Below, piece by piece: positions 1-58,505 of a stretch of 58,505 bases of DNA. Made by a program: the position numbers and the translations under genes. How positions within the stretch are numbered: the first letter of the stretch is position 1; each line of letters opens with the position of its first letter. A model generated the notes under the pieces. It was not told the DNA's origin and did not search any database. It was given only the letters and a program-made list of their open reading frames with translations. The DNA is from a bacterium (GTDB lineage: Bacteria; Desulfobacterota; JADFVX01). The stretch is from contig JAVVFD010000002.1 of NCBI GenBank assembly GCA_032250935.1, positions 1 through 58,505 of the forward strand, read 5' to 3'.

Positions 1-95
1 CAATGTTTTCCATCCCTGTGGTTATTTTATTTTAAATGAATGGCGCCTATTTTATTTTATTTCATGAGGTGGCCCTGCTTTATCCCCCTTTTAAC

Positions 96-122
96 TTGAT
101 AAGCTACTGTCAATGTTATAAA
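96..122 (+). promoter_or_regulatory. possible sigma-70 promoter upstream of the ubiK-like/ubiB/ubiE genes
   Basis: TTGATA lies at 96-101. TATAAA lies at 117-122 and is preceded by TGt (extended -10 like). The spacer is only 15 nt, so this is a weak call. Confidence 0.25.
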
Positions 123-194
123 ATCCCTACTTCCCGATTATCCTGGTATGGGATGCCTGGTCGGGCTGTTTTTAGTTATTAAGGAGAAGTCGCC

Positions 195-473
195 ATGAAA
201 GAAGATATGGAGAACAAGCTTGTGGAAAATATAGTGAATATTGTTGGCGCCGGTCTTAAGAAAGTCGGTGTCGCAAAGAAGGAAATCGATTCTGTCGCAG
301 CATCCCTTGCCGAGGATATAGCTGAAAGGCTTAAGGTCGTTACCCTCGATGATCTCGATGTCGTTCAGCAGATGCTCATGAAAAACAGGGAAAAGACCAC
401 CGCTCTCGAAAAGAGGGTGAAGGAGCTTGAAGCTCTTGTCGCTTCGCTGTCTGAGGAAGAAACCAGGGGATAA
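195..473 (+). CDS. small coiled-coil protein, UbiK/YqiC (BMFP family)-like
   Basis: 92-aa ORF with an AGGAGA RBS about 7 nt upstream. The C-terminal segment LDDLDVVQQMLMKNREKTTALEKRVKELEA resembles the E. coli YqiC/UbiK C-terminus (hand comparison). It lies directly upstream of ubiB. Confidence 0.5.
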   Translation: MKEDMENKLVENIVNIVGAGLKKVGVAKKEIDSVAASLAEDIAERLKVVTLDDLDVVQQMLMKNREKTTALEKRVKELEALVASLSEEETRG

Positions 474-484
474 TAGAGAAACCT

Positions 485-2152
485 ATGTTTTTTGCCCGCA
501 CAAAAGCTATAAAAAATATTGTCAGGATGAGGAAGATACTCAATGTCCTCATCAAGCACGGCTTTGGTGATTTCGTCGAGCAGCTTCGTATCGGCAAGGT
601 TCTTACCCTGGGCAGGCTCTTTAGCAGAAAAAAGGAGCATGCCTTAAGCAGGGCAGAAAGAGCCCGAATGGCCATAGAAGAGCTGGGCTCTACCTTTATA
701 AAGTTCGGCCAGATCCTAAGTACAAGGGTTGATCTCTTGCCGCCTGAATGGGCAACTGAATTTAAAAAACTGCAAGATGACGTGCCGCTATTTTCTTATG
801 AAGCCGTGATTAAGGTGGTTGAAGGAGAGCTGAAGAGGCCGATTGGCGAGACATTTGACGGTTTTGATGAAAAGCCATGTGCCTCCGCCTCTATCGCCCA
901 GGTGCATTATGCAAAGCTGAAAGACGGCACCGAGGTGGCTGTAAAGGTGCAGCGCCCGGGCATTGAAAAGACAATCTCTGCAGATCTTGCCATTCTTTAT
1001 ACCTTCGCCTCGCTCATTGAGAAATATATTCCCTCCCTTAAACAATATGAACCGCTGATTGTGGTTAACCAGTTTGAGCAGACCATAACAAAAGAGCTCG
1101 ACTTTACTACGGAAGGCGCCCATGCCGGAAGGATGCAGCGTATCTTCAGGAAGGATGAAAGGGTCATCATCCCGAAGGTGTACTGGCCTTATACGGGCAA
1201 AAGGGTCCTCACTATGGAGAGGGTCTATGGGACCGTAATAGATGAGATTGAAATTCTAAGGCAAAAAGAGATAGATTTTAAAAAGGTTGCTGAAAATTCC
1301 ATAAAGGCCTTTTTCGTTCAGGTCTTCGACCAGGGCTACTTCCATGCAGACCTTCATCCCGGCAATTTACTCGTTAGCGATGACGGCAAAATCATATACC
1401 TCGATTTCGGCATTATGGGGAGGATCGATGATGATACGAGAAAATATCTAGCCCGTATGCTCTTTTCCCTCATAAAGAGAGACTTCAGACAGATGGCGAG
1501 GGTGCACCTCGATATGGGGCTCATTCCCGTCGGGACCGACCTCAGGGCGTTTGAGGATGAGCTCATAGAGATTACGGAGCCTATATTCGGTAAGCAGCTG
1601 AATGAAATCAATATATCCGAACTCATAATGAAGCTGCTTTCCACGGCGATTAACTTCGAGATGAAGCTTCAGCCAAGCCTGCTTCTTCTTCAGAAATCGA
1701 TGATTATCATGGAAGGCGTGGGGAGGGAGTTTTATCCCGATCTCAATATATGGAAGGTGGCCCAGCCTTTTATAATGGGCTGGATGAAGAAGGAGATAAG
1801 CCCCCAGAAAAAGCTGGAAGAAACGAAGGATGCGGCAAGGGAGCTCGTAAAGGTCGGGGCAGGTCTTCCGTTGCAGGTAAGGGACGCACTTGGACTGCTA
1901 AATAGCGGAGACCTGAAGATAGACTTCTCCCATATGAATCTGGACCCGCTAAACGAAAAGATTGAGGCCCACGGAAACGATCTTTATTACAGTATTATTA
2001 TAGCTTCACTTTTAATGGGATCTTTTTATGTGATAGTATCTCCGAGAGGCCCCCAGTTTTACGATATGTCTTTAATCGGCATTATAGGTTTTGCAGTTGC
2101 AGCGATTATGGTTGTCGGAAGGGCGTTTAAAAAAATAACAACGAATACCTGA
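485..2152 (+). CDS. ubiB: UbiB/ABC1-family atypical kinase (quinone biosynthesis)
   Basis: 555 aa. It shows ABC1 kinase-like motifs (VAVKVQRPG, FHADLHPGNLLV, YLDFGIMG) and a hydrophobic C-terminal pair of helices typical of UbiB. Confidence 0.85.
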   Translation: MFFARTKAIKNIVRMRKILNVLIKHGFGDFVEQLRIGKVLTLGRLFSRKKEHALSRAERARMAIEELGSTFIKFGQILSTRVDLLPPEWATEFKKLQDDVPLFSYEAVIKVVEGELKRPIGETFDGFDEKPCASASIAQVHYAKLKDGTEVAVKVQRPGIEKTISADLAILYTFASLIEKYIPSLKQYEPLIVVNQFEQTITKELDFTTEGAHAGRMQRIFRKDERVIIPKVYWPYTGKRVLTMERVYGTVIDEIEILRQKEIDFKKVAENSIKAFFVQVFDQGYFHADLHPGNLLVSDDGKIIYLDFGIMGRIDDDTRKYLARMLFSLIKRDFRQMARVHLDMGLIPVGTDLRAFEDELIEITEPIFGKQLNEINISELIMKLLSTAINFEMKLQPSLLLLQKSMIIMEGVGREFYPDLNIWKVAQPFIMGWMKKEISPQKKLEETKDAARELVKVGAGLPLQVRDALGLLNSGDLKIDFSHMNLDPLNEKIEAHGNDLYYSIIIASLLMGSFYVIVSPRGPQFYDMSLIGIIGFAVAAIMVVGRAFKKITTNT

Positions 2153-2195
2153 TTGATTAATTTGTTAATTAATTTATTGGGGGGAGAAGTTCAAG

Positions 2196-2969
2196 TTGAC
2201 CGATAAGAAGAAGGATGAAAAGGAAACGGAAACGGTAAGTTTCGGCTTTAAGGAGGTCCCCGCTGAAGAGAGGCAAAAACTTGTAGGGGATGTCTTTTCA
2301 AACGTAGCCGGAAAATACGATCTAATGAACGATGCCATGAGCCTTGGCGTTCACCGTTTATGGAAGAGGGATTTCGTGAGAAAGGCAAAGCTCAGGCCTG
2401 GGATGAAATGCCTCGATGTTGCCGGAGGAACCGGTGATATCGCCATGCTTATGGCGAAAGAGGTGGGCGACAGAGGCAGGGTGACCGTTTTCGATATCAA
2501 TAAGGAGATGCTTGACGTCGGAGTGGAAAGGGTTGTTGACAAAGGTTTTGTGGGGCCTATTAAGTTCGTCCAGGGAAACGCAGAAGATCTCCCCTTTGAG
2601 GATGAGACCTTTGACGTTGCGACCGTAAGTTTCGGAATAAGAAATGTGACGCGTATAGAAAAGGCCTTCAAGGAGATGACAAGGGTGGTAAAGCCGGGTG
2701 GCAAGGTGATGTGTCTTGAATTCTCCCATCCAACAAATCCGCTTTTTTCAAAGGTATACGATTTTTTCTCCTTCAATGTTATTCCCGAGATAGGCGGCGC
2801 CCTTGCAAACGATAAGGATTCATACCGCTATCTCGTTGAGTCGATAAGAAAGTTTCCCGAGCAGGAAAAACTTAAAAAGATTTTTGAAGAGCACTGCGGT
2901 CTTTATAAGGTGAAATATTATAACCTTACAAACGGCATAGCCGCTATCCACATAGGCTACAAGATTTGA
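2196..2969 (+). CDS. ubiE: demethylmenaquinone/ubiquinone C-methyltransferase
   Basis: 257 aa with a TTG start. It carries the UbiE/MenG signature YDLMNDAMSLGVHRLWKR and SAM motif I CLDVAGGTGDIA. Confidence 0.9.
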   Translation: MTDKKKDEKETETVSFGFKEVPAEERQKLVGDVFSNVAGKYDLMNDAMSLGVHRLWKRDFVRKAKLRPGMKCLDVAGGTGDIAMLMAKEVGDRGRVTVFDINKEMLDVGVERVVDKGFVGPIKFVQGNAEDLPFEDETFDVATVSFGIRNVTRIEKAFKEMTRVVKPGGKVMCLEFSHPTNPLFSKVYDFFSFNVIPEIGGALANDKDSYRYLVESIRKFPEQEKLKKIFEEHCGLYKVKYYNLTNGIAAIHIGYKI

Positions 2970-2999
2970 CCACCAAGTTGGCCATAAAGTTTAAGGGGG

Positions 3000-3121
3000 A
3001 TCTCTAATAATTCAGTTTTTGTCATTCCCGTGAAAACGGGAATCCAGTCATATCAGGCATCTGGATGCCTCCCGTAGCACGGGGTAAACTTTCAAGTCGA
3101 GCATGACATATTTTTAGAGAT
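3000..3121. repeat. REP/MITE-like palindromic intergenic element
   Basis: 8-bp terminal inverted repeats: ATCTCTAA (3000-3007) and TTAGAGAT (3114-3121). Nested arms TGTCAT...ATGACA. Three internal hairpins: TCCCGTgaaaACGGGA, ATCCAG..CTGGAT and CCCGTagcACGGG. Confidence 0.5.
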
Positions 3122-3210
3122 ACCCTTAATTAATATCTGCCTTAGGTTTAATGTGCAATGCCAGATGCGCCCCCTTATTTACCTCTAATGCATCTACTCC
3201 CGGTTCTCAG

Positions 3211-4086
3211 ATGACCATCCTGTCCAGCATAAGTGCGGCTAAAGCCCGAGGGGCGTCCTTTATATTTATATCGGCCCTGCTTTTCAGTGTAAACATACTT
3301 ATCGTCAAGATGCTGACGGCGTCAACCAGGATCCCCGTCGTAGAGATAACCTTTGCCCGTTTTATATCCGGGCTGATTGTCATTTCGGCATATATTCTCT
3401 GGAGCGGAGTCCCTTTCAGGCCTGTTAATAAAAAGATACTCTTTCTAAGGGGTTTTCTAAATGCCCTGGCCGTGCTTATCCTCTTTTATTCCGTTGAATA
3501 TACCAGCATAACAAACGCCAACGTACTGAACATGACATACCCCATATTTGTGGCCCTCCTTTCACACGCCTTGATAGGCGAGCGTTTTCATCGGTCTGCC
3601 TTCATCCCTCTGTTTCTCACGGCAGCAGGTGTCTATATGGTCATACAGCCCGATTTGGGAGCAATAAGGCCTGGTGACGCCATCGGGCTTGTCTCAGGGC
3701 TTGTGGCCGCTCTTGCAATTATCTATTTAAGGGTCCTTAGGAAGACCGACGAAACGGTTGTTATACTTTTTTACCTCTTTGCCGTGGGCTCTCTCTTTTT
3801 GCTTGTCCCCTTAATCCCGCTATTTGTTATGCCCGATCCCAGCGCCGCTTTCCTTCTGCTGCTTTGCTCGGCCAGCGGTGTTGCAGCGCAATATTTTCTA
3901 ACGGAGGGGTACAGGTTTATTTCCGCTGTAGGCGGCAGTATAGTCTCCGCGTCGAGAGTCTATATAGCTTCCTTTTTTGGCGTCATCTTTTTCAATGATC
4001 CGGTAAACCTTATGCTGTTTGCGGGCACCTTGTTTATTGTGGGCAGTAATGTCTTGACAGCGAAGATCGAATCGACTAACACTTAA
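3211..4086 (+). CDS. EamA/DMT-superfamily transporter
   Basis: About ten hydrophobic helices arranged in two EamA-like halves. I prefer the ATG at 3211 to the ORF-track start at 3151, whose first 20 codons look non-coding. Confidence 0.75.
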   Translation: MTILSSISAAKARGASFIFISALLFSVNILIVKMLTASTRIPVVEITFARFISGLIVISAYILWSGVPFRPVNKKILFLRGFLNALAVLILFYSVEYTSITNANVLNMTYPIFVALLSHALIGERFHRSAFIPLFLTAAGVYMVIQPDLGAIRPGDAIGLVSGLVAALAIIYLRVLRKTDETVVILFYLFAVGSLFLLVPLIPLFVMPDPSAAFLLLLCSASGVAAQYFLTEGYRFISAVGGSIVSASRVYIASFFGVIFFNDPVNLMLFAGTLFIVGSNVLTAKIESTNT

Positions 4087-4114
4087 TCCTAAGTGTTGAT
4101 ATTAACGTGCAATA

Positions 4115-4714
4115 TTGGAGATGCAGATGAAGAAACCTTCCTTTGAACTTATTATGCCGGAATGGATTGAGGCATTCCTGCCTCCAGCTGACAAGGTCTA
4201 CCCCACTATGAGGGAGAGGATGGAACTCGCAGTCGAGCTGGCCCGGCTAAACGTAAAGCATGGAACGGGCGGGCCATTCGGTGCGGCTCTCTTTGATATG
4301 GAGACGGACAGGCTTATAGCGCCGGGTGTGAATCTCGTGGCGAGTCTCGGTTGCTCCATTTTTCATGCCGAGATAGTCGCTATCACTCTTGGGCAAAAAA
4401 AAGTGGGAAGCTATGATCTTGGAGGTCATGGGGTTCCGCCTATGGAGCTGGCGTCGAGCACCGAGCCTTGCGCCATGTGTTTCGGCTCGCTTCCATGGTC
4501 GGGGATAAGGCGGCTCGTCTGCGGCGCAAGGGACGGCGATGCCAGAGGCATTGGCTTTGATGAAGGCCCTAAGCTCTCTTCATGGGTTTCAGCCCTTGAG
4601 GGGAGAGATATAGAGGTAGTGAGAGATATATGCAGGGATGAGTCTGTAGCTGTCTTGAGGGAATATATGGAAAACGGCGGTCTTATTTATAATAGCCGTC
4701 AGGGGAGCATGTAG
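4115..4714 (+). CDS. CDA-fold nucleoside/nucleotide deaminase (zinc-dependent)
   Basis: HAE (FHAEIVAI) and PCAMC zinc-binding motifs of the cytidine/deoxycytidylate deaminase fold. The start could be ATG 4121 or 4127 instead of TTG 4115. Confidence 0.7.
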   Translation: MEMQMKKPSFELIMPEWIEAFLPPADKVYPTMRERMELAVELARLNVKHGTGGPFGAALFDMETDRLIAPGVNLVASLGCSIFHAEIVAITLGQKKVGSYDLGGHGVPPMELASSTEPCAMCFGSLPWSGIRRLVCGARDGDARGIGFDEGPKLSSWVSALEGRDIEVVRDICRDESVAVLREYMENGGLIYNSRQGSM

Positions 4715-4794
4715 GAATATCCCGTTAGTCGTTTTTAGCGAAGAACTGGAGGAGTTAATAAACCGACCTGGATCTCTTTTTCTTCTCTCAATCT

Positions 4795-6192
4795 TTAAGA
4801 GCGTTTTTTAGTGGATGACCCTCTTCTGGCGGAGCCATTGTCCTTGGGCCGCCTTTCTTTTCCGCCGCCTGTCTTTGACCCCCTCGGTTTTTTTTCGCTT
4901 ACTGCTTTAGCGCCGGCCTCCACCCTTTTACCTCTTCGTTTTTTTTCACCCCCATCCGGATTATTAACACCAGATATAAGCTTGCTCTTTTTTGGTTTCT
5001 TAGGTTTTTTAGGCTTTTGGGGGCGCAGCTCCAGTTGCCTTGTCAGCGGAACCGCATGGCTTGGAATGAAGCCTGCCGCCACTTCACGGACGAGGAATCG
5101 GCCGATGGCAGTTTCCACTGCCGAGAGAAGCTTTACCTCATCGGCGCTGACCAGAGATATCCCCTCTCCCTGCATGCCGGCGCGGCCGCTTCGCCCTATA
5201 CGATGGATATAGTCTTCAGGCACTTTGGGCAGGTCAAAATTTACGACAAGGGGGAGCTCCTTGATGTCGAGGCCTCGCGAAGCGATATCGGTGGCAACCA
5301 GCACCCGGACCAGGTCGGCCTTGAAGTCGGCAAGGGCGCGGCTTCTCGCAGCCTGGCTCTTGTCGCCGTGGATTGCAACAGCTGATATACCGTCGCTCTT
5401 TAGTTTTTTAACCAGTGTATCGGCTCCCTTCCTGGTGCGGGTAAAGACCAGCGCCTGTCCCCGGCTTTTATTCCGCAGCATGTGGCTAAGAAGGGCAGTC
5501 TTCTTCCCCTTATCTACCTCATAGACAAGCTGCTTAACGCTCTTTGCAGCGGAGTTTCCAGGGTGTATTCCTATCTGCACCGGGTTTTTGAGCAGGTCGT
5601 CCGTTAGCTTTCTGATCCGGCTGGAAAAGGTGGCTGAAAAAAGCAGGTTCTGACGTTTTTCAGGCAGCAGGGCGAGAATCCTGCCTATTTCATCACTGAA
5701 GCCGAGGTCCAGCATGCGGTCTGCTTCATCAAGGACCAGAATCTCAAGCTGTGAGAATTTTACCGCATTTTGCCTGTGCAGGTCGAGCAGGCGTCCAGGG
5801 GTCGCCACCAGCAGATCAAGACCGCCGCGCAGTTTCATCATCTGGGGATTGATCTTCACACCGCCATAGGCAAGACCGGACTTAAGAGACAGGCGCCTTC
5901 CGTAGGCGGCAACGCTGCCTTCAACCTGGACGGCCAGTTCGCGAGTCGGTGTAAGGACGAGGGCTCGGATATGATTTGATTTGACCCCCGACCCGCTATC
6001 TGAAAGACGCTGCAGCATGGGAAGGGTGAAGCTGGCCGTCTTGCCCGTGCCCGTCTCGGCTGCGGCCATAACATCCCTGCCGGAGAGAATAGCCGGGATC
6101 GTCTCTATCTGGATCCTGGTGGGCCTTTTATAGCCGACGTCATCAATGGAGCGAAGAAGGGGCCTGGAGAGCCCGAGAGAGGCAAATGACAT
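4795..6192 (-). CDS. DEAD-box ATP-dependent RNA helicase (RhlE-like) with basic C-terminal tail
   Basis: Walker A AETGTGKT, DEAD box VLDEADRM, SAT motif and HRIGRSGRAG. The C-terminal extension is Lys/Arg/Gly-rich. Confidence 0.9.
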   Translation of the reverse strand: MSFASLGLSRPLLRSIDDVGYKRPTRIQIETIPAILSGRDVMAAAETGTGKTASFTLPMLQRLSDSGSGVKSNHIRALVLTPTRELAVQVEGSVAAYGRRLSLKSGLAYGGVKINPQMMKLRGGLDLLVATPGRLLDLHRQNAVKFSQLEILVLDEADRMLDLGFSDEIGRILALLPEKRQNLLFSATFSSRIRKLTDDLLKNPVQIGIHPGNSAAKSVKQLVYEVDKGKKTALLSHMLRNKSRGQALVFTRTRKGADTLVKKLKSDGISAVAIHGDKSQAARSRALADFKADLVRVLVATDIASRGLDIKELPLVVNFDLPKVPEDYIHRIGRSGRAGMQGEGISLVSADEVKLLSAVETAIGRFLVREVAAGFIPSHAVPLTRQLELRPQKPKKPKKPKKSKLISGVNNPDGGEKKRRGKRVEAGAKAVSEKKPRGSKTGGGKERRPKDNGSARRGSSTKKRS

Positions 6193-6224
6193 AGGGTGTT
6201 TGTTTTAAAGTAAGAGGTTTATGT

Positions 6225-6761
6225 TTATGGCAGCAGGTCATGGGCTGTTTTTTCAAGGGCTGAATTCCACAGCTCAAGCATTTCTCTGCTATATAGATAA
6301 AAGTAAATTTCAAGGTCTTTATACTCTTTTCTTTGACAGACGGCCAGTGAAATTCGAGCGGCCTCTTCGGGAGGGTAGCCGAACACACCGCAGGATATCG
6401 CAGGAAATGCAATTGACTCGCATTTATGCAAAACAGCCAGATCCAAACTGTTTTTATAGGACGACGCGAGCAAGGCTTCAGGACCTGCATCGATTTTATA
6501 TCTGGGGCCTACCGTGTGAATTACGTATTTAGCCTTTAGATTGCCGCCGGAGGTTATGCGCGCCTCGCCTATGGGGCAACGGATGCCGTTATGAGGCGTT
6601 ACCTTTCTGCACTCTTCCAGCAGTTTTGATCCCGCCGCCCTATGAATAGCGCCATCAACGCCCCCTCCCCCCAGCATTTGCGGATTGGCAGCATTTACGA
6701 TCGCATCGACCGGAGCAGTTGTGATGTCGCCTTCAATTATAATAATATTATTATTCATCAT
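6225..6761 (-). CDS. macro-domain protein (O-acetyl-ADP-ribose deacetylase-like)
   Basis: Macro-domain motifs IIEGDITTAPVDAIVNAAN and GGGGVDGAIHRAAG. I prefer the ATG at 6761 to the ORF-track TTG at 6794. Confidence 0.85.
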   Translation of the reverse strand: MMNNNIIIIEGDITTAPVDAIVNAANPQMLGGGGVDGAIHRAAGSKLLEECRKVTPHNGIRCPIGEARITSGGNLKAKYVIHTVGPRYKIDAGPEALLASSYKNSLDLAVLHKCESIAFPAISCGVFGYPPEEAARISLAVCQRKEYKDLEIYFYLYSREMLELWNSALEKTAHDLLP

Positions 6762-6814
6762 CGGTTTATATTTAAAGATCCGGCTTGCCTGCAAGCGATT
6801 TATTAAAAGTTTTG

Positions 6815-6935
6815 ATCCAAGTCAGACGGCTGTTAGCCTTTCTGAGTGAGGAGCCTTGTGTTCGCCCTGCATGGGCTGAACTGATGGGGTGAAGTAGATT
6901 CAAGGTATCCCTGACTACTTAGTCTGGAATGACGA
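6815..6935. repeat. REP-like cluster of short GC-rich hairpins
   Basis: Hairpins TCAGAcGGCTgttAGCCtTTCTGA and GCCCtgcatGGGC, plus a CCTTGTGTTCGCCC core. The cluster overlaps the 3' end of the methyltransferase ORF. Boundaries are approximate. Confidence 0.3.
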
Positions 6936-8058
6936 ACAAGTGCCTTGCATAATGAGGTCTTATATCAATTAAGGAGCTGTGGATAAACTTCACTATACGA
7001 CTGCGGCCCGGCAATCTTTCCGAACCAAATAGTGCGGACCAGAATGCTAGGTGGTGTTTGGGCCGGGGGGGGGTAATCCCCCGGCTATACGATTGGGTCG
7101 AGATCAATGGAGCTCTCTTCTGTCCGCATGCGTAAATGCAAAATTGGAAAGGGGGTTTCTGCCAATGTTCCTTGATGACATCCCAGCCAGTTTTGTCAAA
7201 TAGATCTAACAATGTTCCATGTGTGAAGCGAAACATGTGGTCATCTTCGTGGTGAACCACTCTGTTAAGGGTTAGCAGATTGCGGAAGCTCTGATAAACA
7301 GCACCAGATAGGCCAAGGAAGCCTTCTTTTTTAAATTTCTCAGCTACGCGAATTAGCAACGGAAGTGTTGCTGGCTCCACTTTATTCTCGTCTATGGTCA
7401 AACCGACCAAAAGCCTCCCTCCAACCCTGGAACATCTATATGCCTCAAGAAAAGCAAGATATGGGTCAGCAAAGTGATCAACCACTGATCTCATATGAAC
7501 CCAATCAAAGGAGCCAGACTTAAATGGGAGATACTCTGCATGGGCTGTAATGAAGTTACACGGCTTCGATAGGCAGGAGTATGCATGTAGAAGGTTAGGT
7601 TGTTGTTCGATGCCCGAGAATATGTTTATGTATGGATCAACAGAAACATATAAGTTTACATCAACTCCAAGGTACTGTCTAAGACGTCCCTGGTGTCCAC
7701 CAACGTCAAGTACTCTGCCTTTAATATGGTATTCATCGGTATAAATTTCACGGACTGAGTCTATTTCAGCCATGTACTCTTTTAACAAGTCGTCCTTTAC
7801 ACTCCTCTCGTGGTACTGCTTATACTCAGATTGTGCGTCATCCCAAGCGATATGGCCTTCTGGCAAGCAATAAGTTGGATGGGAAATACGAAAATCGAAG
7901 GCAAACTCTTCTTTATTCTCATTTGTTTTTATGGCTCTTTTCGGAAATATGAGTCCACAGGAGCTGCAAATGAAGCACTCATCGTATTTAAAGAGCTCGC
8001 TTTTGCACATGGAGCAACAGAGTAATCGCTCCACTTCTTCATCGAGTTTTATGTACAT
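6919..8058 (-). CDS. class I SAM-dependent methyltransferase with N-terminal zinc ribbon
   Basis: CSMCKS...CSSCG zinc-ribbon pair and SAM motif I VLDVGGHQG. The recognisable fold ends near aa 312. The last roughly 67 codons cross a C9 homopolymer and REP-like sequence, so the true stop is uncertain. Confidence 0.7.
   Translation of the reverse strand: MYIKLDEEVERLLCCSMCKSELFKYDECFICSSCGLIFPKRAIKTNENKEEFAFDFRISHPTYCLPEGHIAWDDAQSEYKQYHERSVKDDLLKEYMAEIDSVREIYTDEYHIKGRVLDVGGHQGRLRQYLGVDVNLYVSVDPYINIFSGIEQQPNLLHAYSCLSKPCNFITAHAEYLPFKSGSFDWVHMRSVVDHFADPYLAFLEAYRCSRVGGRLLVGLTIDENKVEPATLPLLIRVAEKFKKEGFLGLSGAVYQSFRNLLTLNRVVHHEDDHMFRFTHGTLLDLFDKTGWDVIKEHWQKPPFQFCIYACGQKRAPLISTQSYSRGITPPRPKHHLAFWSALFGSERLPGRSRIVKFIHSSLIDIRPHYARHLFVIPD
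7065..7073. repeat. G9/C9 homopolymer inside the methyltransferase 3' region
   Basis: Nine consecutive G on the + strand, forming part of the hairpin CCGGGGG-ggggtaat-CCCCCGG. Confidence 0.9.
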
Positions 8059-8334
8059 ACATATCTCCTTATGGCATAACGGGTAGATTTAAGCTCCAGG
8101 CGCATCACCTGAAGATCGATAAAAGACTTAAGCAGGGGGTCTGGTAGTTAAGGCGCTTTCTTGACCGATTATTAACTTTTCGGACAGTAATTTCAAGTTC
8201 TTTAGCTGATATATTCTGAAAATTTGCACCCTTCGGAAAATGAGATCAAAGAATTCCGTTTGTATTTTCGTAAGTTACTCTTTACCCTGTAGCATAAGGG
8301 ACGGCAAGATGCATTGTTAAATCTGCCATATCTC

Positions 8335-8445
8335 GTTTTCACGCTCCCGCGTGGGAATGCACATCCCGCACTCAGCGGGCACACCGCGACAAGGTTCCCA
8401 GGCAGGAGCATGGGAGCCAGAGTATTCGGGGTTTCCGGATGGACA
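8335..8445. repeat. REP-like cluster of short GC-rich hairpins
   Basis: Three hairpins: TCCCgcgtGGGA, CCCGCactcaGCGGG and TCCCAggcaggagcaTGGGA. They lie in the 387-nt gap between the methyltransferase and bpt. Confidence 0.45.
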
Positions 8446-9141
8446 CTAGTTATCTTCATCAACCCAGTTTCCCCCTTCCCAGTCGTAATGCTCCCTTGGG
8501 CGGAAAGTGTCTTTGTAGGCCATCCTTTTGCAGCCGGGCACATAGTAGCCGAGATAGTAGTATGGCAGGCCCAGAGAGCGCGCATGCTCTATCTCTTTTA
8601 GGATGCTGAAGGTGCCTATGCCCAGCTTTGAGTAGTCGGGATCGAAGAAAAAATAGACGCTGCTTAGTGAATCTGCGCTCTTGTCGAGAAAGCCCGCTCC
8701 TATCAGTTCCCCGTCCAGATAATATTCCGATTGTATGGCAGGGCAGGAGGGCGAATAAAAAGCGAAGAGGAAGTCCTCAAGACTCGTTGTCTGAGAAAAA
8801 CGTTCCATTGAATGGGCCTGGTATATCTCATATATCCGTGGGCTGTATGATAGAGGGCCGAATTTTACTTCAATGGCGCTGTTATTCCTGAGATTTCTTT
8901 TCTGGCTCTTTGAAGGTATGAAGCTCCGGGCCTTCACTCGCAGGGGCAGACACTCTTTGCATTCGGGGCACGAAGGCCTGAAGAAATGTATGCCGAACTT
9001 CCTCCAGCCCTCTGCGAGGAGGCAGGCCATCTCCTTCTCATTCAGATCATCTGCAAGGAACTGCTCGAACTGCTTTTCTTTGCCCGGCAGATATGGGCAG
9101 GGGGAGAGCTCGTCCAGTTCAGGCGCGTGGAGAAGGATCAT
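8446..9141 (-). CDS. bpt: arginyl/leucyl-tRNA--protein transferase (Bpt/ATE family)
   Basis: 231 aa. CPYLPG lies near the N-terminus, followed by a Cys-rich FFRPSCPECKEC segment. The C-terminal segment reads GLPYYYLGYYVPGCKRMAYK, as in bacterial ATE/Bpt proteins. Confidence 0.85.
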   Translation of the reverse strand: MILLHAPELDELSPCPYLPGKEKQFEQFLADDLNEKEMACLLAEGWRKFGIHFFRPSCPECKECLPLRVKARSFIPSKSQKRNLRNNSAIEVKFGPLSYSPRIYEIYQAHSMERFSQTTSLEDFLFAFYSPSCPAIQSEYYLDGELIGAGFLDKSADSLSSVYFFFDPDYSKLGIGTFSILKEIEHARSLGLPYYYLGYYVPGCKRMAYKDTFRPREHYDWEGGNWVDEDN

Positions 9142-9481
9142 ATATTTGACTCTGGGGTGACCGGCTTCGGCTCTTTGAGTTTAAAATATTATTCTATTGA
9201 TTGCCATGCGCTTAATCAAGCTATAAAAACCCCCTGTCCAAACTGCCGCTTTTTTATCGCTTCTCTTGTGAATCTGGCCCTTCCCCTGCATCATGTATCG
9301 AACCTGAGTCGGGTTCGGAGCATCTAAAGCAGCAGGATAATATAAAGATAATGTTGGAGATGTTCTTCGGCGATACTTAAGTGAAAAGGAATAAATACTT
9401 TTGCAAGGAGCTCATTTATTTTGCAAATCGGGTTTTTTGTGATACATATAGAATCACTATTAAATATGAAGGGAGTTTTCT

Positions 9482-10321
9482 ATGTTGATAAGATGTTGGG
9501 GGGCCAGAGGGTCTATTCCTGTATCGGGGAATGAATATAGCAAATACGGCGGGAGCACAACCTGCCTGGAAATAAGAAGTAAAAATGATGATGTAATTAT
9601 TGTTGATGCGGGATCCGGCATCAGAAAGCTCGGCGCCACTCTCCTGAAAGAAGGGAAAAAGGATATTAACATTCTTTTCACCCACGTTCACTGGGACCAT
9701 CTTCTGGGCTTTCCTTTTTTCAAGCCGATCTATTTCAAGGGGACGAAGATCAAGATGTACGGCTGTCCCTTTGCCCGGGAATCTGTAAGGCAAATGATTG
9801 CAGAATCCATGTCCGCTCCCTACTTTCCTATCGGCTTTAACGACGTGGCCGCAGATATTTCCGGCCATGAGATCTGCAACGAACCTTTTTCAATCGGCTC
9901 TGTCATGATTCACCCCATAGTTCTAAGTCACCCGAACCGGGGGCTAGGCTATCGCTTCGAGGAGGATGGAAAGTCTTTCGTTTTTCTGACGGACAACGAA
10001 CTCTCCTTCAAGCATGAAGGTGGTCTTGATTACAAGGACTATCTCGAATTTTCAGCGGGAGCTGACCTGCTGGTGCATGACGCCGAGTATAGCGAGGATG
10101 AATACAAAATCACCAGGATGTGGGGGCACTCCACGTATAAGGATGCACTAAAGCTCGCCCTTGAGGCAGGAGTCATGAGTTTCGGGCTCTTTCACCATAA
10201 CCAGGAGCGCGCCGATGAAGCTCTTGACGAGATAGTGGAGGGCTGCAAAAGGGTAGTCAGGGAAAAGGACTCTTTCCTGGACTGCTTCGCCATGTATGAA
10301 GGGCAGGAGATAAATCTTTAA
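9482..10321 (+). CDS. MBL-fold metallo-hydrolase
   Basis: HVHWDH (HxHxDH) metal-binding motif within a 279-aa ORF. Confidence 0.8.
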   Translation: MLIRCWGARGSIPVSGNEYSKYGGSTTCLEIRSKNDDVIIVDAGSGIRKLGATLLKEGKKDINILFTHVHWDHLLGFPFFKPIYFKGTKIKMYGCPFARESVRQMIAESMSAPYFPIGFNDVAADISGHEICNEPFSIGSVMIHPIVLSHPNRGLGYRFEEDGKSFVFLTDNELSFKHEGGLDYKDYLEFSAGADLLVHDAEYSEDEYKITRMWGHSTYKDALKLALEAGVMSFGLFHHNQERADEALDEIVEGCKRVVREKDSFLDCFAMYEGQEINL

Positions 10322-10417
10322 TGTTTGTTGCCTCCTGCCCGCCCGTAATCCTCGAAGCAGAATGAATCATGGGGATATATCTAAAGATCAAAAAACCCGG
10401 AATAAAGAACAGGCTGG

Positions 10418-11212
10418 ATGAAAGCACTAACAGTTAGAATGCTTACATACATTGTTGCCATATACCTCTCTCTTGCCTTTCTCATATATATTATGCAGGA
10501 TTCCTACATCTTCTTCCCCGTTAGGGCAGACTACGGGGATTTGTCAAACTTTAAAAACGTAGAAGAGTATCGTCTTGAGGACGGGAAGGTTGAACTGCGC
10601 GGCTGGCTGGTCAATAAGGAATATGCCGGTGATAAACTGCTTATCTACTACGGCGGCAACGCCGAGGATGTCTACGGGAATATCATGGAACACTACGATA
10701 AAAAGGGGTACGCCATCCTGCTTGTTAATTACAGGGGATATGGTCTTAGCGGCGGTAAGAGCAGTGAGAAGAGCTTGTTCGCCGATGCCGGGCTTATTTA
10801 TGATGATATCACCTCAAAATATAAGCCTGAAAAGGTGATCCTCTACGGAAGGAGCCTCGGTTCAGGCGTTGCCGCTTATCTGTCGAGCGTAAGGAAGGTG
10901 ACCGGAATGATCCTTGTGTCTCCCTATGACAGCATGATTAATATGGCGAGAGAGCGGTTTAGAATATTCCCCGTAAGCATCATGTTAAGACACAGGTTCG
11001 ACTCTGTAAAGTATCTGAAAAATTACAGGGGCCCTCTTTGCATCATATACGGCGGAAGCGATAATATTGTTCCCGGCAGGAGGACTAAAGCCCTGATCGA
11101 GCATATCAGGGGGCCAAAGGAAGTGGTCCTGATCGAAGGCGCAGGTCACAACGACATAGCCGGATTCGAATTATATGAACGGACTGTCCAGAAGTTTATA
11201 GGGAAGATATGA
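10418..11212 (+). CDS. membrane-anchored alpha/beta hydrolase
   Basis: N-terminal TM helix, GRSLGSG nucleophile elbow and a C-terminal GAGHND histidine region. Confidence 0.75.
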   Translation: MKALTVRMLTYIVAIYLSLAFLIYIMQDSYIFFPVRADYGDLSNFKNVEEYRLEDGKVELRGWLVNKEYAGDKLLIYYGGNAEDVYGNIMEHYDKKGYAILLVNYRGYGLSGGKSSEKSLFADAGLIYDDITSKYKPEKVILYGRSLGSGVAAYLSSVRKVTGMILVSPYDSMINMARERFRIFPVSIMLRHRFDSVKYLKNYRGPLCIIYGGSDNIVPGRRTKALIEHIRGPKEVVLIEGAGHNDIAGFELYERTVQKFIGKI

Positions 11213-11332
11213 ATCTGCCTGCCAGCGGTAGGTGCATCGGCTTGCTGCGGCATTGTTAAGGATGCTTCCAATTACTACATAAACCCTCAATTATCTTGAT
11301 TTTAAAGGCGCTTTTCCTTTAATATTGCTCAT

Positions 11333-12661
11333 ATGGAAAGAGCCAGGAAACTATATCTAAGGACATTCGGATGTCAGATGAACGACGCCGATTCAAGTAA
11401 AATAAAGCGGCTTCTTGCCGATATGAATATAAGGCATACCGACGAGCCCAGGGAAGCCGATATACTGCTTCTTAATACCTGCAGCATCAGGTGGAAGGCG
11501 GAGCACAAGGTCTATTCCGAGCTGGGGCGTTTTAAGAAGATTAAAAAAAATCGCCCCGATATCATCATAGGGGTTGGCGGCTGCGTTGCCCAGCAGGAGA
11601 AAGACGAGATGTTCAGGAAGGCGCCCCATCTCGATATAGTCTTCGGGACCCACAATATTCATCGCCTGCCGGATATGATAAAGGAGGTTGAGGAAAAAAG
11701 GGGCCATCGTTCTGAAACGGACTTTTTTGACTCTCCCGAGCCGCTCGTATATCCGGCGCCTGAAGAGGGCGGATTAAAGGCGTTTGTGAACATCATGAGG
11801 GGATGCAATAATTTTTGTTCATATTGCATAGTCCCTTATGTAAGGGGGCGCGAGACGAGCCGCCCATATTCAGAGATACTGGAGGAAATATCAGTTCTTG
11901 TTCAGCAGGGCGTTAAGGAGTTTACACTGCTCGGGCAGAATGTCAATTCCTACGGGAACGGTTCAAGCGATACCGTCAGTTTCCCCGACCTTATCAGGAA
12001 GGTGGCAGCCATTGACGGCCTTGAAAGGGTACGTTTTGCCACCTCACATCCAAAAGATCTTTCAGATGATCTCATTGACGCCTTCGGAGAGACTGATAAG
12101 CTTTGCAACCATCTTCATCTGCCAGTTCAGTCGGGCTCTAACGACGTCCTGAAGGCGATGAAGAGGGTCTATACGGTGGATTCCTATATTGAAAAGGTGG
12201 AGAGGCTAAAGAGCGTAGTCCCCGATATATCGATTACTACCGACATGATAGTAGGCTTTCCCGGCGAGACCGATGCTGATTTCAAAAAGACCCTGGAGCT
12301 TATGGAAAAGATAAAGTATGACTCCGCCTTTTCCTTTAAATATTCCAGGCGGCCGGGAACTGCTGCGGCTGATTTTGAAGATACTGTTGCCGAAGAGGAA
12401 AAAGATGAGAGGCTGGCAATGCTTCAAACGCTCCAGGAAAGACATACGAGCGAAAGAAATGAGGCCGAAGAGGGGAAGGTGGCCCTTGTTCTGGTGGAAG
12501 GGACAAGCAAGAAAAGAGAAGGTATGATGATGGGAAGGTCGGCCGGTAACAAGGTGGTGATTTTTAAGGGAGATGAATCACTTGCATTCAAAACCGTGCC
12601 TGTAAGGATAGTTGAAGGTAATCTTAAGTCGCTCTATGGCGAGCTGATTGAACTACATTAA
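11333..12661 (+). CDS. miaB: tRNA-2-methylthio-N6-dimethylallyladenosine synthase
   Basis: N-terminal MTTase domain (FGCQMN), radical-SAM CNNFCSYC motif and a C-terminal TRAM-like segment. 442 aa. Confidence 0.9.
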   Translation: MERARKLYLRTFGCQMNDADSSKIKRLLADMNIRHTDEPREADILLLNTCSIRWKAEHKVYSELGRFKKIKKNRPDIIIGVGGCVAQQEKDEMFRKAPHLDIVFGTHNIHRLPDMIKEVEEKRGHRSETDFFDSPEPLVYPAPEEGGLKAFVNIMRGCNNFCSYCIVPYVRGRETSRPYSEILEEISVLVQQGVKEFTLLGQNVNSYGNGSSDTVSFPDLIRKVAAIDGLERVRFATSHPKDLSDDLIDAFGETDKLCNHLHLPVQSGSNDVLKAMKRVYTVDSYIEKVERLKSVVPDISITTDMIVGFPGETDADFKKTLELMEKIKYDSAFSFKYSRRPGTAAADFEDTVAEEEKDERLAMLQTLQERHTSERNEAEEGKVALVLVEGTSKKREGMMMGRSAGNKVVIFKGDESLAFKTVPVRIVEGNLKSLYGELIELH

Positions 12662-12691
12662 AATTATCGGTATTAAAGGTATAAATAGTAT

Positions 12692-13204
12692 ATGAAATTT
12701 ATCGACATGAAAGTAACGGGAGTAATCGTAGATAGTTCAAATCTTGTCCCTGTGGTCATACTAAAGGATATGGATGAGAAAAACGTCCTTCCTATATTGG
12801 TAGGTATTATGGAGGCAGCCTCCATATTGACGGAACTTGAAAAGACAGAAATCGTCCGTCCCATGACGCACGACCTGGTTAAAGATATCATAGGGTCGCT
12901 TGGAGCCTCCGTTAAGAAGGTGCTGCTAACGGCCCTTGAAGATAATGTTTTTTATGCCAGTATTCATATCATGCTGCCCACGGGTGAATCTGTTGAAGTC
13001 GACTCAAGGCCCAGCGATGCCATTGCCCTTGCGATGAGGTGCTCTGTTCCTATTTTGGTAAATGAGAGCATAATTGCAAAGTCAAGGATAATGGACCTCT
13101 CTTTAGATCTTTCTGCTGATACCGTAAAGGATAAGAGCGGCGAGGAGTTGACATCTATCCTTGAAAACCTTCCGGAGGAAGACTTTGGCAGATATAAAAT
13201 GTAG
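12692..13204 (+). CDS. bifunctional nuclease (BFN/DNase-RNase) family protein
   Basis: VVILKDMDEKNVLPILVGIMEAASI ... RPMTHDL pattern typical of the family. 170 aa. Confidence 0.7.
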   Translation: MKFIDMKVTGVIVDSSNLVPVVILKDMDEKNVLPILVGIMEAASILTELEKTEIVRPMTHDLVKDIIGSLGASVKKVLLTALEDNVFYASIHIMLPTGESVEVDSRPSDAIALAMRCSVPILVNESIIAKSRIMDLSLDLSADTVKDKSGEELTSILENLPEEDFGRYKM

Positions 13205-13302
13205 GATGTCCCTAAAGACTTTTGATCACCTTATTCTATTTATCTGCTTTACCTGTTGCCGGGTTTTTCAAATTATAGATTTTCCCGGCAGGGATTATTA
13301 AA

Positions 13303-13701
13303 ATGACAGGATTCGAGGTTTTAAATACCACCTCCGGCAGAAAAAGGATCAAGTGGTTTCTTGTTGTTGCCTACGCAATTCTTATTTTTTTTCTTTCGTC
13401 GCTTTCAACCCCCTCTCCACTTCCAATCCCGGATATCTTTATGGCGGATAAACTGATTCACTTCATTGAATATGCGATATTTGCCTTTCTCCTCTTCTCT
13501 GCCCTTTATGAGGGGATGGATGTAAAGAAAGCTGCTTTTTTATCCGTTATTATGGCGGCAATATATGGAGCTACAGACGAATTTCATCAGTATTTTGTCG
13601 CCCATAGAGATAGCGACCTCTTTGACCTCCTTGCAGATTCTCTTGGCGGAGTTGCGGGCGCCGCCTCGGGAGTTTTATTGAAAGGAGGGCGGCTTGAATA
13701 A
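13303..13701 (+). CDS. VanZ family membrane protein
   Basis: Four hydrophobic helices, with the DKLIHFIEYA and DEFHQ.F motifs of VanZ-like proteins. Confidence 0.75.
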   Translation: MTGFEVLNTTSGRKRIKWFLVVAYAILIFFLSSLSTPSPLPIPDIFMADKLIHFIEYAIFAFLLFSALYEGMDVKKAAFLSVIMAAIYGATDEFHQYFVAHRDSDLFDLLADSLGGVAGAASGVLLKGGRLE

Positions 13702-15568
13702 GGCTAAAATTCTTGTAGTGGATGACGAGAAGTTTTTTAGGGAGCTTTATGCAGATATTCTTGCCAATGAAGGCTTTATCGTAACGAGCGCTGACGGCGG
13801 TGCCAAGGCGCTGGAAGCGGTAAAAAGCGAGCGTTTTGACGTGGTGATTACCGATATGCTTATGCCTGATTGGGACGGCATAAGGACTATAGAGGAGATA
13901 AGGAAGGTCGAGCCGGGTCAGGATATCATTATTGTTACACAGGTATCCGAACTTGAGACCGCCGTTGAGGCGATGAAGAGCGGGGCGGCCGACTATATAT
14001 TAAAGCCTATTAACGGCAGTGAGCTTGTTTATGCCCTTAGAAAGCTTCTGAAAAGGCAGAAGGTTCTTGCAAGGCATTCCAAGCTTATTCAGGAGTCAGT
14101 CGAATATTTCGAGATATTATCCATATACAAGACATGTCTGAGGATATTGTCGGTCAATGAGTTTTCAGTGCTGATTGATCATCTAACGGATGTCATGATT
14201 GCTGAAACAGGGGCCAAAAAGGGTTTTTTCTGGTTTTCCAGGGATGGTGTCGATGGGGATTGGTCCATCATATCTTCAACGGTCGAAGAGGATAATGTCA
14301 GCCGGAAGGTGCTGAAGAGGGACAAGGATATATGGAAAAACGGGGTAGAGGCGGGTCTGCCTTTTTATCAGAATGAAGAGACGAAAGATCTTCTTTTTAT
14401 TCCGTTGCTGCTGCAGGGAGGGGGCATAGGCGTCATTGAACTCTCCGGCAAAAAAGGCGGACGCAGCTTTGATGACAGGGATCTGAAGTTCGCAGGGATA
14501 ATTGCGGAATTTTCTCAAACGGCGCTGACTAATGCGGAAAAGATATCCCTTCTTGAGGATAACTCCATTATTGATAAGGACTTCGGCATATACAGTTATC
14601 GCTTTTTTGCCGATTGTTTAAACCGGCAGATTTTCACTTCTGCGCGCTACAGGAGACCTTTCTCGCTGGCTATATTTAAGATAGATAATATGGCCGAGTT
14701 AAGGTCGCGCTTTACGGCAGGCTGTATACGAAAGAGCATAAAAAAGATCACCAAAAAGGTGTCAGCCGTTATAAGGTATTCAGATGTATATGCCAATATG
14801 GGCGATGGCGAATTTTACCTGCTCTTTCCGGAAACGGACTATTTCGGTTCCATAATGGCCGCCAAAAGGATAGAGGAGGGGATTGCAGGAATAAGGTATG
14901 TTAGCGATGGAGTAAGCAGTTCTCCCATCGACCTCCTGCTCGTTTCAGCTTCCTTCCCGAAGGATGGGCAGGATGCAGATGCCCTGTTGAATAAATTAAG
15001 GAAGAGGGCCATTGATTTAAGAAGAAACCGTTTTCTTAATCTTGATCTCCTTGACAAGGGTTACTGGGAATCTGTTGAGGCGCTTATGACGAGTGCCAAA
15101 GCTCCGCCATCTAAGGAAGAGTATAAGGATATCTGCTCTGCCGCCGCTCCATATGTATATACAAAGTATGATAAAACTCTTTTTAATAATATCAGGGACC
15201 TCTTCGTGGCAGAGCTGATATCAAGGCCTTTTCTAAGGGGCGTTCTTTTTCTGGGTGTAGATACGGTTTCTCCCAGCGATGATTTTTGCAGGAGGATCGG
15301 TCAGGCCGACGATGCCCTTGCGGTCAGGGTCTTTGTTGTGGGAAGAAGGGGAGATGAAGTTTGGAATATTCCGAATATAACACCTGTTTATCTAAAGGAC
15401 GGTGAAGAACCTGTAAGTACGGTGCTTTTTCTGAATGAAGAGGCCGGTTATGCATATTTCGGGAAGGAAGAGGCCGGCGGCCCCAGGGCATTCCATACCT
15501 CCGATCTTTATACCGTCGAGAAAATGATATCAAAACTACGCGATCATTACCTGCTTCAGTGGCTATAG
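13694..15568 (+). CDS. response regulator: REC + GAF-like + degenerate GGDEF + C-terminal unknown domain
   Basis: TTG start behind an AAGGAGGG RBS, with an 8-nt overlap with vanZ. REC motifs ILVVDDE and VVITDMLMPDWDG. GAF-like block ending IPLLLQGGGIGVIEL. The GGDEF position reads GDGEF (NMGDGEFYLLF). Confidence 0.75.
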   Translation: MNKAKILVVDDEKFFRELYADILANEGFIVTSADGGAKALEAVKSERFDVVITDMLMPDWDGIRTIEEIRKVEPGQDIIIVTQVSELETAVEAMKSGAADYILKPINGSELVYALRKLLKRQKVLARHSKLIQESVEYFEILSIYKTCLRILSVNEFSVLIDHLTDVMIAETGAKKGFFWFSRDGVDGDWSIISSTVEEDNVSRKVLKRDKDIWKNGVEAGLPFYQNEETKDLLFIPLLLQGGGIGVIELSGKKGGRSFDDRDLKFAGIIAEFSQTALTNAEKISLLEDNSIIDKDFGIYSYRFFADCLNRQIFTSARYRRPFSLAIFKIDNMAELRSRFTAGCIRKSIKKITKKVSAVIRYSDVYANMGDGEFYLLFPETDYFGSIMAAKRIEEGIAGIRYVSDGVSSSPIDLLLVSASFPKDGQDADALLNKLRKRAIDLRRNRFLNLDLLDKGYWESVEALMTSAKAPPSKEEYKDICSAAAPYVYTKYDKTLFNNIRDLFVAELISRPFLRGVLFLGVDTVSPSDDFCRRIGQADDALAVRVFVVGRRGDEVWNIPNITPVYLKDGEEPVSTVLFLNEEAGYAYFGKEEAGGPRAFHTSDLYTVEKMISKLRDHYLLQWL

Positions 15569-15574
15569 AAAATT

Positions 15575-17080
15575 ATGGGAAATAAAAAAAGAATACTCCT
15601 TGCGGAGCCGGATAAGGAGACGGCCGTACTTCTGGGGAAGGCATTTAAAGAGAGAGGCGTAGAGGTCCTTTACGCAAAGGATGGTCCTACGGCTCTCCGT
15701 CGTGCAGTTGAGGACTTGCCTGATATTATTGTGACCGATATTCAGCTTCCCCTGCTGAACGCCGTGAAAATAGCCCAGATACTGAAAAGTAATCCCAAGA
15801 CCAAAGGTTTGCCTTTCGTTTTTTTGAGTTCGGGAGATATCAATCCCGCCTATCTCCCCTTTTTCCAGGATTCCATCGTAAAAAAACCGTTTAATGTGGA
15901 AGAGGTGGTTACCAGGGTGGACGCCTCCTTCATGAAGAAGGAAAAAGCGACGGAAGTCCAGTCCGAGACGAAAGAGATAGAAGGGAATCTTGCCCAGATG
16001 TCTCTCGTCGATATACTGCAGATCTTTGGCATGAACAAAAAAAGTGGCGTTCTAGTTGTAAGAAGGGAAGAGACCTTTGAAGAAGGGATGGTTTTTCTAA
16101 GGGAAGGCAAGATTCTTAACGCAACGACAGGCGGAGCTTCGGGTGAGAAGGCCGTATACAGGCTCCTTACCTGGGATTCGGGAAAATTTGAATATATCCC
16201 TAAAGATTTTAATCCTGATGCTCTTATAGGGAAGCCAACCGATTCACTTCTAATGGAGGGGATGAGGCAGCTTGATGAGTGGAAGCGGATGGAAAGGGAA
16301 TTTCCTCCAATGGACTCGACAATTGCCCTTAAAATAGATCCCTCCCGAATCCCCAGGAACTTAAGGCCTCTTACAAAGGAGGTTATCTCACTGCTTTCAT
16401 ATTACAAAAATGTGAGGGGCATTCTGGATTATAGTTCATATCCGGATTATGAAGTAATGATGACGATAAATACCCTTGTATCAAAAGGGGTGCTGGACTT
16501 AAGTACAGATAAGCCGGCAGACGACAAGAAGGAGACGCCTCTTTTAACGTCTGACGAGGCCTTTGCCATAAAGGATTTTTTGAAGATAACATCCAGAGAA
16601 GGCCGGGATATGGATGTCGTCAAGATCCCTGTTTTTTGCAATCAGGCGGATCACCTTAAAATGTTGATGGACATCCTTTCAACTGTAAACGGGTTTGCCT
16701 TTGCATCAGAGTTTTCTACGGCAAGCAAGGGAAAAAACCGTTTTGGAGAGCTGGGCAGGATAAAGGCGAGCGATAATATTACCCTTCTTTTTATCTTGTT
16801 CCCCATAGACTTTTCTTCGGCTCCTCTCTGGCCGGCCTTGATGGGAGACTCTGTTGGAGCTATTATGTTGAGAGACGGCAACAATGATGAACTTAATATG
16901 GATCTGCTTCATTGCATCAAGGAAACAATGAATATTGATACCGCCTTGATAAATATGAAGCAGGACATCAACCTTCCCGGGAAAAGGGGGAAGTTTCAAA
17001 TGACTATAGAAGAGGCTGAAGCTAAAGGCGCCGATAGTTTGGTCCGCGCTATTCTTGATTCGTTTTTAAGAATCGCCTGA
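15575..17080 (+). CDS. response regulator: REC + DUF4388 + C-terminal unknown domain
   Basis: REC motifs (ILLAEPD, IIVTDIQLP). DUF4388-like block LAQMSLVDILQIFGMNKKSGVLVV...GKFEY. Confidence 0.7.
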   Translation: MGNKKRILLAEPDKETAVLLGKAFKERGVEVLYAKDGPTALRRAVEDLPDIIVTDIQLPLLNAVKIAQILKSNPKTKGLPFVFLSSGDINPAYLPFFQDSIVKKPFNVEEVVTRVDASFMKKEKATEVQSETKEIEGNLAQMSLVDILQIFGMNKKSGVLVVRREETFEEGMVFLREGKILNATTGGASGEKAVYRLLTWDSGKFEYIPKDFNPDALIGKPTDSLLMEGMRQLDEWKRMEREFPPMDSTIALKIDPSRIPRNLRPLTKEVISLLSYYKNVRGILDYSSYPDYEVMMTINTLVSKGVLDLSTDKPADDKKETPLLTSDEAFAIKDFLKITSREGRDMDVVKIPVFCNQADHLKMLMDILSTVNGFAFASEFSTASKGKNRFGELGRIKASDNITLLFILFPIDFSSAPLWPALMGDSVGAIMLRDGNNDELNMDLLHCIKETMNIDTALINMKQDINLPGKRGKFQMTIEEAEAKGADSLVRAILDSFLRIA

Positions 17081-17096
17081 AAGACAGGAGACTGTA

Positions 17097-17744
17097 ATGA
17101 TAGATCTTCATACACATAGTTTGTTCAGTGACGGTGAACTGGGGCCTTCCGAGCTGATAAGAAGGGCTGCTTATGCAGGATATAAAGTCATAGCCATAAC
17201 CGATCATGGAGACTCATCCAATCTCGATATTATAATTCCGAATATAGTAAGGGTATGTAGTGATGTCTCAAATGAGTGGGATATCAAGGCTATTCCCGGC
17301 ATAGAGCTCACGCACGTGCCGCCCCGCCTGATATCCGATTTGACAACTAGAGCCAGGCAGCTCGGCGCAAGGCTGGTAGTTGTGCATGGCGAGACTATTG
17401 CCGAGCCTGTCTGCAAGGGGACGAATCTGGCCGCCATTGAAGCTGGGGTAGATATCCTTGCTCATCCCGGGCTACTTTCACTTGATGAGGCCAGGCTTGC
17501 CGGAGAAAGGGGCGTATGTATCGAGATATCGGGAAGAAAGGGGCACTCCCTGACTAACGGGCATATCCTGTCTTTATCGAGGAAGGTTGATTTAAAACTG
17601 GTCGTTAACAGTGATGCCCACTCGCCGGGTGACCTGATGCCGCTTGATTTTGCAAGAAAGGTGGCGCTGGGGGCTGGGATGACGGAAGATGAGTTTGAAC
17701 TGGCAAGGAAGAATGCCGCAGAGCTTGTTTCCAGGATAGCTTGA
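17097..17744 (+). CDS. PHP-domain phosphoesterase (histidinol-phosphatase-like)
   Basis: N-terminal DLHTHSLFSDG motif and additional His/Asp clusters (ITDHGD, VVVHGE, NSDAHSPGD). Confidence 0.8.
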   Translation: MIDLHTHSLFSDGELGPSELIRRAAYAGYKVIAITDHGDSSNLDIIIPNIVRVCSDVSNEWDIKAIPGIELTHVPPRLISDLTTRARQLGARLVVVHGETIAEPVCKGTNLAAIEAGVDILAHPGLLSLDEARLAGERGVCIEISGRKGHSLTNGHILSLSRKVDLKLVVNSDAHSPGDLMPLDFARKVALGAGMTEDEFELARKNAAELVSRIA

Positions 17745-17754
17745 ATCTAAAGTA

Positions 17755-19308
17755 TTATTTTATATATCGTTCTTTTTCCAGGTATAAAATCACTTCATTG
17801 GCCGCCTCTTCGGGGCTCATTTTCAGCGTATTCAGCCTTAGCTCAGGATCCTTAGGGATTTCGTAGGGATCGTCTATTCCAGTCATCCCTTTGATAATGC
17901 CGGCCCTTGCCTTTGCGTATAGACCTTTCCTGTCCCTCTTCTCGCATTCCTCAATAGGGGTATTAACATGTATCTCTATATATCCGCCGTTTGCCGATAT
18001 CAGCTCCCTGTTAAGCTCCCTTATGCTTTCATAAGGGGCTATGGGGCAGCAGATGGCTATGCCTCCATTTTTCGTAATCTCATTTGCCACAAATCCTATC
18101 CTTGTGATGTTGAGGTCTCTATGCTCTTTTGTAAAATTAAGCTCGCTTGACAGGTTCTTTCTGGCAATATCGCCATCAAGGAGGGTGACTTTTCTGCCTC
18201 CTATCTCAAGGAGTTTCGTCATAACTATGTTTGCGATGGTGGATTTCCCCGAGCCTGAGAATCCGGTGAAAAACAGCGTAAACCCCTGCCTTTCCTTTGG
18301 GGGGTATGCCTTTTTCATCTCATCTATCACCTCTTTGTATGAAAAATCGGGAGGAATTTCCATGCCATCCTCCAGCATCTTTTTCAGCGCTGACTCTGAT
18401 ATCAGGGCTTGCTCGTCCTTCTTATTGCGTGAAGGCGTAAGGATACCTACACCGAGCTCGCCTTCATACCCTTTAACGGTAGTTATTGTGTCACTGGAAA
18501 CTGTTTCGTCGTCGAGCAGAAGGTGCGTGCAGCCGTAGTTTTTGCTTATAATTGCATTTAGCAGTATCCTCCCGGCGGAGTTGCCCGGCGGCTCAACAGG
18601 GACTATGCCTAATCTGCCCATGCCGCGTGGGTAATGAAGCAGGGCCGCCCTAAGGCAGCGGATATTGGTGTAATGGCAGCTCTCATCGGGCCGGTCTGAT
18701 CCGTCTGCATAGTCTATGACAATATTTGCATCAATAGTTTCGGCGGTCAGGCGTATTGAATCCATGCTGCGTTTGTGAAGGATTTTGTCAGTCTGGAAGG
18801 CGACAACTCTCCTCCACCCGTTTTTCCTGAAAAACTCCCTTCTTTCTTCGGGCGTGCTGCGAAGGTCGCTGAAGTCGTTATGGATGGGGAGTTGCAGGGC
18901 CTCGATCTTTCCGCCTATATGATGGATTGCTTTACTGTCATCGCTCCAGATGCTCTCTGCAGTCAGCACCGCAATCATGAGCCCCTCACCATCTCTGAGC
19001 GCAAGCTTTTCTCCTGTTTCCAGGGAGCTTGCAAGCTTATTATCAATATCCAGTGTGATGGGAAGGGGCCAGAAGGTGCCGTCCTGGAGCCGCATGTCGA
19101 CAGTGACGGAGCGGCAATCGGCCTGGCTCATGAACCCCTTAAGTGGAGATAGTGCCCCGCTTATGAGCAGTTCAAGGATTGAAAGTTGCTTTCTGTCCAG
19201 ATCTATAGACTTGAAGTTTACAGATTTCTTTTGAAGTTCAGCTGCCCTTTCTACGTTGACGATTAGCTCAGAGAGTGCTTGACTATGGGGTTGTGTGATT
19301 TGCTCCAT
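17755..19308 (-). CDS. cysC: fusion of a degenerate ATP-sulfurylase-like domain and a canonical APS kinase domain
   Basis: The C-terminal domain has an intact P-loop (GFSGSGKST), LDGD and RDRKGLYAKARAG motifs. The N-terminal ATPS-like domain reads AFQTDKILHKRS where QTRNPxHRxH is expected. It reads CTHLLLDDE where GCTHFIVGRDHAG is expected. Confidence 0.8.
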   Translation of the reverse strand: MEQITQPHSQALSELIVNVERAAELQKKSVNFKSIDLDRKQLSILELLISGALSPLKGFMSQADCRSVTVDMRLQDGTFWPLPITLDIDNKLASSLETGEKLALRDGEGLMIAVLTAESIWSDDSKAIHHIGGKIEALQLPIHNDFSDLRSTPEERREFFRKNGWRRVVAFQTDKILHKRSMDSIRLTAETIDANIVIDYADGSDRPDESCHYTNIRCLRAALLHYPRGMGRLGIVPVEPPGNSAGRILLNAIISKNYGCTHLLLDDETVSSDTITTVKGYEGELGVGILTPSRNKKDEQALISESALKKMLEDGMEIPPDFSYKEVIDEMKKAYPPKERQGFTLFFTGFSGSGKSTIANIVMTKLLEIGGRKVTLLDGDIARKNLSSELNFTKEHRDLNITRIGFVANEITKNGGIAICCPIAPYESIRELNRELISANGGYIEIHVNTPIEECEKRDRKGLYAKARAGIIKGMTGIDDPYEIPKDPELRLNTLKMSPEEAANEVILYLEKERYIK

Positions 19309-19322
19309 CCGGATGGCCGCCT

Positions 19323-21287
19323 CTATCTCTCCAGTAGCCGCATAATCCGGTCAACGCACTCGTCGATAGAGAGCTTGTCTGTTTCCAGCGTAAGGTCCGG
19401 TGATTCGGGTATATCGTATGGCGCTGAGAGGCCGGGGATGTCGCGAAGTTCGCCTCTGTCCGCCTTCCTGTAGTGATCTTTTGTGTCACGCTCTCTGCAT
19501 ACCTCAATGGGGGCGGATAGAAATATCTCGATGAAAGAGTCTCTGCCTATAAGCTCGCGCGCCTTTTCTCTGACTTGGGCGTTTGGCGCAACAAGGGAGC
19601 ATATGCAGATAAGGCCTGAAGCGTTAATGAGGGCTGCCAGCTCTGCGGCCCGGCGCATGTTTTCTGAACGTTCCTCTGCGCTAAAGCCAAGATCTTTGCT
19701 GATGCCCAGACGCATATTTTCTCCATCCAAGACCGTAACGCTGCGTCCGGCATCGAATAAACGCCTTTCAAGGGCGTAGGCGATGGAGGTCTTTCCCGAG
19801 CCTGTAAGCCCGGTAATAAGGAGTGTCCTGGGGGTTTGATCGAAACGACTGCATCTTTCTTCAAAAGATACCCTGCTTGTCTGGCGCTTGAGTGTAGATG
19901 CAGGACCGATAGTCTCCCAGAAGTTGACTGTATCCTTCTCGCTTGACCTGCGGTCTATGATCATGCCGGCGCCGACGGTAGTGTTATTAAGCCTGTCTAT
20001 AATGATGAAGGAGCCTGTAGTTTTGTTTTTCCGGTAGGGGTCTATGGGGATCGCTCTGTCTAGCGAGATATGACATCTGCCAACCTCGTTTAATCCCAGC
20101 CCCATAGCCTCTTCGCTTTGAAGCTTGTTTATATTGATTCTGTAGCGAAGCTGGGTAAGTGAGCCTCCTACAAGGTTGGATGTATGCTTAAATAGATATT
20201 GATTGCCCGCAGCCATGGACTCTTCCGCCATCCAGACAACCATGGCCTCAAGGTCTCGCTCCACCTTGGGGAGGTTGCCGGGGTGAGCCAATATATCCCC
20301 GCGGCTAACGTCTATTTCATCCTCCAAGGTTACAGTTATGGCAAGAGGTGGGAAGGCCTCTTCCAGGTTGCCGTCATAGGTGACTATGTTCTTTATCCGG
20401 CTTTTTTGGCCACCCGGCAGCGCAACTATTTCGTCGCCGGGGCGGATTATGCCCGATGCCATAGTTCCGGCAAATCCCCTGAAGTTGAGATCGGGCCGAT
20501 TTACATACTGGATGGGAAGGCGCAGGTCGATGAGGTTGCGGTCAGAACCTATATGGACCGTTTCCAGATAGTTTAGAAGCGGGCCTGATTTGAACCATGG
20601 CATATTTTCGCCGGCATTTACGATATTGTCCCCCTTGAGGGCTGACATGGGCATAAAGTGTATATCATCTATATCGAGTCTTGCGGAAAAAGACTTATAG
20701 TCGTCGCGTATCTTGTTAAACACCTCTTCGTCAAAATTAACGAGATCCATCTTGTTTATGGCGACAACTATATGTTTTATTCCAAGAAGGGCGCAGATAA
20801 AGCTGTGTCTCTTTGTTTGCGGCATGACCCCGCTGCGCGCATCTATCAGGATGACGGCAAGATCGCAGGTTGATGCGCCTGTTGCCATATTTCTGGTATA
20901 TTGCTCATGCCCCGGTGTGTCGGCTATTATGAATTTACGTTTTTCCGTGGAGAAATAGCGGTAGGCCACGTCAATGGTAATCCCCTGCTCCCTTTCTGCT
21001 GCAAGGCCGTCAACGAGAAGTGCGAGATCCAGTTCCCCTCCAGCCGAACCCATCTTTTTACTGTCTTTTTTTAAGGTAGATAGCTGGTCTTCGTATATGA
21101 GCTTTGTGTCGTGAAGAAGCCGCCCGATAAGGGTGCTTTTACCGTCATCAACGGAGCCGCATGTGATAAGTCGCAGCAGTTCCTTATTCTCCTGCCTCTT
21201 CAGGTAGGTAAGGATATCCTTTTCAATCAGGTCCTGTTCGCTTGTATGCCCTTCTTTTGTATCCATGGCTTTCTGCTTGGCGCTCAT
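19323..21287 (-). CDS. cysN: sulfate adenylyltransferase subunit 1 (GTPase) fused to an APS-kinase-like domain
   Basis: GTPase motifs GSVDDGKST, DTPGHEQY and NKMD. The C-terminal P-loop GLTGSGKT is present, but the kinase motifs are divergent (LDGENMR, RDTKDHYRKADRG). Confidence 0.85.
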   Translation of the reverse strand: MSAKQKAMDTKEGHTSEQDLIEKDILTYLKRQENKELLRLITCGSVDDGKSTLIGRLLHDTKLIYEDQLSTLKKDSKKMGSAGGELDLALLVDGLAAEREQGITIDVAYRYFSTEKRKFIIADTPGHEQYTRNMATGASTCDLAVILIDARSGVMPQTKRHSFICALLGIKHIVVAINKMDLVNFDEEVFNKIRDDYKSFSARLDIDDIHFMPMSALKGDNIVNAGENMPWFKSGPLLNYLETVHIGSDRNLIDLRLPIQYVNRPDLNFRGFAGTMASGIIRPGDEIVALPGGQKSRIKNIVTYDGNLEEAFPPLAITVTLEDEIDVSRGDILAHPGNLPKVERDLEAMVVWMAEESMAAGNQYLFKHTSNLVGGSLTQLRYRININKLQSEEAMGLGLNEVGRCHISLDRAIPIDPYRKNKTTGSFIIIDRLNNTTVGAGMIIDRRSSEKDTVNFWETIGPASTLKRQTSRVSFEERCSRFDQTPRTLLITGLTGSGKTSIAYALERRLFDAGRSVTVLDGENMRLGISKDLGFSAEERSENMRRAAELAALINASGLICICSLVAPNAQVREKARELIGRDSFIEIFLSAPIEVCRERDTKDHYRKADRGELRDIPGLSAPYDIPESPDLTLETDKLSIDECVDRIMRLLER

Positions 21288-22196
21288 CTAGAAATACCCC
21301 TCTCTCTTCTTCTTCTCCATCGATGCAGCTTCGTCATGATCTATGACACGCCCCTGCCTTTCAGACTGTCTTGCAAGGAGCATCTCCTGAATTACCTCCG
21401 GTAGCGTTGAGGCCGTAGATTCTATTGCGCCCGAAAGCGGATAGCAGCCCAGCGTCCTGAACCTTATTACCTTCATTTCAGGCTCTTCGCCGGGAAGAAG
21501 CCTGAACCTTTCGTCATCAACCATAATGAGGTTCCCGTCCCGCTCAACTACGGGCCGCTCTTTTGCAAGATAGAGAGGCACTATTTCGATATTCTCCAGA
21601 TGTATATACTGCCATACGTCGAGTTCCGTCCAGTTGGATATGGGAAAGACCCTTATGGACTCACCTTTTTTTACCCTGCCGTTATATATGTTCCATAGCT
21701 CCGGTCGCTGGTTTTTGGGGTCCCATTGATGTTTGCTGTCTCGGAAGGAATAGATGCGTTCCTTGGCCCTCGACTTCTCTTCATCTCGCCGGGCGCCGCC
21801 GAAGGCTGCATCATATTTCCCCAGATCCAGGGCCTGTTTCAGCGATTGGGTCTTCATTATATCCGTGTATGTCCCTGAGCCGTGATCGAAGGGGTTGATA
21901 TCTTTATCCTTTCCTTCCTTATTGACGTGGACCCTGAGGTCTAGTTTCCTTTTCTCACAAAAATTGTCACGAAATTCAATCATCTCCCTGAATTTCCATG
22001 TCGTATCTACGTGAAGAAGAGGGAAGGGAAGAGGTGCAGGATAAAATGCCTTTAGCGCCAGATGGACAAGCACTGAGGAATCTTTCCCTATGGAGTATAG
22101 CATTACAGGGTTATCAAATTCGGCTACTACCTCGCGGATGATGTGTATGGATTCGGCTTCCAGTTGTTTCAGATGTGTAAGGTTGTATGATGTCAT
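21288..22196 (-). CDS. cysD: sulfate adenylyltransferase subunit 2
   Basis: PAPS-reductase/ATP-PPase fold motif [10 protein letters not shown]. 302 aa. Its stop directly abuts the cysN start (TAGATG). Confidence 0.9.
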
Positions 22197-22284
22197 TATA
22201 TTTTTTTAATTTAGTTTAAGGTGCCTTTATTAATGGATGGTTTTCCTTGTCGTTACATACTATTCCTTTGCTGGAAAAATGATA

Positions 22285-22304
22285 CATATGATAACATATG
22301 ATAA
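22285..22304. repeat. perfect tandem 10-mer (CATATGATAA x2) in the cysD/tsaD divergent intergenic region
   Basis: Read directly at 22285-22294 and 22295-22304. Confidence 0.9.
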
Positions 22305-22398
22305 GTTTATATCAAGATAAAGTCAATACTTTAGTGAAATGGTAAAGATTGTTTCCTCATAGGTTTGTGGTTTATGGCAAACTTGCTGGCACAGATAC

Positions 22399-22413
22399 GA
22401 TTTGATTTGATTT
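22399..22413. repeat. (GATTT)x3 microsatellite about 40 nt upstream of tsaD
   Basis: Read directly. It is followed by GATAAT. Confidence 0.9.
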
Positions 22414-22452
22414 GATAATAAGTCATGCAGGTTCCATTTTTCAGGAGTTTTT

Positions 22453-23451
22453 TTGAAAATTTTAGGCATAGAATCGTCCTGTGACGAGACGGCTGCCGCC
22501 GTAGTTGCAGATGGACGAGAGCTGCTTTCAAATATCATCGTATCCCAGATAAAGGATCACGCCATATATGGCGGGGTCGTTCCTGAGATCGCATCAAGAA
22601 AGCATATTGAATCCATCGTCCCCGTTGTGACTGCAGCGCTTGGAGATGCCGGTCTTGCGCTTGAAGAGATAGACGGGATTGCTGTAACAAAGGGGCCGGG
22701 TCTGGTCGGATCCCTTCTGGTAGGTGTCTCTGTTGCAAAGGCGATGGCGCTGTCTGCAGATATACCGCTTGTGGGTGTAAACCATATAGAGGGCCATCTT
22801 ACAGCCGTTTTGCTGGAGAAAGAGGTTCCCTTTCCTTATATCGGCCTTATCGTGTCGGGAGGTCATACATCCTTATATCTTGTTAGATCCATTGGAGATT
22901 ATGAGCGTCTGGGAAGGACTATAGATGATGCGGCCGGCGAGGCTCTTGATAAGGTAGCAAAGGTTCTTGGACTCGGATATCCAGGGGGTGTAGAGATAGA
23001 CCGGATTTCAAAGCATGGAAGGGCTGACGCCATATCCTTTCCGAGAGGGCTTATATCCAAAGATAACCTCGATTTTAGTTTCAGCGGTATGAAGACCGCA
23101 GCATCTCAGTATATAAAGAAACAGCCGCTTGATAAGGTCCCCGAAATGACCGGCGATATAGCGGCAAGTTTTCAGGAGGCCGTCGTTGACGTACTGGTTA
23201 AAAAAACCATAAAGGCGGCTCAAAGGCACGGTATAGGCACGGTAGTCGTTTCGGGAGGGGTGGCCTGCAATAGCAGACTGAGGGAAAATATGGGCCGTGA
23301 TGCCGCAAAATGCGGGGTCGAAGTCTTCTTTCCCTCTCCAATACTTTGCACAGACAATGCCGCAATGATAGCTGCGCTTGGTTGCCACTATCTTAAAAAA
23401 GGGATAAGAGACGATCTCTCCATGAACGCAACAGCCAGATGGAAAATATGA
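22453..23451 (+). CDS. tsaD: tRNA N6-adenosine threonylcarbamoyltransferase
   Basis: TTG start. Motifs GIESSCDETAAAV and VNHIEGHL (metal-binding His pair). 332 aa. Confidence 0.9.
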   Translation: MKILGIESSCDETAAAVVADGRELLSNIIVSQIKDHAIYGGVVPEIASRKHIESIVPVVTAALGDAGLALEEIDGIAVTKGPGLVGSLLVGVSVAKAMALSADIPLVGVNHIEGHLTAVLLEKEVPFPYIGLIVSGGHTSLYLVRSIGDYERLGRTIDDAAGEALDKVAKVLGLGYPGGVEIDRISKHGRADAISFPRGLISKDNLDFSFSGMKTAASQYIKKQPLDKVPEMTGDIAASFQEAVVDVLVKKTIKAAQRHGIGTVVVSGGVACNSRLRENMGRDAAKCGVEVFFPSPILCTDNAAMIAALGCHYLKKGIRDDLSMNATARWKI

Positions 23452-23993
23452 AGTATAGGGGGCATCAGCTGGGCAGGCCTTTCCGCTACCTTTATCTTAG
23501 ATTTATAAGGCTAAGGGGAACGGCCGAGGAAGTTGCAAGGGGGATGGCCCTTGGGGTCTTCATAGGGCTCACGCCTACGATGGGTATTCAGATGCCGATT
23601 GCCTTCTTTTTTGCAATGCTTTTAAAAGAGAATAAGATTGCGGCGGTTATAGGGGTCTGGATCAGCAATCCGATGACCGCTATCCCTATATACACCTATA
23701 ATTTCAAGATAGGCAAGTACCTGCTGGGAACGCCTGACGTTAAAATGCCAGATTTTTCCTCTCTTAATGAGGTCATGGTTTTGGGCCATGACCTTATCTT
23801 GCCCCTCGCTATCGGCAGCCTTGTTGCCGGATTATTTTCCGCCTCGGTGGCCTATTTCGTCACGCTCAAGGCATATGCCGTGGTTCAGATGGAAAGAGAG
23901 ATGCTTGCCAAGATGAGGGCCAAAAAGAGGGCCAAAAAAGAGGCCTTAATTGAGATAGAGAAAACTGTAATAGAGGAAAAAGAAGATAAGTAA
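23439..23993 (+). CDS. DUF2062 family membrane protein
   Basis: GLTPTMGIQMPIAFFFAMLL...VWISNPMT pattern and a Lys-rich C-terminal tail. It overlaps tsaD by 13 nt. Confidence 0.65.
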   Translation: MENMKYRGHQLGRPFRYLYLRFIRLRGTAEEVARGMALGVFIGLTPTMGIQMPIAFFFAMLLKENKIAAVIGVWISNPMTAIPIYTYNFKIGKYLLGTPDVKMPDFSSLNEVMVLGHDLILPLAIGSLVAGLFSASVAYFVTLKAYAVVQMEREMLAKMRAKKRAKKEALIEIEKTVIEEKEDK

Positions 23994-24009
23994 TTTAGAA
24001 TCAAATTAC

Positions 24010-24822
24010 CTGCCAAGGCCAAAGAAACGCTTTGGACAGAACTTTCTCGTTAACCCCTCTTCTTCCATAAAGATAGTCAGTCTTGCTTCCATTGAGCCTT
24101 CAGATACGGTTGTAGAGATAGGACCGGGAAGGGGAGCAATTACCAGGCTTCTTGCTGAAAAAGGATGCGGCGTATTTGCCCTTGAAGTGGACAGGGGGTT
24201 ATGTAAAACTTTATCTGATGAGTTTGGAGCTCATGAAAACGTAAGGGTGATTGAGACGGACGCCCTGGAGTTTGATTTTAACAGCCTGCCATTGGGCCCT
24301 GCAGGCAGAATAAAGGTCGTTGCCAACCTGCCCTATAATGTGGCAACTCCTATATTGTTCAGGCTGCTAGAGTCCAGGCATATTATCGACTGCATGGTTC
24401 TGATGTTCCAAAAGGAGGTCGCCTCAAGGATTGTTGCATCACCCGGTGGAAAGAACTATGGCGCCCTTTCCATCTTTCCGCAGCTCTATTCTGATATCTC
24501 CCTTTCTTTCAAACTCCCGCCTGGAGCATTCTTTCCTCCTCCCAAAGTCGATTCCGCCGTGCTTTTCTTTAAAATACTTGACAGGCCGCGCTTTGATGTA
24601 GCTGATGAGGACCTGCTATCCCGCCTTGTAAAGGCCGCATTTTCCCAAAGGAGAAAGAAACTCTCAAATTCTTTAAAGAGGTTTTTTGACAATCCAGAAA
24701 ACTCTGATATTATCTTTTCCAGGGCATGTATAGATCCGTCAAGAAGGGCGGAAACGATATCGGTGGAAGAGTTTTGCCGTATGAGTAACCTTCTTGCCGA
24801 GCTTGTGAAGACTAAGGCCTAG
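24010..24822 (+). CDS. rsmA: 16S rRNA (adenine1518/1519-N6)-dimethyltransferase; start codon unresolved
   Basis: The conserved N-terminus KKRFGQNFL and the SAM motif VVEIGPGRGAIT are encoded in frame upstream of the ORF-track GTG at 24187. NLPYNV lies downstream. No ATG, GTG or TTG exists in the open frame between 23974 and 24186. CTG 24010 is the nearest near-cognate codon. Confidence 0.75.
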   Translation: MPRPKKRFGQNFLVNPSSSIKIVSLASIEPSDTVVEIGPGRGAITRLLAEKGCGVFALEVDRGLCKTLSDEFGAHENVRVIETDALEFDFNSLPLGPAGRIKVVANLPYNVATPILFRLLESRHIIDCMVLMFQKEVASRIVASPGGKNYGALSIFPQLYSDISLSFKLPPGAFFPPPKVDSAVLFFKILDRPRFDVADEDLLSRLVKAAFSQRRKKLSNSLKRFFDNPENSDIIFSRACIDPSRRAETISVEEFCRMSNLLAELVKTKA

Positions 24823-24873
24823 CCTCCGGTATGGGTTTTTCAATTGATATAGCATTGAAAGAGGTCTTACCTG

Positions 24874-25611
24874 ATGAAAGGAAAGAAGATCCTTCTTGTT
24901 GATGATGAAGTTCGTCTGCTTGAGTCGTGCGCAACATTGCTTGGCGATCATTTCAGGGTTGTAACGGCCCCCGACGCCATGGAGGCATTAGAGAGGCTTG
25001 GTTCCGAGCATATAGATTGCATCGTCCTTGATATCGTCATGCCCTTGATGAATGGCCTTGAATTTCTTAAGGTGATCAGAACCTCCGGTCATAAAGTTCC
25101 AGTAATAATAGTGACTGGAAACAGCTGTCTTCAATATGCCGAGCAGTGCGCCGATCTGAATGTCAGTGGTTACATTAATAAACCTTATAAAATCGATGAT
25201 CTTGTTAAAAGGCTCAAGAATGTTCTTGATCCTGCCTTTATACCATCCGGCGATATGGATGATAACGATTTTGCCGGGCTCAGTTCCAGATTGAAGGAAG
25301 CGCTTGAATATATCAACCTCAATTACCAAAGACATCTTACTTTAAGAACTATTGCAAGAGACTTATGCGCTTCCAGCGACTACATAGGAAAACTCTTTAA
25401 AAATGATATGGGGCTTAGTTTTTCCGGATATATTAATGGGTTGAGGGTGGAAAAGGCAAAGTCTATGATAATTGAAGGGAGCCTCTCTATATCTGATATA
25501 GCTGCAAGGGCAGGTTTCGGTTCTCAGCAGAATTTTTTTAAGCAGTTTAAGCGGCATACAGGCGTTACTCCAAGTGAATATCGCTTCAAAAAAACCTCAA
25601 AGGGCGGCTGA
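24874..25611 (+). CDS. response regulator with AraC-type HTH output domain
   Basis: REC motifs (ILLVDDE, CIVLDIVMPLMNG) plus an AraC HTH (ISDIAARAGFGSQQNFFKQFKRHTGVTPSEYR). Confidence 0.85.
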   Translation: MKGKKILLVDDEVRLLESCATLLGDHFRVVTAPDAMEALERLGSEHIDCIVLDIVMPLMNGLEFLKVIRTSGHKVPVIIVTGNSCLQYAEQCADLNVSGYINKPYKIDDLVKRLKNVLDPAFIPSGDMDDNDFAGLSSRLKEALEYINLNYQRHLTLRTIARDLCASSDYIGKLFKNDMGLSFSGYINGLRVEKAKSMIIEGSLSISDIAARAGFGSQQNFFKQFKRHTGVTPSEYRFKKTSKGG

Positions 25612-25707
25612 TTTACCCGTTCCTGTTGCCGTTGTTGAGCCGCGAGAGATAGAACTTTCCGGCGCGGCAAACTACCTGATCTGCTTAGAAGGGTTGCCGG
25701 CATAGAT

Positions 25708-25941
25708 GTGCCGGCAGTTTCCACATCAGTTGAAGATAGCGGAATCGGGATCATGGAAGAAGATATGAAGGAGCTTTACCCCTCTTTTTATACAACAAGG
25801 GGGGTAAAGGGCACAGGCCTCGGTCTTGCTATATCCTGCGGTACAGTAAAGGGGTATGGCGGAGATATCAATTTGAGATCGAAAGATGAAAAAGGAGTTA
25901 TCGCTAGCATATATCTGCCTTATAAAAGCGGGGGGAGCTGA
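25708..25941 (+). pseudogene. remnant of a histidine kinase (C-terminal HATPase_c fragment only)
   Basis: The 77-aa ORF contains only the G1/G2 region (VEDSGIGI ... GTGLGLAIS). There is no HisKA domain, H-box or N-box. The frame is closed by TGA at 25636. Confidence 0.6.
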
Positions 25942-25943
25942 AA

Positions 25944-27080
25944 ATGACTGAAAATGTGAAGATACTCATTGTAGATGATGAAGAAAGGCTAAGGGAAAGC
26001 CTTAAAAAGATGCTTGTAATGGATGGTTTCTCGGTGGAGACGGCAGAAGACGGAAAGGCCGGATTAAGCGCTCTGCTCAGTTCTTCATTCGATGTGGCTA
26101 TTATTGACCTTGTCATGCCAAAGCATGACGGGATGTGGTTGATAGGAGAGATCAATAAGAGAAATATTGATGTTTCTGTCGTCGTTGCCACCGGATACGG
26201 CACGGTAGAGCTTGTGGTCAAGGCAATGAAGCAGGGCGCGTGGGATTTTATTCAAAAGCCTGTCGATTATGAACTCATGAGGATGGTTGTCGGTAAGGCA
26301 GCAGATCGCAGGAGCTCTGTAAGAGCGCAACATATGGCGGAAAAAAGAATAAGAGAGCAAAATCTGGAACTTAAAGAGGTAAACGAGAAGCTCAAGGAGC
26401 TGGATAAACTGAAAACGGATTTCTTGTCTATGGCTGTTCATGAGCTGAGGACGCCTTTAACCGTAATAATCTGTGCCCTTGAGATGGTCCGCGTTGAGAT
26501 TGACGACAATAATATTTCAGGAATCGATATGCATGTCAGTAATGCCCTTGAGTTTGCCAGAAATATGGGCTCTATTGTTAGCGAAATGCTGGATATATAT
26601 ACTATTGAATCAGGTAATTTAAGTGGTGAGATGACTAAGAATAATCTCTCAATGCTCGTAAGCTCGGCTGCCAAAGGGACTGCCCCTTTGCTTAAGAAAA
26701 AAGGTATAGATCTGAAAATAGATATACCTGAAATGCCGGGGGATATTGTTTGTTCAGAGGGGAGGATAAGGCAGGTTGTTGTAAATCTGATAGGAAACGC
26801 AGTCAAGTTTACACCCGATGGCGGCACTATAGCCGTTTCGGTAAAAGAGGAGAGTGGCGGCGGTGTAACGATATCGGTTAAGGACAACGGGTGTGGCATA
26901 TTACCTGAGAATGTTGATCGTATATTTGATGAATTTTTTCAGGTTAATAGAGGCTCTGAGTATGGAACGGGTCTCGGCCTGGCTATATGCAGGAAAATAA
27001 TTGATGGGCACGGGGGCCGCATATGGGCCGAAAGTGAGGTTGATATAGGAACGACTATCTCTTTTTACTTGCCTGCGTAG
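25944..27080 (+). CDS. hybrid response-regulator/histidine kinase (REC - coiled coil - HisKA - HATPase_c)
   Basis: REC (ILIVDDE, VAIIDLVMPKHDG), H-box FLSMAVHELRTPL, N-box NLIGNAVKFT and G-boxes VKDNGCGI and GTGLGLAI. Confidence 0.9.
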   Translation: MTENVKILIVDDEERLRESLKKMLVMDGFSVETAEDGKAGLSALLSSSFDVAIIDLVMPKHDGMWLIGEINKRNIDVSVVVATGYGTVELVVKAMKQGAWDFIQKPVDYELMRMVVGKAADRRSSVRAQHMAEKRIREQNLELKEVNEKLKELDKLKTDFLSMAVHELRTPLTVIICALEMVRVEIDDNNISGIDMHVSNALEFARNMGSIVSEMLDIYTIESGNLSGEMTKNNLSMLVSSAAKGTAPLLKKKGIDLKIDIPEMPGDIVCSEGRIRQVVVNLIGNAVKFTPDGGTIAVSVKEESGGGVTISVKDNGCGILPENVDRIFDEFFQVNRGSEYGTGLGLAICRKIIDGHGGRIWAESEVDIGTTISFYLPA

Positions 27081-27221
27081 CCCTTGTTTTTTAATTGGAA
27101 GTTGTTTATGTCCTTTGCCGCACATACTGAATACGCGTAAAATTCTTGACTTCTGCCCGGTTTTAATGATAGTTAAGTTCTGCTTTCATTAGTGGCAGAT
27201 AATTTTTTATTGGAGCTTTAA

Positions 27222-27803
27222 GTGATGTATTTGGTTCAGGTTGTTTTTTCCTTGATGCTGTTATTGCTGCCGTCAGGGCTGTTGGCTGAGGAGCCTGTCT
27301 ACGTTGGTGTTGAGCAGTGCATGATGTGTCATTTGCCGCACTATGATTCCTGGGACGAAACCAGGATGTCAAAAGCCTTTGAACTATTGAAGCCTGGAGT
27401 CAGGGCTAAGGCCAAGGTGAAGGCCGGTATCGATCCCGATATGGACTTTACCGGGGAGGCGCTTTGTCTTGGCTGCCATGTGACCGGATTCGGGAAGCCT
27501 GGAGGTTTTGTTGATATTGAGACTACTCCCGACCTTGCCGGTGTGCAGTGTGAGATGTGTCACGGTCCCGGCAGCATCTATTCAAAGATGATGGTCAAGA
27601 AGAAAGGCACTTATACCCAGGATGACTATAAGAAAGAAGGCGGCCTTACCATGCCTTCAGAGCAAAATAATATCTGCGCAGAAAAATGCCACAATAAAAA
27701 AAGCCCCTTTGTTTATACCCTTGAGTTTAATTTTGAAGATAGAAAAGCTATAGGTACGCACAGGCATGACCTGAGATACATATATCTTCCATTTGATCTT
27801 TGA
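27222..27803 (+). CDS. small secreted multihaem cytochrome c (cytochrome c554-like family)
   Basis: Signal-peptide-like N-terminus. Motifs CMMCH, CLGCH and CEMCH plus a Cx3CH motif (CAEKCH). The CMMCHLPHYDSW context resembles the c554 family. Confidence 0.8.
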   Translation: MMYLVQVVFSLMLLLLPSGLLAEEPVYVGVEQCMMCHLPHYDSWDETRMSKAFELLKPGVRAKAKVKAGIDPDMDFTGEALCLGCHVTGFGKPGGFVDIETTPDLAGVQCEMCHGPGSIYSKMMVKKKGTYTQDDYKKEGGLTMPSEQNNICAEKCHNKKSPFVYTLEFNFEDRKAIGTHRHDLRYIYLPFDL

Positions 27804-27839
27804 CGGATCTATCTTAGAGCGTATGGACCTTTAATCCCT

Positions 27840-29228
27840 TTACCTTATTGCTCTATTGATTCGCGAAACAGTTTTATCTTTCCCGAGGATGGCAATAACT
27901 TCAAAAATTCCAGGGCTAGCCGTTCCACCGGTCAGCGCCACCCTTACGGCTGGTCCCACTTTATTCATCTTGAGACCTTTTTCTGCTATAAACTCTTTAA
28001 AAAACCTCTCTACCTCGTTCTCATCGAATGGAGCCAGCATCTCCATGCCTGATGCTAACGCTTTAAGTATCTCATTAGTTTCAAGGGTAAGGAATTTTGT
28101 TGATGCTGCCCCATCTATTTCAATATCTTCAAGATAGTAGCTCTTTGCCATTTCGGCCAGTTCCGTTGTGGTCTTGACCCTGTCTTTAAGTATCGCTATA
28201 AGTGAAGCAAGGTCGGGCCCATCTGCAAGGTTCTGGCCGCCATCTTCGATGATCGGCCTGATAAGTTCAGCCAGGGAATCATTTGAGGATTCTTTTATAT
28301 AGTGGGCGTTAAGCCATAACAGTTTCTCCGGGTTAAATATCCCGGCTGACTTTCCGATCTGATCGGAGTCAAAGTATTTTACAAGCTCATCTATTGAGAA
28401 GAGCTCCTGGTCACCATGCGACCAGCCGAGTCTGGCAAGATAATTTATCATTGCATGGGGGAGGTATCCCATATCTTTATACGCCGTTACCGAAGTGGCG
28501 CCGTGCCTTTTACTGAGGCGTTTTTTGTCTTCGCCAAGAATGAGTGGTACATGCCCGAATTCGGGGGCTGTGTAAGTTAGTGCCTCGTAGAGGAGAATCT
28601 GGCGGGGAGTGTTGTTCAAGTGGTCGTCTCCCCTGATTATATGGGTTATTCCCATTGTTGCATCGTCTACAACCACTACGAAGTTGTAAGTAGGGCTTCC
28701 GTCGGTTCTTGCAATGATAAGGTCATCGAGCTCGGAGTTTTCAAAAGAGACTCTTCCCTTTATCATGTCATCGAATGCCGTTACCCCTGTTGTTGGAGCC
28801 TTAAATCTTATGGTAAAGGGTCTGTTGCCCGGCTGATCGCCGCGCTCTCTGCACTTTCCGTCATATTTGGGTTTTCTCCCTTCCGCCATAGCCTGTGCTC
28901 TTTTTTCATCCAGCTCTTCTTTGCTGCAATAGCAGCGATATGCCTTGCCTTCTTTGAGCAGCCTGTCAATATGGTCAAGATATATATCAGTTCTTCTCGA
29001 TTGATACTCAGGCTCTTCGTCCCAGTCAAGGCCCAGCCAGCCCAGCCCTTCAAATATCGCATCTACCGATTCCCGGGTGGATCTCTCTAGATCTGTGTCT
29101 TCAATTCTGAGTACAAATTTCCCGCCGTGGTGGCGCGCAAAAAGCCAGTTAAAAAGGGCGGTTCGTGCGCCTCCTATGTGTAGATATCCTGTCGGGCTTG
29201 GAGCGAAACGGGTTTTTACCTTTGTCAT
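27840..29228 (-). CDS. gltX: glutamate--tRNA ligase
   Basis: [16 protein letters not shown] (HIGH) and RLSKR (KMSKS-like). 462 aa. Confidence 0.92.
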
Positions 29229-29448
29229 TTAATCTGTTCCTTATTATCTGGTTTAATATGTTTTTTTTGAGCTGAATCGTGTCGCAAGGCTATCAAAATA
29301 AGGTGAAATCGTCAATAGACAAAGAGTGGCAGCAATGTTTTTGAAGCGCTTGGCAGGGGTATATGGAGCCGGCTTTGTTTTAAGTTGATTAGGGGCGCTG
29401 TCAAAGGTAGACGACGTCTCTTAAGCTCTTTAGTTTGATACAATTTAA

Positions 29449-29477
29449 TTGACACATCTGCAATGATTTGTTAGTTT
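29449..29477 (+). promoter_or_regulatory. candidate sigma-70 promoter for the hpf-PTS operon
   Basis: TTGACA at 29449-29454, a 17-nt spacer ending in TGt, and TAGTTT at 29472-29477 (extended -10 like). It lies about 40 nt upstream of hpf. Confidence 0.4.
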
Positions 29478-29516
29478 TTGACTAAGATTTAAACTTATAT
29501 CAGGAGGATTTTTGTT

Positions 29517-30062
29517 ATGCAGGTTTCTGTTACATTCAAGCACTTGGAGCCGACCGATGCTATAAGGTCTTATGCCGAGGGTAAGGTTACCAAAACAAAA
29601 AAATATCTTGATAATCCTGTAGATGCGAATGTTGTCCTTTCGGTGGAGAAATTCCGCCATATTGCGGAAGTAAACCTTATGGTAAACGGGCTTGCCATTT
29701 CTGCGACCGATGCGACGGAAGATATGTATTCTTCCATTGATAATGTTATGGACAAGATCGAAAGACAGCTTAGAAGGCACAAGGAAAGGATAAAGAGGCA
29801 TAAGCCCAGAGTTAGTGCAGTTGAATCGATGATTGAAGAGTCTGTCTATATGGTTGAGAGTTTTGATACTGAAGCCAAGCCGGAAGTTATAAGGATGGAG
29901 GATTTTTTTGCAAAACCTATGTCAGTTGAGGAAGCCCTTATGCAGCTGGACTTGTTACACAGGGAGTTTTTTGTATTCACTAATGACCTTAGTAACAGCA
30001 TAGCTGTGGTTTATAAAAGAAAAGACGGTAATTACGGCCTTATTGAACCCGGACAGGCATAG
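29517..30062 (+). CDS. hpf: ribosome hibernation promoting factor (long form)
   Basis: Sigma-54 modulation/S30AE N-domain (MQVSVTFKHLEPTDAIRSYA) plus a long-HPF C-terminal domain. 181 aa. Confidence 0.88.
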   Translation: MQVSVTFKHLEPTDAIRSYAEGKVTKTKKYLDNPVDANVVLSVEKFRHIAEVNLMVNGLAISATDATEDMYSSIDNVMDKIERQLRRHKERIKRHKPRVSAVESMIEESVYMVESFDTEAKPEVIRMEDFFAKPMSVEEALMQLDLLHREFFVFTNDLSNSIAVVYKRKDGNYGLIEPGQA

Positions 30063-30076
30063 GGGCTTTAAGGTAA

Positions 30077-30538
30077 ATGAAAATCCTTGATATACTGGAT
30101 GAAGAGTTGATAATTTCAGATTTAAAGGCCGGAGGCAAAAAAGAAGCCATAGAAGAGATGGCAAAACTTGCCGTAAGGCAGGATGAACGATTGAATCTTG
30201 ACCTGCTGCTGGACGTGCTTCTTGAAAGAGAGAAGCTGGGCAGCACAGGAATTGGAGACGGTGTGGCTATTCCCCATGGTAAGGTTCCCGGGATTGATGA
30301 AGTTATAGCCGTTTTTGCCCGAAGCACCGAAGGTATCGACTTTGAGTCAATGGATGATAGGAAGGCTCACCTCTTTTTTCTTCTCATCGCGCCTGAAAAT
30401 TCTTCCGGAACCCATCTTAAGGCGCTGGCAAAAATTTCAAGACTCATGAAAGAGCCTCAGTTCAGAATGGGACTGATGGAGGCGAAATCAAGGGAAGAAA
30501 TATTTAGAGCCTTTTCTGAAGAGGATTCCAAATACTGA
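30077..30538 (+). CDS. ptsN: PTS EIIA-Ntr
   Basis: Phosphorylation-site context GIGDGVAIPHGKV. 153 aa. It follows hpf, as is typical. Confidence 0.88.
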   Translation: MKILDILDEELIISDLKAGGKKEAIEEMAKLAVRQDERLNLDLLLDVLLEREKLGSTGIGDGVAIPHGKVPGIDEVIAVFARSTEGIDFESMDDRKAHLFFLLIAPENSSGTHLKALAKISRLMKEPQFRMGLMEAKSREEIFRAFSEEDSKY

Positions 30539-30617
30539 GGCATGGTCATGGAACGATGTCATTGAATCTGCTATCTCTTCCTGTCTCTCTTTCCTCAAAC
30601 CTGCCAATCTTTAATAT

Positions 30618-31550
30618 ATGAATCTATTTACGGTAAAAGACCTTCTTGAAGATACTCGCTATAAGTTAAAGCTGGAGATTATCTCAGGATCAAAAGGTCT
30701 TGAAAATAAGATATCTTCCACCAAGATTCAAAAACCTGGTCTTGCTCTTTCCGGATTTACCGATCATCTCCACAGGGAAAGGGTCCAAACACTCGGAAAT
30801 ACCGAGATGTCCTATCTGGAAAGTCTCTCCTACGAGCAGCGCATTCTGGCAATAAAGGTGCTCTTCTCTCTGGGGCTTAGCTGCTTTATTGTAACCTTTG
30901 GCCTGCCTGTCCCGGAAGAATTAAGCCGGGAAGCCGAGCTTACCGATACCCCCCTCATGAGGACCAGTCTGCCAACAGATAAGCTGACTACCAAGGTTAT
31001 AAGCCTTCTTGAGGAAAGGCTGACAGAATCAAGGAGTGTCCATGGCGTGCTTGTCGATGTCCTCGGCATAGGCATCCTCATAATGGGGAAAAGCGGCGTT
31101 GGCAAGAGCGAATGTGCCCTTGACCTTATATCGAAGGGGCACAGGCTTGTTGCCGACGATATGGTTCTGGTAAGAAAGATTCTGCCGAACAATATACTAG
31201 GCAGCAGTCCCGATCTTATAAGATATCATATGGAGATTAGAGGGCTTGGAATAATCAATATCAAGGATATCTTCGGCAACACTGCCGTAAGGGTGGAAAA
31301 ACAGGTTGATATGGTGGTTCGCCTTGTGGAGTGGGACGCCAGCTATGAATATGACAGGTTGGGTCTTGATGAGGAGACCTATCCCTTGTTTGATGTGGAG
31401 CTTCCCGTTATTACTCTCCCTGTTTCGCCGGGAAGGAACATGACCACCATTATTGAGGTTGCGGCCAGGAACCATATCTTGAGGATTATGGGGCGCAACC
31501 CTGCCCTTGAGTTTGAAAAGAGCTTGAAAGATGAAATGATGGGAGAATGA
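30618..31550 (+). CDS. hprK: HPr kinase/phosphorylase
   Basis: Walker A GKSGVGKSE, followed by HRLVADD and an EIRGLGIINI segment. 310 aa. Confidence 0.9.
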   Translation: MNLFTVKDLLEDTRYKLKLEIISGSKGLENKISSTKIQKPGLALSGFTDHLHRERVQTLGNTEMSYLESLSYEQRILAIKVLFSLGLSCFIVTFGLPVPEELSREAELTDTPLMRTSLPTDKLTTKVISLLEERLTESRSVHGVLVDVLGIGILIMGKSGVGKSECALDLISKGHRLVADDMVLVRKILPNNILGSSPDLIRYHMEIRGLGIINIKDIFGNTAVRVEKQVDMVVRLVEWDASYEYDRLGLDEETYPLFDVELPVITLPVSPGRNMTTIIEVAARNHILRIMGRNPALEFEKSLKDEMMGE

Positions 31551-31602
31551 TTCGCCTTTTATTTATAGGGGGTACGTATATGTTTTATACTAAGCTTGTT
31601 AT

Positions 31603-32004
31603 ATGTTAGGTTTTGTTGTAGTGACACACGGTAACCTTGCCAGCGAACTTATTGCTACTACGGAAATGATAGTCGGGCAGATGGAGGGGGTGATGGCTGT
31701 CTCCATAGTTCCTTCATGCACTCAGGAAGACGCTAGGCAGAAGATAGGCGAGGCGGTAGAATTGGTGGATAAGGGCAAAGGTGTTCTTATCCTGACAGAT
31801 CTCTTTGGCGGGACTCCATCCAATTTGAGCATCTCCTTTCTTGAAGATAAAAAGGTGGAGATCGTTACCGGTGTAAATCTGCCCATGATGATGAAGTTGC
31901 CTAATGTAAGGGAAAATCTGGATATTGATGATACGGCAAAGCTGCTTCAATCCTATGCGCGGGAAAATATATCAATTGCAGGGGAGCTGCTGAAGGGCAA
32001 TTAG
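31603..32004 (+). CDS. PTS EIIA, mannose/fructose family
   Basis: N-terminal VVVTHGNLA active-site His context. 133 aa. Confidence 0.8.
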   Translation: MLGFVVVTHGNLASELIATTEMIVGQMEGVMAVSIVPSCTQEDARQKIGEAVELVDKGKGVLILTDLFGGTPSNLSISFLEDKKVEIVTGVNLPMMMKLPNVRENLDIDDTAKLLQSYARENISIAGELLKGN

Positions 32005-32144
32005 CTGTCCTTAGAGATCACAGATGGATAAGCATAAAGATTAAACCGGAGAGCTGTCATGAAATTGATGGCTCTTTTGCGCCCCTGGAGCTATTGCTTT
32101 TTCTGTTTTGCCTAAAGGGAGTTATTTGAAAAAAATTTAAAGGT

Positions 32145-32426
32145 ATGAGCGTTAACATGGAGATGAGAGATCTGACAATAAAGAATAAGTTGGGCCTGCA
32201 TGCAAGGGCAGCCGCTTTGCTGGTAAAGACTACGAACTCATTTGAATCGGAAGTGGTCCTGGAAAAGGACGGACAGAGGGTTAATGGTAAAAGTATTATG
32301 GGCGTCATGATGTTGGCCGCAGCAAAGGGCAGTGCTTTAAAGGTTGAAGCGGTCGGCCCTGATGCCCTCGAAGTTGTGAATAAACTTGAAGCCCTTGTCG
32401 ATGACCGGTTTGGAGAGGGTGAATGA
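32145..32426 (+). CDS. ptsH: phosphocarrier protein HPr
   Basis: His-15 context KLGLHARAAA and Ser-46 context NGKSIMGVM. Confidence 0.88.
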   Translation: MSVNMEMRDLTIKNKLGLHARAAALLVKTTNSFESEVVLEKDGQRVNGKSIMGVMMLAAAKGSALKVEAVGPDALEVVNKLEALVDDRFGEGE

Positions 32427-34207
32427 TAAAGATTATTAAAGACCTCTTTTTTGACGGGATAGGCATTTCTCCCGGCATAGTGATAGGCAAGGTTAAGCTT
32501 ATAGATCGAGCCAGGATGCAGGTCTCTGAAAGGCGGATCGGGAAAAAAGATGTTGAGGCGGAAGTAGGGCGCTTTAATGATGCTCTTTTAAAATCAAAGG
32601 AACAGCTTGAGCGGATAAAAAGTAAGGCCTTTGGCGATGAGCAAAAAGATCACCATTTTATAATAGATGTTCATCTTATGATGCTTGAAGATAAACTTCT
32701 GGTTGAGGATACGATCAGGAACATCACACTTGAAAAGGTTAACGCCGAATGGGCGCTGACAATGGTCGTTGACGAACTGAAGAAGATCTTTGAAAATATC
32801 GACGACTATTACCTTCGTCAGAGAAGCGGCGATATAAACTATGTTGGCGAGATGATCCTTAGGAATCTTGCCGGCAAGGGGCAGGAGAGGATATCGAATA
32901 TAGATGAAAAGGTGGTTCTTGTTGCCCACGACCTCTCGCCTGCCGATACGGCCCAGATGAACAAGGATCAGATCATAGGTTTTGCTACAGATATCGGCGG
33001 ACAGACCTCTCATACGGCAATTATAGCGCGGGCTCTTGAGATTCCGGCTGTTGGCGGCCTTGAGGATATCAGTGCCAGGGTCAAGAGTGGAGACCATATA
33101 ATTGTGGACGGCCTTTCCGGCAAGGTCGTAATAAATCCGGGGGAAAAAGTTTTCAAGGAATATCTTGCCAGGCAGCAGAGATATGAATATATCGAGAAGG
33201 AAGTTCATAAATATTCCAAGCTTCCCGCTGAAACGCTTGATGGCAAGAGGATGCATGTTGCCGGGAATATAGAGATAGTAGAGGAGATACCGTCCCTGAT
33301 AAATCATGGCGGCGAAGGGATAGGGCTGTACAGGACCGAATTTATTTATATGAATAGAACTATGCCGCCAACAGAAGAGGAGCATCTCGAAATATACAGG
33401 AACGTGCTTGAAAAGGTTGCCCCCAACCCTGTTACGATAAGGACTCTGGATATAGGGATGGATAAACTCGTCTCTTTTTTCAATAACCCTTCAGAGCTAA
33501 ACCCTGCGCTGGGGCTGCGCTCCATACGCTTTTGCCTGCAGGAACCGGCAATATTCAAGACCCAGCTAAGGGGAATGCTAAGGGCCAGCGCTCATGGCAG
33601 GATGAAGATTATGTTTCCGATGATTTCAGGCTTGGGTGAACTGAGGGCTGCAAAGGCGGCTCTCGATGAGGCGAGACGCGAGCTCAAGCATGAAGGCATC
33701 GCATATGATGAGAACCTGGAGGTGGGGATAATGATTGAAGTCCCTTCTGCCGTTCTTGTGGCAGACCTGCTAGCAAAGGAAGTTGATTTTTTCAGCATAG
33801 GCACGAATGATCTGATTCAATATGCCCTTGCCATAGACAGGGTGAATGAACATGTAGCCTACCTGTATGAACCTCTTCATCCCGCTATATTGAGGATGGT
33901 GAAGAACGTCGTTGATGCGGGACATGAAGCCGGAATCAGTGTTGGTATGTGCGGCGAAATGGCTGGCGACCCACTCTATTCGCTCCTCCTTCTGGGAATG
34001 GGGCTGGATTCTCTTAGCATGAACGCTTTTTCAATACCAAGAGTGAAAAAAGTGATTCGCAATATAGATTATGCCGATGCCAGACTGCTTACAGAAAAAA
34101 CCTTGACTCTTTCAACCGCACCGGAGATAAGGGGATTCCTTGTTGATGAGATAAGGGCCCGTTTCAAGGGTGAAATGTGGGATGAATTCAGTATGCTGAC
34201 GAATTAA
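32423..34207 (+). CDS. ptsI: phosphoenolpyruvate--protein phosphotransferase (Enzyme I)
   Basis: Active-site GGQTSHTAIIARALEIPAV, then GTNDLIQY and CGEMAGDP. It has a 4-nt overlap with ptsH. Confidence 0.92.
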   Translation: MIKIIKDLFFDGIGISPGIVIGKVKLIDRARMQVSERRIGKKDVEAEVGRFNDALLKSKEQLERIKSKAFGDEQKDHHFIIDVHLMMLEDKLLVEDTIRNITLEKVNAEWALTMVVDELKKIFENIDDYYLRQRSGDINYVGEMILRNLAGKGQERISNIDEKVVLVAHDLSPADTAQMNKDQIIGFATDIGGQTSHTAIIARALEIPAVGGLEDISARVKSGDHIIVDGLSGKVVINPGEKVFKEYLARQQRYEYIEKEVHKYSKLPAETLDGKRMHVAGNIEIVEEIPSLINHGGEGIGLYRTEFIYMNRTMPPTEEEHLEIYRNVLEKVAPNPVTIRTLDIGMDKLVSFFNNPSELNPALGLRSIRFCLQEPAIFKTQLRGMLRASAHGRMKIMFPMISGLGELRAAKAALDEARRELKHEGIAYDENLEVGIMIEVPSAVLVADLLAKEVDFFSIGTNDLIQYALAIDRVNEHVAYLYEPLHPAILRMVKNVVDAGHEAGISVGMCGEMAGDPLYSLLLLGMGLDSLSMNAFSIPRVKKVIRNIDYADARLLTEKTLTLSTAPEIRGFLVDEIRARFKGEMWDEFSMLTN

Positions 34208-34219
34208 TCCATCCTTCCC

Positions 34220-34238
34220 GGCAAAAGGGGCTTTTGCC
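34220..34238 (+). terminator. hairpin after ptsI (weak terminator candidate)
   Basis: GGCAAAAG-ggg-CTTTTGCC, an 8-bp perfect stem. No proper T-tract follows it. Confidence 0.35.
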
Positions 34239-34396
34239 AAGCTTCTTCAGTTTACATCTGGCAATACCTGCCCCGCTTTTAAATTCATTTATGTTTCTTT
34301 AAGATTTTGAGCCCTGGATTTCCTGTTGAGTTTTGCCTTCTATTGTGCTAAGGTCTTTGAGTTGCTATATATCTTTAACTGTATTGTTGCGGTTAA

Positions 34397-34418
34397 ATGG
34401 CGAGGCGACTGTCGCCAT
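34397..34418. promoter_or_regulatory. palindrome ATGGCGA-N8-TCGCCAT, possible activator (UAS) site
   Basis: Perfect 7-bp inverted repeat, about 115 nt (end to start) upstream of the sigma-54-like element at 34533. Confidence 0.25.
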
Positions 34419-34532
34419 AAGGCTATTTCGCGTAGGTAAACTAAGGAGGTCTGATCTCCTGAAATGCCCAAACGGGGTTTTGCGCGCTACCTGCTTGAAA
34501 TTAAATGGACGTTCTCTGTTGGATTTGTTTGT

Positions 34533-34548
34533 TGGTATGGATGTTGCA
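34533..34548 (+). promoter_or_regulatory. candidate sigma-54 (-24/-12) promoter of the NHL-cytochrome operon
   Basis: TGGTAT-GGATG-TTGCA compared with the consensus TGGCAC-N5-TTGCW. GG and GC are at the correct 12-nt offset. It lies 66 nt upstream of ATG 34614. Confidence 0.4.
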
Positions 34549-34613
34549 TTTTTTCTGCATGAGGAATATCTTTATTCAGGCTTGTCAAATGGATAATTAA
34601 CCGGAGGGAGTTT

Positions 34614-37600
34614 ATGGTTCGCAAAAAAAGAAAATATACTGGGTTTATTGCTCTGGCGGCGCTTGTTTTATTTGCCCCGCTCGTGGCGATGGCGTATGAG
34701 CCTCCCTCTTTTGAATATGATTCGTCTTTGCAGCTTTCTTATGCCGGGCGCATGGCTCAGGACTTGGAAGGGAATATATATGTTGCCGATTCCAGGCAGG
34801 GTCGGGTCTATGTTTATGATAAGTACGGGCGCAGTGTTGATACCGTAAACACAATAGCTCAGCCTGCAGCGTTGGCGGCGGGTCCTGCCGGATACATATA
34901 TGTTGCATCACCTCATGGCGTGTATCTCTTGGGTGATAACGGGCAGGCGAGCTCCGTTATCGGTCAGGAAAACTTTGATTCTCCTGTCGACATGGCGATT
35001 GATGCGGCAGGGCAGATTTATCTGCTTGATAGCGGGACTCGTTCGATCAGGGTTTTTACCTCTACAGGTGTTAGTTTGGGAGAATTTGCAGGAGGCTCCG
35101 GTAAATACCCGGTTTCTCTTGCTGTGGGAGTGGATACTGTTTCCGGCGAGGAGTTGGTTTATGTTGGATATTCTGTTGAGTCACTTGATGCCGTTAACAC
35201 GGAAATAGTCATGGTCTTTGACTTGAACTATAATTTGGTCAGATCTTTCGGATCGGCGGTGAAGCTTGCTATATCCGATTCGGGTGCGCCCTCTGGAGAG
35301 GTAGCCAAGGCCGCTGAAATTGCTATCGATGATTTTGGTCGTGTATATCTTGCCGATACCTATGGTAAAAGAGTTGATATCTACAGTGAAAGGGGCGATT
35401 TTCTTGGCGAATATTCTGTCCGTGGCGATAGTTCTCCGGTTAATCTGCTTTTCGATCTGTATGGCAGGCTCTTTGTGTCTCTCTCTTCGGGTAGGATAGA
35501 TATTCTGTCTGTTGATGGTATGAACGTGGCGAATGTTATTCCTACTGCGCCATCGCTTCTTTCTCCGATAGGTGGCATGCGCATTGTATCGGCCACTCCT
35601 GAGCTTGTTGCCGGGAATTCTTCTGATCCCAATATGGATACTCTGGTTTATGAATTTGAGCTTGCATCTGACCCGTCTATGACTAGTAACGTATGGTCTT
35701 CCGGCCCGGTTGCAGAGGGGGGGGATGGATATACTTCGTCCTCTGTCGGCGTAGCTCTGGAGGAAGATCGGGAGTATTTCTGGCGGGTGAGGAGCTTTGA
35801 CGGGACTGAATATTCCCGCTATAGTTATGTTACCAGATTCTTCGTCAATGCAATTAACAGTGCTCCATCGTTTGATTCTTATTCTCCAGAATCCGATAGT
35901 GTTTATGGTTTGTCAGTCGGAGAAACAGTTGGCTTTGCCACAACGGTTAGCGACTCTGACAGGGATAAACTTGCAGTAGCCTGGTTCTTAAACGGTGTTG
36001 AGATTTCCAGCGGTACATCATATTCATATCTGGCGGTAAAAGGCGATGTGGGTGAAAATGTCGTCAAGGTGGTTTTGGCTGACGGTGAGTTTGATGTTGA
36101 GAGGCAGTGGAATGTGACTGTCATGAGACCTAACACGGCTCCTACCTCTCCAGCCCTTAACTCACCTGTCGGTTCTGAGGATGTTCTTAGTGTAAGGCCC
36201 GAACTTTCTATCAGTAACTCCTTTGATGCGGAAGGTGATGCCCTTGTCTATACATTTGAAGTAAGCAGGACAGACAATTTTAGTGACATCGTAGCGACTA
36301 TAAACGATGCTCCTTCCGGGGAAGGTTTTACCATTGCATCGGTGGGCGCAGATCTTGTTGAAAACAGTTTGTATTACTGGAGGGCGAGGGCCTGTGAGAC
36401 TCCTTCGACCGGATCTTTTGTGGCTCAGTACTATTGCAGTAATCCTTCGGCTACGGGCAGTTTTGTTGTAAATACCGTTAATGATCCTGTGGGCGCGCCT
36501 GCTGTCGCCTCTCCTGCTGATGCTGTGCATGTTAATACGCTTGATGGGCAGCTTGTGCTTAGCGTAGATAATGCTATAGATCCAGATTTGAATGACATTG
36601 TTGTCTATGATTTTGAGCTTGCGCTGGATGCGGCCTTTTCGGCTGTGATTTCGCACAATGAAGGGGTTGTTGAGAATGAGACGGGTTCAAGTTCATTTGC
36701 AGTGACAGCGGAATTTGAGGAAAACAGGACCTATTACTGGAGGGCCAGAGCCTCCGATGCGCAGACAGTCAGCGCTTGGGTGTCTACATCCTTTTTTGTT
36801 GATAATTATAATGATGCTCCCACAACTCCTATGGTTGATTCTCCCGTTATGGGGGCGGAGTCGCTTTCATTAAACCCCGTTTTGTCGGTGATTAATTCAG
36901 GGGACCTTAATGGCGATACGCTTTCCTATATCTTTGAAATCGACTCTGCTGAAAATTTCAGTGGCCCTGCAAGGCAGAGATCCGGTCTTATTACCGAAGC
37001 GGATACCATTACATCCTGGGCTACTGTCGCTCCCCTCCTTGATAATACCAGGTATTACTGGAGGGTGAAGGCCAGTGACGGTGTTTCGGAGAGCGGATGG
37101 TCAGTAGTAAATGAGCTTTTTGTTAATCTGTCAAATGACGCCCCCACCGCGCCAGTAGTTAAAGCGCCTTCCGGTGGTGTTGCGGTCAATAGCAATACTC
37201 CTGAGCTGACTGTTTACGCTGCAAACGATTTGGATGCTGATTTGCTGGGGTATAGATATCAGCTTTCAAGAACGGAAAGCTTTTCTTCGGTCGATATTGA
37301 GTCCGGCCTTGAGGGTCTTGCCTGGAATGTTGACGCGCAACTTGAGGAGAACGCCACTTATTACTGGAGATCCAGGGCGATAGATGAGCATGGTCTTTCC
37401 GGCGCATGGTCCGCAAAGGGCCAGTTTATGGTTAATGTAGTAAATGAACACCCCAGCGCTCCAGTGGCTGGTTCTTACACCTATAACTCCGGAGATGAGG
37501 TGCTTCTTCAGATAGGAAGCGCCGTCGACCCCGACGGGGATACTCTGAGCTATTTCGTTGAGCTTTATTCTGACAGGGGTATGACAGCAATTGCATACTC

Positions 37601-37799
37601 TGAAGAAGCTGTTGCCGGGGGCGCGGAAACTATCTCTAATGCCGGCGTCCTTAATCCTGGAGTCTATTACTGGAGGGTAAGGGCCTTTGACGGTGAAGTC
37701 TTCGGAAGCTGGAGCGATACAAGGATAATCAGGGTTAACACTCCCGGACTCACTGGACATGATCGTGCTGATAAGGCCCAAGGGCATAAAAGGTTCTAA
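34614..37799 (+). CDS. secreted NHL-repeat beta-propeller protein with an Ig-like domain and six FN3-like tandem repeats
   Basis: Signal peptide (ALAALVLFAPLVAMA). NHL-like blades: IYVADSRQGRVYVYDKYG, IYLLDSGTRSIRVFTSTG and VYLADTYGKRVDIYSERG. These are followed by six repeats of about 100-120 aa each. Confidence 0.8.
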   Translation: MVRKKRKYTGFIALAALVLFAPLVAMAYEPPSFEYDSSLQLSYAGRMAQDLEGNIYVADSRQGRVYVYDKYGRSVDTVNTIAQPAALAAGPAGYIYVASPHGVYLLGDNGQASSVIGQENFDSPVDMAIDAAGQIYLLDSGTRSIRVFTSTGVSLGEFAGGSGKYPVSLAVGVDTVSGEELVYVGYSVESLDAVNTEIVMVFDLNYNLVRSFGSAVKLAISDSGAPSGEVAKAAEIAIDDFGRVYLADTYGKRVDIYSERGDFLGEYSVRGDSSPVNLLFDLYGRLFVSLSSGRIDILSVDGMNVANVIPTAPSLLSPIGGMRIVSATPELVAGNSSDPNMDTLVYEFELASDPSMTSNVWSSGPVAEGGDGYTSSSVGVALEEDREYFWRVRSFDGTEYSRYSYVTRFFVNAINSAPSFDSYSPESDSVYGLSVGETVGFATTVSDSDRDKLAVAWFLNGVEISSGTSYSYLAVKGDVGENVVKVVLADGEFDVERQWNVTVMRPNTAPTSPALNSPVGSEDVLSVRPELSISNSFDAEGDALVYTFEVSRTDNFSDIVATINDAPSGEGFTIASVGADLVENSLYYWRARACETPSTGSFVAQYYCSNPSATGSFVVNTVNDPVGAPAVASPADAVHVNTLDGQLVLSVDNAIDPDLNDIVVYDFELALDAAFSAVISHNEGVVENETGSSSFAVTAEFEENRTYYWRARASDAQTVSAWVSTSFFVDNYNDAPTTPMVDSPVMGAESLSLNPVLSVINSGDLNGDTLSYIFEIDSAENFSGPARQRSGLITEADTITSWATVAPLLDNTRYYWRVKASDGVSESGWSVVNELFVNLSNDAPTAPVVKAPSGGVAVNSNTPELTVYAANDLDADLLGYRYQLSRTESFSSVDIESGLEGLAWNVDAQLEENATYYWRSRAIDEHGLSGAWSAKGQFMVNVVNEHPSAPVAGSYTYNSGDEVLLQIGSAVDPDGDTLSYFVELYSDRGMTAIAYSEEAVAGGAETISNAGVLNPGVYYWRVRAFDGEVFGSWSDTRIIRVNTPGLTGHDRADKAQGHKRF
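35541..37742 (+). repeat. six protein-level tandem repeats (with one Ig-like insert) in the NHL protein
   Basis: Recurrent signature PEL..(D/N)xDxDxLxYxFE...(E/D)N..YYWR(A/V)RAxD....WS....F.VNxxNxAPxxP. It occurs at aa 310-418, 508-628, 629-738, 739-846, 847-949 and 950-1043. The insert is at aa 419-507. Confidence 0.8.
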
Positions 37800-37810
37800 G
37801 AGGAGACAAG

Positions 37811-38566
37811 GTGAAAAATAAGACTGAATATGCAAAGAGAAGTTATGGACTGCTTTGGATTATTGCCGGAGTTTTGATTGTGGTTGGGTCGGCCAGACCT
37901 GCTTTAGCTGTAAAGGTTATTGATGTGTCAGCTACCAAGCATAATCTTGGTTCCGGTACTCCTGTAACATCAAACTGGTACTCAACTGATGAGTCTGAGG
38001 TATGCGTCTTCTGTCATACTCCTCATAATGCCATAAGTAATTATCCGCTTTGGAACCAGTATTCAACTACGATGAGCTTTACAGTTTACAGCAGTGGAAC
38101 CCTTACGGCCGGTGTTTATGCTACCGGACTTCTTCCAGCAAACTCCATGTCCAGGCTCTGTCTTTCCTGTCATGAAGGGACTATCGCGATAAACGCTCTT
38201 GCTAATCCCGGCAGTACTGTCGGCAGGCCTGCGATGGCAGGTGGGATCTCCGGTGATCAGTTTTCAGATGTTTTGCCAGCTGGGGCGGGCGCCTATCTGT
38301 CTTCTGACCTTTCTGCCATGCACCCGATCGGTTTCGACTATAACCTCTCCGATGCCGGTGACCCGGAGATTAATGATATTACCACCGGGCCGCTTGCGCA
38401 GGGCTTGAAGTTTATCAAGGGCGCGGGGGGAGAGGATTTTCTAGAATGCGTGACCTGTCACGATCCACACGTTAATGGAGAGGCAACGGGTGATCCGGAC
38501 TATAAATTCTTTTTACGCATACCGAATAAATCAAGTGCACTTTGCTTGGCCTGTCATAATAAGTGA
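37811..38566 (+). CDS. secreted tetrahaem cytochrome c, 'doubled/paired CXXCH' type
   Basis: GTG start behind an AGGAGA RBS, with a signal peptide ending ALA-VK. Motifs are CVFCHTPHN, CLSCH, CVTCHDPH and CLACH. The KHNL...CxFCHTPH context is typical of the paired-CXXCH family seen in Geobacter-type cytochromes. Confidence 0.85.
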   Translation: MKNKTEYAKRSYGLLWIIAGVLIVVGSARPALAVKVIDVSATKHNLGSGTPVTSNWYSTDESEVCVFCHTPHNAISNYPLWNQYSTTMSFTVYSSGTLTAGVYATGLLPANSMSRLCLSCHEGTIAINALANPGSTVGRPAMAGGISGDQFSDVLPAGAGAYLSSDLSAMHPIGFDYNLSDAGDPEINDITTGPLAQGLKFIKGAGGEDFLECVTCHDPHVNGEATGDPDYKFFLRIPNKSSALCLACHNK

Positions 38567-38585
38567 TTAATTAACTGCGGAGGAA

Positions 38586-41500
38586 TTGAAGATGTTGAAA
38601 AATATGAGAGGGATTGTCTGGGTCGCTTTGATTATCTTCGGAGCAGTCCTTCAGCCTCAAAATTCTGATGCCAGGCTGGTCGGGCCCCATGCTACCAAGG
38701 TATGCGGAGACTGCCATTCAGCTGGCTTTGCCAGCATGTTCAATCAGGCTCCTACCTGTATTACAGCCGCCTGTCATATTAATCAGCTTGTAGAGGCAGA
38801 TGCATCTCAACTCTTCAATTATTCAAGCGCGGGCGGTCCCGTTGGGACATCTCACGCCTGGGGGGTTTCCTACACTGAATCCGGCGCCGCAGCAAAAGGA
38901 CCCTCGACTACGCGCCAGACAAGGTATGGTCCGGGCAATCTCGGCTGTTCCTCTTGCCATTATCCACACTATGCGCTTAACAACATTACAAGCCAGCCAC
39001 TTCTCAAGGTGGATAACAGCTCCGATCAACTATGTCTTGATTGCCACAGGGACAGAAATGTAACGAGCGCATCTCCACCTCCGGCCGGCAAACAGGGAAG
39101 TCATCCAGTAGGTCTTACTATCCCCGGGACTACGGCTTATAACAGTCCTCCTCTGAATCCATATTCCAGTATTTCTGGGTCTGAATTGAAATTAGTCGGC
39201 CCTGGTAGCGATACCGTATCATGCTCTACGTGCCACGGTGTGCATTTTGCCGATTCAAATCCCTATACCGCAGCTACGATGGTTGGACTGAGTACTGTTC
39301 CAGGTGGTCAAGGTGTGCTCCTAAGGAGATACAACGATTCACAGCTCTGTAAAGACTGTCACAGGTATCAGCAGCACGGACCTCTTGCCACACCTGCCAA
39401 ATGGCAGGACTGCAGGAACTGTCACGACCCGCACGATCCGGGCGCCAACTTCAAACTGGTAAGGTTTGACAGCTTCAGCGGTCCCGAAGGGTGGGTACAG
39501 GTCACATTCGACAGCCTTACCTCGAATTTTGCCGAGCGTATTGACGGAAAGCAGGGTATATGCGATGCCTGCCATAGTCTTGAGACGACCGGAGTGTTCC
39601 CAGGGTGGAGTTCGGGTCATTTATCAAAAGGGATTAGCAGGTCTTTGGCCTATCAGGCAGATTGTTTGAACTGTCACTCCCATGCGGAAGGTGACGGAAC
39701 AAGTGTCGGCAGTTTTGCTGCCGGCGGCGCGGCTGCCTGCGGTACATGCCACGGATATCCGCCTATGGCGAACTATTCCGGTCCTCCAAGCGGATATGCT
39801 GGCGGGTATAACGGCGCCGGGTCCTTCGTCAACGAGACCACCTCTCCCCACAGGAAACACGCATCCAGCGAGGGGTATGGCTCAAGGTTTGCGGGAAGCG
39901 GTTCCTACGGCACCGCCTGCAAGGCGTGCCACGGCATGCCGGATGAGTCTACTCACCAAACCAAAGTAGTTTATGGTGACTGGGCCTTCAAGCTATACAC
40001 ATGGCCCGGCGGCTCTCCGACATACGCCCAGTCAGGTGGCAACAAGTGGAAGTGTATAAACAACTACTGCCATAGTGACGGCGCGCCCAATGACGTAATC
40101 AGCTACACTACCCCTACGTGGAGTTCATTGCCAGGCACATTAGATTGTAGCGGATGTCATGCAGCAGCTCCTGTGTCCAACAAGCATACAAAGCATATAG
40201 GCGGCGGCGCAGACTACAGTTTCGGGTGCAGGAACTGCCATGTAAATACGGTTGATGACAACTCGACAATCTCTGCTGCTGGTGTGGCAACTTACCACGT
40301 GGACAGAACAAAGAGCGTCTTTTTCGGCGCCACAGCCGTATCCGGTACATACACGGCGGCAACCAAGGATTGCTCAAATACATATTGTCACGGTAACCTT
40401 GCCGACAACCAGGGTAACAACGCAACGCCTACATTCGGCGCTGCCGGAACGGCAACATGCGGCAGTTGTCACGACCTGGCACCGGCAGGCGATATAGCCA
40501 CTCATACGAAGCACGTCCAAACCTATGATTTCGGTTGTGCTTATTGTCACAACGACCTGGTGACGGCGGCCTTTGATACAAAGAGCACTATTGACAACCA
40601 GGCCATGCATGTAAACAACAGTGAAGACGTCAAGTTCGGTAATGACCTGAAGGGCAGGACCAATGCTGCCGGTACATACACAAAGGCGACGGGCAAGTGT
40701 GACACTATTTACTGCCATAGCGCCGGCACATCGACGCTGGCGGCAAATTTCTTCGTCAACGAGTCGACTATATGGAACAGCGCCACCGTAACTTGTGCCA
40801 GCTGTCACGGTAACTCTGTATACAGCGGCATGACTTCCGCCATGCCGAACTATCCGAATGGTCAGGACGGCAAGGAAAACAGCCATGTGAAGCACGTGGT
40901 TAATAACGGTATAGACTGTATCAGTTGTCATGAAGTGACTCTTGCCACCAATGTGACGATAGGTAATTATACTTCACATGTTAATGCCAAATATAATGTG
41001 GATATCAGTGCTACTTACGGCGGTTCCTACGATACCGGTACTCAGACCTGTACAGGCGTTAGTTGCCATGGTGCCGGTGCGCCTGTATGGGGCGCTACGC
41101 TATCATGCGCAGACTGCCATAACGGAGCAGGCGACGTAGATGACTTTGTTTTCGACAATAAGACTACGGCCACCATTAATCAAACACAGTGGGATAACGT
41201 AGGTCATGGACGTACGTCGGCCTTCCCGTCTGGCAACCCGGCCGCAAACCTGGGATGTGCGAACTGTCATGACAGCGGAGTTTCCCACGGAGTTGCAGGC
41301 AACCCCTTCAGGCTCTTCAGTTCCAACCCCGACCAGCTTTGTAATACTTGTCATGGCGTGGGCGGCGCTGCCACCAAGACCGGTGTCTTTACACACAGTT
41401 CCACTACGACTGACGGCAGACATGATTTCAAGATGAAGTGCGTTGACTGTCATGATCCGCACGGTGACGATAACGCGTTCATGATGCACAGCACCCTGCC

Positions 41501-44500
41501 TCAGCCTAACGGCCAGCCGAACTGGGAGCCATCAAACCAGTACGGTATACCGAACGGCGGAGTTACGTGGGAGAATATCGACTTCCCGAATAATGGCGCT
41601 GCCTTCCTTGCGAGTACATCCGTATCAGCGGCAACTGTCAAGGTATGTAACGTTTGTCACAGCAGGACGACAGATGTAGGGATTACGGATTCAAAGAAGA
41701 GATACAGAAAGGATATGAGCGGCGGTATCACAGAAGCGCACTATGTCGGCAACCAGTGTACAACCTCCTGTCATAAGCATACCGCAGGATTCGAGGGTGT
41801 GAGCTGCGAGGGATGCCACGGCATGCCGCCGGAAACGGGCCTCATGCTTCAGGATCTTGGCGCATACGACGCCAGTCCGACCGGCGAGGGGGCGCACGTC
41901 AAGCACGGTTCGATCTTCATCAGCGGGCCCAGGTGTAACGTATGTCACGATAAATCCATCGGCGGTATGGATCCATCGGGAGCGACTAACACCACGATCG
42001 ATATCAACTTCAAGGCCGACAATCAGTTGGGATCCTATACGACGGGTACTTATGACGCGACAGGCGCGGCGCACAATCCTGCGTATAACGGCAGCGTCAC
42101 CACCGGCGGAACATTTGTATGCTCTAACGTCAAGTGTCACGGTTCGGCCCTGACAAGCGGCAACGGCACCGATACCACTCCGGTTTGGAACAACCTTGCC
42201 ACTGGGGCCTGCGGTAAGTGCCACGGCGCCAAGACCGCGCCATCAACGGCTGCGGACGGCGGAACGGGATATCCCGGCTCGGGCGCCCACCAGAAGCATG
42301 CCGGATGGGGAGCAGGCGAGTACGATATCATGTGCCAGACATGTCATGATACGACGCTTACTACGGCCACCACCTTTGTAGAGAGTCTGCATGTTAACGC
42401 CGATACAGGCAGTACGGGTATAGGCATTGAGCCTGCCTACAATGATACGGCAACTGCGTTCAACTATGTAGACGGAACAAATACATGTGAAAACGCAGAC
42501 TGTCACGGCGAGAACAGCGTAGTCTGGACAGCCGGTGCTCAGACCTGTGATAGCTGCCATAACGGCGCCTCTGATGCGGATAACTTCACATACTCCAACC
42601 TGAGCGGCGTTGTTGCGAAAATAAATAACACCGAGTATACGAACAGCGGCCACGGCAGAACTACTGCTTATCCGGTGTCCGGCAACCCGGGCGCAAATAA
42701 GGGATGTACTGATTGCCATACAGCGACCAAGGACCACAGTACCGGGGCCACATATTTCAGGCTTCTTAATACGGATGATCCGAATACGCTATGCCTCAGC
42801 TGTCATGGTTCGGGCGCCGAACTTACCGGTGCATTCGGCACCATAACCGGTTACCAGGGTCATACATATGACAACCTGAGTACGGCAGGTTACACCAACC
42901 TGACTACATGGCACTTTACACCCAAGTGTATCGACTGCCACGACCCGCATGGTGACGGCAACATATTCATGATGCACAGCAAGGTCTCAGACGAGGGCAG
43001 TTCGACTGTTGCGCCTCTCGGTGTGCCGACCAACTTCCCGAATAACTCGACGGTAATCTTCTTGTCAGTTACAGGCGTTAACTCTTATGATGACGGCGAC
43101 GGCACGGCCAACCTCTGTGTTGTATGCCACGACAGGACGAGCCATAACGGAAACAGCGGATCCCATGCTGGTTATGCTGGGCTGGATTGTCGTGGCTGCC
43201 ATGACCATAAGCTCGGATTTACGCCTTCCGGGTGCGACGGTTGCCACGGTCAGGCCGGTGTGCAGATCTATCCGCCCGACGGACCTAATCTCCCGCTTGA
43301 CTGGGCTGAAGAGGCGGCAACGCCTGCATCGGTCGGCTCTCATGAGGCGCATGTCACCAAGCTGAGTTATGCATGCGCAGAGTGTCACGGCGACGGCAAC
43401 GGACAGGACCAGCCTCATGGTACAGGTAAGACCAATGCATACATGAAGAATCTTACATCATTGCATGGCGCGAACTTCACTCCTAACCTTGCGGGTACCA
43501 GCTCAGTTGTCGATGACACCTGTGCAAATGTTGACTGCCACAGTGGTCGCGCCTACCAGAGGTCATGGATTAACAATCCGACCACCTGCGATGCTTGCCA
43601 CGGTGGAAGGACCTCTGACGGGCTCAACCAGATCAGTACTGGCAGCCACGTGAAGCACACAGGCAACGGTGCAACGGAGTACGACTTCCAGTGTACGCTC
43701 TGTCACGTAGACAACACGGGGAACTTTGATCATTATAGTGTTGCCGACGTGGATCTGAACTTCACAGGACAGGGCACCGGCAGCTCTTATACGAGAGGAA
43801 CAGGATTTGCAACATTCACTACCGGAGCCGAGTGGGGTACATGTACGAGTGCATGCCACGGTGACGGGTTGCCCAGCTCAAGCAGCGGCACTCCGACATG
43901 GGGCGGGTCTTCGCTAACCTGCGAGAACTGCCACTATGCGACGGGGAACAAGGCCTTAATGAGCGCGCCGCATCCGACCCATCTGAATGCCGGAACCTAT
44001 AACTTCGACTGTTTCAATTGCCACGTACAGACTACTACGGACAATACGACGATCAACAACTACACGGCGCATGTTAACGGGAACCGTAACGTCGATTTCG
44101 ACACATACCTGGACAACGATTCGGGGAGCTTTAACGGAACCGCGACCAAGCAATGTCTCAACATCTACTGTCACAGCAACGGTACGGATACCGACGGCGT
44201 GGGACCATTCCCGATGGGGAACTTCACGGCGGACTGGGACGGAGCGACGCAGGGGTGCAAGTACTGCCACGGCGACGAGACCCTGGGCGGCTGGACTTCT
44301 GCAATGCCGAACTACGCCAACGGCGCGCCGAAGGCGAACAGTCACGCCAAGCATGTCAACGGCGGATACCAGTGCATCGACTGCCACGAGGTGACTCTGG
44401 CGACGAACGCCGCGATAGGGAACTATACCGCGCACATCAACGGCAACTACAATATTGACATAAACGCCTCTTATGGTGCGTCCGCAGCCTATACTCCCGG

Positions 44501-45767
44501 AACGAAGGTCTGCTCCAATGTGGACTGTCACGGCGGAAATCCCGTGACATGGGGTGATCCGAATGTAAATTGCTTTACCTGCCACAACGGAACCGATGAC
44601 GGAGCTGGAACTATGAAGCCATATTCCACCACCGGCAACGGGCCTAATGTTGTCAACTTTGTACAGTATACTACCGTAGGGCACGGCCTGAATACGGGCT
44701 CAACCTATAAGTATAGCGCTCTAAATGGCGCCGGTAAGTGGAATTCTTCCGGTCAGGGTTGCTACTCAGGTGATCCGCAGACGGGCTGTCATTCAGCTGC
44801 AGCGGGCCATATCACCAAAAATCCTGCCGATCCGTTCAGGCTCGGTGCATGGGCAGATGATATTGACGGACTATGCGCGACCTGCCACAACTCTGCGCAG
44901 GCTTCGAGCCATTCAGCGGCTGTAACCGGTAACCCGAAAGGCAGGACGTGGCCCTACGTGCCGAAATGTGTAGACTGTCATGACCCGCACGGGGACGCCA
45001 ATATACGCATGATCAGGAGTTCCATCAATACGCCATCCTCCGGTTCCGACTGGACCACCGGAGGCGGAAGCAACTCCAAGGGTGTGCCAACGACTAACGG
45101 CACTATTAAGGATGTTACCTTTACAAACAACAGCGGCTTCTCAAAGGCGGGTGGTTTTGCCGGTGTGGATGCGGCTGCCGCCGACGGTATCTGTGAGGTC
45201 TGTCATACCAACAATGCCGCTATAGGCACTATTATCAACTGGTACAACGCGCAGGGGGACGACAACAATACAAACCACGTCTCCAATGCGGGAAAGGCGT
45301 GCTCCAACTGTCACCAGCATGACGGAGGGTTCGCCGCATCGGGCGGGTCGTGCGACAGCTGTCACAGCTGGCCGCCCAAGATTGGTGACGGGAGCGATTA
45401 TATGTCTGCTGAACAGGAAGGGAAGGGGCGTCATAGTTCTCACTTTGTCCATCTCTCCAGTCTCTCTGCCGCGCCTTTTGTTAACGTATCCGCTGCTACA
45501 GCTGCAGGCTATGGTCAGGGAATTAATGCTGAAATTTGCGGGACCTGCCATAGTAATGATGAATCAGCTGACCACCAAAAGGGAGGTCGAAACATCAACT
45601 TCGGCGCACCTTCAAACACGCTTGAATATTCCTTCGACGGAACGGCGCCGTTCTATAACGGATCGACCTCCGTATCTTCGGCAACGAGGATGAAGAACTG
45701 TTCCAATGTGAGATGTCACTTCCAGAATAGCCCCGGATGGCAAGACCCATCCGAGCCGAAGATTTAG
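38586..45767 (+). CDS. giant modular secreted multihaem cytochrome c (2393 aa)
   Basis: Hand count on the translation gives 46 CxxCH, 11 CxxxxCH, 2 CxxxCH and 1 Cx8CH. It has a signal-peptide-like N-terminus (IVWVALIIFGAVL). ATG 38592, with a GGAGGA RBS 8 nt upstream, is probably the real start rather than TTG 38586. I see no TM anchor or lipobox. Confidence 0.9.
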   Translation: MKMLKNMRGIVWVALIIFGAVLQPQNSDARLVGPHATKVCGDCHSAGFASMFNQAPTCITAACHINQLVEADASQLFNYSSAGGPVGTSHAWGVSYTESGAAAKGPSTTRQTRYGPGNLGCSSCHYPHYALNNITSQPLLKVDNSSDQLCLDCHRDRNVTSASPPPAGKQGSHPVGLTIPGTTAYNSPPLNPYSSISGSELKLVGPGSDTVSCSTCHGVHFADSNPYTAATMVGLSTVPGGQGVLLRRYNDSQLCKDCHRYQQHGPLATPAKWQDCRNCHDPHDPGANFKLVRFDSFSGPEGWVQVTFDSLTSNFAERIDGKQGICDACHSLETTGVFPGWSSGHLSKGISRSLAYQADCLNCHSHAEGDGTSVGSFAAGGAAACGTCHGYPPMANYSGPPSGYAGGYNGAGSFVNETTSPHRKHASSEGYGSRFAGSGSYGTACKACHGMPDESTHQTKVVYGDWAFKLYTWPGGSPTYAQSGGNKWKCINNYCHSDGAPNDVISYTTPTWSSLPGTLDCSGCHAAAPVSNKHTKHIGGGADYSFGCRNCHVNTVDDNSTISAAGVATYHVDRTKSVFFGATAVSGTYTAATKDCSNTYCHGNLADNQGNNATPTFGAAGTATCGSCHDLAPAGDIATHTKHVQTYDFGCAYCHNDLVTAAFDTKSTIDNQAMHVNNSEDVKFGNDLKGRTNAAGTYTKATGKCDTIYCHSAGTSTLAANFFVNESTIWNSATVTCASCHGNSVYSGMTSAMPNYPNGQDGKENSHVKHVVNNGIDCISCHEVTLATNVTIGNYTSHVNAKYNVDISATYGGSYDTGTQTCTGVSCHGAGAPVWGATLSCADCHNGAGDVDDFVFDNKTTATINQTQWDNVGHGRTSAFPSGNPAANLGCANCHDSGVSHGVAGNPFRLFSSNPDQLCNTCHGVGGAATKTGVFTHSSTTTDGRHDFKMKCVDCHDPHGDDNAFMMHSTLPQPNGQPNWEPSNQYGIPNGGVTWENIDFPNNGAAFLASTSVSAATVKVCNVCHSRTTDVGITDSKKRYRKDMSGGITEAHYVGNQCTTSCHKHTAGFEGVSCEGCHGMPPETGLMLQDLGAYDASPTGEGAHVKHGSIFISGPRCNVCHDKSIGGMDPSGATNTTIDINFKADNQLGSYTTGTYDATGAAHNPAYNGSVTTGGTFVCSNVKCHGSALTSGNGTDTTPVWNNLATGACGKCHGAKTAPSTAADGGTGYPGSGAHQKHAGWGAGEYDIMCQTCHDTTLTTATTFVESLHVNADTGSTGIGIEPAYNDTATAFNYVDGTNTCENADCHGENSVVWTAGAQTCDSCHNGASDADNFTYSNLSGVVAKINNTEYTNSGHGRTTAYPVSGNPGANKGCTDCHTATKDHSTGATYFRLLNTDDPNTLCLSCHGSGAELTGAFGTITGYQGHTYDNLSTAGYTNLTTWHFTPKCIDCHDPHGDGNIFMMHSKVSDEGSSTVAPLGVPTNFPNNSTVIFLSVTGVNSYDDGDGTANLCVVCHDRTSHNGNSGSHAGYAGLDCRGCHDHKLGFTPSGCDGCHGQAGVQIYPPDGPNLPLDWAEEAATPASVGSHEAHVTKLSYACAECHGDGNGQDQPHGTGKTNAYMKNLTSLHGANFTPNLAGTSSVVDDTCANVDCHSGRAYQRSWINNPTTCDACHGGRTSDGLNQISTGSHVKHTGNGATEYDFQCTLCHVDNTGNFDHYSVADVDLNFTGQGTGSSYTRGTGFATFTTGAEWGTCTSACHGDGLPSSSSGTPTWGGSSLTCENCHYATGNKALMSAPHPTHLNAGTYNFDCFNCHVQTTTDNTTINNYTAHVNGNRNVDFDTYLDNDSGSFNGTATKQCLNIYCHSNGTDTDGVGPFPMGNFTADWDGATQGCKYCHGDETLGGWTSAMPNYANGAPKANSHAKHVNGGYQCIDCHEVTLATNAAIGNYTAHINGNYNIDINASYGASAAYTPGTKVCSNVDCHGGNPVTWGDPNVNCFTCHNGTDDGAGTMKPYSTTGNGPNVVNFVQYTTVGHGLNTGSTYKYSALNGAGKWNSSGQGCYSGDPQTGCHSAAAGHITKNPADPFRLGAWADDIDGLCATCHNSAQASSHSAAVTGNPKGRTWPYVPKCVDCHDPHGDANIRMIRSSINTPSSGSDWTTGGGSNSKGVPTTNGTIKDVTFTNNSGFSKAGGFAGVDAAAADGICEVCHTNNAAIGTIINWYNAQGDDNNTNHVSNAGKACSNCHQHDGGFAASGGSCDSCHSWPPKIGDGSDYMSAEQEGKGRHSSHFVHLSSLSAAPFVNVSAATAAGYGQGINAEICGTCHSNDESADHQKGGRNINFGAPSNTLEYSFDGTAPFYNGSTSVSSATRMKNCSNVRCHFQNSPGWQDPSEPKI

Positions 45768-45770
45768 GGG

Positions 45771-48700
45771 GTGTCGGAGATGATTATTAAAAATAGCATT
45801 CAAAAGCTCTCAAGGAACAATCAAAGGCGACTAAAAGATGGAGAAGTTAGAGAGATGACCGGTGTAACTGAAAACAACCTAAACTCCAAAGGGAGAAGTG
45901 CTATGCGGAACTTTTTGAAATCTCTTGCTTTGCTGAAGGGATCAATAGGAAAGATTGAAGGGGTACGGGAAAGATCTGTACCGAGTCGGTCCAAGATCGC
46001 TCCACTGGTCTTGAGCCTCTCTCTTTGTATCGCTTTTTTTTCTGTGACAAGCAGCGCGAATGCTGCGGAAGAGTTTCTCAGTGTTGACAGTAATGGGGCC
46101 AGCTCCGGTTGGGGGGGGGCATGGACCGATGTACAATTCTCTGATGGAACCGCTATAGGACCAGCCGCAAAAAATGCCAGGTCCACCTTCGGATTAACTG
46201 CACCGACAGGAACCGGTGTCATCACAAATGTGGCCGTCATAGCAGAATGTATGGACGCCGGAGGCCCGGAGATGATAAACGGTGTTGTCAGAACCGGCGG
46301 TACCGATTATCTTGGAACTTCTGTGTCAATGACTGGCGCTTATTCTGAATATCAGTTTGACTGGGCAACAAATCCTGGTGGTGGTAACTGGACATGGGCT
46401 CAGCTTGCTGCTCTTGAGGCCGGCGTTGAAGCGACAGCCAGTGGAGGTTGGGGGGGGACTCCGCTATGTAACTTTATTACTGTTATGGTTACATATGTTC
46501 CGCAGACTCAGGATCTGACGCTCTTTGAGGATATTTCATATGATGAATATACCCCTGTCTCAGATGTTCCTTTGGCAAAGGTGAGGACCAGTTCAGGCGG
46601 GGACATTGTCGGGAACGGATATAGCGTTACAGCTGTTACAGTAACACTGGGTGATGGTGGAGGTACACCACTTAGCCCCACCGGCCCTATTAACGTCTAT
46701 TATTCCACTATTGATGATTTAGTCACAGCGAAGAGCGGCGGTTCTAAAGGGATATGTGCCTCCCCTGTTGTGGGCACTCCATGTAATTTCGCTCTTTCCG
46801 GTATCGGTAATGAGACAGGTTATATGTTTTTCACCATTGATCTCGTATCAGGCGCCCTTGGAGATTATGATTTAACAGTATCAAGTTTCACCATTGGCGG
46901 CGCTTCCACGGACCTGATACCTCTGCCCAAGACGACGGCAGCGAAAAGCGTAAAACCGCCTACTCAGACACTTGACTACTTTTTCGACTACGCCCAGAGG
47001 TACAGGGCTAATGTGACTGCGCCAGTTACGGATCTCCTTCTTGCGAGAATAAATACGAACGCGACAAGTGAAGGGAAGCCGTTTGCCAACGTGAGTGCAG
47101 GTGTTTTCGGAACTATTTCATCAATTGATAATCTAAGGGTCTGGTGGAATACGACAGAAGATTTTGGAAGTGCAACGAAAATAGGTGAAGTTCTTGCTCC
47201 TACGCGAGATACGCTTTATAATATCGACATGACACTAAATGGTGGAGGGGGGTATGTGCGGGGATATATTTATTTCTCTATTAGCATGCCTGATGCCGGT
47301 AACAACGGCGGGTATTCCCTCCATATTAATAGCATGAGGGACAATAAGGGACCTGCCGATGACAACCTCCCTCTTCCGCGGAATACTACGACGAACTATC
47401 TGATTGATCCCTATAAGATCCAGGTCTGTGCTGAATGTCATGCCTATCCTCCCTATGACGCGCCTGCAACGAGGGGTACGCCGACAGGCGCGGTGCTTGG
47501 AAACCATTCTGCGCATGCAAGGTTCAACATGATGAAGTGTTCCAGCTGCCATGGAGATACGACGTCGGGTGAGTCGGACCCTGCTCATAGAAATAACTAT
47601 GTTGAACTCAGGAACCCTCTGGGTCCGCCTTCAGGCGCAGGCGTCTATTCCAGGGGCTACACATTCGCGCAGTCTACAACGACCACTCTGGGTACATGCT
47701 CTGCTATCGAATGCCATAACGGCATCGCCCAGACATGGGGGACGTCGAATACCATGGTCTGTAACGATTGTCACCTTTCTGGATCGGCTGATACTGACGA
47801 CTTTACATACGATGAATTCACCTCCACTGCAGTACCGAGGTTGTATTCATCCGAATGGGCATATTCAGGGCATGGAAAGTCTTCGGGTAACTACGACCTG
47901 ACGGGTAATCCGGCTGCTGGATTGGACTGCACTAATTGTCATGACTCTACACTTCCTCACGGTGATTCGATCATTCCTTACAGGACGAAGGCAACTGGAA
48001 ACATGGACATTTTCTGTCAAAATTGTCACGGTACGTCAGCAGAGATAGGCTCTCTCTTTACAACGGTTTCAACTGTTGCCAGGGGTATCAAGACCCACTC
48101 CAGGGGCGTGTTTATAGAAGAAAACTATAAGAGCCTTGGAACGTGGAGGGTTGAGACCCTTAAATGTATTGATTGTCACGATCCGCATGGGGACGGCACA
48201 AGTGGCAGCGGCAACAAGGGGATGCTTCACAAGCAGGTATGGACCGGTGGCAGCGACACTAAGGGACGCCCACTGCCTTTCGATGCCGGTTATTCAACCG
48301 TCGTCTTCAACAGCCCCACCGGTGTTGGGGGATACGGTAATAATGACGCCGCAACGACTTACATCTGCGAGGTCTGTCACTCAACTACCTCTTTCCATCA
48401 GCGTAACGGAGGAGGTACGGCCCATTTCGAAGGGATTAGATGCCCCGACTGTCACCAGCATGACAAAGGCTGGGCGCCTTACGAGGAGTGTACCGAATGT
48501 CACGCTGTTCCGAGGAACTATCTCTATAACGTAAGACAGATCGTAGAGAAGGATGGCGATGGCGCTGGTGACTTTGTAAAATTAAGCCGTCACGTGAGCA
48601 ACGGTACGGCCACCGAGATAGTTACCTCTTTTGACTGTGTCGTCTGCCACGCCGAGGGTGATTACGCTAAAGTCAATCTTAACGCCGGCTTCACTAGCGC

Positions 48701-49826
48701 TACTTTACATAACGACGGATCTACATCTGGAGTTTCAGCAGCAACCGACAGGAAAGTTCACCTGAGGGATGTTGATAACCCTGACTCTTACTTTATCTGG
48801 AATAAGAATGAATCAAATGCCGCCACCAAAGAGACATATAGAACAAATATGGACAACTTCTGCATGGCCTGCCATGATACTGACGGTGCATCGGGTATTG
48901 CCGTTAACGCCGGTGACAATGGTCTTGATCTGACGCCGACCGCTGATATCGCACTCAAGCCTTTCAACTCGAATGATACTATCAGAAACGGCAGGGACGG
49001 TTTTACAAGCAGAACAAGGGTAGTCGATGTATGGGATCAGTTCAATCCCGGTTCTGGTGGCTCCGGTGCCGGTTATAACGGAAACCCCTCTCAGCATGGC
49101 GTTCGTGGCGCAAGGTACAGTACGAAAAACGCCGGATGGAACGCCTCTAACGGCGGTGCTTGGACGACACATACTCTGAAAGACGGGACAACAGTGCTTG
49201 GTGGTGCAGGTGGAGCCGGTGAGACGGCGATGCTTCACTGTTCAGACTGCCATCTCTCCGAAACGAACGCACATGGCGCAACGAACGCATGGCATATGCT
49301 CCTCAACGGTACGGTAAACGATCACACCTCCGATACCGTAATGGGTGGACAGCTCGATACGACCACATCATCAGTCGTATGCTACAAGTGCCACAACTCA
49401 GGTGTCTATTCTAACTCTGCCAGTACACTTCCGAGATGGTCCCATGATGACGACGGCAACGTATGGGGCAGATCATATGGTAATGAACTAGGAGACAAGG
49501 GTAACGAACTCGGCCCAACATGCCTGCAGTGCCATGCTGGTGATGGTTTCGGACGTATTCACGGACGTGGTTCGGCCACAGACGGTGACCAGGGCGCTAC
49601 CTACGGTACAAATATAGGTACCTATGGAAAATACAGGTTTATGCCCGGCGCATACCAGAGCATATCACCCGGAACGAACGCTGATGATACAGCATGGACC
49701 CAGGGAAGCGGGACCGCCATGACATGCTACCTGACTCCAAATTCAACATGGTCCGGATGCTCTCAGCATAGTGGCGCAAAGTCCGGTGGTGGAACTGCCA
49801 ACTATGGCAGGGCATTGACATATTAA
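45771..49826 (+). CDS. chimeric secreted protein: non-haem beta-rich N-terminal region + multihaem cytochrome c C-terminal region
   Basis: 14 CxxCH plus 1 CxxxxCH, all located after aa 550. The likely true start is ATG 45903 (MRNFLK..), with a GGGAGA RBS 6 nt upstream. A signal-like segment LVLSLSLCIAFFSVTSSANA-AEE follows it. Confidence 0.85.
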   Translation: MSEMIIKNSIQKLSRNNQRRLKDGEVREMTGVTENNLNSKGRSAMRNFLKSLALLKGSIGKIEGVRERSVPSRSKIAPLVLSLSLCIAFFSVTSSANAAEEFLSVDSNGASSGWGGAWTDVQFSDGTAIGPAAKNARSTFGLTAPTGTGVITNVAVIAECMDAGGPEMINGVVRTGGTDYLGTSVSMTGAYSEYQFDWATNPGGGNWTWAQLAALEAGVEATASGGWGGTPLCNFITVMVTYVPQTQDLTLFEDISYDEYTPVSDVPLAKVRTSSGGDIVGNGYSVTAVTVTLGDGGGTPLSPTGPINVYYSTIDDLVTAKSGGSKGICASPVVGTPCNFALSGIGNETGYMFFTIDLVSGALGDYDLTVSSFTIGGASTDLIPLPKTTAAKSVKPPTQTLDYFFDYAQRYRANVTAPVTDLLLARINTNATSEGKPFANVSAGVFGTISSIDNLRVWWNTTEDFGSATKIGEVLAPTRDTLYNIDMTLNGGGGYVRGYIYFSISMPDAGNNGGYSLHINSMRDNKGPADDNLPLPRNTTTNYLIDPYKIQVCAECHAYPPYDAPATRGTPTGAVLGNHSAHARFNMMKCSSCHGDTTSGESDPAHRNNYVELRNPLGPPSGAGVYSRGYTFAQSTTTTLGTCSAIECHNGIAQTWGTSNTMVCNDCHLSGSADTDDFTYDEFTSTAVPRLYSSEWAYSGHGKSSGNYDLTGNPAAGLDCTNCHDSTLPHGDSIIPYRTKATGNMDIFCQNCHGTSAEIGSLFTTVSTVARGIKTHSRGVFIEENYKSLGTWRVETLKCIDCHDPHGDGTSGSGNKGMLHKQVWTGGSDTKGRPLPFDAGYSTVVFNSPTGVGGYGNNDAATTYICEVCHSTTSFHQRNGGGTAHFEGIRCPDCHQHDKGWAPYEECTECHAVPRNYLYNVRQIVEKDGDGAGDFVKLSRHVSNGTATEIVTSFDCVVCHAEGDYAKVNLNAGFTSATLHNDGSTSGVSAATDRKVHLRDVDNPDSYFIWNKNESNAATKETYRTNMDNFCMACHDTDGASGIAVNAGDNGLDLTPTADIALKPFNSNDTIRNGRDGFTSRTRVVDVWDQFNPGSGGSGAGYNGNPSQHGVRGARYSTKNAGWNASNGGAWTTHTLKDGTTVLGGAGGAGETAMLHCSDCHLSETNAHGATNAWHMLLNGTVNDHTSDTVMGGQLDTTTSSVVCYKCHNSGVYSNSASTLPRWSHDDDGNVWGRSYGNELGDKGNELGPTCLQCHAGDGFGRIHGRGSATDGDQGATYGTNIGTYGKYRFMPGAYQSISPGTNADDTAWTQGSGTAMTCYLTPNSTWSGCSQHSGAKSGGGTANYGRALTY

Positions 49827-49858
49827 TAGTTAGTGTCAAGTAATAAGGAATAATTACC

Positions 49859-49886
49859 GGGGGATCGTAAGATCCCCCTTTTTTTT
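49859..49886 (+). terminator. Rho-independent terminator closing the NHL-cytochrome operon
   Basis: GGGGGATC-gtaa-GATCCCCC, an 8-bp GC-rich stem, followed by T8. Confidence 0.85.
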
Positions 49887-49963
49887 AAATGCCGGTTTTT
49901 TTACATGAACCTTTAGAAGTATTCCCTGTCGAAACAGAGACAGAAGAACAATAAATGATCTTC

Positions 49964-49991
49964 TTGCCCGCATTCTAGCTAAAACTATATT
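49964..49991 (+). promoter_or_regulatory. candidate sigma-70 promoter of the maturation locus
   Basis: TTGCCC (49964-49969), a 16-nt spacer and TATATT (49986-49991), in an AT-rich gap about 50 nt upstream of ATG 50042. Confidence 0.35.
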
Positions 49992-50041
49992 TAATATATT
50001 ATATTTAAGTTGTTTTCGGTTTCCCTTGTTCGAGTTAATAT

Positions 50042-50617
50042 ATGAATGGAAGTAAAATAAAGTCATTCCTCTTCGCTATAGTGATCGCATTTTTTGCGTC
50101 AGTTATCTCCAACTGGCCCGGAGCATTTGCAAATTTGAGCTTCAAATTAGGCCTTTATGACCAGAAATCGGAAGAAGAAGAGGTTAAAATGGCCGTTAAG
50201 CAATATAATATCAACAGCGCCCAGTTTTACAATACTGCAGGAGAGGATAAGTCCGCTCTGCCGATTATCCCCGCCGCCCCCCTTCTTAAACGGAGACTAT
50301 TCAAGGATATTAATACGCTCAAAAAGGACGGCCTCCTTATCGTTTTTGACAGGGACCGTGACGAGTTTTTAAATATATATTTCCCCAGGAGAGACCTAGC
50401 CGTTGCGGAAACTAGAGAAGTCTGGGCCATGGTGCTTCAGGATGTTAAAACGAGGGAGCCAAGAACGACGGTTAAGGCAGAGAGTGTGAAAGTCCGCTAT
50501 GTCTTAAAAAAGGAAGCTTATTCAAGACTTGGATTGGTCTGGGTTGTCTACGAGGCGGATGTATACCCCGATGATGAAAGAGCTATACCTCCTTTAAATA
50601 TAAAGCCTGTTTTATAG
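50042..50617 (+). CDS. membrane-anchored protein of unknown function (paralogue A)
   Basis: 191 aa with one N-terminal hydrophobic helix (FLFAIVIAFFASVI) and then a soluble alpha/beta-looking domain. It shows weak hand-aligned similarity to the 55033-55566 product. Confidence 0.6.
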   Translation: MNGSKIKSFLFAIVIAFFASVISNWPGAFANLSFKLGLYDQKSEEEEVKMAVKQYNINSAQFYNTAGEDKSALPIIPAAPLLKRRLFKDINTLKKDGLLIVFDRDRDEFLNIYFPRRDLAVAETREVWAMVLQDVKTREPRTTVKAESVKVRYVLKKEAYSRLGLVWVVYEADVYPDDERAIPPLNIKPVL

Positions 50618-50760
50618 ATAAGCGACTAAGAGTTTTTGAATCTGGTGTCTTATTTATTCTTCTAATGCCGACTACAATAAAAGTAGTTTTCCATCAAGTT
50701 GGATGGCTCAAGTTTTAGCGGCTCATTGGATATAAAGGGATACTATAAATTAAAAAATAA

Positions 50761-51777
50761 ATGAAAAAGATTTTCCAATATCTGGGATCAAAAGAATTAC
50801 TAATCTCTACTATTTTGTTCATAGGCCTTTATCTGCTTATAGAGTTATATGGTCTGTTTCGCCTTGGACCAGCCACATATCGGGAGATTTTTCACTCGGC
50901 AGCGATGAAGACTGCCTCTGTCTTAATCCTCATTAATGCACTTCTCCTCCTTCGTCACCTTGTCGGTGCATCAATATGGATGAAAGGGGGGATAACACTA
51001 TTTTCCTTCGGCCTCATAATAATTGTCACCGCCATTTGGGTGAGCATATACACACGATTTGAGGGAAATTTTGTAAGAGACGAGGGCGCCTCTTTTTCAG
51101 CCTTTAAGTCTGATTATATTAAAGAGACTCTCTTTATGCCGAGGTTGGGTGCTCTTCCACAGGTAGGTTTTACCTTTCACAAAATCTCTGTCCAGGCCAA
51201 TGATGAGCTTACGAAATTAGTAAAGCTCAGTGCCGACGTATCTCATGCTGGTAGAACTGTTGATGGAATCGTCGAGCGTACTATAGATTCTGAGAACCTT
51301 CTAATTTCCGACTGGACCTTGATCAGCTTTGTTGACTTCGGCTATTCTACAAGGCTCGTCCTCCATGATTTCACAGAGAAGGAAATAGAGAAACAGAAAA
51401 TATATATGAAGCTGTTTCCAGCAGGTGCAGAAGAACGGGCAGAGGGCATGTATCTGGGTTATTCTTTTTATATCAAGCTATATCCCGACTATATTGACAA
51501 TGATGGCATGCCTGGCACCCGATCGCTTTATCCCGAGAATCCGATGCTCAACTTAAGGATTGTAAGGAATAAAGACATAGTTTTTGACGGGCTGGTCGAG
51601 CCGGGGGGAAAAGTGAAGTTCGATAATATTATAGTACAGTTTCCCGAGGTGAAGATGTGTGTTGAGATGAGGTTCGTCAGGGACTACGGTCTTCCTATAG
51701 TCGCCGTTAGTATCCCCTTTTTCTTTATTGCTATATCAATGTTGCTGCTTGGAAGAAAGAGAGCGCGAATGGCATAA
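50761..51777 (+). CDS. short ResB/CcsB-like membrane protein (divergent)
   Basis: 338 aa with ResB-like topology. N-terminal helices are followed by an FEGNFVRDEGASF block, a soluble middle region and a C-terminal helix after VRDYG. These blocks parallel those in the two longer ResB genes. It lacks the FHISF histidine helix. Confidence 0.55.
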   Translation: MKKIFQYLGSKELLISTILFIGLYLLIELYGLFRLGPATYREIFHSAAMKTASVLILINALLLLRHLVGASIWMKGGITLFSFGLIIIVTAIWVSIYTRFEGNFVRDEGASFSAFKSDYIKETLFMPRLGALPQVGFTFHKISVQANDELTKLVKLSADVSHAGRTVDGIVERTIDSENLLISDWTLISFVDFGYSTRLVLHDFTEKEIEKQKIYMKLFPAGAEERAEGMYLGYSFYIKLYPDYIDNDGMPGTRSLYPENPMLNLRIVRNKDIVFDGLVEPGGKVKFDNIIVQFPEVKMCVEMRFVRDYGLPIVAVSIPFFFIAISMLLLGRKRARMA

Positions 51778-51852
51778 AGGCAAGAAAAAAACTCTTTTAA
51801 CTTTCAAGGGCTACTCCCTGTTCAGCTCGCATCAATATGGTGTTACCTCGTC

Positions 51853-53262
51853 GTGATAAAACTAGCTTTTCAAAGATTATCTAACCTATTTAAGTGGTTT
51901 AAAAAACCTAAGACCACTATTTATATTCTTGTTACTCTTTCATTTCTTTATCTTCTTGGTCTGATAATACCGCAGAAAATTTTTTTTGAGACTAAAGCTG
52001 CATATGATGCCTGGATTGGCAAGTCTCCTCTCCTCTTTAATTTTATTGACTGGATAGGCTTTACTGATATATATGTCGCGCCCTTTACTCTCTTTTTATT
52101 AACCCTCTTTTTTATCAATCTTCTTGCCGTTACCATTGACAGGATCCCAATATTGCTCCGCAGGGCATATATCGGATCAGATATAAAATTTCCCTTTGAC
52201 CTTAAATCGCTTCTCCGTTCAAGTAAAGTTAGAGAAATAAATGTAGAAAAAGGGGAAGAAGGTGCGATTAAAAAAAGTATAGAGAACTACTTTATTCGGC
52301 ATAGGTGGCATGTAAAAATAAAAAATGAAGGGAATCTTATACTAGCAGTGCGAAACCGCTTTGCAGTTATAGGCTTCCTCTTCTTTCATATAAGCTTCCT
52401 CTTCTTTCTTGCAGGCGCACTCCTTATCTTTTACAGTCGCTTCAGTGGCCTGATAGTTCTTACGGAAGGAGAGTCCTTTTCCGGCAACATAAGCCGTTTC
52501 AGGAAGGTAAATCGTATGCCCAAGATCATGAAAGATCTCTCGATGCCTAAAATTACCCTTGAAGAAGTGGAGATGAATTATGAGGGAGACAGAAAGACGG
52601 ACCTCTATATTAACCTTGATGTAGAGGATGGGGTCGGAGTTAGAAGAGAATGGGCTGGCGTTAATCAGCCTGTAGTTCTCGGAAACGTTTCTCTGCTTGC
52701 CATGAATGCCGGTGTATCACCTCTTTTCATACTTAGAAGAGTAGATGATAATAGTGAGGTAGACGGGGCCTGGCTCAGTCTTAATGTCCTTGACGGGAAT
52801 ATTGATAGCTTCAGTTTTTCAAATAGCTCTACCATTACCTATACGACATGGTTTTACCCTGACTACCAGATTGAAGATATGTATGAAAGCAGCAAAACTC
52901 CTGAAATCAGGAATCCTGCATTTCACGTTGTCGTTCAGGATAAAGGAACTGTTTTGGCGGAAGCGACTATCCGAAAAGGGCAGGGGATGATATTTGAACC
53001 ATATATTCTGATTTTTGAGGAAATAAGGGCCTGGGGCGAATTGCATCTCGTGAGGGAAGCTGGCCCTCCTTTTCTGGTAGCAGGATTTATCCTCGCAATT
53101 ACAGGTCTCTTTATGAGGCTTATATTCTACCGAAGAGAGATAAGGATTGCTCTTAGTGACGGCAAGCTCTATCTGGCCGGATCCAGTGACCTACACCAGT
53201 TTTCATTTGAAGAAAAGGTTGATAAGATTAAGGCAGAACTTTCAACAGAATTAATGACGTAG
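51853..53262 (+). CDS. ccsB: cytochrome c biogenesis protein ResB/CcsB (System II), copy 1
   Basis: 469 aa with a GTG start. N-terminal helix ending LGLIIPQ, His-containing helix FLFFHISFLFFLAGALLIF, LTEGESF block, large soluble loop and C-terminal helix after VREAGPPF. Confidence 0.8.
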   Translation: MIKLAFQRLSNLFKWFKKPKTTIYILVTLSFLYLLGLIIPQKIFFETKAAYDAWIGKSPLLFNFIDWIGFTDIYVAPFTLFLLTLFFINLLAVTIDRIPILLRRAYIGSDIKFPFDLKSLLRSSKVREINVEKGEEGAIKKSIENYFIRHRWHVKIKNEGNLILAVRNRFAVIGFLFFHISFLFFLAGALLIFYSRFSGLIVLTEGESFSGNISRFRKVNRMPKIMKDLSMPKITLEEVEMNYEGDRKTDLYINLDVEDGVGVRREWAGVNQPVVLGNVSLLAMNAGVSPLFILRRVDDNSEVDGAWLSLNVLDGNIDSFSFSNSSTITYTTWFYPDYQIEDMYESSKTPEIRNPAFHVVVQDKGTVLAEATIRKGQGMIFEPYILIFEEIRAWGELHLVREAGPPFLVAGFILAITGLFMRLIFYRREIRIALSDGKLYLAGSSDLHQFSFEEKVDKIKAELSTELMT

Positions 53263-53350
53263 AAAAGATCTTAAGATGGACTGATTTCTGAAAGAGTGCT
53301 ATTATCAAGTCTTGCATATAATAAAACTTCAACGAATGTAGATAATTAAA

Positions 53351-54220
53351 ATGACAACATTTGAAACTATTCTGATTTGGGGCTCAGTTTATCTTTATTC
53401 TCTTGTCGCCTTACTGCTTCTTACCGGCTTTATCTTTAATAAAGACAAAATTGTAAGTTGTGCCGGTTATGTTCTTGTTCCGGCCTTTATTGCTCATACA
53501 ATGGAATTTGCACTCCGTTGGGCAAGAACAGGTTATTTTCCTGCCCTTGGCGACTATGAAAATGCCGTTACGGGGGGATGGTTTGCTATCGCATTTACGC
53601 TTTACTTCTTCTTTAATAAAAAGCCCATTAAAGGGATAGCAGTTGTAACGGTTCCTTTTGTGCTGCTCTTCCTTGGATATGGCATCATGAAGAACCCTGT
53701 CCAACTCCCTCTTGCAATCTCTCTAAAGAGCAGCTGGCTCGTTGTCCATGTCTTGTTTGCACAGATCGCCTTTGGTGCTGCGGCGATAGCAAGCGGAATA
53801 GGAGCTATTTACCTGCTTAAAGACAACCGGAAAAAGAAGGGGATTGAAAGCCCTTTCTTTAATCGTTTTCCTCCATTGCCCGTACTTGAGGAAATTATGT
53901 TCAAGTTTGCCATATACGGGTTCATTTCTATGGCGATAGAGATTGCGGCCGGGTCCATATGGGCGAAGGAGTTATGGGGCGCCTATTGGGGGTGGGACCC
54001 TGTCGAAGTATGGAATCTTACGTCATGGCTCATTTACGGCATCGCAATTCACCTGAAGTTGACACTGAACTGGGAGGGTAGGCGACTTGCCTGGCTTTAC
54101 ATAGCCGCCATGCTAGCAATTATTATCACCTTCTGGGGGGTCGATCTGGTCGTTGAAAAGAGCCACAGTTTTTTCAGGATGGAAGGGGAACCGGAATTAC
54201 GGCAGATGATGGGAAAGTAA
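53351..54220 (+). CDS. ccsA: cytochrome c assembly protein CcsA/ResC (System II haem handling/lyase), copy 1
   Basis: Eight-helix-type membrane protein with the Trp-rich WWD motif WAKELWGAYWGWDPVEVWNLTSW, followed by IHLKL. Confidence 0.88.
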   Translation: MTTFETILIWGSVYLYSLVALLLLTGFIFNKDKIVSCAGYVLVPAFIAHTMEFALRWARTGYFPALGDYENAVTGGWFAIAFTLYFFFNKKPIKGIAVVTVPFVLLFLGYGIMKNPVQLPLAISLKSSWLVVHVLFAQIAFGAAAIASGIGAIYLLKDNRKKKGIESPFFNRFPPLPVLEEIMFKFAIYGFISMAIEIAAGSIWAKELWGAYWGWDPVEVWNLTSWLIYGIAIHLKLTLNWEGRRLAWLYIAAMLAIIITFWGVDLVVEKSHSFFRMEGEPELRQMMGK

Positions 54221-54267
54221 TTACAGATAAAAACAGTCGATCATAGATTTTGAAAGGAGGATTGAGC

Positions 54268-55008
54268 ATGGATAAAAAAACAAGTATAGTAGTATTAATG
54301 ATTATTTCCTTAATGGTGATGCCTGCATTTTTGGCCTTTGCCGGAGATCTGAATAAAGCCCTTGTTAATGCAGCCAACAAGGGAGATAACAAGTCGGTAA
54401 ATAAGTTACTTGCGCAGGGTGCAGATGTGAGGTTGGCGCTTGTCCAGGCAATTGAAGGCGGAGACGCAAATGCGGCCAAAGTGCTTATCGAGAAAGGAGC
54501 AGACCTTGATTTTATAATTGAAGGTGGCGGCAACAACCTCCTCATGATGGCCGCACGGGGCGGGCATGCAGATGCCGTTGGTATTCTTTTAGATAAGGGG
54601 ATGGAAGTAAATGATTTAAATAGTAAAGGGGAAAGCCCTTTGTTTATAGCGACAAACAGTAAAAAAATTGAAGTTGCCAACCTGCTTCTGGAAAGGGGGG
54701 CGGATATCAGCCTGAAAAACAAAAGCGGTTGGTCTCCAATTCATGTAGCGGCCAAGAAATGTCAAACAGATATGGTTAATCTTTTTCTGGATAATGGTGC
54801 CGATATCGAGGATAGAGAGTCGAGAGGATATACGCCCCTAATAATGGCCTCTGAGTGGGACTGCCCCGCAACGGTAAAGTTGCTTTTGGAAAGGGGTGCA
54901 AAGCCCGATGCTCTGACGAAAAAGAAAGAAAGCGCCCTATGGTTTGCACAGCGTGAGAAGTTCGGAGAGGTCCTTAAATTATTGCAACAATATTTACCGA
55001 AGGAATAG
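54268..55008 (+). CDS. periplasmic ankyrin-repeat protein
   Basis: I prefer ATG 54268, with an AGGAGG RBS 7 nt upstream, to the ORF-track start at 54250. Signal peptide VLMIISLMVMPAFLAFA. About six ankyrin repeats (GDNKSVNKLLAQGADV, GHADAVGILLDKGMEVN, G.SPLFIAT, GWSPIHVAA, GYTPLIMAS). Confidence 0.85.
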   Translation: MDKKTSIVVLMIISLMVMPAFLAFAGDLNKALVNAANKGDNKSVNKLLAQGADVRLALVQAIEGGDANAAKVLIEKGADLDFIIEGGGNNLLMMAARGGHADAVGILLDKGMEVNDLNSKGESPLFIATNSKKIEVANLLLERGADISLKNKSGWSPIHVAAKKCQTDMVNLFLDNGADIEDRESRGYTPLIMASEWDCPATVKLLLERGAKPDALTKKKESALWFAQREKFGEVLKLLQQYLPKE

Positions 55009-55032
55009 ATATATTTTTATAAATTAATTATC

Positions 55033-55566
55033 GTGAGTATAGTAAAAAAAACTCTGCTTATGTTTGGCGCTTCATTGGCGCTTTTTTTCATCTTTGCCTT
55101 CATAGATGAGTATGAGAATCTTTTTGGAGCAGGCAAGGACAATCTTCTTATCACTGTCGATCCTTATGAAATAGAAGAGACTCTCAATCGTTATATTGAG
55201 AAACTTTCTGCCGCCTATCTGCATGCCTCTTCCGATGCAATCAAAGAAATTCCGCAGACAGATGATCTCAGAAAAGAGCTTGAAGAGGATATCATGTTCC
55301 TTGAAAGAGATGGAAGAATTCAGCACTACCAGGTAAGAAGTCTGTGGCTTCAAAATGTCAACCAGGTTGCAGCCGATAAGGTGAGGGCTTCCACAAGCGA
55401 ACTCATATCCGTACGGTACCTCGACTCATCGGATAGTTCCGAACTCAGGTCTCTCCCGGAAGCAGTTTTTAACATGAGCTATGTCCTTGAATATGGTAAA
55501 AAGGGATGGGTTGTTTCACGCTATGATGTAGTGAACATTGCAGCAAGTTCCAAAGAGGGTCAATGA
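55033..55566 (+). CDS. membrane-anchored protein of unknown function (paralogue B)
   Basis: 177 aa with one N-terminal helix (LLMFGASLALFFIFAFI). The shared blocks with the 50042 product are YN/YI..A.Y, L+K.L..DI..L.+DG, and YVL......WVV...DV. Its stop overlaps the next start (ATGA). Confidence 0.6.
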   Translation: MSIVKKTLLMFGASLALFFIFAFIDEYENLFGAGKDNLLITVDPYEIEETLNRYIEKLSAAYLHASSDAIKEIPQTDDLRKELEEDIMFLERDGRIQHYQVRSLWLQNVNQVAADKVRASTSELISVRYLDSSDSSELRSLPEAVFNMSYVLEYGKKGWVVSRYDVVNIAASSKEGQ

Positions 55567-56849
55567 AGAAGAGCTTTACTAAAACCGTCTGGGACTCATT
55601 AGGTTCAAGAGATCTATCGGTATTTATTTTTATTATGGGCCTTACTTATTTATTTGTAGGCTATATCTTCTCCACCATTGTCCCTCCCGGTTGGTTTGAT
55701 TCGTTTCAGTCTCTGCTGCCCCTTCTTGTCATGTATACATTGTTCTTCATCAACCTTGTTATATGTGAAATAAAGTGGATACCCGTTGCTATAGGGCGTT
55801 GCCGGCAGCTCGAACTTCCAAGGCCGGATAATCTGAAGCGCTTCGGAAAGGGAATAGGTCTGGATGAATCTTACAGTATAAATTCCTTGAAACAAAGCCT
55901 CTCTAAGAGTTTCTTTCGAATAAAGGAATACGAAGTTGAGGGGAAATCGGTCCTGTTTTACATAAGAGGCCTTACTGCACCACTTGGAAATATAATATTT
56001 CATATCAGTTTTCTATTCCTTCTAGCCGGTATACTTGTTGGGTTACTATATCGAGTTGAGGGTAGTTTTTCTATAATAGAGGGCAGGGGCTTTGATGGAA
56101 CGCCGGGATTTTATAACGATATTAAGGGTTCTCCTCTCTCTGAATTACCTTATATCAAATTTACTCTGGATTCGATAATACCCGAGTTCTGGGAAGGGGA
56201 ACTTCTTTTTACAGACCTTAGGGCCGATTTAACGATGGAGGATGGCTCTAAAGGGAGTTCGTGGCTAAGCGAGGCGATTGGTATAGATGGTGCGTCTGTC
56301 ACCGTGAACGGGATAGGGTACGCAATTAGTTACAATCTTAAAGACAGGGAAGGGAAAGAGCTAAAAAGTGGTACTGTCTCCATGCCTAATCTCTTTGCGC
56401 CCGGCATGGAAGATACTCTCACTATTCCAGGTTATCCCCACAGATTCCTTGTCGCATATTATCCTGACGCCAAGATAAATGGAAGCAATATCTCAAACCT
56501 ATCAATGAACCGAAAAAATCCGGTGATAGGCCTGAGGGTATACAGAGGGAGACTTCCTGTATTTACAGGGCTGCTAAGAGAGGGAGAGGAGGCCGAGTTC
56601 GATAATCATTATATTTCATTTCCTGAAGTGAAATATAGGGGTGATTTTAAATTTGTTAAAGACAGTGGATTCTATTTTATATGGATCGCCTTTGTCATGA
56701 TGATTTCAGGTCTTGTCTGGCGCTTCTTATTCTGTAGAAAAGAGGTTCTTATAATAGAAGATAAAGGTGAATACTCTATTTATCTGAAAAGTGAGTATTT
56801 CCCTCTTCTTTTTGAAAAGAGGATAAGAGAGATGGCAGGTCAATTGTGA
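55563..56849 (+). CDS. ccsB: cytochrome c biogenesis protein ResB/CcsB (System II), copy 2
   Basis: 428 aa. His helix NIIFHISFLFLLAGILVGLLY, IIEGRGF block and a C-terminal helix after VKDSGFYF. The architecture matches copy 1. Confidence 0.8.
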   Translation: MKKSFTKTVWDSLGSRDLSVFIFIMGLTYLFVGYIFSTIVPPGWFDSFQSLLPLLVMYTLFFINLVICEIKWIPVAIGRCRQLELPRPDNLKRFGKGIGLDESYSINSLKQSLSKSFFRIKEYEVEGKSVLFYIRGLTAPLGNIIFHISFLFLLAGILVGLLYRVEGSFSIIEGRGFDGTPGFYNDIKGSPLSELPYIKFTLDSIIPEFWEGELLFTDLRADLTMEDGSKGSSWLSEAIGIDGASVTVNGIGYAISYNLKDREGKELKSGTVSMPNLFAPGMEDTLTIPGYPHRFLVAYYPDAKINGSNISNLSMNRKNPVIGLRVYRGRLPVFTGLLREGEEAEFDNHYISFPEVKYRGDFKFVKDSGFYFIWIAFVMMISGLVWRFLFCRKEVLIIEDKGEYSIYLKSEYFPLLFEKRIREMAGQL

Positions 56850-56862
56850 GGTATAGAAGGCA

Positions 56863-57684
56863 ATGGTGATGAATAGTGAGTTTATATGTCTTTTAATGGC
56901 GGGAATAGCCTATTGGGGCGCCATAATCTTGTCATTTCGGGAGGCATCAAGGCGCATAGCCCTCTACTTTATTATGCCTGCTGCACTGATAGTGCATCTT
57001 GCCTCGGCCATCATCCGTTGGGTAGCAATCGGTCATCCTCCAGTATTCGGCACCTATGAAGCGACACTTGCCGCTTCGTGGTTCATGCCCCTGACGGCGC
57101 TTCTGGCCGTCAAAAGGCATCGACAAATAGAACTCATTATCCCATGGACTGCGCTCTTTGCTCTTTTGCATCTGGCCTATGGCTTCACCTTCAATACGGC
57201 CCGTATCCCAATTACCATATCAGAGCAGAGCATATGGGTTGATCTCCATGCTATGGCGGCATGGCTTGCCTACGGGGAGCTTTTCATATCCTTTTTGCTT
57301 TCCCTGATGTTGCTTATGAAGACTGGCGGGGCGACGATCTTGAAAGGTCTGCCGTCAGAAGAGCTGATGGATGAACTGATCTTCAAATACCTTGTTCTGG
57401 GCTTTATCTTCCATACCCTCATGTTTGCCCTCGGTTCATATTATTCTTCCACCCTCTTCGGCAAGTGGTGGACATGGGACCCTGTAGATACGCTCTTCAT
57501 GATCTCATGGATAATATTCGGCCTCATTGTACATATGCGCCTCTTCTACGGCTGGAAGAATGAGCGGATGGCAAAGCTTGTTATTATCGGCATGATAACG
57601 ATCTTCATAGGTTACTGGTCCCTCGTCTATATCCCCTGGGCTACATATCACATATTTGATATCGGCCTCAAGATGCACGGGTAA
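56863..57684 (+). CDS. ccsA: cytochrome c assembly protein CcsA/ResC, copy 2 (divergent WWD motif)
   Basis: Polytopic membrane protein. Its WWD region reads LFGKWWTWDPVDTLFMISW, followed by VHMRL. 273 aa. Confidence 0.85.
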   Translation: MVMNSEFICLLMAGIAYWGAIILSFREASRRIALYFIMPAALIVHLASAIIRWVAIGHPPVFGTYEATLAASWFMPLTALLAVKRHRQIELIIPWTALFALLHLAYGFTFNTARIPITISEQSIWVDLHAMAAWLAYGELFISFLLSLMLLMKTGGATILKGLPSEELMDELIFKYLVLGFIFHTLMFALGSYYSSTLFGKWWTWDPVDTLFMISWIIFGLIVHMRLFYGWKNERMAKLVIIGMITIFIGYWSLVYIPWATYHIFDIGLKMHG

Positions 57685-57693
57685 AAAAACAAC

Positions 57694-57851
57694 CACACAA
57701 AGCCACGGAGCCACAAAGAAAGGCGAGATAAATTAAAAGATAATTATGCATAGTGCTCTTGCTGAGTATAAAGGCTTTGATTCAGAATTTCCGGGAATAG
57801 TTCATATGGAGATAGAAAGTAAAAAACTTTGTGCCTTTGTGTCTTTGTGTG
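57694..57851. repeat. 25-bp imperfect inverted repeats made of (NCACAAAG)x3 flanking a 108-bp AT-rich core (REP/MITE-like)
   Basis: The left arm is CACACAAAGCCACGGAGCCACAAAG (57694-57718). The right arm is CTTTGTGCCTTTGTGTCTTTGTGTG (57827-57851). They match at 21 of 25 positions as reverse complements. Confidence 0.6.
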
Positions 57852-57893
57852 AGAAAAAAAACTTAAGGAAGGGAGTTTCCGGGAATTTTAATG

Positions 57894-57909
57894 TGGCATA
57901 GATATTGAT
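57894..57909 (+). promoter_or_regulatory. sigma-54-like -24/-12 element upstream of the last ORF
   Basis: TGGCAT-AGATA-TTGAT has correct spacing, but the -12 element reads GA instead of GC. The 11-mer TTTCCGGGAAT occurs twice upstream, at 57788-57798 and 57876-57886. Confidence 0.25.
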
Positions 57910-57981
57910 AGATAAATAAGCTATATGCTACTATGTTCAACTTTTATAAAAAAGATTTAACCCTTAAACGGAGGAAGATAG

Positions 57982-58386
57982 ATGGGCGTTTTTGTAATGA
58001 TGAATAACTATTTCCATGACGTGGCGACGGCTATGTTGCTTGTAGCCTCTATACTAATGATGTATATGATTAGGGAGGTGGAAAGACATGCAAATATTGA
58101 GACAAAGAGATTCTTTGTCGACGTCTACCCCAAAATGTCCCACATAATAGGCGGAACGATCGTCTTTATCTTTATGGCCGGCATAGTGAGGACCTTTACC
58201 TATGAGGAGTTTGAGTGGGCCAATGCAGTGGGGAATGAACAGGTGCCGGCAATAATAGTCAAGCATGTGCTTGTCGTTGTTTTCCTCATTGTAGGTCTGC
58301 GCGGCTGGTTCCGGGTGCATAAAAGGGTGAAAGAGATGAAGGAAGAGATTATTCAGGTCAGGATAGATGAAGCCAATAAATCCTAA
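57982..58386 (+). CDS. small polytopic membrane protein of unknown function
   Basis: 134 aa with three or four hydrophobic helices, several His residues at helix ends (NNYFHD, MSHIIGG, VKHVLVV) and a GGAGGA RBS upstream. Confidence 0.55.
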   Translation: MGVFVMMNNYFHDVATAMLLVASILMMYMIREVERHANIETKRFFVDVYPKMSHIIGGTIVFIFMAGIVRTFTYEEFEWANAVGNEQVPAIIVKHVLVVVFLIVGLRGWFRVHKRVKEMKEEIIQVRIDEANKS

Positions 58387-58505
58387 AAAATAAGCTTTAT
58401 CTTCGGTATCTATCTTCTCAAAATAATTCTCATTAAAGTTATACTTATTAACTTTTGGGTTTAATTCACCACCATTTTTTAGTATTATATCTTTATAGTG
58501 TCTTT

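Follow-up and report, generated by a model that had tools for sequence, protein, structure and literature searches.

We have found that the stretch of DNA analysed here (58,505 nucleotides, hereafter the window) contains a variant of the OmcE-type nanowire gene cluster, i.e., a locus of a known extracellular electron-transfer kind and not a wholly new one. The reading that we favour, with modest confidence, is that of a variant that is devoid of the outer-membrane barrel and has a dedicated System II maturation. The evidence supports a co-transcribed set of genes that code for secreted multihaem cytochromes and a protein with NHL and Ig domains.

Organization of the locus

The first operon consists of four co-directional ORFs on the + strand (34614-49826), all coding for secreted proteins and separated by gaps of 11, 19 and 3 nt, in agreement with an earlier note on this DNA. 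It ends, also as described there, at a strong terminator (49859-49886) formed by a stem-loop and T8, after which a second operon carries two complete System II (ResB/CcsA) pairs and accessory genes. Eight co-directional genes had been counted downstream; all of them were found, but a ninth (57982-58386) is also a member of the cluster. The features, all on the + strand, are the following:

34533..34548, +, putative sigma-54-type promoter TGGTATGGATGTTGCA (GG-N10-GC), 66 nt 5' of the NHL/Ig gene
34614..37799, +, secreted NHL six-blade beta-propeller followed by ~7 Ig/FN3-like beta-sandwich domains, 1061 aa (Pfam, structure matches)
37811..38566, +, OmcE-family tetrahaem cytochrome, putative nanowire subunit, 251 aa (phmmer vs PDB)
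38586..45767, +, 60-haem cytochrome of the CxxxxCH/CxxCH family, 2391-2393 aa (motif count, Pfam)
45771..49826, +, 15-haem cytochrome with a 450-aa non-haem Gly/Thr-rich N-terminal region, 1351 aa (motifs, Pfam)
49859..49886, +, intrinsic terminator at the end of the cytochrome operon, GGGGGATCGTAAGATCCCCC then T8 (GC-rich 8-bp stem, 4-nt loop)
50042..50617, +, membrane-anchored periplasmic NTF2-like protein, copy 1, 191 aa (AlphaFold/Foldseek)
50761..51777, +, degenerate ResB-like membrane protein, 338 aa (BLAST, 28% identity to ResB2, E 6e-19)
51853..53262, +, ResB/CcsB copy 1, 469 aa (Pfam ResB E 3.6e-32, full length; transmembrane His present)
53351..54220, +, CcsA copy 1, 289 aa (Pfam Cytochrom_C_asm E 2e-34)
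54250..55008, +, periplasmic ankyrin-repeat protein, 252 aa (Pfam Ank_2 E 4.7e-45)
55033..55566, +, membrane-anchored NTF2-like protein, copy 2, 177 aa (family profile E 1.7e-18, full length)
55563..56849, +, ResB/CcsB copy 2, 428 aa (Pfam ResB E 2.2e-23; transmembrane His present)
56863..57684, +, CcsA copy 2, 273 aa (Pfam Cytochrom_C_asm E 1.5e-24)
57982..58386, +, 3-TM conserved membrane protein, 134 aa, cluster member (orthologues inside the L084 and L088 clusters)

The cluster start proposed before, 34397, has to be moved, no gene beginning there; it falls inside a conserved promoter region (34208-34613) and the first gene starts at 34614. The probable sigma-54-type promoter is the sole match of TGGYAYN5TTGCW in the window. 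Its sequence is identical in the syntenic relatives L085 and L002, within an intergenic region that is 79%-identical and shares further conserved blocks upstream. At the other end, the 134-aa protein gave no significant family match in Pfam or NCBIfam and is 46-47% identical to its orthologues in L084 and L088. Since the window ends 119 nt past its gene, the cluster may be cut off.

An OmcE-family cytochrome and its propeller partner

The tetrahaem protein, whose relationship had been missed in the earlier note, resembles OmcE, from which a Geobacter cytochrome nanowire of solved structure is built (PDB 7TFS). In a phmmer search against the PDB its residues 34-251 aligned with 21-232 of the OmcE filament 7TFS (E 4.2e-27), and the 16-chain entry 9YUQ was also matched (E 5.2e-26). 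Across five orthologues neither the four CXXCH motifs nor the other four His (H44, H72, H171, H220) vary, and each of the eight histidines that bind haem in OmcE is conserved, including the N-terminal one. Judged by this alignment, it is a full-length homologue of the nanowire subunit. Polymerisation would be expected from the homology, which is no proof of a polymer. The unusually long haem wire had been ascribed to the giant cytochrome coded by the next gene; given the OmcE homologue, such a wire is more probably a polymer of the tetrahaem subunit than the giant alone.

The first gene of the operon codes for a protein in which Pfam recognizes NHL, SGL and Ig_Rha78A_N/PhoD_N-type domains, and its propeller (residues ~36-290) matches the NHL structures of TRIM71/Thin. 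The AlphaFold model is all-beta (pLDDT 81.8) and the top Foldseek matches are strings of Ig/FN3 domains, e.g., contactin, ROS1/Sevenless and GhpA, so that the modelled protein looks like an extracellular stalk. Only five full-length homologues were found in a search of 5.8 billion proteins. Between relatives the NHL protein is 69-71% identical vs 91-94% for the neighbouring housekeeping PtsI. By this comparison the surface-type proteins of the locus evolve much faster than the adjacent housekeeping genes, and fast divergence is the typical pattern for outer-surface cytochromes (PMC12977616).

The association of both genes is not peculiar to this genome. Of the 59 metagenome loci with enough flank, 51 have an NHL-like ORF right beside the OmcE-like one; the pair is a widespread module, and the pairing of a beta-propeller (NHL) with a small cytochrome was already noted in omcE clusters (bioRxiv 10.1101/2025.10.22.684050). 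The order NHL-Ig, OmcE-like, giant is found in L085, L003, L088, L096 and L102, while L099 has all three genes with the OmcE-like one first. In L086 the gene order is identical from the tetrahaem gene through the second NTF2-like anchored protein.

Two very large cytochromes

We counted haem sites from each CH dipeptide back to the preceding Cys. The three cytochromes contain exactly 79 CXnCH sites (4 + 60 + 15), which bears out the previous estimate of about 79. In the 60-haem cytochrome (46 CX2CH, 2 CX3CH, 11 CX4CH and 1 CX8CH) the sites use all 120 Cys, there are 127 His, and Pfam matches comprise Cytochrome_C7 (seven), MtrC/MtrF domain II/IV (four) and GSu_C4xC__C2xCH (five). Homologues of 1400-4100 aa are present in Geobacter, Anaeromyxobacter and Deferrisoma, and the orthologues have 67-80 haem sites; cytochromes with up to 87 haem motifs have already been published (PMC11492766). 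A profile of OmcE showed weak similarity (~15 bits) to the N-terminus of the giants.

The 15-haem cytochrome (14 CX2CH and 1 CX4CH) has its MtrC/MtrF II/IV, C7 and c554 Pfam domains in the C-terminal part only. Its N-terminal region gave no match in Pfam or the PDB and has one homologue. The gene may start at ATG 45903 (RBS AGGGAG, 1307 aa) rather than at GTG 45771; the orthologue in L086 has 1305 aa.

Export and location

In a heuristic reading, all four products of operon 1 have at the N-terminus a single hydrophobic segment and, after it, a site of the Ala-X-Ala type, as expected from the signal-peptide-like N-termini already pointed out, and the same reading detected no lipobox in any of them. 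Neither a barrel nor a quinol dehydrogenase nor a secretion gene was found by Pfam among the window ORFs scanned (485-2152 to 57982-58386), which agrees with the earlier statement that porin, lipobox and quinol dehydrogenase are lacking. A "self-contained" module is not supported by this: the window has no outer-membrane route or link to the quinone pool. Four relatives likewise showed neither an outer-membrane barrel nor genes for type II secretion or any other way of export within 5-10 kb downstream. Therefore, the exit of a filament or of a 250-kDa cytochrome from the periplasm is unexplained.

The four proteins could instead all be periplasmic and form an electron store or a periplasm-spanning wire, in which the giants would act as bridges or capacitors and a soluble adaptor would be formed by the tetrahaem protein. 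The Sec-type signals, being the only ones, and the missing export genes fit this idea, as do the Cytochrome_C7-type modules of the giant and the published surveys that list electron storage among the possible reasons why proteins become very haem-rich (PMC11492766). We consider it unlikely, however, because the tetrahaem protein retains every OmcE filament ligand, N-terminal His included, the NHL-Ig protein has the appearance of an extracellular stalk and diverges faster than PtsI, in the manner of outer-surface cytochromes, and the cytochromes carry MtrC/MtrF-type modules. An extracellular location would be the better guess.

System II maturation genes and their linkage to giant cytochromes

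Pfam confirmed the two CcsA proteins and the periplasmic ankyrin protein recognized previously. CcsA copy 1 has the motif WGAYWGWD and His 49/133/234/272, and copy 2 has WWTWD and four aligned His. By these features (WWD motif, four His, and the transmembrane His of the ResB partner), both pairs are complete synthases. The machinery had been called duplicated, but the copies are only 29% (CcsA) and 24% (ResB) identical, i.e., there was no recent duplication. As to the three ResB-like proteins proposed, two were recovered by Pfam. The third, of 338 aa, was found by BLAST with no Pfam match; it has neither the N-terminal part nor the transmembrane His (FH[IV]SF) kept by all bona fide ResB compared, and its orthologue in L086 is 50% identical.

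The accessory genes are more unusual. NTF2-like copy 1 matched neither Pfam nor NCBIfam, and its family has only 53 clusters (1.84 billion representatives searched). Its AlphaFold model (pLDDT 94.7, pTM 0.86) was closest in Foldseek to the intermembrane-space domain of ARC6/PARC6 (TM 0.72), the Tim44 C-terminal domain and VirB8. The model thus describes a rare family with a confidently predicted NTF2-like fold of ARC6/Tim44/VirB8 kind. Pairwise similarity between the two anchored proteins is marginal (24%, E 0.003); a profile made with 46 homologues of copy 1 matches copy 2 (E 1.7e-18), which makes them true paralogues, as had been proposed. The family always adjoins ResB in these clusters, and lies 3' of it in L084, L085 and L088. 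The ankyrin-repeat protein has a signal peptide (heuristic reading) and an orthologue in L086.

The gene-neighbourhood search suggested in the earlier note gave, besides the NHL pairing above, ResB/CcsA directly 3' of giant CX4CH cytochromes in 7/7 loci with downstream sequence, among them that of the cultured Anaeromyxobacter oryzae (AP025591.1). Orthologues of CcsA copy 1 (33-77% identity) lie 3' of giants in L084, L086, L087, L088 and L169. The small cytochrome that takes the tetrahaem position in A. oryzae carries five haems and resembles OmcE only faintly, so the giant-plus-Ccs module can exist without an OmcE subunit. The conserved linkage of ResB/CcsA to the giants argues for a maturation dedicated to the cytochromes of the cluster.

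The ccs genes might otherwise be the general-purpose System II of the genome, merely adjoining a cytochrome operon. In the published synteny of Desulfuromonadia, the resB/ccsB flanking the omcE cluster were treated as conserved housekeeping genes (bioRxiv 10.1101/2025.10.22.684050); here the terminator splits the cytochrome and ccs units, and the remaining 34 kb of the window contain no other ccs or ccm gene. Yet there are two deeply diverged complete pairs and a degenerate ResB, and both CcsA score below the cut-off (187.6) of the NCBIfam housekeeping equivalog TIGR03144 (158.7 and 101.6 bits for copies 1 and 2). Besides, CcsA1-type orthologues trail giants of the CX4CH type where the genomic context is unrelated, and also outside this phylum, and the rare accessory families travel with these genes among related clusters. 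A general-purpose role is, on this evidence, decidedly improbable.

Comparison with known systems

The closest system is the omcE cluster of Geobacter sulfurreducens and Desulfuromonas soudanensis (PDB 7TFS; Petersen et al., 2025, preprint), published as OmcE, beta-propeller proteins, two multihaem cytochromes and a barrel, adjoining resB/ccsB (bioRxiv 10.1101/2025.10.22.684050). Both share a tetrahaem subunit of the OmcE family that has four other His besides its four CXXCH, an adjacent beta-propeller gene, two more multihaem cytochromes and resB/ccs genes alongside. They differ in the large outer-membrane barrel, absent here: in the metagenome loci L119, L121 and L144 a barrel-like ORF follows the OmcE-like gene, in the place of our 60-haem gene. 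The propeller has a lipobox there, whereas here it has a signal-peptidase-I type signal and ~7 fused Ig/FN3 domains. With 60 and 15 haems, the companion cytochromes here are giants, and there are two divergent ResB/CcsA pairs with accessory genes that include the rare NTF2-like family.

The uet cluster of Ca. Tenderia electrophaga (uetA-J + ccsAB + nrfG + batABD) also has NHL propellers beside a multihaem cytochrome, a repeat-protein partner (the TPR protein NrfG; ankyrin here) and CcsAB encoded in the cluster (bioRxiv 10.1101/2022.05.06.490989), proposed to mature the cluster's own cytochromes. In contrast, uet contains an undecahaem cytochrome, triheme c7 proteins, a cupredoxin, a PPIase and the barrel UetC, with a single Ccs pair and no giant CX4CH cytochrome. 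Its link to electron uptake raises the possibility that our cluster serves uptake (electrotrophy, Fe(II) oxidation) or syntrophic cell-to-cell transfer rather than mineral reduction. In the metagenome scan, the form met most often (42/80 loci, in two cases near ccsA-like genes) is an OmcE-domain protein of ~11 haems beside an NHL gene, and one relative comes from H2-rich serpentinising groundwater. Against this, nothing in the sequence fixes the direction, Geobacter OmcE is tied to Fe(III) oxide reduction (PMC12307469), and the window offers no carbon-fixation or oxidase context. We find such a role rather doubtful; it concerns direction only and is compatible with the architecture that we favour.

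Dedicated System II lyases for unusual haem sites have a precedent in NrfI and CcsA1 of Wolinella succinogenes (PMC6976685), extra CcsA-type synthases beside cytochromes with non-CXXCH sites. In Wolinella, CcsB and CcsA are fused in one protein (CcsBA) and the substrates are proven (CXXCK of NrfA, CX15CH of MccA), while here ResB and CcsA are separate, the sites are CX3CH, CX4CH and CX8CH, the specificity is putative, and the NTF2-like anchored protein and the His-less ResB are novel partners. The giants belong, by family and modular build, to the CxxxxCH/CxxCH cytochromes (TIGR01904 / PF09698) of Geobacter, Anaeromyxobacter and Deferrisoma, for whose clusters the literature searched holds no functional characterisation. 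A. oryzae has the same order (NHL/PKD protein, small cytochrome, giant, ResB, CcsA), but its five-haem cytochrome is barely OmcE-like, there is one Ccs pair, and a B12-radical SAM gene and a PD40 propeller lipoprotein are added.

MtrCAB and PccBCD/OmaB-OmbB-OmcB likewise move electrons through the envelope or past it by means of multihaem cytochromes, and modules of the MtrC/MtrF domain II/IV type are present in both of our large cytochromes. The cluster is nevertheless distinct from these conduits, as had been proposed: porin, periplasmic deca-/octahaem insert protein and lipoprotein cytochrome are all absent. The suggestion that the combination was uncharacterised holds for the variant itself, but not for its parts, since the NHL pairing, cluster-borne CcsAB and the giants have each been published.

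A proposed barrel-less nanowire cluster with its own maturation

In the barrel-less OmcE-type variant that we favour, operon 1, from the promoter at 34533 to its terminator, would yield four proteins exported through Sec. The tetrahaem cytochrome probably polymerises, giving one His to the haem of the neighbouring subunit and so building an insulated haem chain. The NHL propeller on its Ig/FN3 stalk would be a long form of the usual propeller partner of OmcE that probably assembles, anchors or spaces the filament, and the 60- and 15-haem cytochromes probably connect the filament electrically with periplasmic carriers, or form its base or tip. Operon 2 would provide the dedicated holocytochrome synthases, which, together with the accessory proteins, probably enable the maturation of very large apoproteins, including their 15 non-CXXCH sites.

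Layout and haem content of the locus

An earlier note on this locus had described four closely spaced co-directional genes, all with signal-peptide-like N-termini and closed by a strong terminator. The ORF coordinates bear out their spacing of 11, 19 and 3 nt:

34614-37799, forward strand: NHL protein, 1061 aa, propeller and Ig/FN3 domains
37811-38566, forward strand: OmcE-like tetrahaem cytochrome, 251 aa, after a gap of 11 nt
38586-45767, forward strand: giant CxxxxCH/CxxCH cytochrome, 2393 aa, after a gap of 19 nt
45771-49826, forward strand: 15-haem protein (fourth gene), after a gap of 3 nt

In a heuristic reading of the N-termini, all four proteins show a single hydrophobic segment with a cleavage site of the Ala-X-Ala kind, and a lipobox is absent throughout. 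The intrinsic terminator is indeed found at 49859-49886, with a GC stem of 8 bp and then T8. The true start of the fourth gene may be the ATG at 45903, with its AGGGAG ribosome-binding site; in L086 (L numbers denote related metagenome or genome loci) the orthologue carries Met at the corresponding position. We counted haem sites from each CH dipeptide back to the preceding Cys. There are four CXXCH in the 251-aa protein, 60 sites in the giant (46 CX2CH, two CX3CH, 11 CX4CH and one CX8CH) and 15 in the fourth protein (14 CX2CH and one CX4CH), so that the approximate figure of 79 motifs proposed before turns out to be exact. All 120 Cys of the giant are used in haem sites, and 127 His are available.

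Pfam confirmed the ResB, CcsA and ankyrin genes reported downstream, as two ResB, two CcsA and one periplasmic ankyrin protein. The other 34 kb of the window is housekeeping (ubiB/ubiE, sulfate-activation genes, tsaD, gltX, hpf-ptsN-hprK-HPr-ptsI, two-component regulators), and genes for a barrel, a quinol dehydrogenase or secretion were not found in it. In line with what the earlier note said of the locus, no porin or quinol dehydrogenase was recognised in the window and no lipobox in the four proteins of the operon; without porin and lipobox the locus is unlike the MtrCAB and Pcc porin-cytochrome conduits. The sulfate-activation set is doubled but ordinary: at 17755-22196, on the reverse strand, two APS-kinase genes are adjacent, one fused to ATP sulfurylase/PUA (sat-cysC type) and the other to a CysN GTPase, and a CysD-like gene comes after them.

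The OmcE-like subunit and its propeller partner

Over its full length, the 251-aa tetrahaem protein is homologous in sequence to OmcE, the solved nanowire subunit of Geobacter sulfurreducens. In a PDB sequence search its residues 34-251 matched residues 21-232 of 7TFS (E 4.2e-27, 98 bits), and it also matched the 16-chain entry 9YUQ (E 5.2e-26), probably the OmcE bundle of Desulfuromonas soudanensis described in bioRxiv 10.1101/2025.10.22.684050. Each of its eight His aligns with a His in OmcE, and the four CXXCH together with H44, H72, H171 and H220 are invariant across five orthologues. H44 lies within a TxHNL motif near the mature N-terminus. One haem per OmcE subunit requires a His of the neighbouring subunit (bioRxiv 10.1101/2025.10.22.684050, discussion). 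Given this ligand logic, four haems with eight His are read here as the polymerising pattern, and formation of a filament by the OmcE-like protein is putative.

The NHL gene, which stops 11 nt 5' of the OmcE-like gene, codes for a six-blade propeller (residues ~36-290) matching TRIM71/Thin structures. AlphaFold predicts an all-beta protein (pLDDT 81.8) in which about seven Ig/FN3-like sandwiches come after the propeller, and the Foldseek matches of this model were strings of Ig/FN3 domains and propeller-plus-FN3 ectodomains. Exact-sequence look-ups returned no record for this protein or for P0039, and the hematite-binding motif [ST]-hydrophobic-[ST]-P-[ST] is absent from all four proteins of the operon. 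A metagenome scan with the OmcE-like alignment gave at least 440 loci, and where the flank was sufficient an NHL-like ORF directly adjoined the OmcE-like one in 51 of 59. The pairing of an NHL scaffold with a small cytochrome put forward in the earlier note is therefore a widespread two-gene module. This agrees with the published description of the omcE cluster.

We also found that 42 of 80 OmcE-like matches were proteins of 560-930 aa with about 11 haems and an OmcE-like domain (for example in L111, L113, L116, L124, L148 and L166). In most of them an NHL gene is found directly upstream; L148 and L166 also have a ccsA-like gene downstream. These loci are like the published uet (undecahaem) cluster, which suggests a relationship between UetJ-type cytochromes and OmcE.

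A giant cytochrome in the position of the barrel

In the published omcE cluster, which lies next to resB/ccsB, OmcE and two multihaem cytochromes are encoded along with two beta-propeller lipoproteins and a large beta-barrel (bioRxiv 10.1101/2025.10.22.684050). As in the clusters of Petersen et al. (2025), a beta-propeller gene accompanies the subunit in the window and two further multihaem cytochromes are present. Unlike in those clusters, the propeller protein has no lipoprotein Cys, the two extra cytochromes (60 and 15 haems) are much larger and no gene for a large outer-membrane beta-barrel was found. The Cys was sought in the N-terminus MVRKKRKYTGFIALAALVLFAPLVAMA/YEPP and is likewise lacking in L085, L003, L096 and L102. 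No outer-membrane barrel was found in the 58.5-kb window, or over 5-10 kb of downstream sequence in the relatives L084, L085, L086 and L088; as the window ends 119 nt past the last gene, a barrel gene may lie further away. In L119, L121 and L144 a barrel-like ORF, haem-free, of at least 450 aa and with an F/Y/W C-terminus, stands directly 3' of the OmcE-like gene (in L121 it has 615 aa and ends in ...DYDLRF). This is the position held in the window by the 60-haem gene.

The trio of long NHL-Ig protein, OmcE-like protein and giant CX4CH cytochrome appears in the same order in L085, L003, L088, L096 and L102; L099 has the three genes with the OmcE-like one first. L086 includes the end of the NHL gene and follows the order of the window through to the second anchored protein. 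The contigs L002, which ends in the NHL gene, and L084, which starts with a giant, come from one sample and probably belong together. In a rough neighbour-joining tree the OmcE-like proteins linked to giants (L099 excepted) were set apart from those linked to barrels, which, as the tree was built without bootstrap, is weak evidence for a split. A profile of the OmcE-like family also matched the first 260 residues of the giants of the window, L084 and L086, at about 15 bits (E ~3e-5). These weak matches fall at residues ~39-259 of the giant (~38700-39360 in the window) and align with the C-terminal half of OmcE; the stretch could be a filament docking module, or noise from haem motifs.

A similar module is found in a cultured member of the Myxococcota, Anaeromyxobacter oryzae, whose complete genome includes locus L169 (AP025591.1, 6672573-6700462) with genes for an NHL/PKD protein, a 5-haem cytochrome, a 51-haem giant, ResB, CcsA, a B12-radical SAM protein and a PD40 propeller lipoprotein. 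Here, in comparison with the window, the five-haem small cytochrome replaces the OmcE-like one. The JGI metagenome identifier of L088 (3300045950) is named in three papers dealing with serpentinising groundwater, two of which concern the Samail Ophiolite in Oman. If the L088 sample is from that site, this type of cluster occurs in H2-rich, acceptor-poor, hyperalkaline subsurface water.

On balance we lean towards reading the locus as a variant of the OmcE-type nanowire cluster that has a giant cytochrome and lacks the barrel. It is an electron-transfer module whose maturation system is probably its own. The observations of the earlier note stand with small corrections, and its interpretation is partly supported.

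The large cytochromes

The giant cytochrome contains Pfam modules of the c7 type, MtrC/MtrF domain II/IV and GSu_C4xC__C2xCH. The repeated CX4CH...CXXCH domain is present in the giant (PF09698, E 1.1e-13, five stretches), and the 15-haem protein scored 29 bits with TIGR01904, against a cut-off of 27. Homologues of the giant, of 1400-4100 aa and annotated as CxxxxCH/CxxCH domain c-type cytochromes, are found in Geobacter, Geotalea, Anaeromyxobacter, Deferrisoma and many MAGs; these proteins are a known, yet unstudied, family. A survey of Desulfuromonadia reported up to 87 haem motifs per polypeptide and predicted single-chain "long wires" exceeding the width of the periplasm (PMC11492766). Size alone is therefore not what is new in the giant. 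The giants of close relatives have 67-80 haem sites, and the cytochromes of L086 would total about 97 over three proteins. No match of the giant was found among PDB sequences, and self-BLAST at 1e-5 detected no internal repeats, from which we conclude that its modules are too diverged. The N-terminal 450 aa of the 15-haem protein are Gly/Thr-rich and gave no Pfam or PDB match and one partial homologue.

Among the close relatives (window, L085, L086 and L084) the giant measures 2393, 3099, 3545 and 3723 aa, with 60 to 80 haem sites, while the housekeeping genes beside it are more than 90% identical. Such variation next to conserved neighbours implies that haem modules are often gained and lost.

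A linked haem maturation unit

The maturation machinery had been described as duplicated. There are indeed two ResB/CcsA pairs, but with identities of 29% (CcsA1 and CcsA2) and 24% (ResB1 and ResB2) the copies are old paralogues that do not go back to a recent duplication. CcsA1 has the WWD motif as WGAYWGWD and His 49/133/234/272; CcsA2 has WWTWD and His 45/129/224/263, which align with those of CcsA1. Both ResB1 and ResB2 have FHISF and the conserved transmembrane His. By its motifs, then, each pair qualifies as a System II holocytochrome c synthase. Neither the transmembrane His nor the N-terminal part is present in the 338-aa ResB-like protein or in its orthologue in L086, and both are hence degenerate. 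Both CcsA proteins (158.7 and 101.6 bits) fall below the 187.6-bit cut-off of the NCBIfam equivalog TIGR03144, the housekeeping CcsB.

ResB/CcsA genes lie directly 3' of giant CX4CH cytochromes in all seven loci having downstream sequence (window, L084, L085, L086, L087, L088 and L169; in L085 ResB is followed by the end of the contig). Often found with them are B12-radical SAM genes, a Tll0287-like protein and TPR or propeller proteins. In Wolinella, NrfI and CcsA1 are haem lyases for CXXCK and CX15CH sites (PMC6976685). This precedent and the linkage in seven of seven loci make dedicated maturation the best reading, with a putative specificity; compared with lyases of the NrfI/CcsA1 type, what is seen here is co-location alone, beside cytochromes with 15 non-CXXCH haem sites. 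A genome scan with ResB1 gave 71 pattern matches, none of them a relative.

The two small anchored proteins of the unit are paralogues (family profile against the second copy, E 1.7e-18). Their family amounts to 53 clusters among 1.84 billion representative proteins, and members lie 3' of ResB in L084, L085 and L088. The AlphaFold model (pLDDT 94.7, pTM 0.86) consists of a transmembrane helix and an NTF2-like cone, with the closest structures in the intermembrane-space domains of ARC6/PARC6 (TM 0.72), the C-terminal domain of Tim44 and VirB8, all of them membrane-tethered protein- or peptide-binding modules. The NTF2-like protein may hold the apocytochrome or organise the synthase. The 134-aa protein with three transmembrane segments at 57982-58386 has orthologues of 46-47% identity within the clusters of L084 and L088. 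It is thus a member of the cluster, which may extend beyond the end of the window. In relatives, the ccs genes are followed by one or two B12-binding radical SAM genes and by genes for a Tll0287-like haem protein and TPR or PD40 propeller proteins.

Promoter region and genomic context

The intergenic region between ptsI and the NHL gene (34208-34613) contains one promoter candidate:

34533-34548, forward strand: sigma-54-type promoter, TGGTATGGATGTTGCA

It is the sole match in the window and is identical in L085 and L002. Conserved blocks, such as CTGAAATGCCCAAACGGGGTTTTGCG and GGCTATTTCGCGTAGG, are found further upstream and could be activator sites; the 87-aa ORF that overlaps them (34333-34596) is unlikely to be a gene. 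Within the window no gene for a sigma-54 activator was found. L087 has a Sigma54_activat gene, and in L096 and L102 an ORF with an activator-like C-terminus lies directly upstream. Cyclic-dinucleotide riboswitches are known ahead of some Geobacter cytochrome genes. A riboswitch of this kind is not indicated here, since Rfam gave nothing at the gathering threshold over the whole window; a sub-threshold CRISPR-DR match in the promoter region was taken as chance.

Identity to the orthologues is 94% and 91% for PtsI and 71% and 69% for the NHL protein. The lower values fit the fast evolution described for outer-surface cytochromes (PMC12977616). Horizontal transfer was rejected as an explanation for the rise in GC in the cytochrome genes: GC3 is in the housekeeping range, with no sign of recent transfer, and the rise sits in GC2, so that it reflects amino-acid composition. 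A scan with two peptide patterns of PtsI, which closer genomes may have escaped because of this small number, found as nearest genome the MAG "Deltaproteobacteria bacterium S146_73" (57% identical), without the cluster.

Elsewhere in the window, a small c554-like multihaem cytochrome of 193 aa (27222-27803) adjoins an AraC-type response regulator and a hybrid receiver-histidine kinase (24874-25611 and 25944-27080). Kinase and cytochrome are kept at the same place in L001 and L002. A regulatory tie of these genes to the big cluster is possible.

Novelty and significance

The earlier note had supposed that the combination of genes might be uncharacterised. Every general idea has a published parallel (OmcE clusters, the uet cluster with its NHL proteins and CcsAB, giants, dedicated lyases). 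The literature searched does not describe the combination as it is conserved here, the lack of a barrel or the accessory families. A combination of CX4CH, ResB/CcsB, radical SAM and multihaem proteins was not found in a literature covered incompletely, which is weak evidence of novelty.

A bolder and rather unlikely proposal is that the 60-80-haem cytochrome replaced the barrel as the envelope-spanning root or tip of an OmcE-like polymer, together with a stalked propeller and new System II accessory factors. The OmcE-like subunit would polymerise on the giant, held by the propeller-on-a-stalk protein, and the NTF2-like, His-less ResB and ankyrin/TPR partners would enable a synthase to move processively along an apoprotein of 60-80 sites, CX4CH included.

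The locus is a testable case for System II maturation of very long apocytochromes and of CX4CH sites, and it includes a rare NTF2-like partner family, unstudied so far. The module of Anaeromyxobacter oryzae could serve as an experimental system, as the organism is in culture and genetics is possible in principle. For cytochrome nanowires, initiation, anchoring and the connection to the cell are a stated gap (PMC12307469; bioRxiv 10.1101/2025.10.22.684050), for which this subtype gives candidates, the giant in the barrel position and the stalked propeller protein.

Follow-up and report, generated by a model that had tools for sequence, protein, structure and literature searches.

What does a single bacterial protein with sixty putative haem-binding sites do, and does its size set it apart? 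The question is raised by one gene in a 58,505-nt stretch of DNA, hereafter the window, from an uncultured lineage whose GltX is about 63% identical to that of Geobacter and about 70% identical to that of 'Deltaproteobacteria' metagenome-assembled genomes. The longest open reading frame of this gene spans positions 38586-45767 and holds 2393 codons counted from a TTG at 38586, as a sequence-only reading of the window had stated. However, the ribosome-binding sequence GGAGG at 38579-38583 leaves a spacing of 8 nt to an ATG at 38592 but of only 2 nt to the TTG, and the database record of the protein has 2391 aa. The Shine-Dalgarno spacing and the database record therefore make the ATG the most likely start and 2391 aa the most likely length, with the same 60 motifs, so that the count of codons stands and the protein of 2393 residues gives way to a slightly shorter one.

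38592-45767, + strand: giant cytochrome gene, 2391 aa from the ATG, 60 haem-binding motifs
38592-38672, + strand: predicted Sec-type signal peptide MLKNMRGIVWVALIIFGAVLQPQNSDA of the giant (hydropathy scan and inspection)

In a hydropathy scan, the only hydrophobic 19-mer of the giant is this N-terminal segment, which is followed by SDA. The signal was judged by inspection together with the scan, and its cleavage site was read by eye. The N-terminus is kept in the orthologues P0002-P0005. Since haem is attached to c-type cytochromes outside the cytoplasm, an export signal is expected, and we infer that the giant is exported. The calculated mass of the mature protein is about 246 kDa for the apoprotein and rises to about 283 kDa with 60 haems.

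A regular-expression count on the translation gives 46 CxxCH, 11 Cx4CH, 2 Cx3CH and one Cx8CH motif (CYSGDPQTGCH), 60 in all, which reproduces the earlier tally exactly. All 120 cysteines of the giant lie inside these motifs, and the chance expectation from its own composition is about 0.3 CxxCH motifs. Of the 127 histidines, 67 come in addition to the 60 within the motifs, and those that are conserved would be enough for mostly bis-His ligation of the putative haems.

Alignment, as well as HMMs built from the units, resolves the giant into a signal peptide, a nine-motif head and then the order 4U-S-2U-S-4U-S-U, in which U is a trihaem and S a hexahaem module (amino acid positions follow the 2391-aa numbering).

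38673-39722, + strand: N-terminal head, 9 motifs (8 CxxCH and 1 Cx4CH) (alignment and unit HMMs)
39723-41072, + strand: trihaem modules U1-U4, aa 378-827 (alignment and unit HMMs)
41088-41789, + strand: hexahaem module S1, aa 833-1066 (S-HMM E 5.5e-118)
41790-42509, + strand: trihaem modules U5-U6, aa 1067-1306 (alignment and unit HMMs)
42528-43217, + strand: hexahaem module S2, aa 1313-1542 (S-HMM E 5.1e-100)
43218-44534, + strand: trihaem modules U7-U10, aa 1543-1981 (alignment and unit HMMs)
44553-45329, + strand: hexahaem module S3 with the Cx8CH motif, aa 1988-2246 (alignment and unit HMMs)
45336-45722, + strand: trihaem module U11, aa 2249-2377 (alignment and unit HMMs)

The modular build that had been read from the letters is thus upheld by both approaches; the three S regions agree in position, and the ten or eleven U units proposed become 11 by alignment and unit HMMs and 10 stretches by the family model TIGR01904. 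Two details had to be revised: the supposed octahaem region at the N-terminus has nine motifs, and the U unit is better phased with Cx4CH as its last rather than its first site (CxxCH..HxKH..CxxCH..H(V/I)N..GTY..Cx4CH). All 11 units then follow the order CxxCH..CxxCH..Cx4CH, with Cx3CH as the last site in two of them. The head is S-like, featuring a doubled CXXCH, the sequence CRNCHDPHDPG and a weak S-HMM match at aa 51-165, and a conserved histidine stands six residues before its first CxxCH. In a U-S-U alignment of 17 sequences, 12 of 12 motif pairs, the histidines of HxxH and HVN and four further histidines are invariant, and the S module also carries an invariant Met. The Cx8CH of S3 occupies the place of a normal CxxCH in S1 and S2, and the orthologue P0002 has a Cx6CH at the corresponding position. 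By this architecture, the giant appears to have been built by old duplications of the trihaem U and hexahaem S units behind the nine-haem head.

Judged by profile scores, the giant is a clear member of the CxxxxCH/CxxCH (TIGR01904) cytochrome family. TIGR01904 reaches 179.7 bits in 10 stretches (cut-off 27; E 6e-54), PF09698 reaches 52 bits in five stretches (cut-off 21.7), and the doubled-CXXCH model PF09699 reaches 39.9 bits in three stretches (cut-off 20.6), so that both families named in the sequence-only reading have models above their curated cut-offs. A second doubled-CXXCH model, TIGR01905, gives 19.9 bits against a cut-off of 25.2. Cytochrome c7 (PF14522) scores 182 bits, above its cut-off, and PF22113, the model of the pentahaem domains II/IV of MtrC/MtrF, scores 115.7 bits in four stretches (cut-off 30). 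The best PF22113 stretch (aa 622-785) and the best TIGR01904 stretch both fall within U1-U4. Two models stay below their cut-offs on the giant, namely TIGR04257 (nanowire_3heme, the GSU1996 family; 16.7 bits, cut-off 40) and the DmsE/MtrA model TIGR03508 (54.9 bits, cut-off 192). Profile matches to the PDB are weak and concern solved multihaem proteins of elongated shape, the best being the GSU1996 domain 3OUQ (1.7e-8), followed by Hmc (1.5e-7) and, with the U-S-U profile as the query, 6R2Q_A (2.8e-7); the last carries the PDB label 'Cystathionine beta-synthase', and we read it as MtrA from the MtrCAB complex. The two structures modelled with AlphaFold2 had low confidence (pLDDT 40 and 53), and Foldseek found nothing.

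Two metagenomic orthologues, P0003 (locus L081; 3545 aa, 79 motifs, 66% identical to the giant) and P0002 (locus L082; 3099 aa, 78 motifs, 51% identical), are larger than the giant through extra module blocks. P0003 is colinear with the giant over aa 1-1559, and P0002 is colinear over aa 1-1555 and also over aa 838-2391. Compared with P0003, 80 of 80 cysteines and 81 of 84 histidines are conserved, against 63.5% of the other residues; compared with P0002, cysteines are conserved at 79 of 80 and 78 of 78 positions. This pattern suggests that the haem ligands of the giant are under purifying selection, and the conservation of motif cysteines lends indirect support to covalent haem attachment at the motifs, Cx4CH and Cx8CH among them. 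P0002 owes its size to an extra copy of the block aa 838-1555, a duplicated S-U-U-S, the copies of which share 905 nt at 88% DNA identity. The modules of the giant itself are mutually 25-43% identical in amino acids, and the longest internal DNA match in its gene is 58 nt at 79%, so that there would be nothing in it to confuse an assembler. The old repeats together with the cysteine conservation of 80 out of 80 argue that the gene is neither an artefact nor a pseudogene, and the concern that repeats had been collapsed or expanded during assembly, which had been raised before, is not borne out, as the orthologues are colinear in independent assemblies. On these comparisons, the gene is real and intact.

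The expectation that about 60 haems would be exceptional did not survive a search for relatives. At least 60 motifs are present in 52 of the 242 relatives retrieved, at least 100 in six of them, and the maximum is 151 motifs in 5264 aa; among the first 120 homologues, 23 have more motifs than the giant. Isolates encode giants with 71 (Geothermobacter hydrogeniphilus) and 74 motifs (Desulfuromonas sp. DDH964), and unit HMMs find the alternating U/S architecture to be common, with Anaeromyxobacter oryzae, Deferrisoma camini and Geobacter argillaceus among the examples. To our knowledge, none of the larger relatives has been studied biochemically. A 2016 paper described the 69-motif cytochrome DSOUD_0664 of 'Desulfuromonas soudanensis' WTL (PMC4914508), and a 2026 preprint reports peat cytochromes with 3 to 116 motifs (10.64898/2026.05.27.727921). 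The sixty-haem giant is ordinary for its family, many of whose known giants exceed it in size; with larger relatives already in databases and literature, its size by itself adds little.

More notable than size is the conserved cassette that places the giant beside a homologue of OmcE, the "nanowire" subunit. The giant is predicted to be the third gene of a four-gene operon, in which it is preceded by an NHL/Ig protein and an OmcE-like tetrahaem cytochrome and followed by a 15-haem cytochrome. All four genes are on the + strand with gaps of 11-135 nt, and a terminator begins at 49859.

34533-34548, + strand: sigma-54-type promoter candidate TGGTATGGATGTTGCA (-24 GG, -12 GC), 66 nt before the operon's first gene
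34614-37799, + strand: NHL/Ig protein, 1061 aa, predicted to be secreted, first gene of the cassette (Pfam and PDB matches)
37811-38566, + strand: OmcE-like tetrahaem cytochrome, 251 aa (phmmer against the PDB)
45903-49826, + strand: second large cytochrome, 1307 aa, 15 haem motifs, with ATG at 45903, its own ribosome-binding site and a signal peptide
49859-49886, + strand: intrinsic terminator GGGGGATC-GTAA-GATCCCCC followed by T8, called strong, which ends the four-gene operon

In a phmmer search of the PDB, the OmcE-like protein matches 7TFS_A (E 4.2e-27) and 9YUQ_N (E 5.2e-26) over nearly its whole length; 7TFS is OmcE, from which Geobacter builds an extracellular cytochrome filament (PMC12954529). 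The protein has four CxxCH motifs and exactly eight histidines, which align with those of OmcE, the non-motif histidines being found in TKH, TPH, MHP and DPH. The sequence-only reading had missed this gene. The NHL/Ig protein features an N-terminal NHL beta-propeller and then repeated Ig/FN3-like domains (Pfam matches to NHL, SGL, Ig_Rha78A_N and PhoD_N; PDB NHL-domain matches E 2e-9), has one N-terminal hydrophobic segment and no lipobox cysteine, and has a homologue of 993 aa in Desulfuromonas sp. DDH964 (28% identity, E 2e-24). The second large cytochrome begins with a non-haem domain of about 500 aa, after which come the 15 motifs, including one U-like unit and one S module (S-HMM E 4e-36 at aa 614-856). 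Its mechanical open reading frame begins at 45771 in the frame of the giant, one stop codon on, and the first 44 codons look non-coding.

The cassette is conserved in six other loci (L081, L082, L083, L084, L085 and L089). The NHL/Ig protein is found at the same position in L081, L084, L085 and L089, and the OmcE-like gene and the giant, separated by 25 nt in the window, are also adjacent in L081, L082, L083 and L085. DSOUD_0663 and DSOUD_0664 are likewise adjacent by locus-tag numbering (PMC4914508; bioRxiv 10.1101/2025.10.22.684050). L081 shares the flanking genes of the window from gltX through ptsI but has no separate second cytochrome after the giant; L082 shares them down to ResB/CcsA, and there a 1305-aa orthologue of the second large cytochrome follows the giant. 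By itself, the match to the promoter candidate is not above chance across the window. The orthologous NHL genes of L081, L083 and L085 are preceded, at a distance of 81-110 nt, by the same TGG-N9-TTGCA element, and the candidate is thus conserved in four loci. In L083 (DDH964) and L085 (Geothermobacter), a sigma-54-dependent kinase/regulator pair lies directly upstream of the cassette, whereas the window has PTS-Ntr genes there. Giants of this lineage are consistently encoded together with an OmcE-like tetrahaem cytochrome, a long NHL/Ig protein, a second large cytochrome and a sigma-54-type promoter. The cassette occurs in the cultured strains Desulfuromonas sp. DDH964 and Geothermobacter hydrogeniphilus and, by inference from DSOUD_0663/0664, in D. 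soudanensis WTL.

Often the cassette also adjoins ResB/CcsA maturation genes, which in the window lie downstream of the terminator.

50042-51777, + strand: two conserved genes, one for a secreted protein of 191 aa and one for a 338-aa protein with four hydrophobic segments
51853-54220, + strand: first System II pair, ResB-like (469 aa) and CcsA-type (289 aa) (PF05140 E 3.6e-32; PF01578 E 2e-34)
54250-57684, + strand: ankyrin-repeat protein, 177-aa open reading frame and second ResB/CcsA pair
55563-56849 and 56863-57684, + strand: second, more diverged ResB/CcsA pair (TIGR03144 101.6 bits, cut-off 187.6)

The 191-aa and 338-aa proteins have no family matches, and L082 has proteins of 188 and 341 aa at the same positions, matched by length and position alone. 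On the first ResB/CcsA pair, TIGR03144 scores 158.7 bits, below its cut-off of 187.6. In L082 and L089 the giant is followed by the same pair, and in L081 by a ResB gene; in Desulfuromonadia, resB-ccsB adjoin the omcE region in shared synteny (bioRxiv 10.1101/2025.10.22.684050). These genes of the window may simply be the general maturation genes of the organism. Family searches of the neighbours recognised no outer-membrane porin, beta-barrel or secretion-system gene in the cluster, and no candidate beta-barrel gene between 34.6 and 57.7 kb, a region in which the N-terminal 500 aa of the 15-haem protein and the 191-aa open reading frame carry no assignment.

Taken with its cassette, the giant is rather probably a secreted multihaem c-type cytochrome that carries or stores respiratory electrons together with its partners. 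Sec would export the apoprotein, and ResB/CcsA, possibly the adjacent pairs, would attach haem at the periplasmic face of the inner membrane. The haem-loaded protein, about 283 kDa in mass, would then reside in the periplasm, on the cell surface or beyond it, where its closely packed haems could carry and transiently store respiratory electrons over tens of nanometres. Together with the predicted co-transcribed OmcE-like cytochrome, NHL/Ig protein and 15-haem cytochrome, it might exchange electrons with extracellular minerals or partner cells. A haem wire made of a single polypeptide tens of nanometres long is plausible from the sequence, and published AlphaFold models show long cytochromes of Desulfuromonadia as wire-like (PMC11492766). 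An extracellular location has been predicted for relatives, both for DSOUD_0664 (PMC4914508) and for cytochromes with 30-53 haems (PMC7399161). Against this reading, the cluster, in which no porin, beta-barrel or secretion gene was recognised, offers no evident route across the outer membrane for the 283-kDa holoprotein or for electrons.

The giant could instead be mainly an extracytoplasmic store of up to 60 electrons per molecule, allowing respiration to continue when no acceptor is within reach. Storage is one of two roles proposed for many-haem cytochromes (PMC11492766, PMC7399161, PMC10734462), and the very high haem density of the giant (one haem per 40 residues, from the motif count), as well as a periplasmic location compatible with a cluster in which no porin was found, would suit it. 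However, storage and conduction are not mutually exclusive, and the predicted co-transcription with an OmcE-like homologue and a surface-type NHL/Ig protein points outside the cell, as does the predicted location of the relatives (PMC4914508), which leaves storage as the main role unlikely.

It is quite unlikely, too, that the giant is physically coupled to a filament of the OmcE-like subunit, either at the cell-proximal end as base or anchor or at the distal end as tip. In that arrangement, a histidine close to the mature N-terminus of the giant, or a haem of the nine-haem head, would supply the interfacial haem coordination that is left incomplete in OmcE-type subunits where a filament ends. 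In the OmcE filament, the interfacial haem is ligated by a histidine of the neighbouring subunit (PMC12954529), and the small protein of the cassette keeps exactly the eight histidines of the polymerising OmcE. The cassette giants share a histidine 6-7 residues after the predicted cleavage site (G-x-H-x4-C-x-x-C-H), the adjacency of the two genes within the predicted operon is kept in six loci, and the OmcE preprint describes tip and terminator proteins of the filament as unknown (bioRxiv 10.1101/2025.10.22.684050). Nevertheless, all of this comes from the neighbourhood of the genes and from inspected motifs. In D. soudanensis, the cryo-EM map of the abundant filament could not be fitted with DSOUD_0663, which makes polymerisation of this OmcE-like paralogue hypothetical (bioRxiv 10.1101/2025.10.22.684050); furthermore, the canonical omcE cluster (L086) has no giant cytochrome, and the cassette is without the large beta-barrel and lipoprotein propellers described for omcE clusters. 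More doubtful still is the extended form of this proposal, by which the giant, rather than being a free-standing wire, would be the dedicated partner of a second class of OmcE-like filament and the cassette would build a composite appendage, with the giant capping, nucleating or anchoring the tetrahaem polymer by means of its conserved nine-haem head or its N-terminal histidine. If true, it would answer what sits at the ends of cytochrome nanowires, and the cassette provides a concrete hypothesis for the role of giant multihaem cytochromes and for how cytochrome filaments start or end.

A catalytic oxidoreductase, acting for example on nitrogen, sulfur or metal oxyanions and using the haem chain only to feed an active-site haem, is very improbable. 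The unusual Cx8CH and the invariant Met of the S module could mark specially ligated haems, but the Cx8CH is an ordinary CxxCH site widened by a loop, the giant has no CxxCK motif, and its architecture consists purely of repeated electron-transfer-type modules with predicted bis-His ligation. In profile searches, no catalytic multihaem family was matched significantly, the NrfA, HAO and octahaem models being absent or far below cut-off. Hardly credible, finally, is a frame produced by mis-assembly of collapsed or expanded repeats or by a decaying pseudogene: module number does vary between orthologues, and the P0002 block indicates that the family undergoes recent duplications, which an assembler might in principle collapse, but the internal repeats of the giant are too diverged for this, its frame is open over 7.2 kb with every cysteine in a motif, its cysteines and histidines are kept in colinear independent assemblies (P0003 aa 1-1559; P0002 aa 838-2391), and the synteny of the whole locus is conserved.

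Read as an electron carrier or store, the giant can be set beside several known systems. A porin-cytochrome conduit (Pcc/PCC3/Uet) was considered and rejected, as the cluster contains no porin-like open reading frame or family match; Uet clusters (PMC10734462) and the window both have an NHL protein, and the other Uet components were not found in the cluster. With MtrC/OmcA/MtrF and MtrA, the giant likely shares the role of passing electrons along a bis-His haem chain outside the cytoplasm, and its U-U pairs match PF22113. It differs from MtrC/OmcA/MtrF in lacking a lipobox (inspection found no cysteine in the signal region apart from the haem motifs) and the beta-barrel domains I/III, in having six times more haems, and in its repeat architecture; family searches of its neighbours recognised no MtrB-type porin or partner periplasmic decahaem. 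By this analogy, the giant would work like these proteins and is not a member of their family.

The 12-haem GSU1996-type c7 polymers of G. sulfurreducens (3OUQ) follow the same design of one polypeptide made of repeated trihaem units. However, the U module of the giant has about 100 aa and a Cx4CH site whereas the c7 domain has about 75 aa, and S modules are absent from GSU1996. The likeness to the omcE cluster (PDB 7TFS, 9YUQ) lies in a full-length OmcE homologue with the same four haem motifs and eight histidines and, as described for omcE clusters, in an NHL beta-propeller protein, two further multihaem cytochromes and resB/ccsB nearby. The canonical cluster features two small propeller lipoproteins, a large beta-barrel and modest cytochromes (655 aa in L086), whereas the window has just one NHL/Ig protein, which is 1061 aa long and not a lipoprotein, together with the 60-haem giant, and no beta-barrel was recognised there.

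Closest are the giants of DDH964 (L083, 2653 aa), Geothermobacter (L085, 2744 aa) and DSOUD_0664, the likeness to the last resting on locus-tag adjacency from two papers rather than on sequence comparison. They have the same PF09698/TIGR01904-type modules at about 26% identity to the giant of the window, in another number and order and with more haems. The DDH964 giant has an N-terminal head colinear with that of the window (26% identity over about 1250 aligned columns, E 4e-48). Both DDH964 and Geothermobacter share with the window the sigma-54-type promoter candidate and the gene order of an NHL/Ig protein of about 1000 aa, an OmcE-like tetrahaem cytochrome of 250-260 aa and the giant.

The 60-motif cytochrome gene (hereafter the giant) occupies a stop-free plus-strand ORF at 38586-45767 that translates into 2393 residues. 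TTG at 38586 is merely the first possible start of this ORF; a GGAGG at 38579-38583 lies 8 nt 5' of an ATG at 38592, the database copy of the protein has 2391 aa, and ATG 38592 is taken here as the probable start. A regular-expression count on the translation finds 46 CxxCH, 11 Cx4CH, 2 Cx3CH and 1 Cx8CH, 60 motifs in all, exactly as counted by hand in the sequence-only reading. All 120 cysteines fall inside haem motifs, whereas the 127 histidines divide into 60 within motifs and 67 outside them. Because only about 0.3 CxxCH would be expected by chance from the composition of the protein (our own arithmetic), this is the signature of a genuine multihaem cytochrome. The N-terminus, MLKNMRGIVWVALIIFGAVLQPQNSDA, is the sole hydrophobic stretch of the protein and resembles a Sec signal peptide. 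The mature protein has a mass of ~246 kDa, rising to ~283 kDa with 60 haems.

Alignment of the segments between motifs resolves 11 trihaem units (U) and 3 hexahaem units (S). The U unit is ordered CxxCH, HxKH, CxxCH, H(V/I)N, G-T-Y, Cx4CH, and the S unit CxxCHNG..D.D, GHG...GNP..CxxCH, LCxxCHG, KC(I/V)DCHDPHGD.N, C.VCH, CxxCH.H..GF. HMMs built from these units place the modules in the order 4U-S-2U-S-4U-S-U after a head of ~350 aa, which is weakly S-like by the same HMMs and carries 9 motifs, not the 8 implied by an earlier description of an N-terminal octahaem region. The Cx8CH site is a loop expansion: S1 and S2 have a normal CxxCH at this position, and the metagenomic orthologue P0002 (3099 aa, 78 motifs) has Cx6CH. 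Each U unit also offers its three haems three conserved histidines from outside the motifs. In 17 U-S-U segments taken from different proteins, the invariant residues comprise every motif cysteine and histidine, the histidines of HxxH and HVN, four further S-module histidines and one methionine. Mostly bis-His electron-transfer haems would give such a pattern.

The sequence-only reading had raised the concern that the ORF could be an artefact of assembly, a view that is rejected here on the grounds of low internal DNA identity and colinear orthologues in independent assemblies. The modules share only 25-43% protein identity, no DNA match inside the gene is better than one of 58 nt at 79%, and notable tandem repeats are absent, so that nothing in the gene should confuse an assembler (whole-protein self-BLAST returned the identity match only, and the internal comparison was made by chunked BLAST). 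In separate assemblies, the orthologue P0003 (3545 aa, 79 motifs) aligns colinearly with aa 1-1559 of the giant at 66% identity, and P0002 does so with aa 1-1555 and 838-2391 at ~50%. The assembled sequence by itself gives no sign of a perfectly collapsed duplicate block in the giant. In three alignments between the giant and its orthologues, cysteines are kept at 80/80, 79/80 and 78/78 positions and histidines at 81/84, 77/84 and 79/85, as against only 47-64% of other residues; the haem ligands are under strong purifying selection.

The number of modules varies among the orthologues. P0002, encoded at 1254-10553 of its locus (L082), carries a recent duplicate of the S-U-U-S block, the copies being 62% identical in amino acids and 88% identical in DNA over 905 nt. 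Haem number in these proteins therefore shifts by block duplication on short evolutionary timescales, and duplicate blocks of this kind are a real assembly hazard in relatives.

The giant has a GC content of 0.54 against ~0.46, with a GC3 of 0.58 that is within or near the range of housekeeping genes. Horizontal transfer was considered and rejected, as the GC excess sits at codon position 2 and comes from a composition rich in Gly, Ala, Thr and Cys; the raised GC is a composition effect and no evidence of recent transfer. With regard to the source of the DNA, GltX of the window is 85-90% identical to metagenomic proteins, including that of the closely related locus L081, ~70% to 'Deltaproteobacteria/Proteobacteria' metagenome-assembled genomes and ~63% to Geobacter species. 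The window therefore comes from an uncultured lineage (~46% GC) allied to Desulfuromonadia. Two adjacent sulfate-activation genes at 17755-21287 (minus strand) encode a CysN/CysC fusion of 653 aa and a bifunctional Sat/APS-kinase-like protein of 516 aa. A scan of GTDB species genomes with CysNC gave a best match of 72%, to a Rifle 'Deltaproteobacteria' metagenome-assembled genome; the closest relatives in species genomes are mostly from Planctomycetota (~60% identity), a pattern suggestive of lateral gene transfer for CysNC. The CysNC match list is mixed and probably affected by transfer, and GltX is more informative for lineage.

The giant scores 179.7 bits on TIGR01904 (cut-off 27) in 10 stretches, and exceeds the cut-offs of PF09698, PF09699, PF14522 and PF22113. 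The TIGR01904 and PF09698 scores bear out the assignment to the CxxxxCH/CxxCH family made in the sequence-only reading. The accompanying claim that about 60 haems would be exceptional does not hold. Among 242 relatives retrieved, 52 have at least 60 motifs, 18 at least 80 and 6 at least 100, the largest having 151 motifs in 5264 aa, and 23 of the first 120 homologues have more motifs than the giant. In print, 69 motifs are on record for DSOUD_0664 of D. soudanensis WTL (PMC4914508), counts of 69 and 53 are cited for Desulfuromonadia (PMC11492766), Rifle genomes have counts of 45-53 (PMC7399161), and peat cytochromes range from 3 to 116 motifs (bioRxiv 10.64898/2026.05.27.727921). At E≤1e-3, a profile built on the U-S-U super-module recovers 6417 representative proteins (50%-identity clusters), and at the stricter E≤1e-30 it recovers 1255; a scan of GTDB species genomes with the giant itself gave no match. 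Mixed U/S architectures also occur in Anaeromyxobacter oryzae, Deferrisoma camini and Geobacter argillaceus. In size the giant is ordinary for its family, which is large and already recognised but biochemically unstudied.

Every gene from 34.6 to 57.7 kb is on the plus strand, and the giant comes third in a closely packed set of four genes (the cassette) that lies just downstream of an hpf-ptsN-hprK-EIIA(Man)-HPr-ptsI group. The other features of this region are as follows:

First gene of the cassette, plus strand: 1061-aa secreted protein with NHL-propeller and Ig/FN3 repeats
37811-38566, plus strand: OmcE-like tetrahaem cytochrome, 251 aa, directly upstream of the giant
From 45903, plus strand: 15-haem cytochrome, 1307 aa, with its own ribosome-binding site and signal peptide
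49859, plus strand: strong terminator, ending the four-gene operon
50042-51777, plus strand: two genes, whose products have 191 aa (secreted) and 338 aa (four hydrophobic segments)
51853-54220, plus strand: first ResB/CcsA (System II maturation) pair
54250-55008, plus strand: ankyrin-repeat protein, 252 aa (Ank_2 E 5e-45), between the two maturation pairs
Between the ankyrin protein and the second ResB/CcsA pair: small ORF
55563-57684, plus strand: second, more diverged ResB/CcsA pair

The giant is co-transcribed with the NHL/Ig protein, the OmcE homologue and the 15-haem cytochrome, and maturation genes are nearby. The tetrahaem protein, which the sequence-only reading does not mention, matches two PDB entries over its full length: 7TFS at E 4e-27, and 9YUQ at E 5e-26. 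The second is a filament entry that we take to be the D. soudanensis OmcE bundle of bioRxiv 10.1101/2025.10.22.684050. It has exactly 4 CxxCH and 8 histidines, the same as OmcE, the Geobacter extracellular cytochrome filament subunit. 7TFS is the OmcE nanowire subunit (PMC12954529). In the 15-haem cytochrome, the N-terminal ~500 aa (45903-47450) form a haem-free domain, without a match in Pfam, NCBIfam or the PDB, that may serve in binding or anchoring; 15 motifs including one S module follow. A single TAG separates the giant from the next ORF in the same reading frame (45765-45905). Fusion or read-through was rejected, since the downstream gene has its own ribosome-binding site, ATG and signal peptide at 45903, and the two-gene arrangement recurs in L082; the first 44 codons of the downstream ORF look non-coding. 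The extra length of P0003 shows no homology to the 15-haem cytochrome outside its S module.

The 191-aa and 338-aa proteins have no family match, and their L082 counterparts (188 and 341 aa) hold the same positions between the cytochromes and ResB. L082 also has a 256-aa gene, with no family match on record, at the position of the ankyrin protein. Downstream of the cytochrome operon, both ResB/CcsA pairs are found within 6 kb, and both CcsA proteins fall below the cut-off of TIGR03144 (an NCBIfam equivalog). The pairs could be lyases dedicated to attachment at Cx4CH or Cx8CH. They may equally be general maturation genes, given that resB-ccsB are found on the flanks of the omcE region throughout Desulfuromonadia (bioRxiv 10.1101/2025.10.22.684050). 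The cluster has no recognisable porin or secretion gene.

The whole neighbourhood is common to the window and its closest relatives, L081 and L082. In Desulfuromonas sp. DDH964, the NHL homologue has 993 aa (E 2e-24), the OmcE-like protein 259 aa, and the giant 2653 aa with 74 motifs and a head colinear with that of the giant in the window; a 1763-aa cytochrome is encoded there too. The corresponding proteins of Geothermobacter hydrogeniphilus have 1013 aa (NHL), 260 aa (OmcE-like) and 2744 aa (giant, 71 motifs), and locus L084 has the NHL and OmcE-like proteins followed by the contig end. DSOUD_0663 of D. soudanensis WTL is OmcE-like (bioRxiv 10.1101/2025.10.22.684050), and because its locus tag is adjacent to that of DSOUD_0664, we infer that this strain carries the same cassette. 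Anaeromyxobacter oryzae encodes an NHL/PKD protein, a 5-haem protein and a 2629-aa giant, then ResB and CcsA. The 5-haem protein, a 358-aa cytochrome at the OmcE-equivalent position, is not clearly OmcE-like, and the OmcE link is therefore not extended to every lineage. ResB, or ResB and CcsA, follow the giant in L081, L082 and A. oryzae. A sigma-54-type -24/-12 element, TGG-N9-TTGCA, lies 81-110 nt 5' of the NHL gene in the window (34533-34548), L081, DDH964 and G. hydrogeniphilus; in the last two, a sigma-54-dependent kinase/regulator pair is found just upstream of the cassette, beside this element.

A search of the PDB with the whole giant gave no match. The U-S-U profile gave weak ones, to a GSU1996 domain (3OUQ, 1.7e-8), Hmc (1.5e-7) and chain 6R2Q_A (2.8e-7), which is labelled 'Cystathionine beta-synthase' in the PDB but which we take to be MtrA of the MtrCAB complex. 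No solved structure for any member of the family is detectable by sequence. AlphaFold2 models of U4-S1-U5 (17-sequence alignment; pLDDT 40, pTM 0.25) and U3-U4 (30 U-U pairs; pLDDT 53, pTM 0.40) are both unreliable, and no geometry is taken from either; Foldseek of the U3-U4 model against the PDB returned 0 matches. Haem chains span ~8 nm for 10 haems in MtrA, ~4.7 nm for 6 in OmcS and ~12 nm for 12 in GSU1996. Scaled from these lengths, 60 haems in line would reach roughly 50-60 nm, making a span of tens of nanometres possible if the chain is extended.

The gene encodes an intact, constrained and exported 60-motif cytochrome. In the proposed mechanism, the giant would be exported by Sec and receive its haems through System II, possibly from the neighbouring ResB/CcsA pairs. 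It would then be located in the periplasm, at the cell surface or beyond it, and pass electrons along its chain of mostly bis-His haems. Rival readings are that it is a storage (capacitor) protein, or that it has a specific role in an OmcE-like filament, as its base or tip; there is little support for a catalytic role. What deserves follow-up is the conserved association with an OmcE-like subunit. The giants of Deferrisoma camini have another genomic setting, in which they alternate with Big_1/invasin-like proteins. Unlike the cassette of the window, the canonical omcE cluster (L086) lacks a giant and instead features small propeller proteins and a 655-aa cytochrome, together with an unassigned 607-aa protein that may be its beta-barrel.

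Follow-up and report, generated by a model that had tools for sequence, protein, structure and literature searches.

The window, a stretch of 58,505 nucleotides of DNA, encodes a giant c-type cytochrome in which 14 haem motifs deviate from the usual CxxCH spacing, and two sets of genes for cytochrome c maturation by System II lie downstream of it. This raises the question whether the unusual motifs are genuine haem-attachment sites and whether they require a dedicated haem lyase. The latter had been proposed in a first-pass annotation, according to which one of the additional CcsBA sets may be needed for a fraction of the haems. The genes and elements of the locus are as follows:

34614-37799, forward strand: NHL-repeat/Ig-domain protein, 1061 aa, conserved ahead of the cytochrome genes in L001, an orthologous locus
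37811-38566, forward strand: Paired_CXXCH/NrfH-like tetrahaem cytochrome of 251 aa with four CxxCH; syntenic in both L001 and L002
38586-45767, forward strand: 60-haem c-type cytochrome of the TIGR01904/PF09698 'CxxxxCH/CxxCH domain' family, with a Sec signal peptide
45771-49826, forward strand: 15-haem neighbour, 1351 aa, containing one trihaem module, one hexahaem unit and a conserved C-terminal domain
47427-47717, forward strand: trihaem module of the neighbour, containing CSAIECH at residue 643 (47697-47717)
47760-48455, forward strand: hexahaem unit of the neighbour
49023-49823, forward strand: conserved C-terminal domain of the neighbour, with the terminal motif CYLTPNSTWSGCSQH at 49725-49769
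49859-49886, forward strand: intrinsic-terminator-like hairpin, GGGGGATC-GTAA-GATCCCCC followed by eight T, 33 nt past the stop codon of the neighbour
50042-54220, forward strand: System II set 1, four genes: 191-aa membrane-anchored protein (50042-50617), short divergent ResB-like protein (50761-51777), ResB (51853-53262) and CcsA (53351-54220)
54250-55008, forward strand: gene that lies between the ccs sets and encodes an ankyrin-repeat protein, hydrophobic in an N-terminal segment
55033-57684, forward strand: System II set 2: 177-aa partner (55033-55566), ResB (55563-56849) and divergent CcsA (56863-57684)

The orthologous loci L001 and L002 stem from the samples ERR6430845 and ERZ25747235, respectively. 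Residues of the 60-haem cytochrome are numbered throughout from the TTG at 38586, which yields 2393 aa; the start chosen by the gene caller is two residues later (P0001, 2391 aa). In the translation of 38586-45767 all 120 cysteines were located within 60 CXnCH motifs, and no free Cys was left. The motifs comprise 46 CxxCH, 11 Cx4CH (C58, 490, 596, 705, 822, 1179, 1301, 1646, 1857, 1976 and 2372), two Cx3CH (C1058, CTTSCH, and C1753, CTSACH) and one Cx8CH (C2059, CYSGDPQTGCH), and thus each of the fourteen odd spacings of the first-pass annotation was confirmed. In 2000 composition-preserving shuffles Cx4CH occurred 0.28 times on average and three times at most. The two Cx3CH were equalled in 3% of the shuffles and the single Cx8CH in 18%, so that these counts alone are not significant; the sites are supported because there is no free Cys and because they align with paralogous or orthologous haem sites.

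The 60-haem cytochrome is a member of an already catalogued repeat family with curated TIGRFAM and Pfam models. TIGR01904 matched ten stretches (E 6e-54, 179.7 bits; cut-off 27) and PF09698 five stretches (52 bits; cut-off 21.7), and further Pfam matches were to PF14522 and PF22113. PF09698 was present in 119 of 119 retrieved homologues, many of which are titled 'CxxxxCH/CxxCH domain c-type cytochrome'. Together with the 60-haem cytochrome they contain 1072 Cx4CH and 172 Cx3CH motifs, and family-wide 96.5% of the Cys sit inside CXnCH motifs. The Cx4CH sites have a consensus of their own, (G/K)(T/S)-C-(S/A/T)-(N/T)-(V/T/I)-Y-C-H-(S/G); the CxxCH positions are flat. Chance pairs, disulfides or Fe-S cysteines as the origin of the odd motifs were ruled out by the lack of free Cys, the invariant His after the second Cys and the loop consensus. 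A search of solved structures with the whole 60-haem protein as query yielded no match at E<=0.01, and biochemical studies of TIGR01904/PF09698 family members were not found in the literature searched.

It was revealed that the protein consists of a 9-haem N-terminus, 11 trihaem modules (T) and three hexahaem units (H), in the order 9 + (4T+H) + (2T+H) + (4T+H) + T:

38703-39677, forward strand: N-terminal 9-haem region, residues 40-364, with the non-modular Cx4CH at C58 (38757-38777)
39738-41066, forward strand: T1-T4, residues 385-495, 521-601, 625-710 and 737-827, with Cx4CH at C490, 596, 705 and 822
41106-41774, forward strand: H1, residues 841-1063, last site Cx3CH, CTTSCH (41757-41774)
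41805-42503, forward strand: T5-T6, residues 1074-1184 and 1209-1306, with Cx4CH at C1179 and C1301
42546-43202, forward strand: H2, residues 1321-1539, CxxCH throughout
43233-44531, forward strand: T7-T10, residues 1550-1651, 1668-1758, 1779-1863 and 1891-1982, with Cx4CH at C1646, 1857 and 1976
44571-45314, forward strand: H3, residues 1996-2243, second site Cx8CH, CYSGDPQTGCH (44760-44792)
45351-45719, forward strand: T11, residues 2256-2378, last motif CSNVRCH, 14 aa before the protein end

Each of the modules T1-T4 reads CxxCH .. HxKH .. CxxCH .. HVN .. Cx4CH. The third haem site of the trihaem module accounts for 11 of the 14 odd sites, namely ten Cx4CH and the Cx3CH of T8 (43842-43859), which is the Cx4CH of the module minus one residue. 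The remaining three are C58 in the N-terminal region and C1058 and C2059 in hexahaem units, both of which are CxxCH in paralogous units; the Cx8CH of H3 is a CxxCH site with a six-residue insertion. In an alignment of 28 homologous three-module stretches the Cys and His of two Cx4CH sites were invariant, which bears out the earlier view that these motifs are conserved structural elements. Three further His per module (in HxKH and HVN) were also conserved in the 28 sequences; their number would suffice for bis-His ligation of three haems. An AlphaFold2 model of T2-T4 from the same 28 rows reached a pLDDT of 56.7, too poor for a fold search. The CSAIECH of the 15-haem neighbour, which had been noted as an equivalent case, was found in the same kind of trihaem module; the neighbour scored 29 bits with TIGR01904 (cut-off 27), and the two cytochromes together have 75 haems.

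The odd motifs had also been described as always opening a module. A recurrent module position is indeed occupied by 11 of the 14; C58, C1058 and C2059 lie elsewhere. The choice between an opening and a closing Cx4CH depends on the phase in which the repeat is read, and the TIGR01904 model begins just before the Cx4CH. In this family a CxxCH is expected about 20-30 residues past each repeated Cx4CH; the gap from a Cx4CH to the next CxxCH is 12-27 residues at nine of the ten module sites, the tenth being C-terminal. The ends of the array favour a unit of CxxCH, CxxCH and Cx4CH in which the Cx4CH haem comes last: CGTCHGYPP at 385 begins the first unit, and only 14 aa follow CSNVRCH at the protein end.

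A comparison with two orthologues showed that the spacing drifts at individual sites. Site 58 is x4 in the 60-haem cytochrome and Cx6CH in both orthologues. Site 1058 is Cx3CH in both orthologues, and it is CxxCH in H2, H3 and the 15-haem neighbour. In the orthologue P0002 the Cx8CH at 2059 is a Cx6CH and the Cx3CH at 1753 is a Cx4CH (CDATYCH). Sites 385, 919 and 2097, which are x2 in the 60-haem cytochrome, are x3 or x4 in one orthologue. C58, C1058 and C2059 are thus lineage-variable insertions at sites that are CxxCH in paralogues or otherwise spaced in orthologues. As the spacer at homologous sites drifts among 2, 3, 4, 6 and 8 residues, haem counters should accept CX2-8CH in the TIGR01904/PF09698 family.

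These results suggest that all 14 odd sites would be genuine covalent haem-attachment sites, and we infer from the sequence that the Cx3CH and Cx8CH sites carry haem as well. The 60-haem cytochrome may be a giant secreted multihaem "wire" with presumed bis-His ligation, in which the ten Cx4CH sites and the Cx3CH that arose by a one-residue deletion would carry the third haem of the module. The two extra residues of Cx4CH, with their N/T-V/I/T-Y signature, could form a family-specific loop. At C58, C1058 and C2059 residues would have been inserted between the two Cys of ordinary sites in a lineage-variable manner, so that the inter-Cys spacing would tolerate 2 to 8 residues.

Both System II sets pair a ResB (PF05140) with a CcsA (PF01578) above the Pfam cut-offs; both CcsA copies, with 158.7 and 101.6 bits, missed the equivalog cut-off of TIGR03144 (187.6). 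The two CcsA proteins are 28.6% identical. The CcsA of set 1 has a canonical WWD domain, and in an alignment its His residues coincide with those in the CcsBA structures 7S9Y and 25VK. The CcsA of set 2 has an altered WWD, GSYYSSTLFGKWWTWDPVD; throughout its clade the WWD is changed at four to five conserved positions and has the form GSYYSSxL(F/Y)GxWWxWDP, and His 129, 224 and 263 are invariant. The WWD domain and the conserved CcsA histidines are accordingly present in both sets, the WWD in altered form in set 2. The aligned His residues probably correspond to P-His1, TM-His2 and P-His2 in the H. hepaticus numbering.

With generic CcsA proteins of Nitrospirota, the CcsA of set 1 shares about 60% identity, and its best matches in a contig scan (60-61%) were from Nitrospirota MAGs. 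Counterparts of its 191-aa and 338-aa partners (E 3.5e-31 and 1.5e-32) are encoded in L008 and L010, two generic Nitrospirota loci that contain the four-gene unit of set 1 and have no multihaem cytochrome nearby. Because the unit recurs at such loci, set 1 is probably a general System II rather than an extra set. Most likely it would be the general CcsBA of the lineage, which would have moved beside its largest client. A further ccs copy may exist elsewhere in the genome. Loci of the set 2 type were gathered by a metagenome scan with an alignment of set 2 CcsA. The clade comprised 61 homologues and is rarer than the set 1 type. Its recurrent companions are a small partner protein and, in most cases, a second, canonical set, and it adjoins NHL proteins and cytochromes. 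Canonical and altered sets were found together as a cassette in several distinct loci, some of them from MAGs labelled Deltaproteobacteria and Spirochaetia. Set 2 would most likely be a second, divergent CcsBA tied to gene modules of NHL and multihaem proteins for extracellular electron transfer, and its specificity, if any, would concern the cytochromes of the module rather than the Cx4CH spacing. Both the function in extracellular electron transfer and the division of labour between the ccs sets are what we infer from gene content. Overall, it is likely that the odd sites are genuine haem sites of a family of "wires", that set 1 is general, that set 2 is divergent and associated with the gene modules, and that neither is specific for spacing.

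Several observations would fit the alternative that goes back to the first-pass annotation, in which Cx4CH, Cx3CH and Cx8CH need a dedicated lyase; of the two sets, the more plausible candidate would be set 2, given its divergence and altered WWD. Two deeply diverged sets lie 0.2-8 kb downstream of the cytochromes, an arrangement that is syntenic in the orthologous locus L002, and the WWD of set 2 was changed systematically while the conserved histidines were kept. In Wolinella, System II isoenzymes are specific for spacing or ligand (CcsA1 for CX15CH, NrfI for CXXCK), and in anammox bacteria, too, the WWD of a second CcsA is modified; the background that had been given on NrfI, CcsA1 and NrfEFG agrees with reviews. 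Moreover, one Cx3CH or Cx4CK is present in several cytochromes beside cassettes of the set 2 type (L003, L005, L013, L020, L030). However, set 2 and Cx4CH did not co-occur across loci, as would be expected for a motif-specific lyase. In L037 a CcsA of the set 2 type directly follows a cytochrome of more than 2827 aa in which 54 of 54 motifs are CxxCH and Cx4CH is absent, and in L026 and L031 it lies beside a 13-haem protein in which every motif is CxxCH (13 of 13 in L026). Conversely, downstream of the giant of L041, which has 14 Cx4CH, and of the four TIGR01904 proteins of L042, the only type of CcsA has a WWD that is canonical or nearly so, and within 10 kb of the Cx4CH-rich giant of L043 no CcsA follows. 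Among the loci compared, TIGR01904 proteins adjoin genes of the set 2 type only in the window's own lineage. The spacing drift at the same sites of close orthologues is likewise hard to square with strict matching of lyase and motif. In addition, hydrazine dehydrogenase of Kuenenia, a System II organism, carries haem on CX4CH in its solved structure (PMC6469936). In the literature searched, no experimental evidence of System II handling CX3CH or CX4CH variants was found. The comparative data thus gave no support to the inference of a lyase from the spacing, yet they did not refute it, and a dedicated lyase for the odd spacings appears unlikely.

Another role for the ccs genes would be capacity or co-regulation: they could supply haem export and ligation for the load of 60 or 75 haems, without specificity and with redundant sets. 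ResB and CcsA are indeed common beside giant cytochromes whatever their motif content (the window, L001, L002, L041, L042, L037 and L026). Redundancy leaves unexplained, however, why set 2 falls into a clade apart, in which the altered WWD is conserved and a small partner protein belongs to the set, and why a canonical and an altered cassette occur together in several distinct loci. Furthermore, the terminator-like hairpin at 49859 stands between the cytochrome genes and the ccs genes, which are therefore perhaps not co-transcribed. This explanation is possible, if somewhat doubtful. The client of set 2 might instead be the C-terminal motif C-Y-X9-15-C-x-x-H of the neighbour family (CYLTPNSTWSGCSQH in the window), as an MccA-like long-spacer site with the His displaced from the second Cys. 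The C-terminal domain of about 250 aa is common to cytochromes at 9 of about 13 set-2-type loci with enough flank, the motif is kept in 106 of 114 family representatives, and short relatives read Cx3CH, an ordinary haem motif (L003, L005), Cx4CKH (L013) or Cx4CSH (L020) at the equivalent position. Yet besides its three invariant CxxCH the domain has just three more His that never vary (H84, H180 and H249), and the terminal His is more simply explained as the third distal ligand and the Cys pair C1319/C1330 as a disulfide staple. MtrC-type cytochromes are said to have a conserved disulfide of such a kind, and we know of no c-type haem site with a His two residues after the second Cys. A forward test failed as well: the giant of L041 ends in this domain, and within 10 kb downstream the only CcsA has a canonical WWD. 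The idea that the P0003 locus lacks the 15-haem neighbour was rejected, since the domain is fused to the end of a 3545-aa protein; the fused domain lacks the terminal His. Such a client is thus improbable. An AlphaFold2 model of the neighbour's domain from 13 rows had a pLDDT of 36.7 and was too poor for a fold search. Set 2 could also stand for a class of cytochrome c synthases, so far undescribed, that are dedicated to particular substrates and accompany NHL and multihaem modules in several MAG lineages unrelated to one another. The client would then perhaps be some of the non-CxxCH spacings or C-Y-X9-15-C-x-x-H, which in the latter case would make a c-haem binding motif of a new type; this is rather unlikely. 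The preferred reading, a general set 1 and a module-associated set 2, was retained.

The tetrahaem cytochrome c3 of Desulfovibrio, a haem-dense bis-His protein, has two Cx4CH haems with the following His as proximal ligand. Cx4CH is also among the accepted haem motifs listed in PMC11492766. Beyond generic c3/c7 Pfam matches no sequence relationship between it and the 60-haem cytochrome was detected, and it is made by System I in Desulfovibrio, whereas the 60-haem locus encodes System II. A close likeness is to the 'Geobacter CxxxxCH...CXXCH motif' cytochromes of TIGR01904/PF09698, among them Geobacter proteins with 26-35 haems, e.g., GSU0702, which have in common a giant size, the Cx4CH..CxxCH unit with the loop (S/A/T)-(N/T)-(V/I/T)-Y, nearly all Cys in haem motifs, and NHL-repeat proteins and ResB/ResC pairs nearby. 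In contrast to these, the host of the 60-haem protein is an uncultured lineage with a CcsA closest to Nitrospirota MAGs, and the protein has its own module arrangement and lineage-specific Cx3CH and Cx8CH insertions. The ResB/ResC pairs of Geobacter were proposed to act each on the cytochromes of adjacent genes (Aklujkar et al., 2009; PMC2700814). Wolinella succinogenes, with CcsA2, NrfI and CcsA1, resembles the locus in having several System II synthases per genome, at least one of them beside its presumed client. However, in Wolinella the synthases are fused CcsBA proteins whose specificity for CXXCK or CX15CH is proven, while ResB and CcsA are separate proteins in the 60-haem locus and any specificity of theirs would be putative, and neither ccs set is linked to Cx4CH by the comparative data. 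Anammox bacteria have a similar dual CcsA-CcsB system, a canonical set and a second one with a modified tryptophan-rich CcsA motif and a shorter CcsB (Ferousi et al., 2013); their motif, WGxxAWGxYFLWDAK, differs from that of set 2, which in addition has a small partner protein.

The odd spacings themselves are a rediscovery of a family with curated models, are routine in cytochrome surveys and change little. What is useful is the clean dissection of the 60-haem protein into 11 trihaem and three hexahaem units, and a narrower target for the question why giant-cytochrome clusters carry System II genes, namely a CcsA clade with a rewritten WWD and a small partner, usually together with a canonical set. 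If this clade were substrate-specific, the isoenzyme paradigm of Wolinella and anammox bacteria would extend to extracellular electron-transfer modules, and this would matter for the heterologous production of multihaem "wires".

The locus also resembles a gene cluster named uet, for undecahaem electron transfer, which a preprint describes from Ca. Tenderia electrophaga and from Gallionella (Eddie et al., 2022). The uet cluster contains two kinds of cytochrome, one tetrahaem and one large and multihaem, together with NHL-repeat proteins and ccsA/ccsB, the latter proposed to mature the cytochromes of the cluster. This four-part set is complete at 34614-57684, and comparable sets with NHL-repeat proteins are present in the related clusters L003, L005, L013 and L041. 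Genes for the uet porin UetC, the PPIase UetB and the trihaem c7 proteins UetDEG were not found within the window. In comparison with the uet cluster the 60-haem TIGR01904 protein is an addition. A CcsA from a Gallionella MAG was among the homologues of set 2.

The open reading frame of the 60-haem protein was translated and a motif census was performed for this cytochrome and its 15-haem neighbour.

38586-45767, + strand, 60-haem protein, translation of 2393 aa
45771-49826, + strand, 15-haem neighbour, 1351 aa

All 120 cysteines of the 60-haem protein (120/120) are located inside C-Xn-C-H motifs. These comprise 46 CxxCH, 11 Cx4CH (C58, 490, 596, 705, 822, 1179, 1301, 1646, 1857, 1976, 2372), two Cx3CH (C1058, C1753) and one Cx8CH (C2059), and the stretch 38757-45719 spans C58 to the His of the final motif. 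It was verified that the motifs and coordinates of the first-pass annotation agree exactly with the census, and the CSAIECH that it had reported for the neighbour was found at residue 643, as one of 15 motifs. The claim that the odd spacings are not due to chance was borne out by count for Cx4CH, because 2000 residue shuffles yielded a mean of 0.28 and a maximum of 3 Cx4CH, versus 11 observed. The counts of Cx3CH (2) and Cx8CH (1) alone were not significant versus the shuffles; these sites were taken as supported because no free cysteine is present and because they align to haem sites of paralogues and orthologues. Elsewhere in the window, a small c554-like cytochrome of 193 aa (27222-27803) has three CxxCH and one Cx3CH (CAEKCH); its gene, 7 kb upstream of the cluster, is flanked by genes for a histidine kinase and for a tRNA synthetase of class I (Glu/Gln-type).

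The 60-haem protein is matched by TIGR01904 (NCBIfam, 'CxxxxCH/CxxCH domain c-type cytochrome') in 10 stretches (E 6e-54), by PF09698 (Pfam, 'Geobacter CxxxxCH...CXXCH motif') in five, and further by PF14522, PF14537, PF09699 and PF22113. A homologue search in 5.8 billion proteins returned 220 relatives. With the window's protein set aside, PF09698 was present in 119/119 of the relatives listed, many of which bear the TIGR01904 name and whose sources include Geobacter, Geotalea, Anaeromyxobacter, Deferrisoma and Nitrospirae MAGs. Together with the window's protein, these 120 proteins contain 4657 CxxCH, 1072 Cx4CH, 172 Cx3CH and some 65 motifs of other spacing, and C-Xn-C-H motifs account for 96.5% of their cysteines. 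The Cx4CH loop has the consensus (G/K)(T/S)-C-(S/A/T)-(N/T)-(V/T/I)-Y-C-H-(S/G), while the CxxCH positions are nearly flat. Cytochrome surveys accept and routinely count CX3CH and CX4CH as haem motifs (PMC11492766, PMC10734462), and in the structure of the Kuenenia hydrazine dehydrogenase a haem is bound to CX4CH (PMC6469936). Kuenenia is a member of a group in which System II, comprising two sets of CcsAB, is reportedly used (PMC4222556). The family matches, the loop consensus and the survey practice thus show that the repeated Cx4CH is a hallmark of a curated family and not a new feature; the 60-haem protein is a new, well-resolved member of a known domain family. Its host belongs to an uncultured lineage, the CcsA of which is closest to Nitrospirota.

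Self-alignment resolved the 60-haem protein into three kinds of region, including trihaem (T) modules and hexahaem (H) units.

N-terminal region, 9 haems
T modules, 11 copies, CxxCH-(G/A)(Y/M/W)PP .. HxKH .. CxxCH .. HVN .. Cx4CH
H units, three copies (H1 to H3), residues 841-1063, 1321-1539 and 1996-2243

Their order is 9 + 4T+H + 2T+H + 4T+H + T, and the neighbour contains a single T with a single H after it. In ten T modules of the 60-haem protein the third haem site is a Cx4CH; in the remaining one it is the Cx3CH at 1753, which has lost one residue (CDATYCH in the orthologue P0002). The earlier statement that the odd spacings always open a module therefore holds for the position of these eleven sites, but C58, C1058 and C2059 are not module-defining. 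C58 falls within the N-terminal region, and both orthologues (P0002 and P0003) have Cx6CH at this site. C1058 carries one inserted residue at the last site of H1; its equivalent is CxxCH in H2, H3 and the neighbour, and both orthologues have Cx3CH there. C2059 results from six inserted residues at the second site of H3, where P0002 has Cx6CH. The opposite is seen at sites 385, 919 and 2097, which are CxxCH in the 60-haem protein and Cx3CH or Cx4CH in one orthologue. These differences at homologous sites indicate that the inter-cysteine spacer is evolutionarily labile. Whether Cx4CH opens or closes a module is a question of phase: the TIGR01904 model starts just before Cx4CH, and the array ends favour it as the closing haem. 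Its role as a conserved structural element was confirmed, since neither its Cys nor its His varies among 28 aligned sequences of three-module stretches. The same alignment contains three further conserved His per T module, which would suffice to give each of the module's three haems bis-His ligation.

Downstream of the cytochrome genes two ResB/CcsA pairs of System II are encoded.

49859-49886, intrinsic-terminator-like hairpin
50042-50617, + strand, 191-aa protein of set 1, upstream of ResB
50761-51777, + strand, 338-aa divergent short ResB-like protein of set 1 (blastp E 4e-19 to ResB-2)
53351-54220, + strand, CcsA of set 1, canonical WWD domain (the tryptophan-rich haem-handling site), conserved His kept
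55033-57684, + strand, set 2: 177-aa protein, ResB (55563-56849) and CcsA (56863-57684)

The hairpin lies just after the 15-haem gene, between the cytochrome and the ccs genes; it is strong (8-bp G+C-rich stem, GTAA loop, T8 tail) and can also be read on the minus strand. Past it, the G+C content drops: the cytochrome genes have about 0.50-0.55 and the ccs genes about 0.41-0.43. The set 1 CcsA has more than 236 relatives and about 60% identity to the CcsA of many Nitrospirota MAGs. The 338-aa reading frame received no Pfam or NCBIfam assignment. All four genes of set 1 recur in the Nitrospirota loci L008 and L010 (small protein, 38% identity, E 3.5e-31; short ResB, E 1.5e-32), and no multihaem cytochrome was found near the ccs genes of L007, L008, L009 and L010 within the available flanks. 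Because the same genes occur there without a nearby multihaem cytochrome, set 1 looks like the general System II of the lineage, and the recurrence suggests a four-gene unit (191-aa protein, short ResB, ResB, CcsA) in that lineage. The gene between the two sets (54250-55008) codes for an ankyrin-repeat protein whose N-terminus has a hydrophobic segment; the orthologous locus L002 has a 256-aa gene in the matching position.

The set 2 CcsA belongs to a rare clade, with only 61 relatives, and shares only 28.6% identity with that of set 1. Its WWD is altered clade-wide to GSYYSSxL(F/Y)GxWWxWDP: other residues stand in place of two conserved Trp, and neither the Glu nor the last Trp is preserved, but the invariant His are still present. 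Among the loci with this type of CcsA (L003, L005, L013-L040), the most distant clade members (L037, L038) have W.WE in this motif. In gene contexts from 25 metagenome loci and additional look-ups, a small protein, ResB and altered-WWD CcsA form a recurrent cassette, which usually adjoins a second, canonical-WWD ResB/CcsA pair and stands beside NHL-repeat proteins and multihaem cytochromes. This divergent clade, with its altered WWD and partner protein, is the most interesting remainder of the case.

The first-pass annotation had proposed that a fraction of the haems may depend on one of the extra CcsBA sets. The hypothesis is old: for Geobacter, where ResB/ResC is encoded next to 26-35-haem proteins and a conserved hypothetical protein, each ResB/ResC pair was proposed in 2009 to be dedicated to cytochromes encoded nearby (PMC2700814). 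A similar proposal exists for the Tenderiales uet cluster (tetrahaem cytochrome, NHL proteins, undecahaem cytochrome, ccsAB). No experimental test of such dedication was found in the literature. Giant cytochromes are indeed commonly adjoined by ccs genes in the loci compared, and cytochromes beside set-2-type cassettes carry Cx3CH in L003, L005, L020 and L030 and Cx4CK in L013. However, they contain only CxxCH in L026/L031 (13/13) and L033 (7/7, partial gene). The most telling case against a link with Cx4CH is the partial L037 cytochrome (2-8482, >2827 aa), which has 54/54 CxxCH and is directly followed by ResB and an altered-WWD CcsA, and then by a canonical pair. Among the loci examined, the window's own lineage is the only one in which Cx4CH-rich proteins neighbour set 2. 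In L041, a small protein, ResB and a CcsA with canonical WWD come after the giant (14 Cx4CH); in L042, ResB and a near-canonical CcsA come after four TIGR01904 proteins; and the Cx4CH-rich giant of Geotalea uraniireducens (L043) has no ccs genes within 10 kb. Thus, neither ccs presence nor the altered WWD correlated with Cx4CH in the loci compared. This comparative evidence does not favour a dependence of the odd haem sites on an extra CcsBA, and for set 1, which appears to be general, the term 'extra' seems inappropriate.

What the cytochromes adjoining set-2-type cassettes have in common is a C-terminal domain some 250 aa long. It is present in the 15-haem neighbour (49023-49823), at the end of the L037 giant and at the fused C-terminus of P0003 (L001 10001-20638; 3545 aa, 79 motifs, 66% identity), which is a fusion of a 60-haem-type protein with this domain. 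L001 has no separate 15-haem gene, and P0003 is directly followed by a ResB. Clustering at 50% leaves 115 representatives of the family, the position of the domain is always C-terminal, and three CxxCH as well as H84 and H180 are invariant. A terminal motif C-Y-X9-15-C-x-x-H (CYLTPNSTWSGCSQH at 49725-49769 in the neighbour) occurs in 106/114 representatives, and 12 or more of the 120 giant TIGR01904 homologues likewise end in it. Short relatives have Cx3CH, Cx4CKH or Cx4CSH at its position. One possible reading of the motif is an unconventional site of haem attachment that the altered lyase would serve. However, the three haems are matched by three spare invariant His, which favours a disulfide-stapled cap, the His of which would be a distal ligand, and the one forward check, on L041, revealed no altered-WWD CcsA nearby. 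Structure prediction of the domain was uninformative.

A further observation in the window is a sulfate-activation gene set on the minus strand (17755-22196), which encodes a fused ATP-sulfurylase/APS kinase, a CysN-like GTPase-APS kinase fusion and a PAPS-reductase-family (CysD-like) protein, so that two APS-kinase domains are present in adjacent genes.
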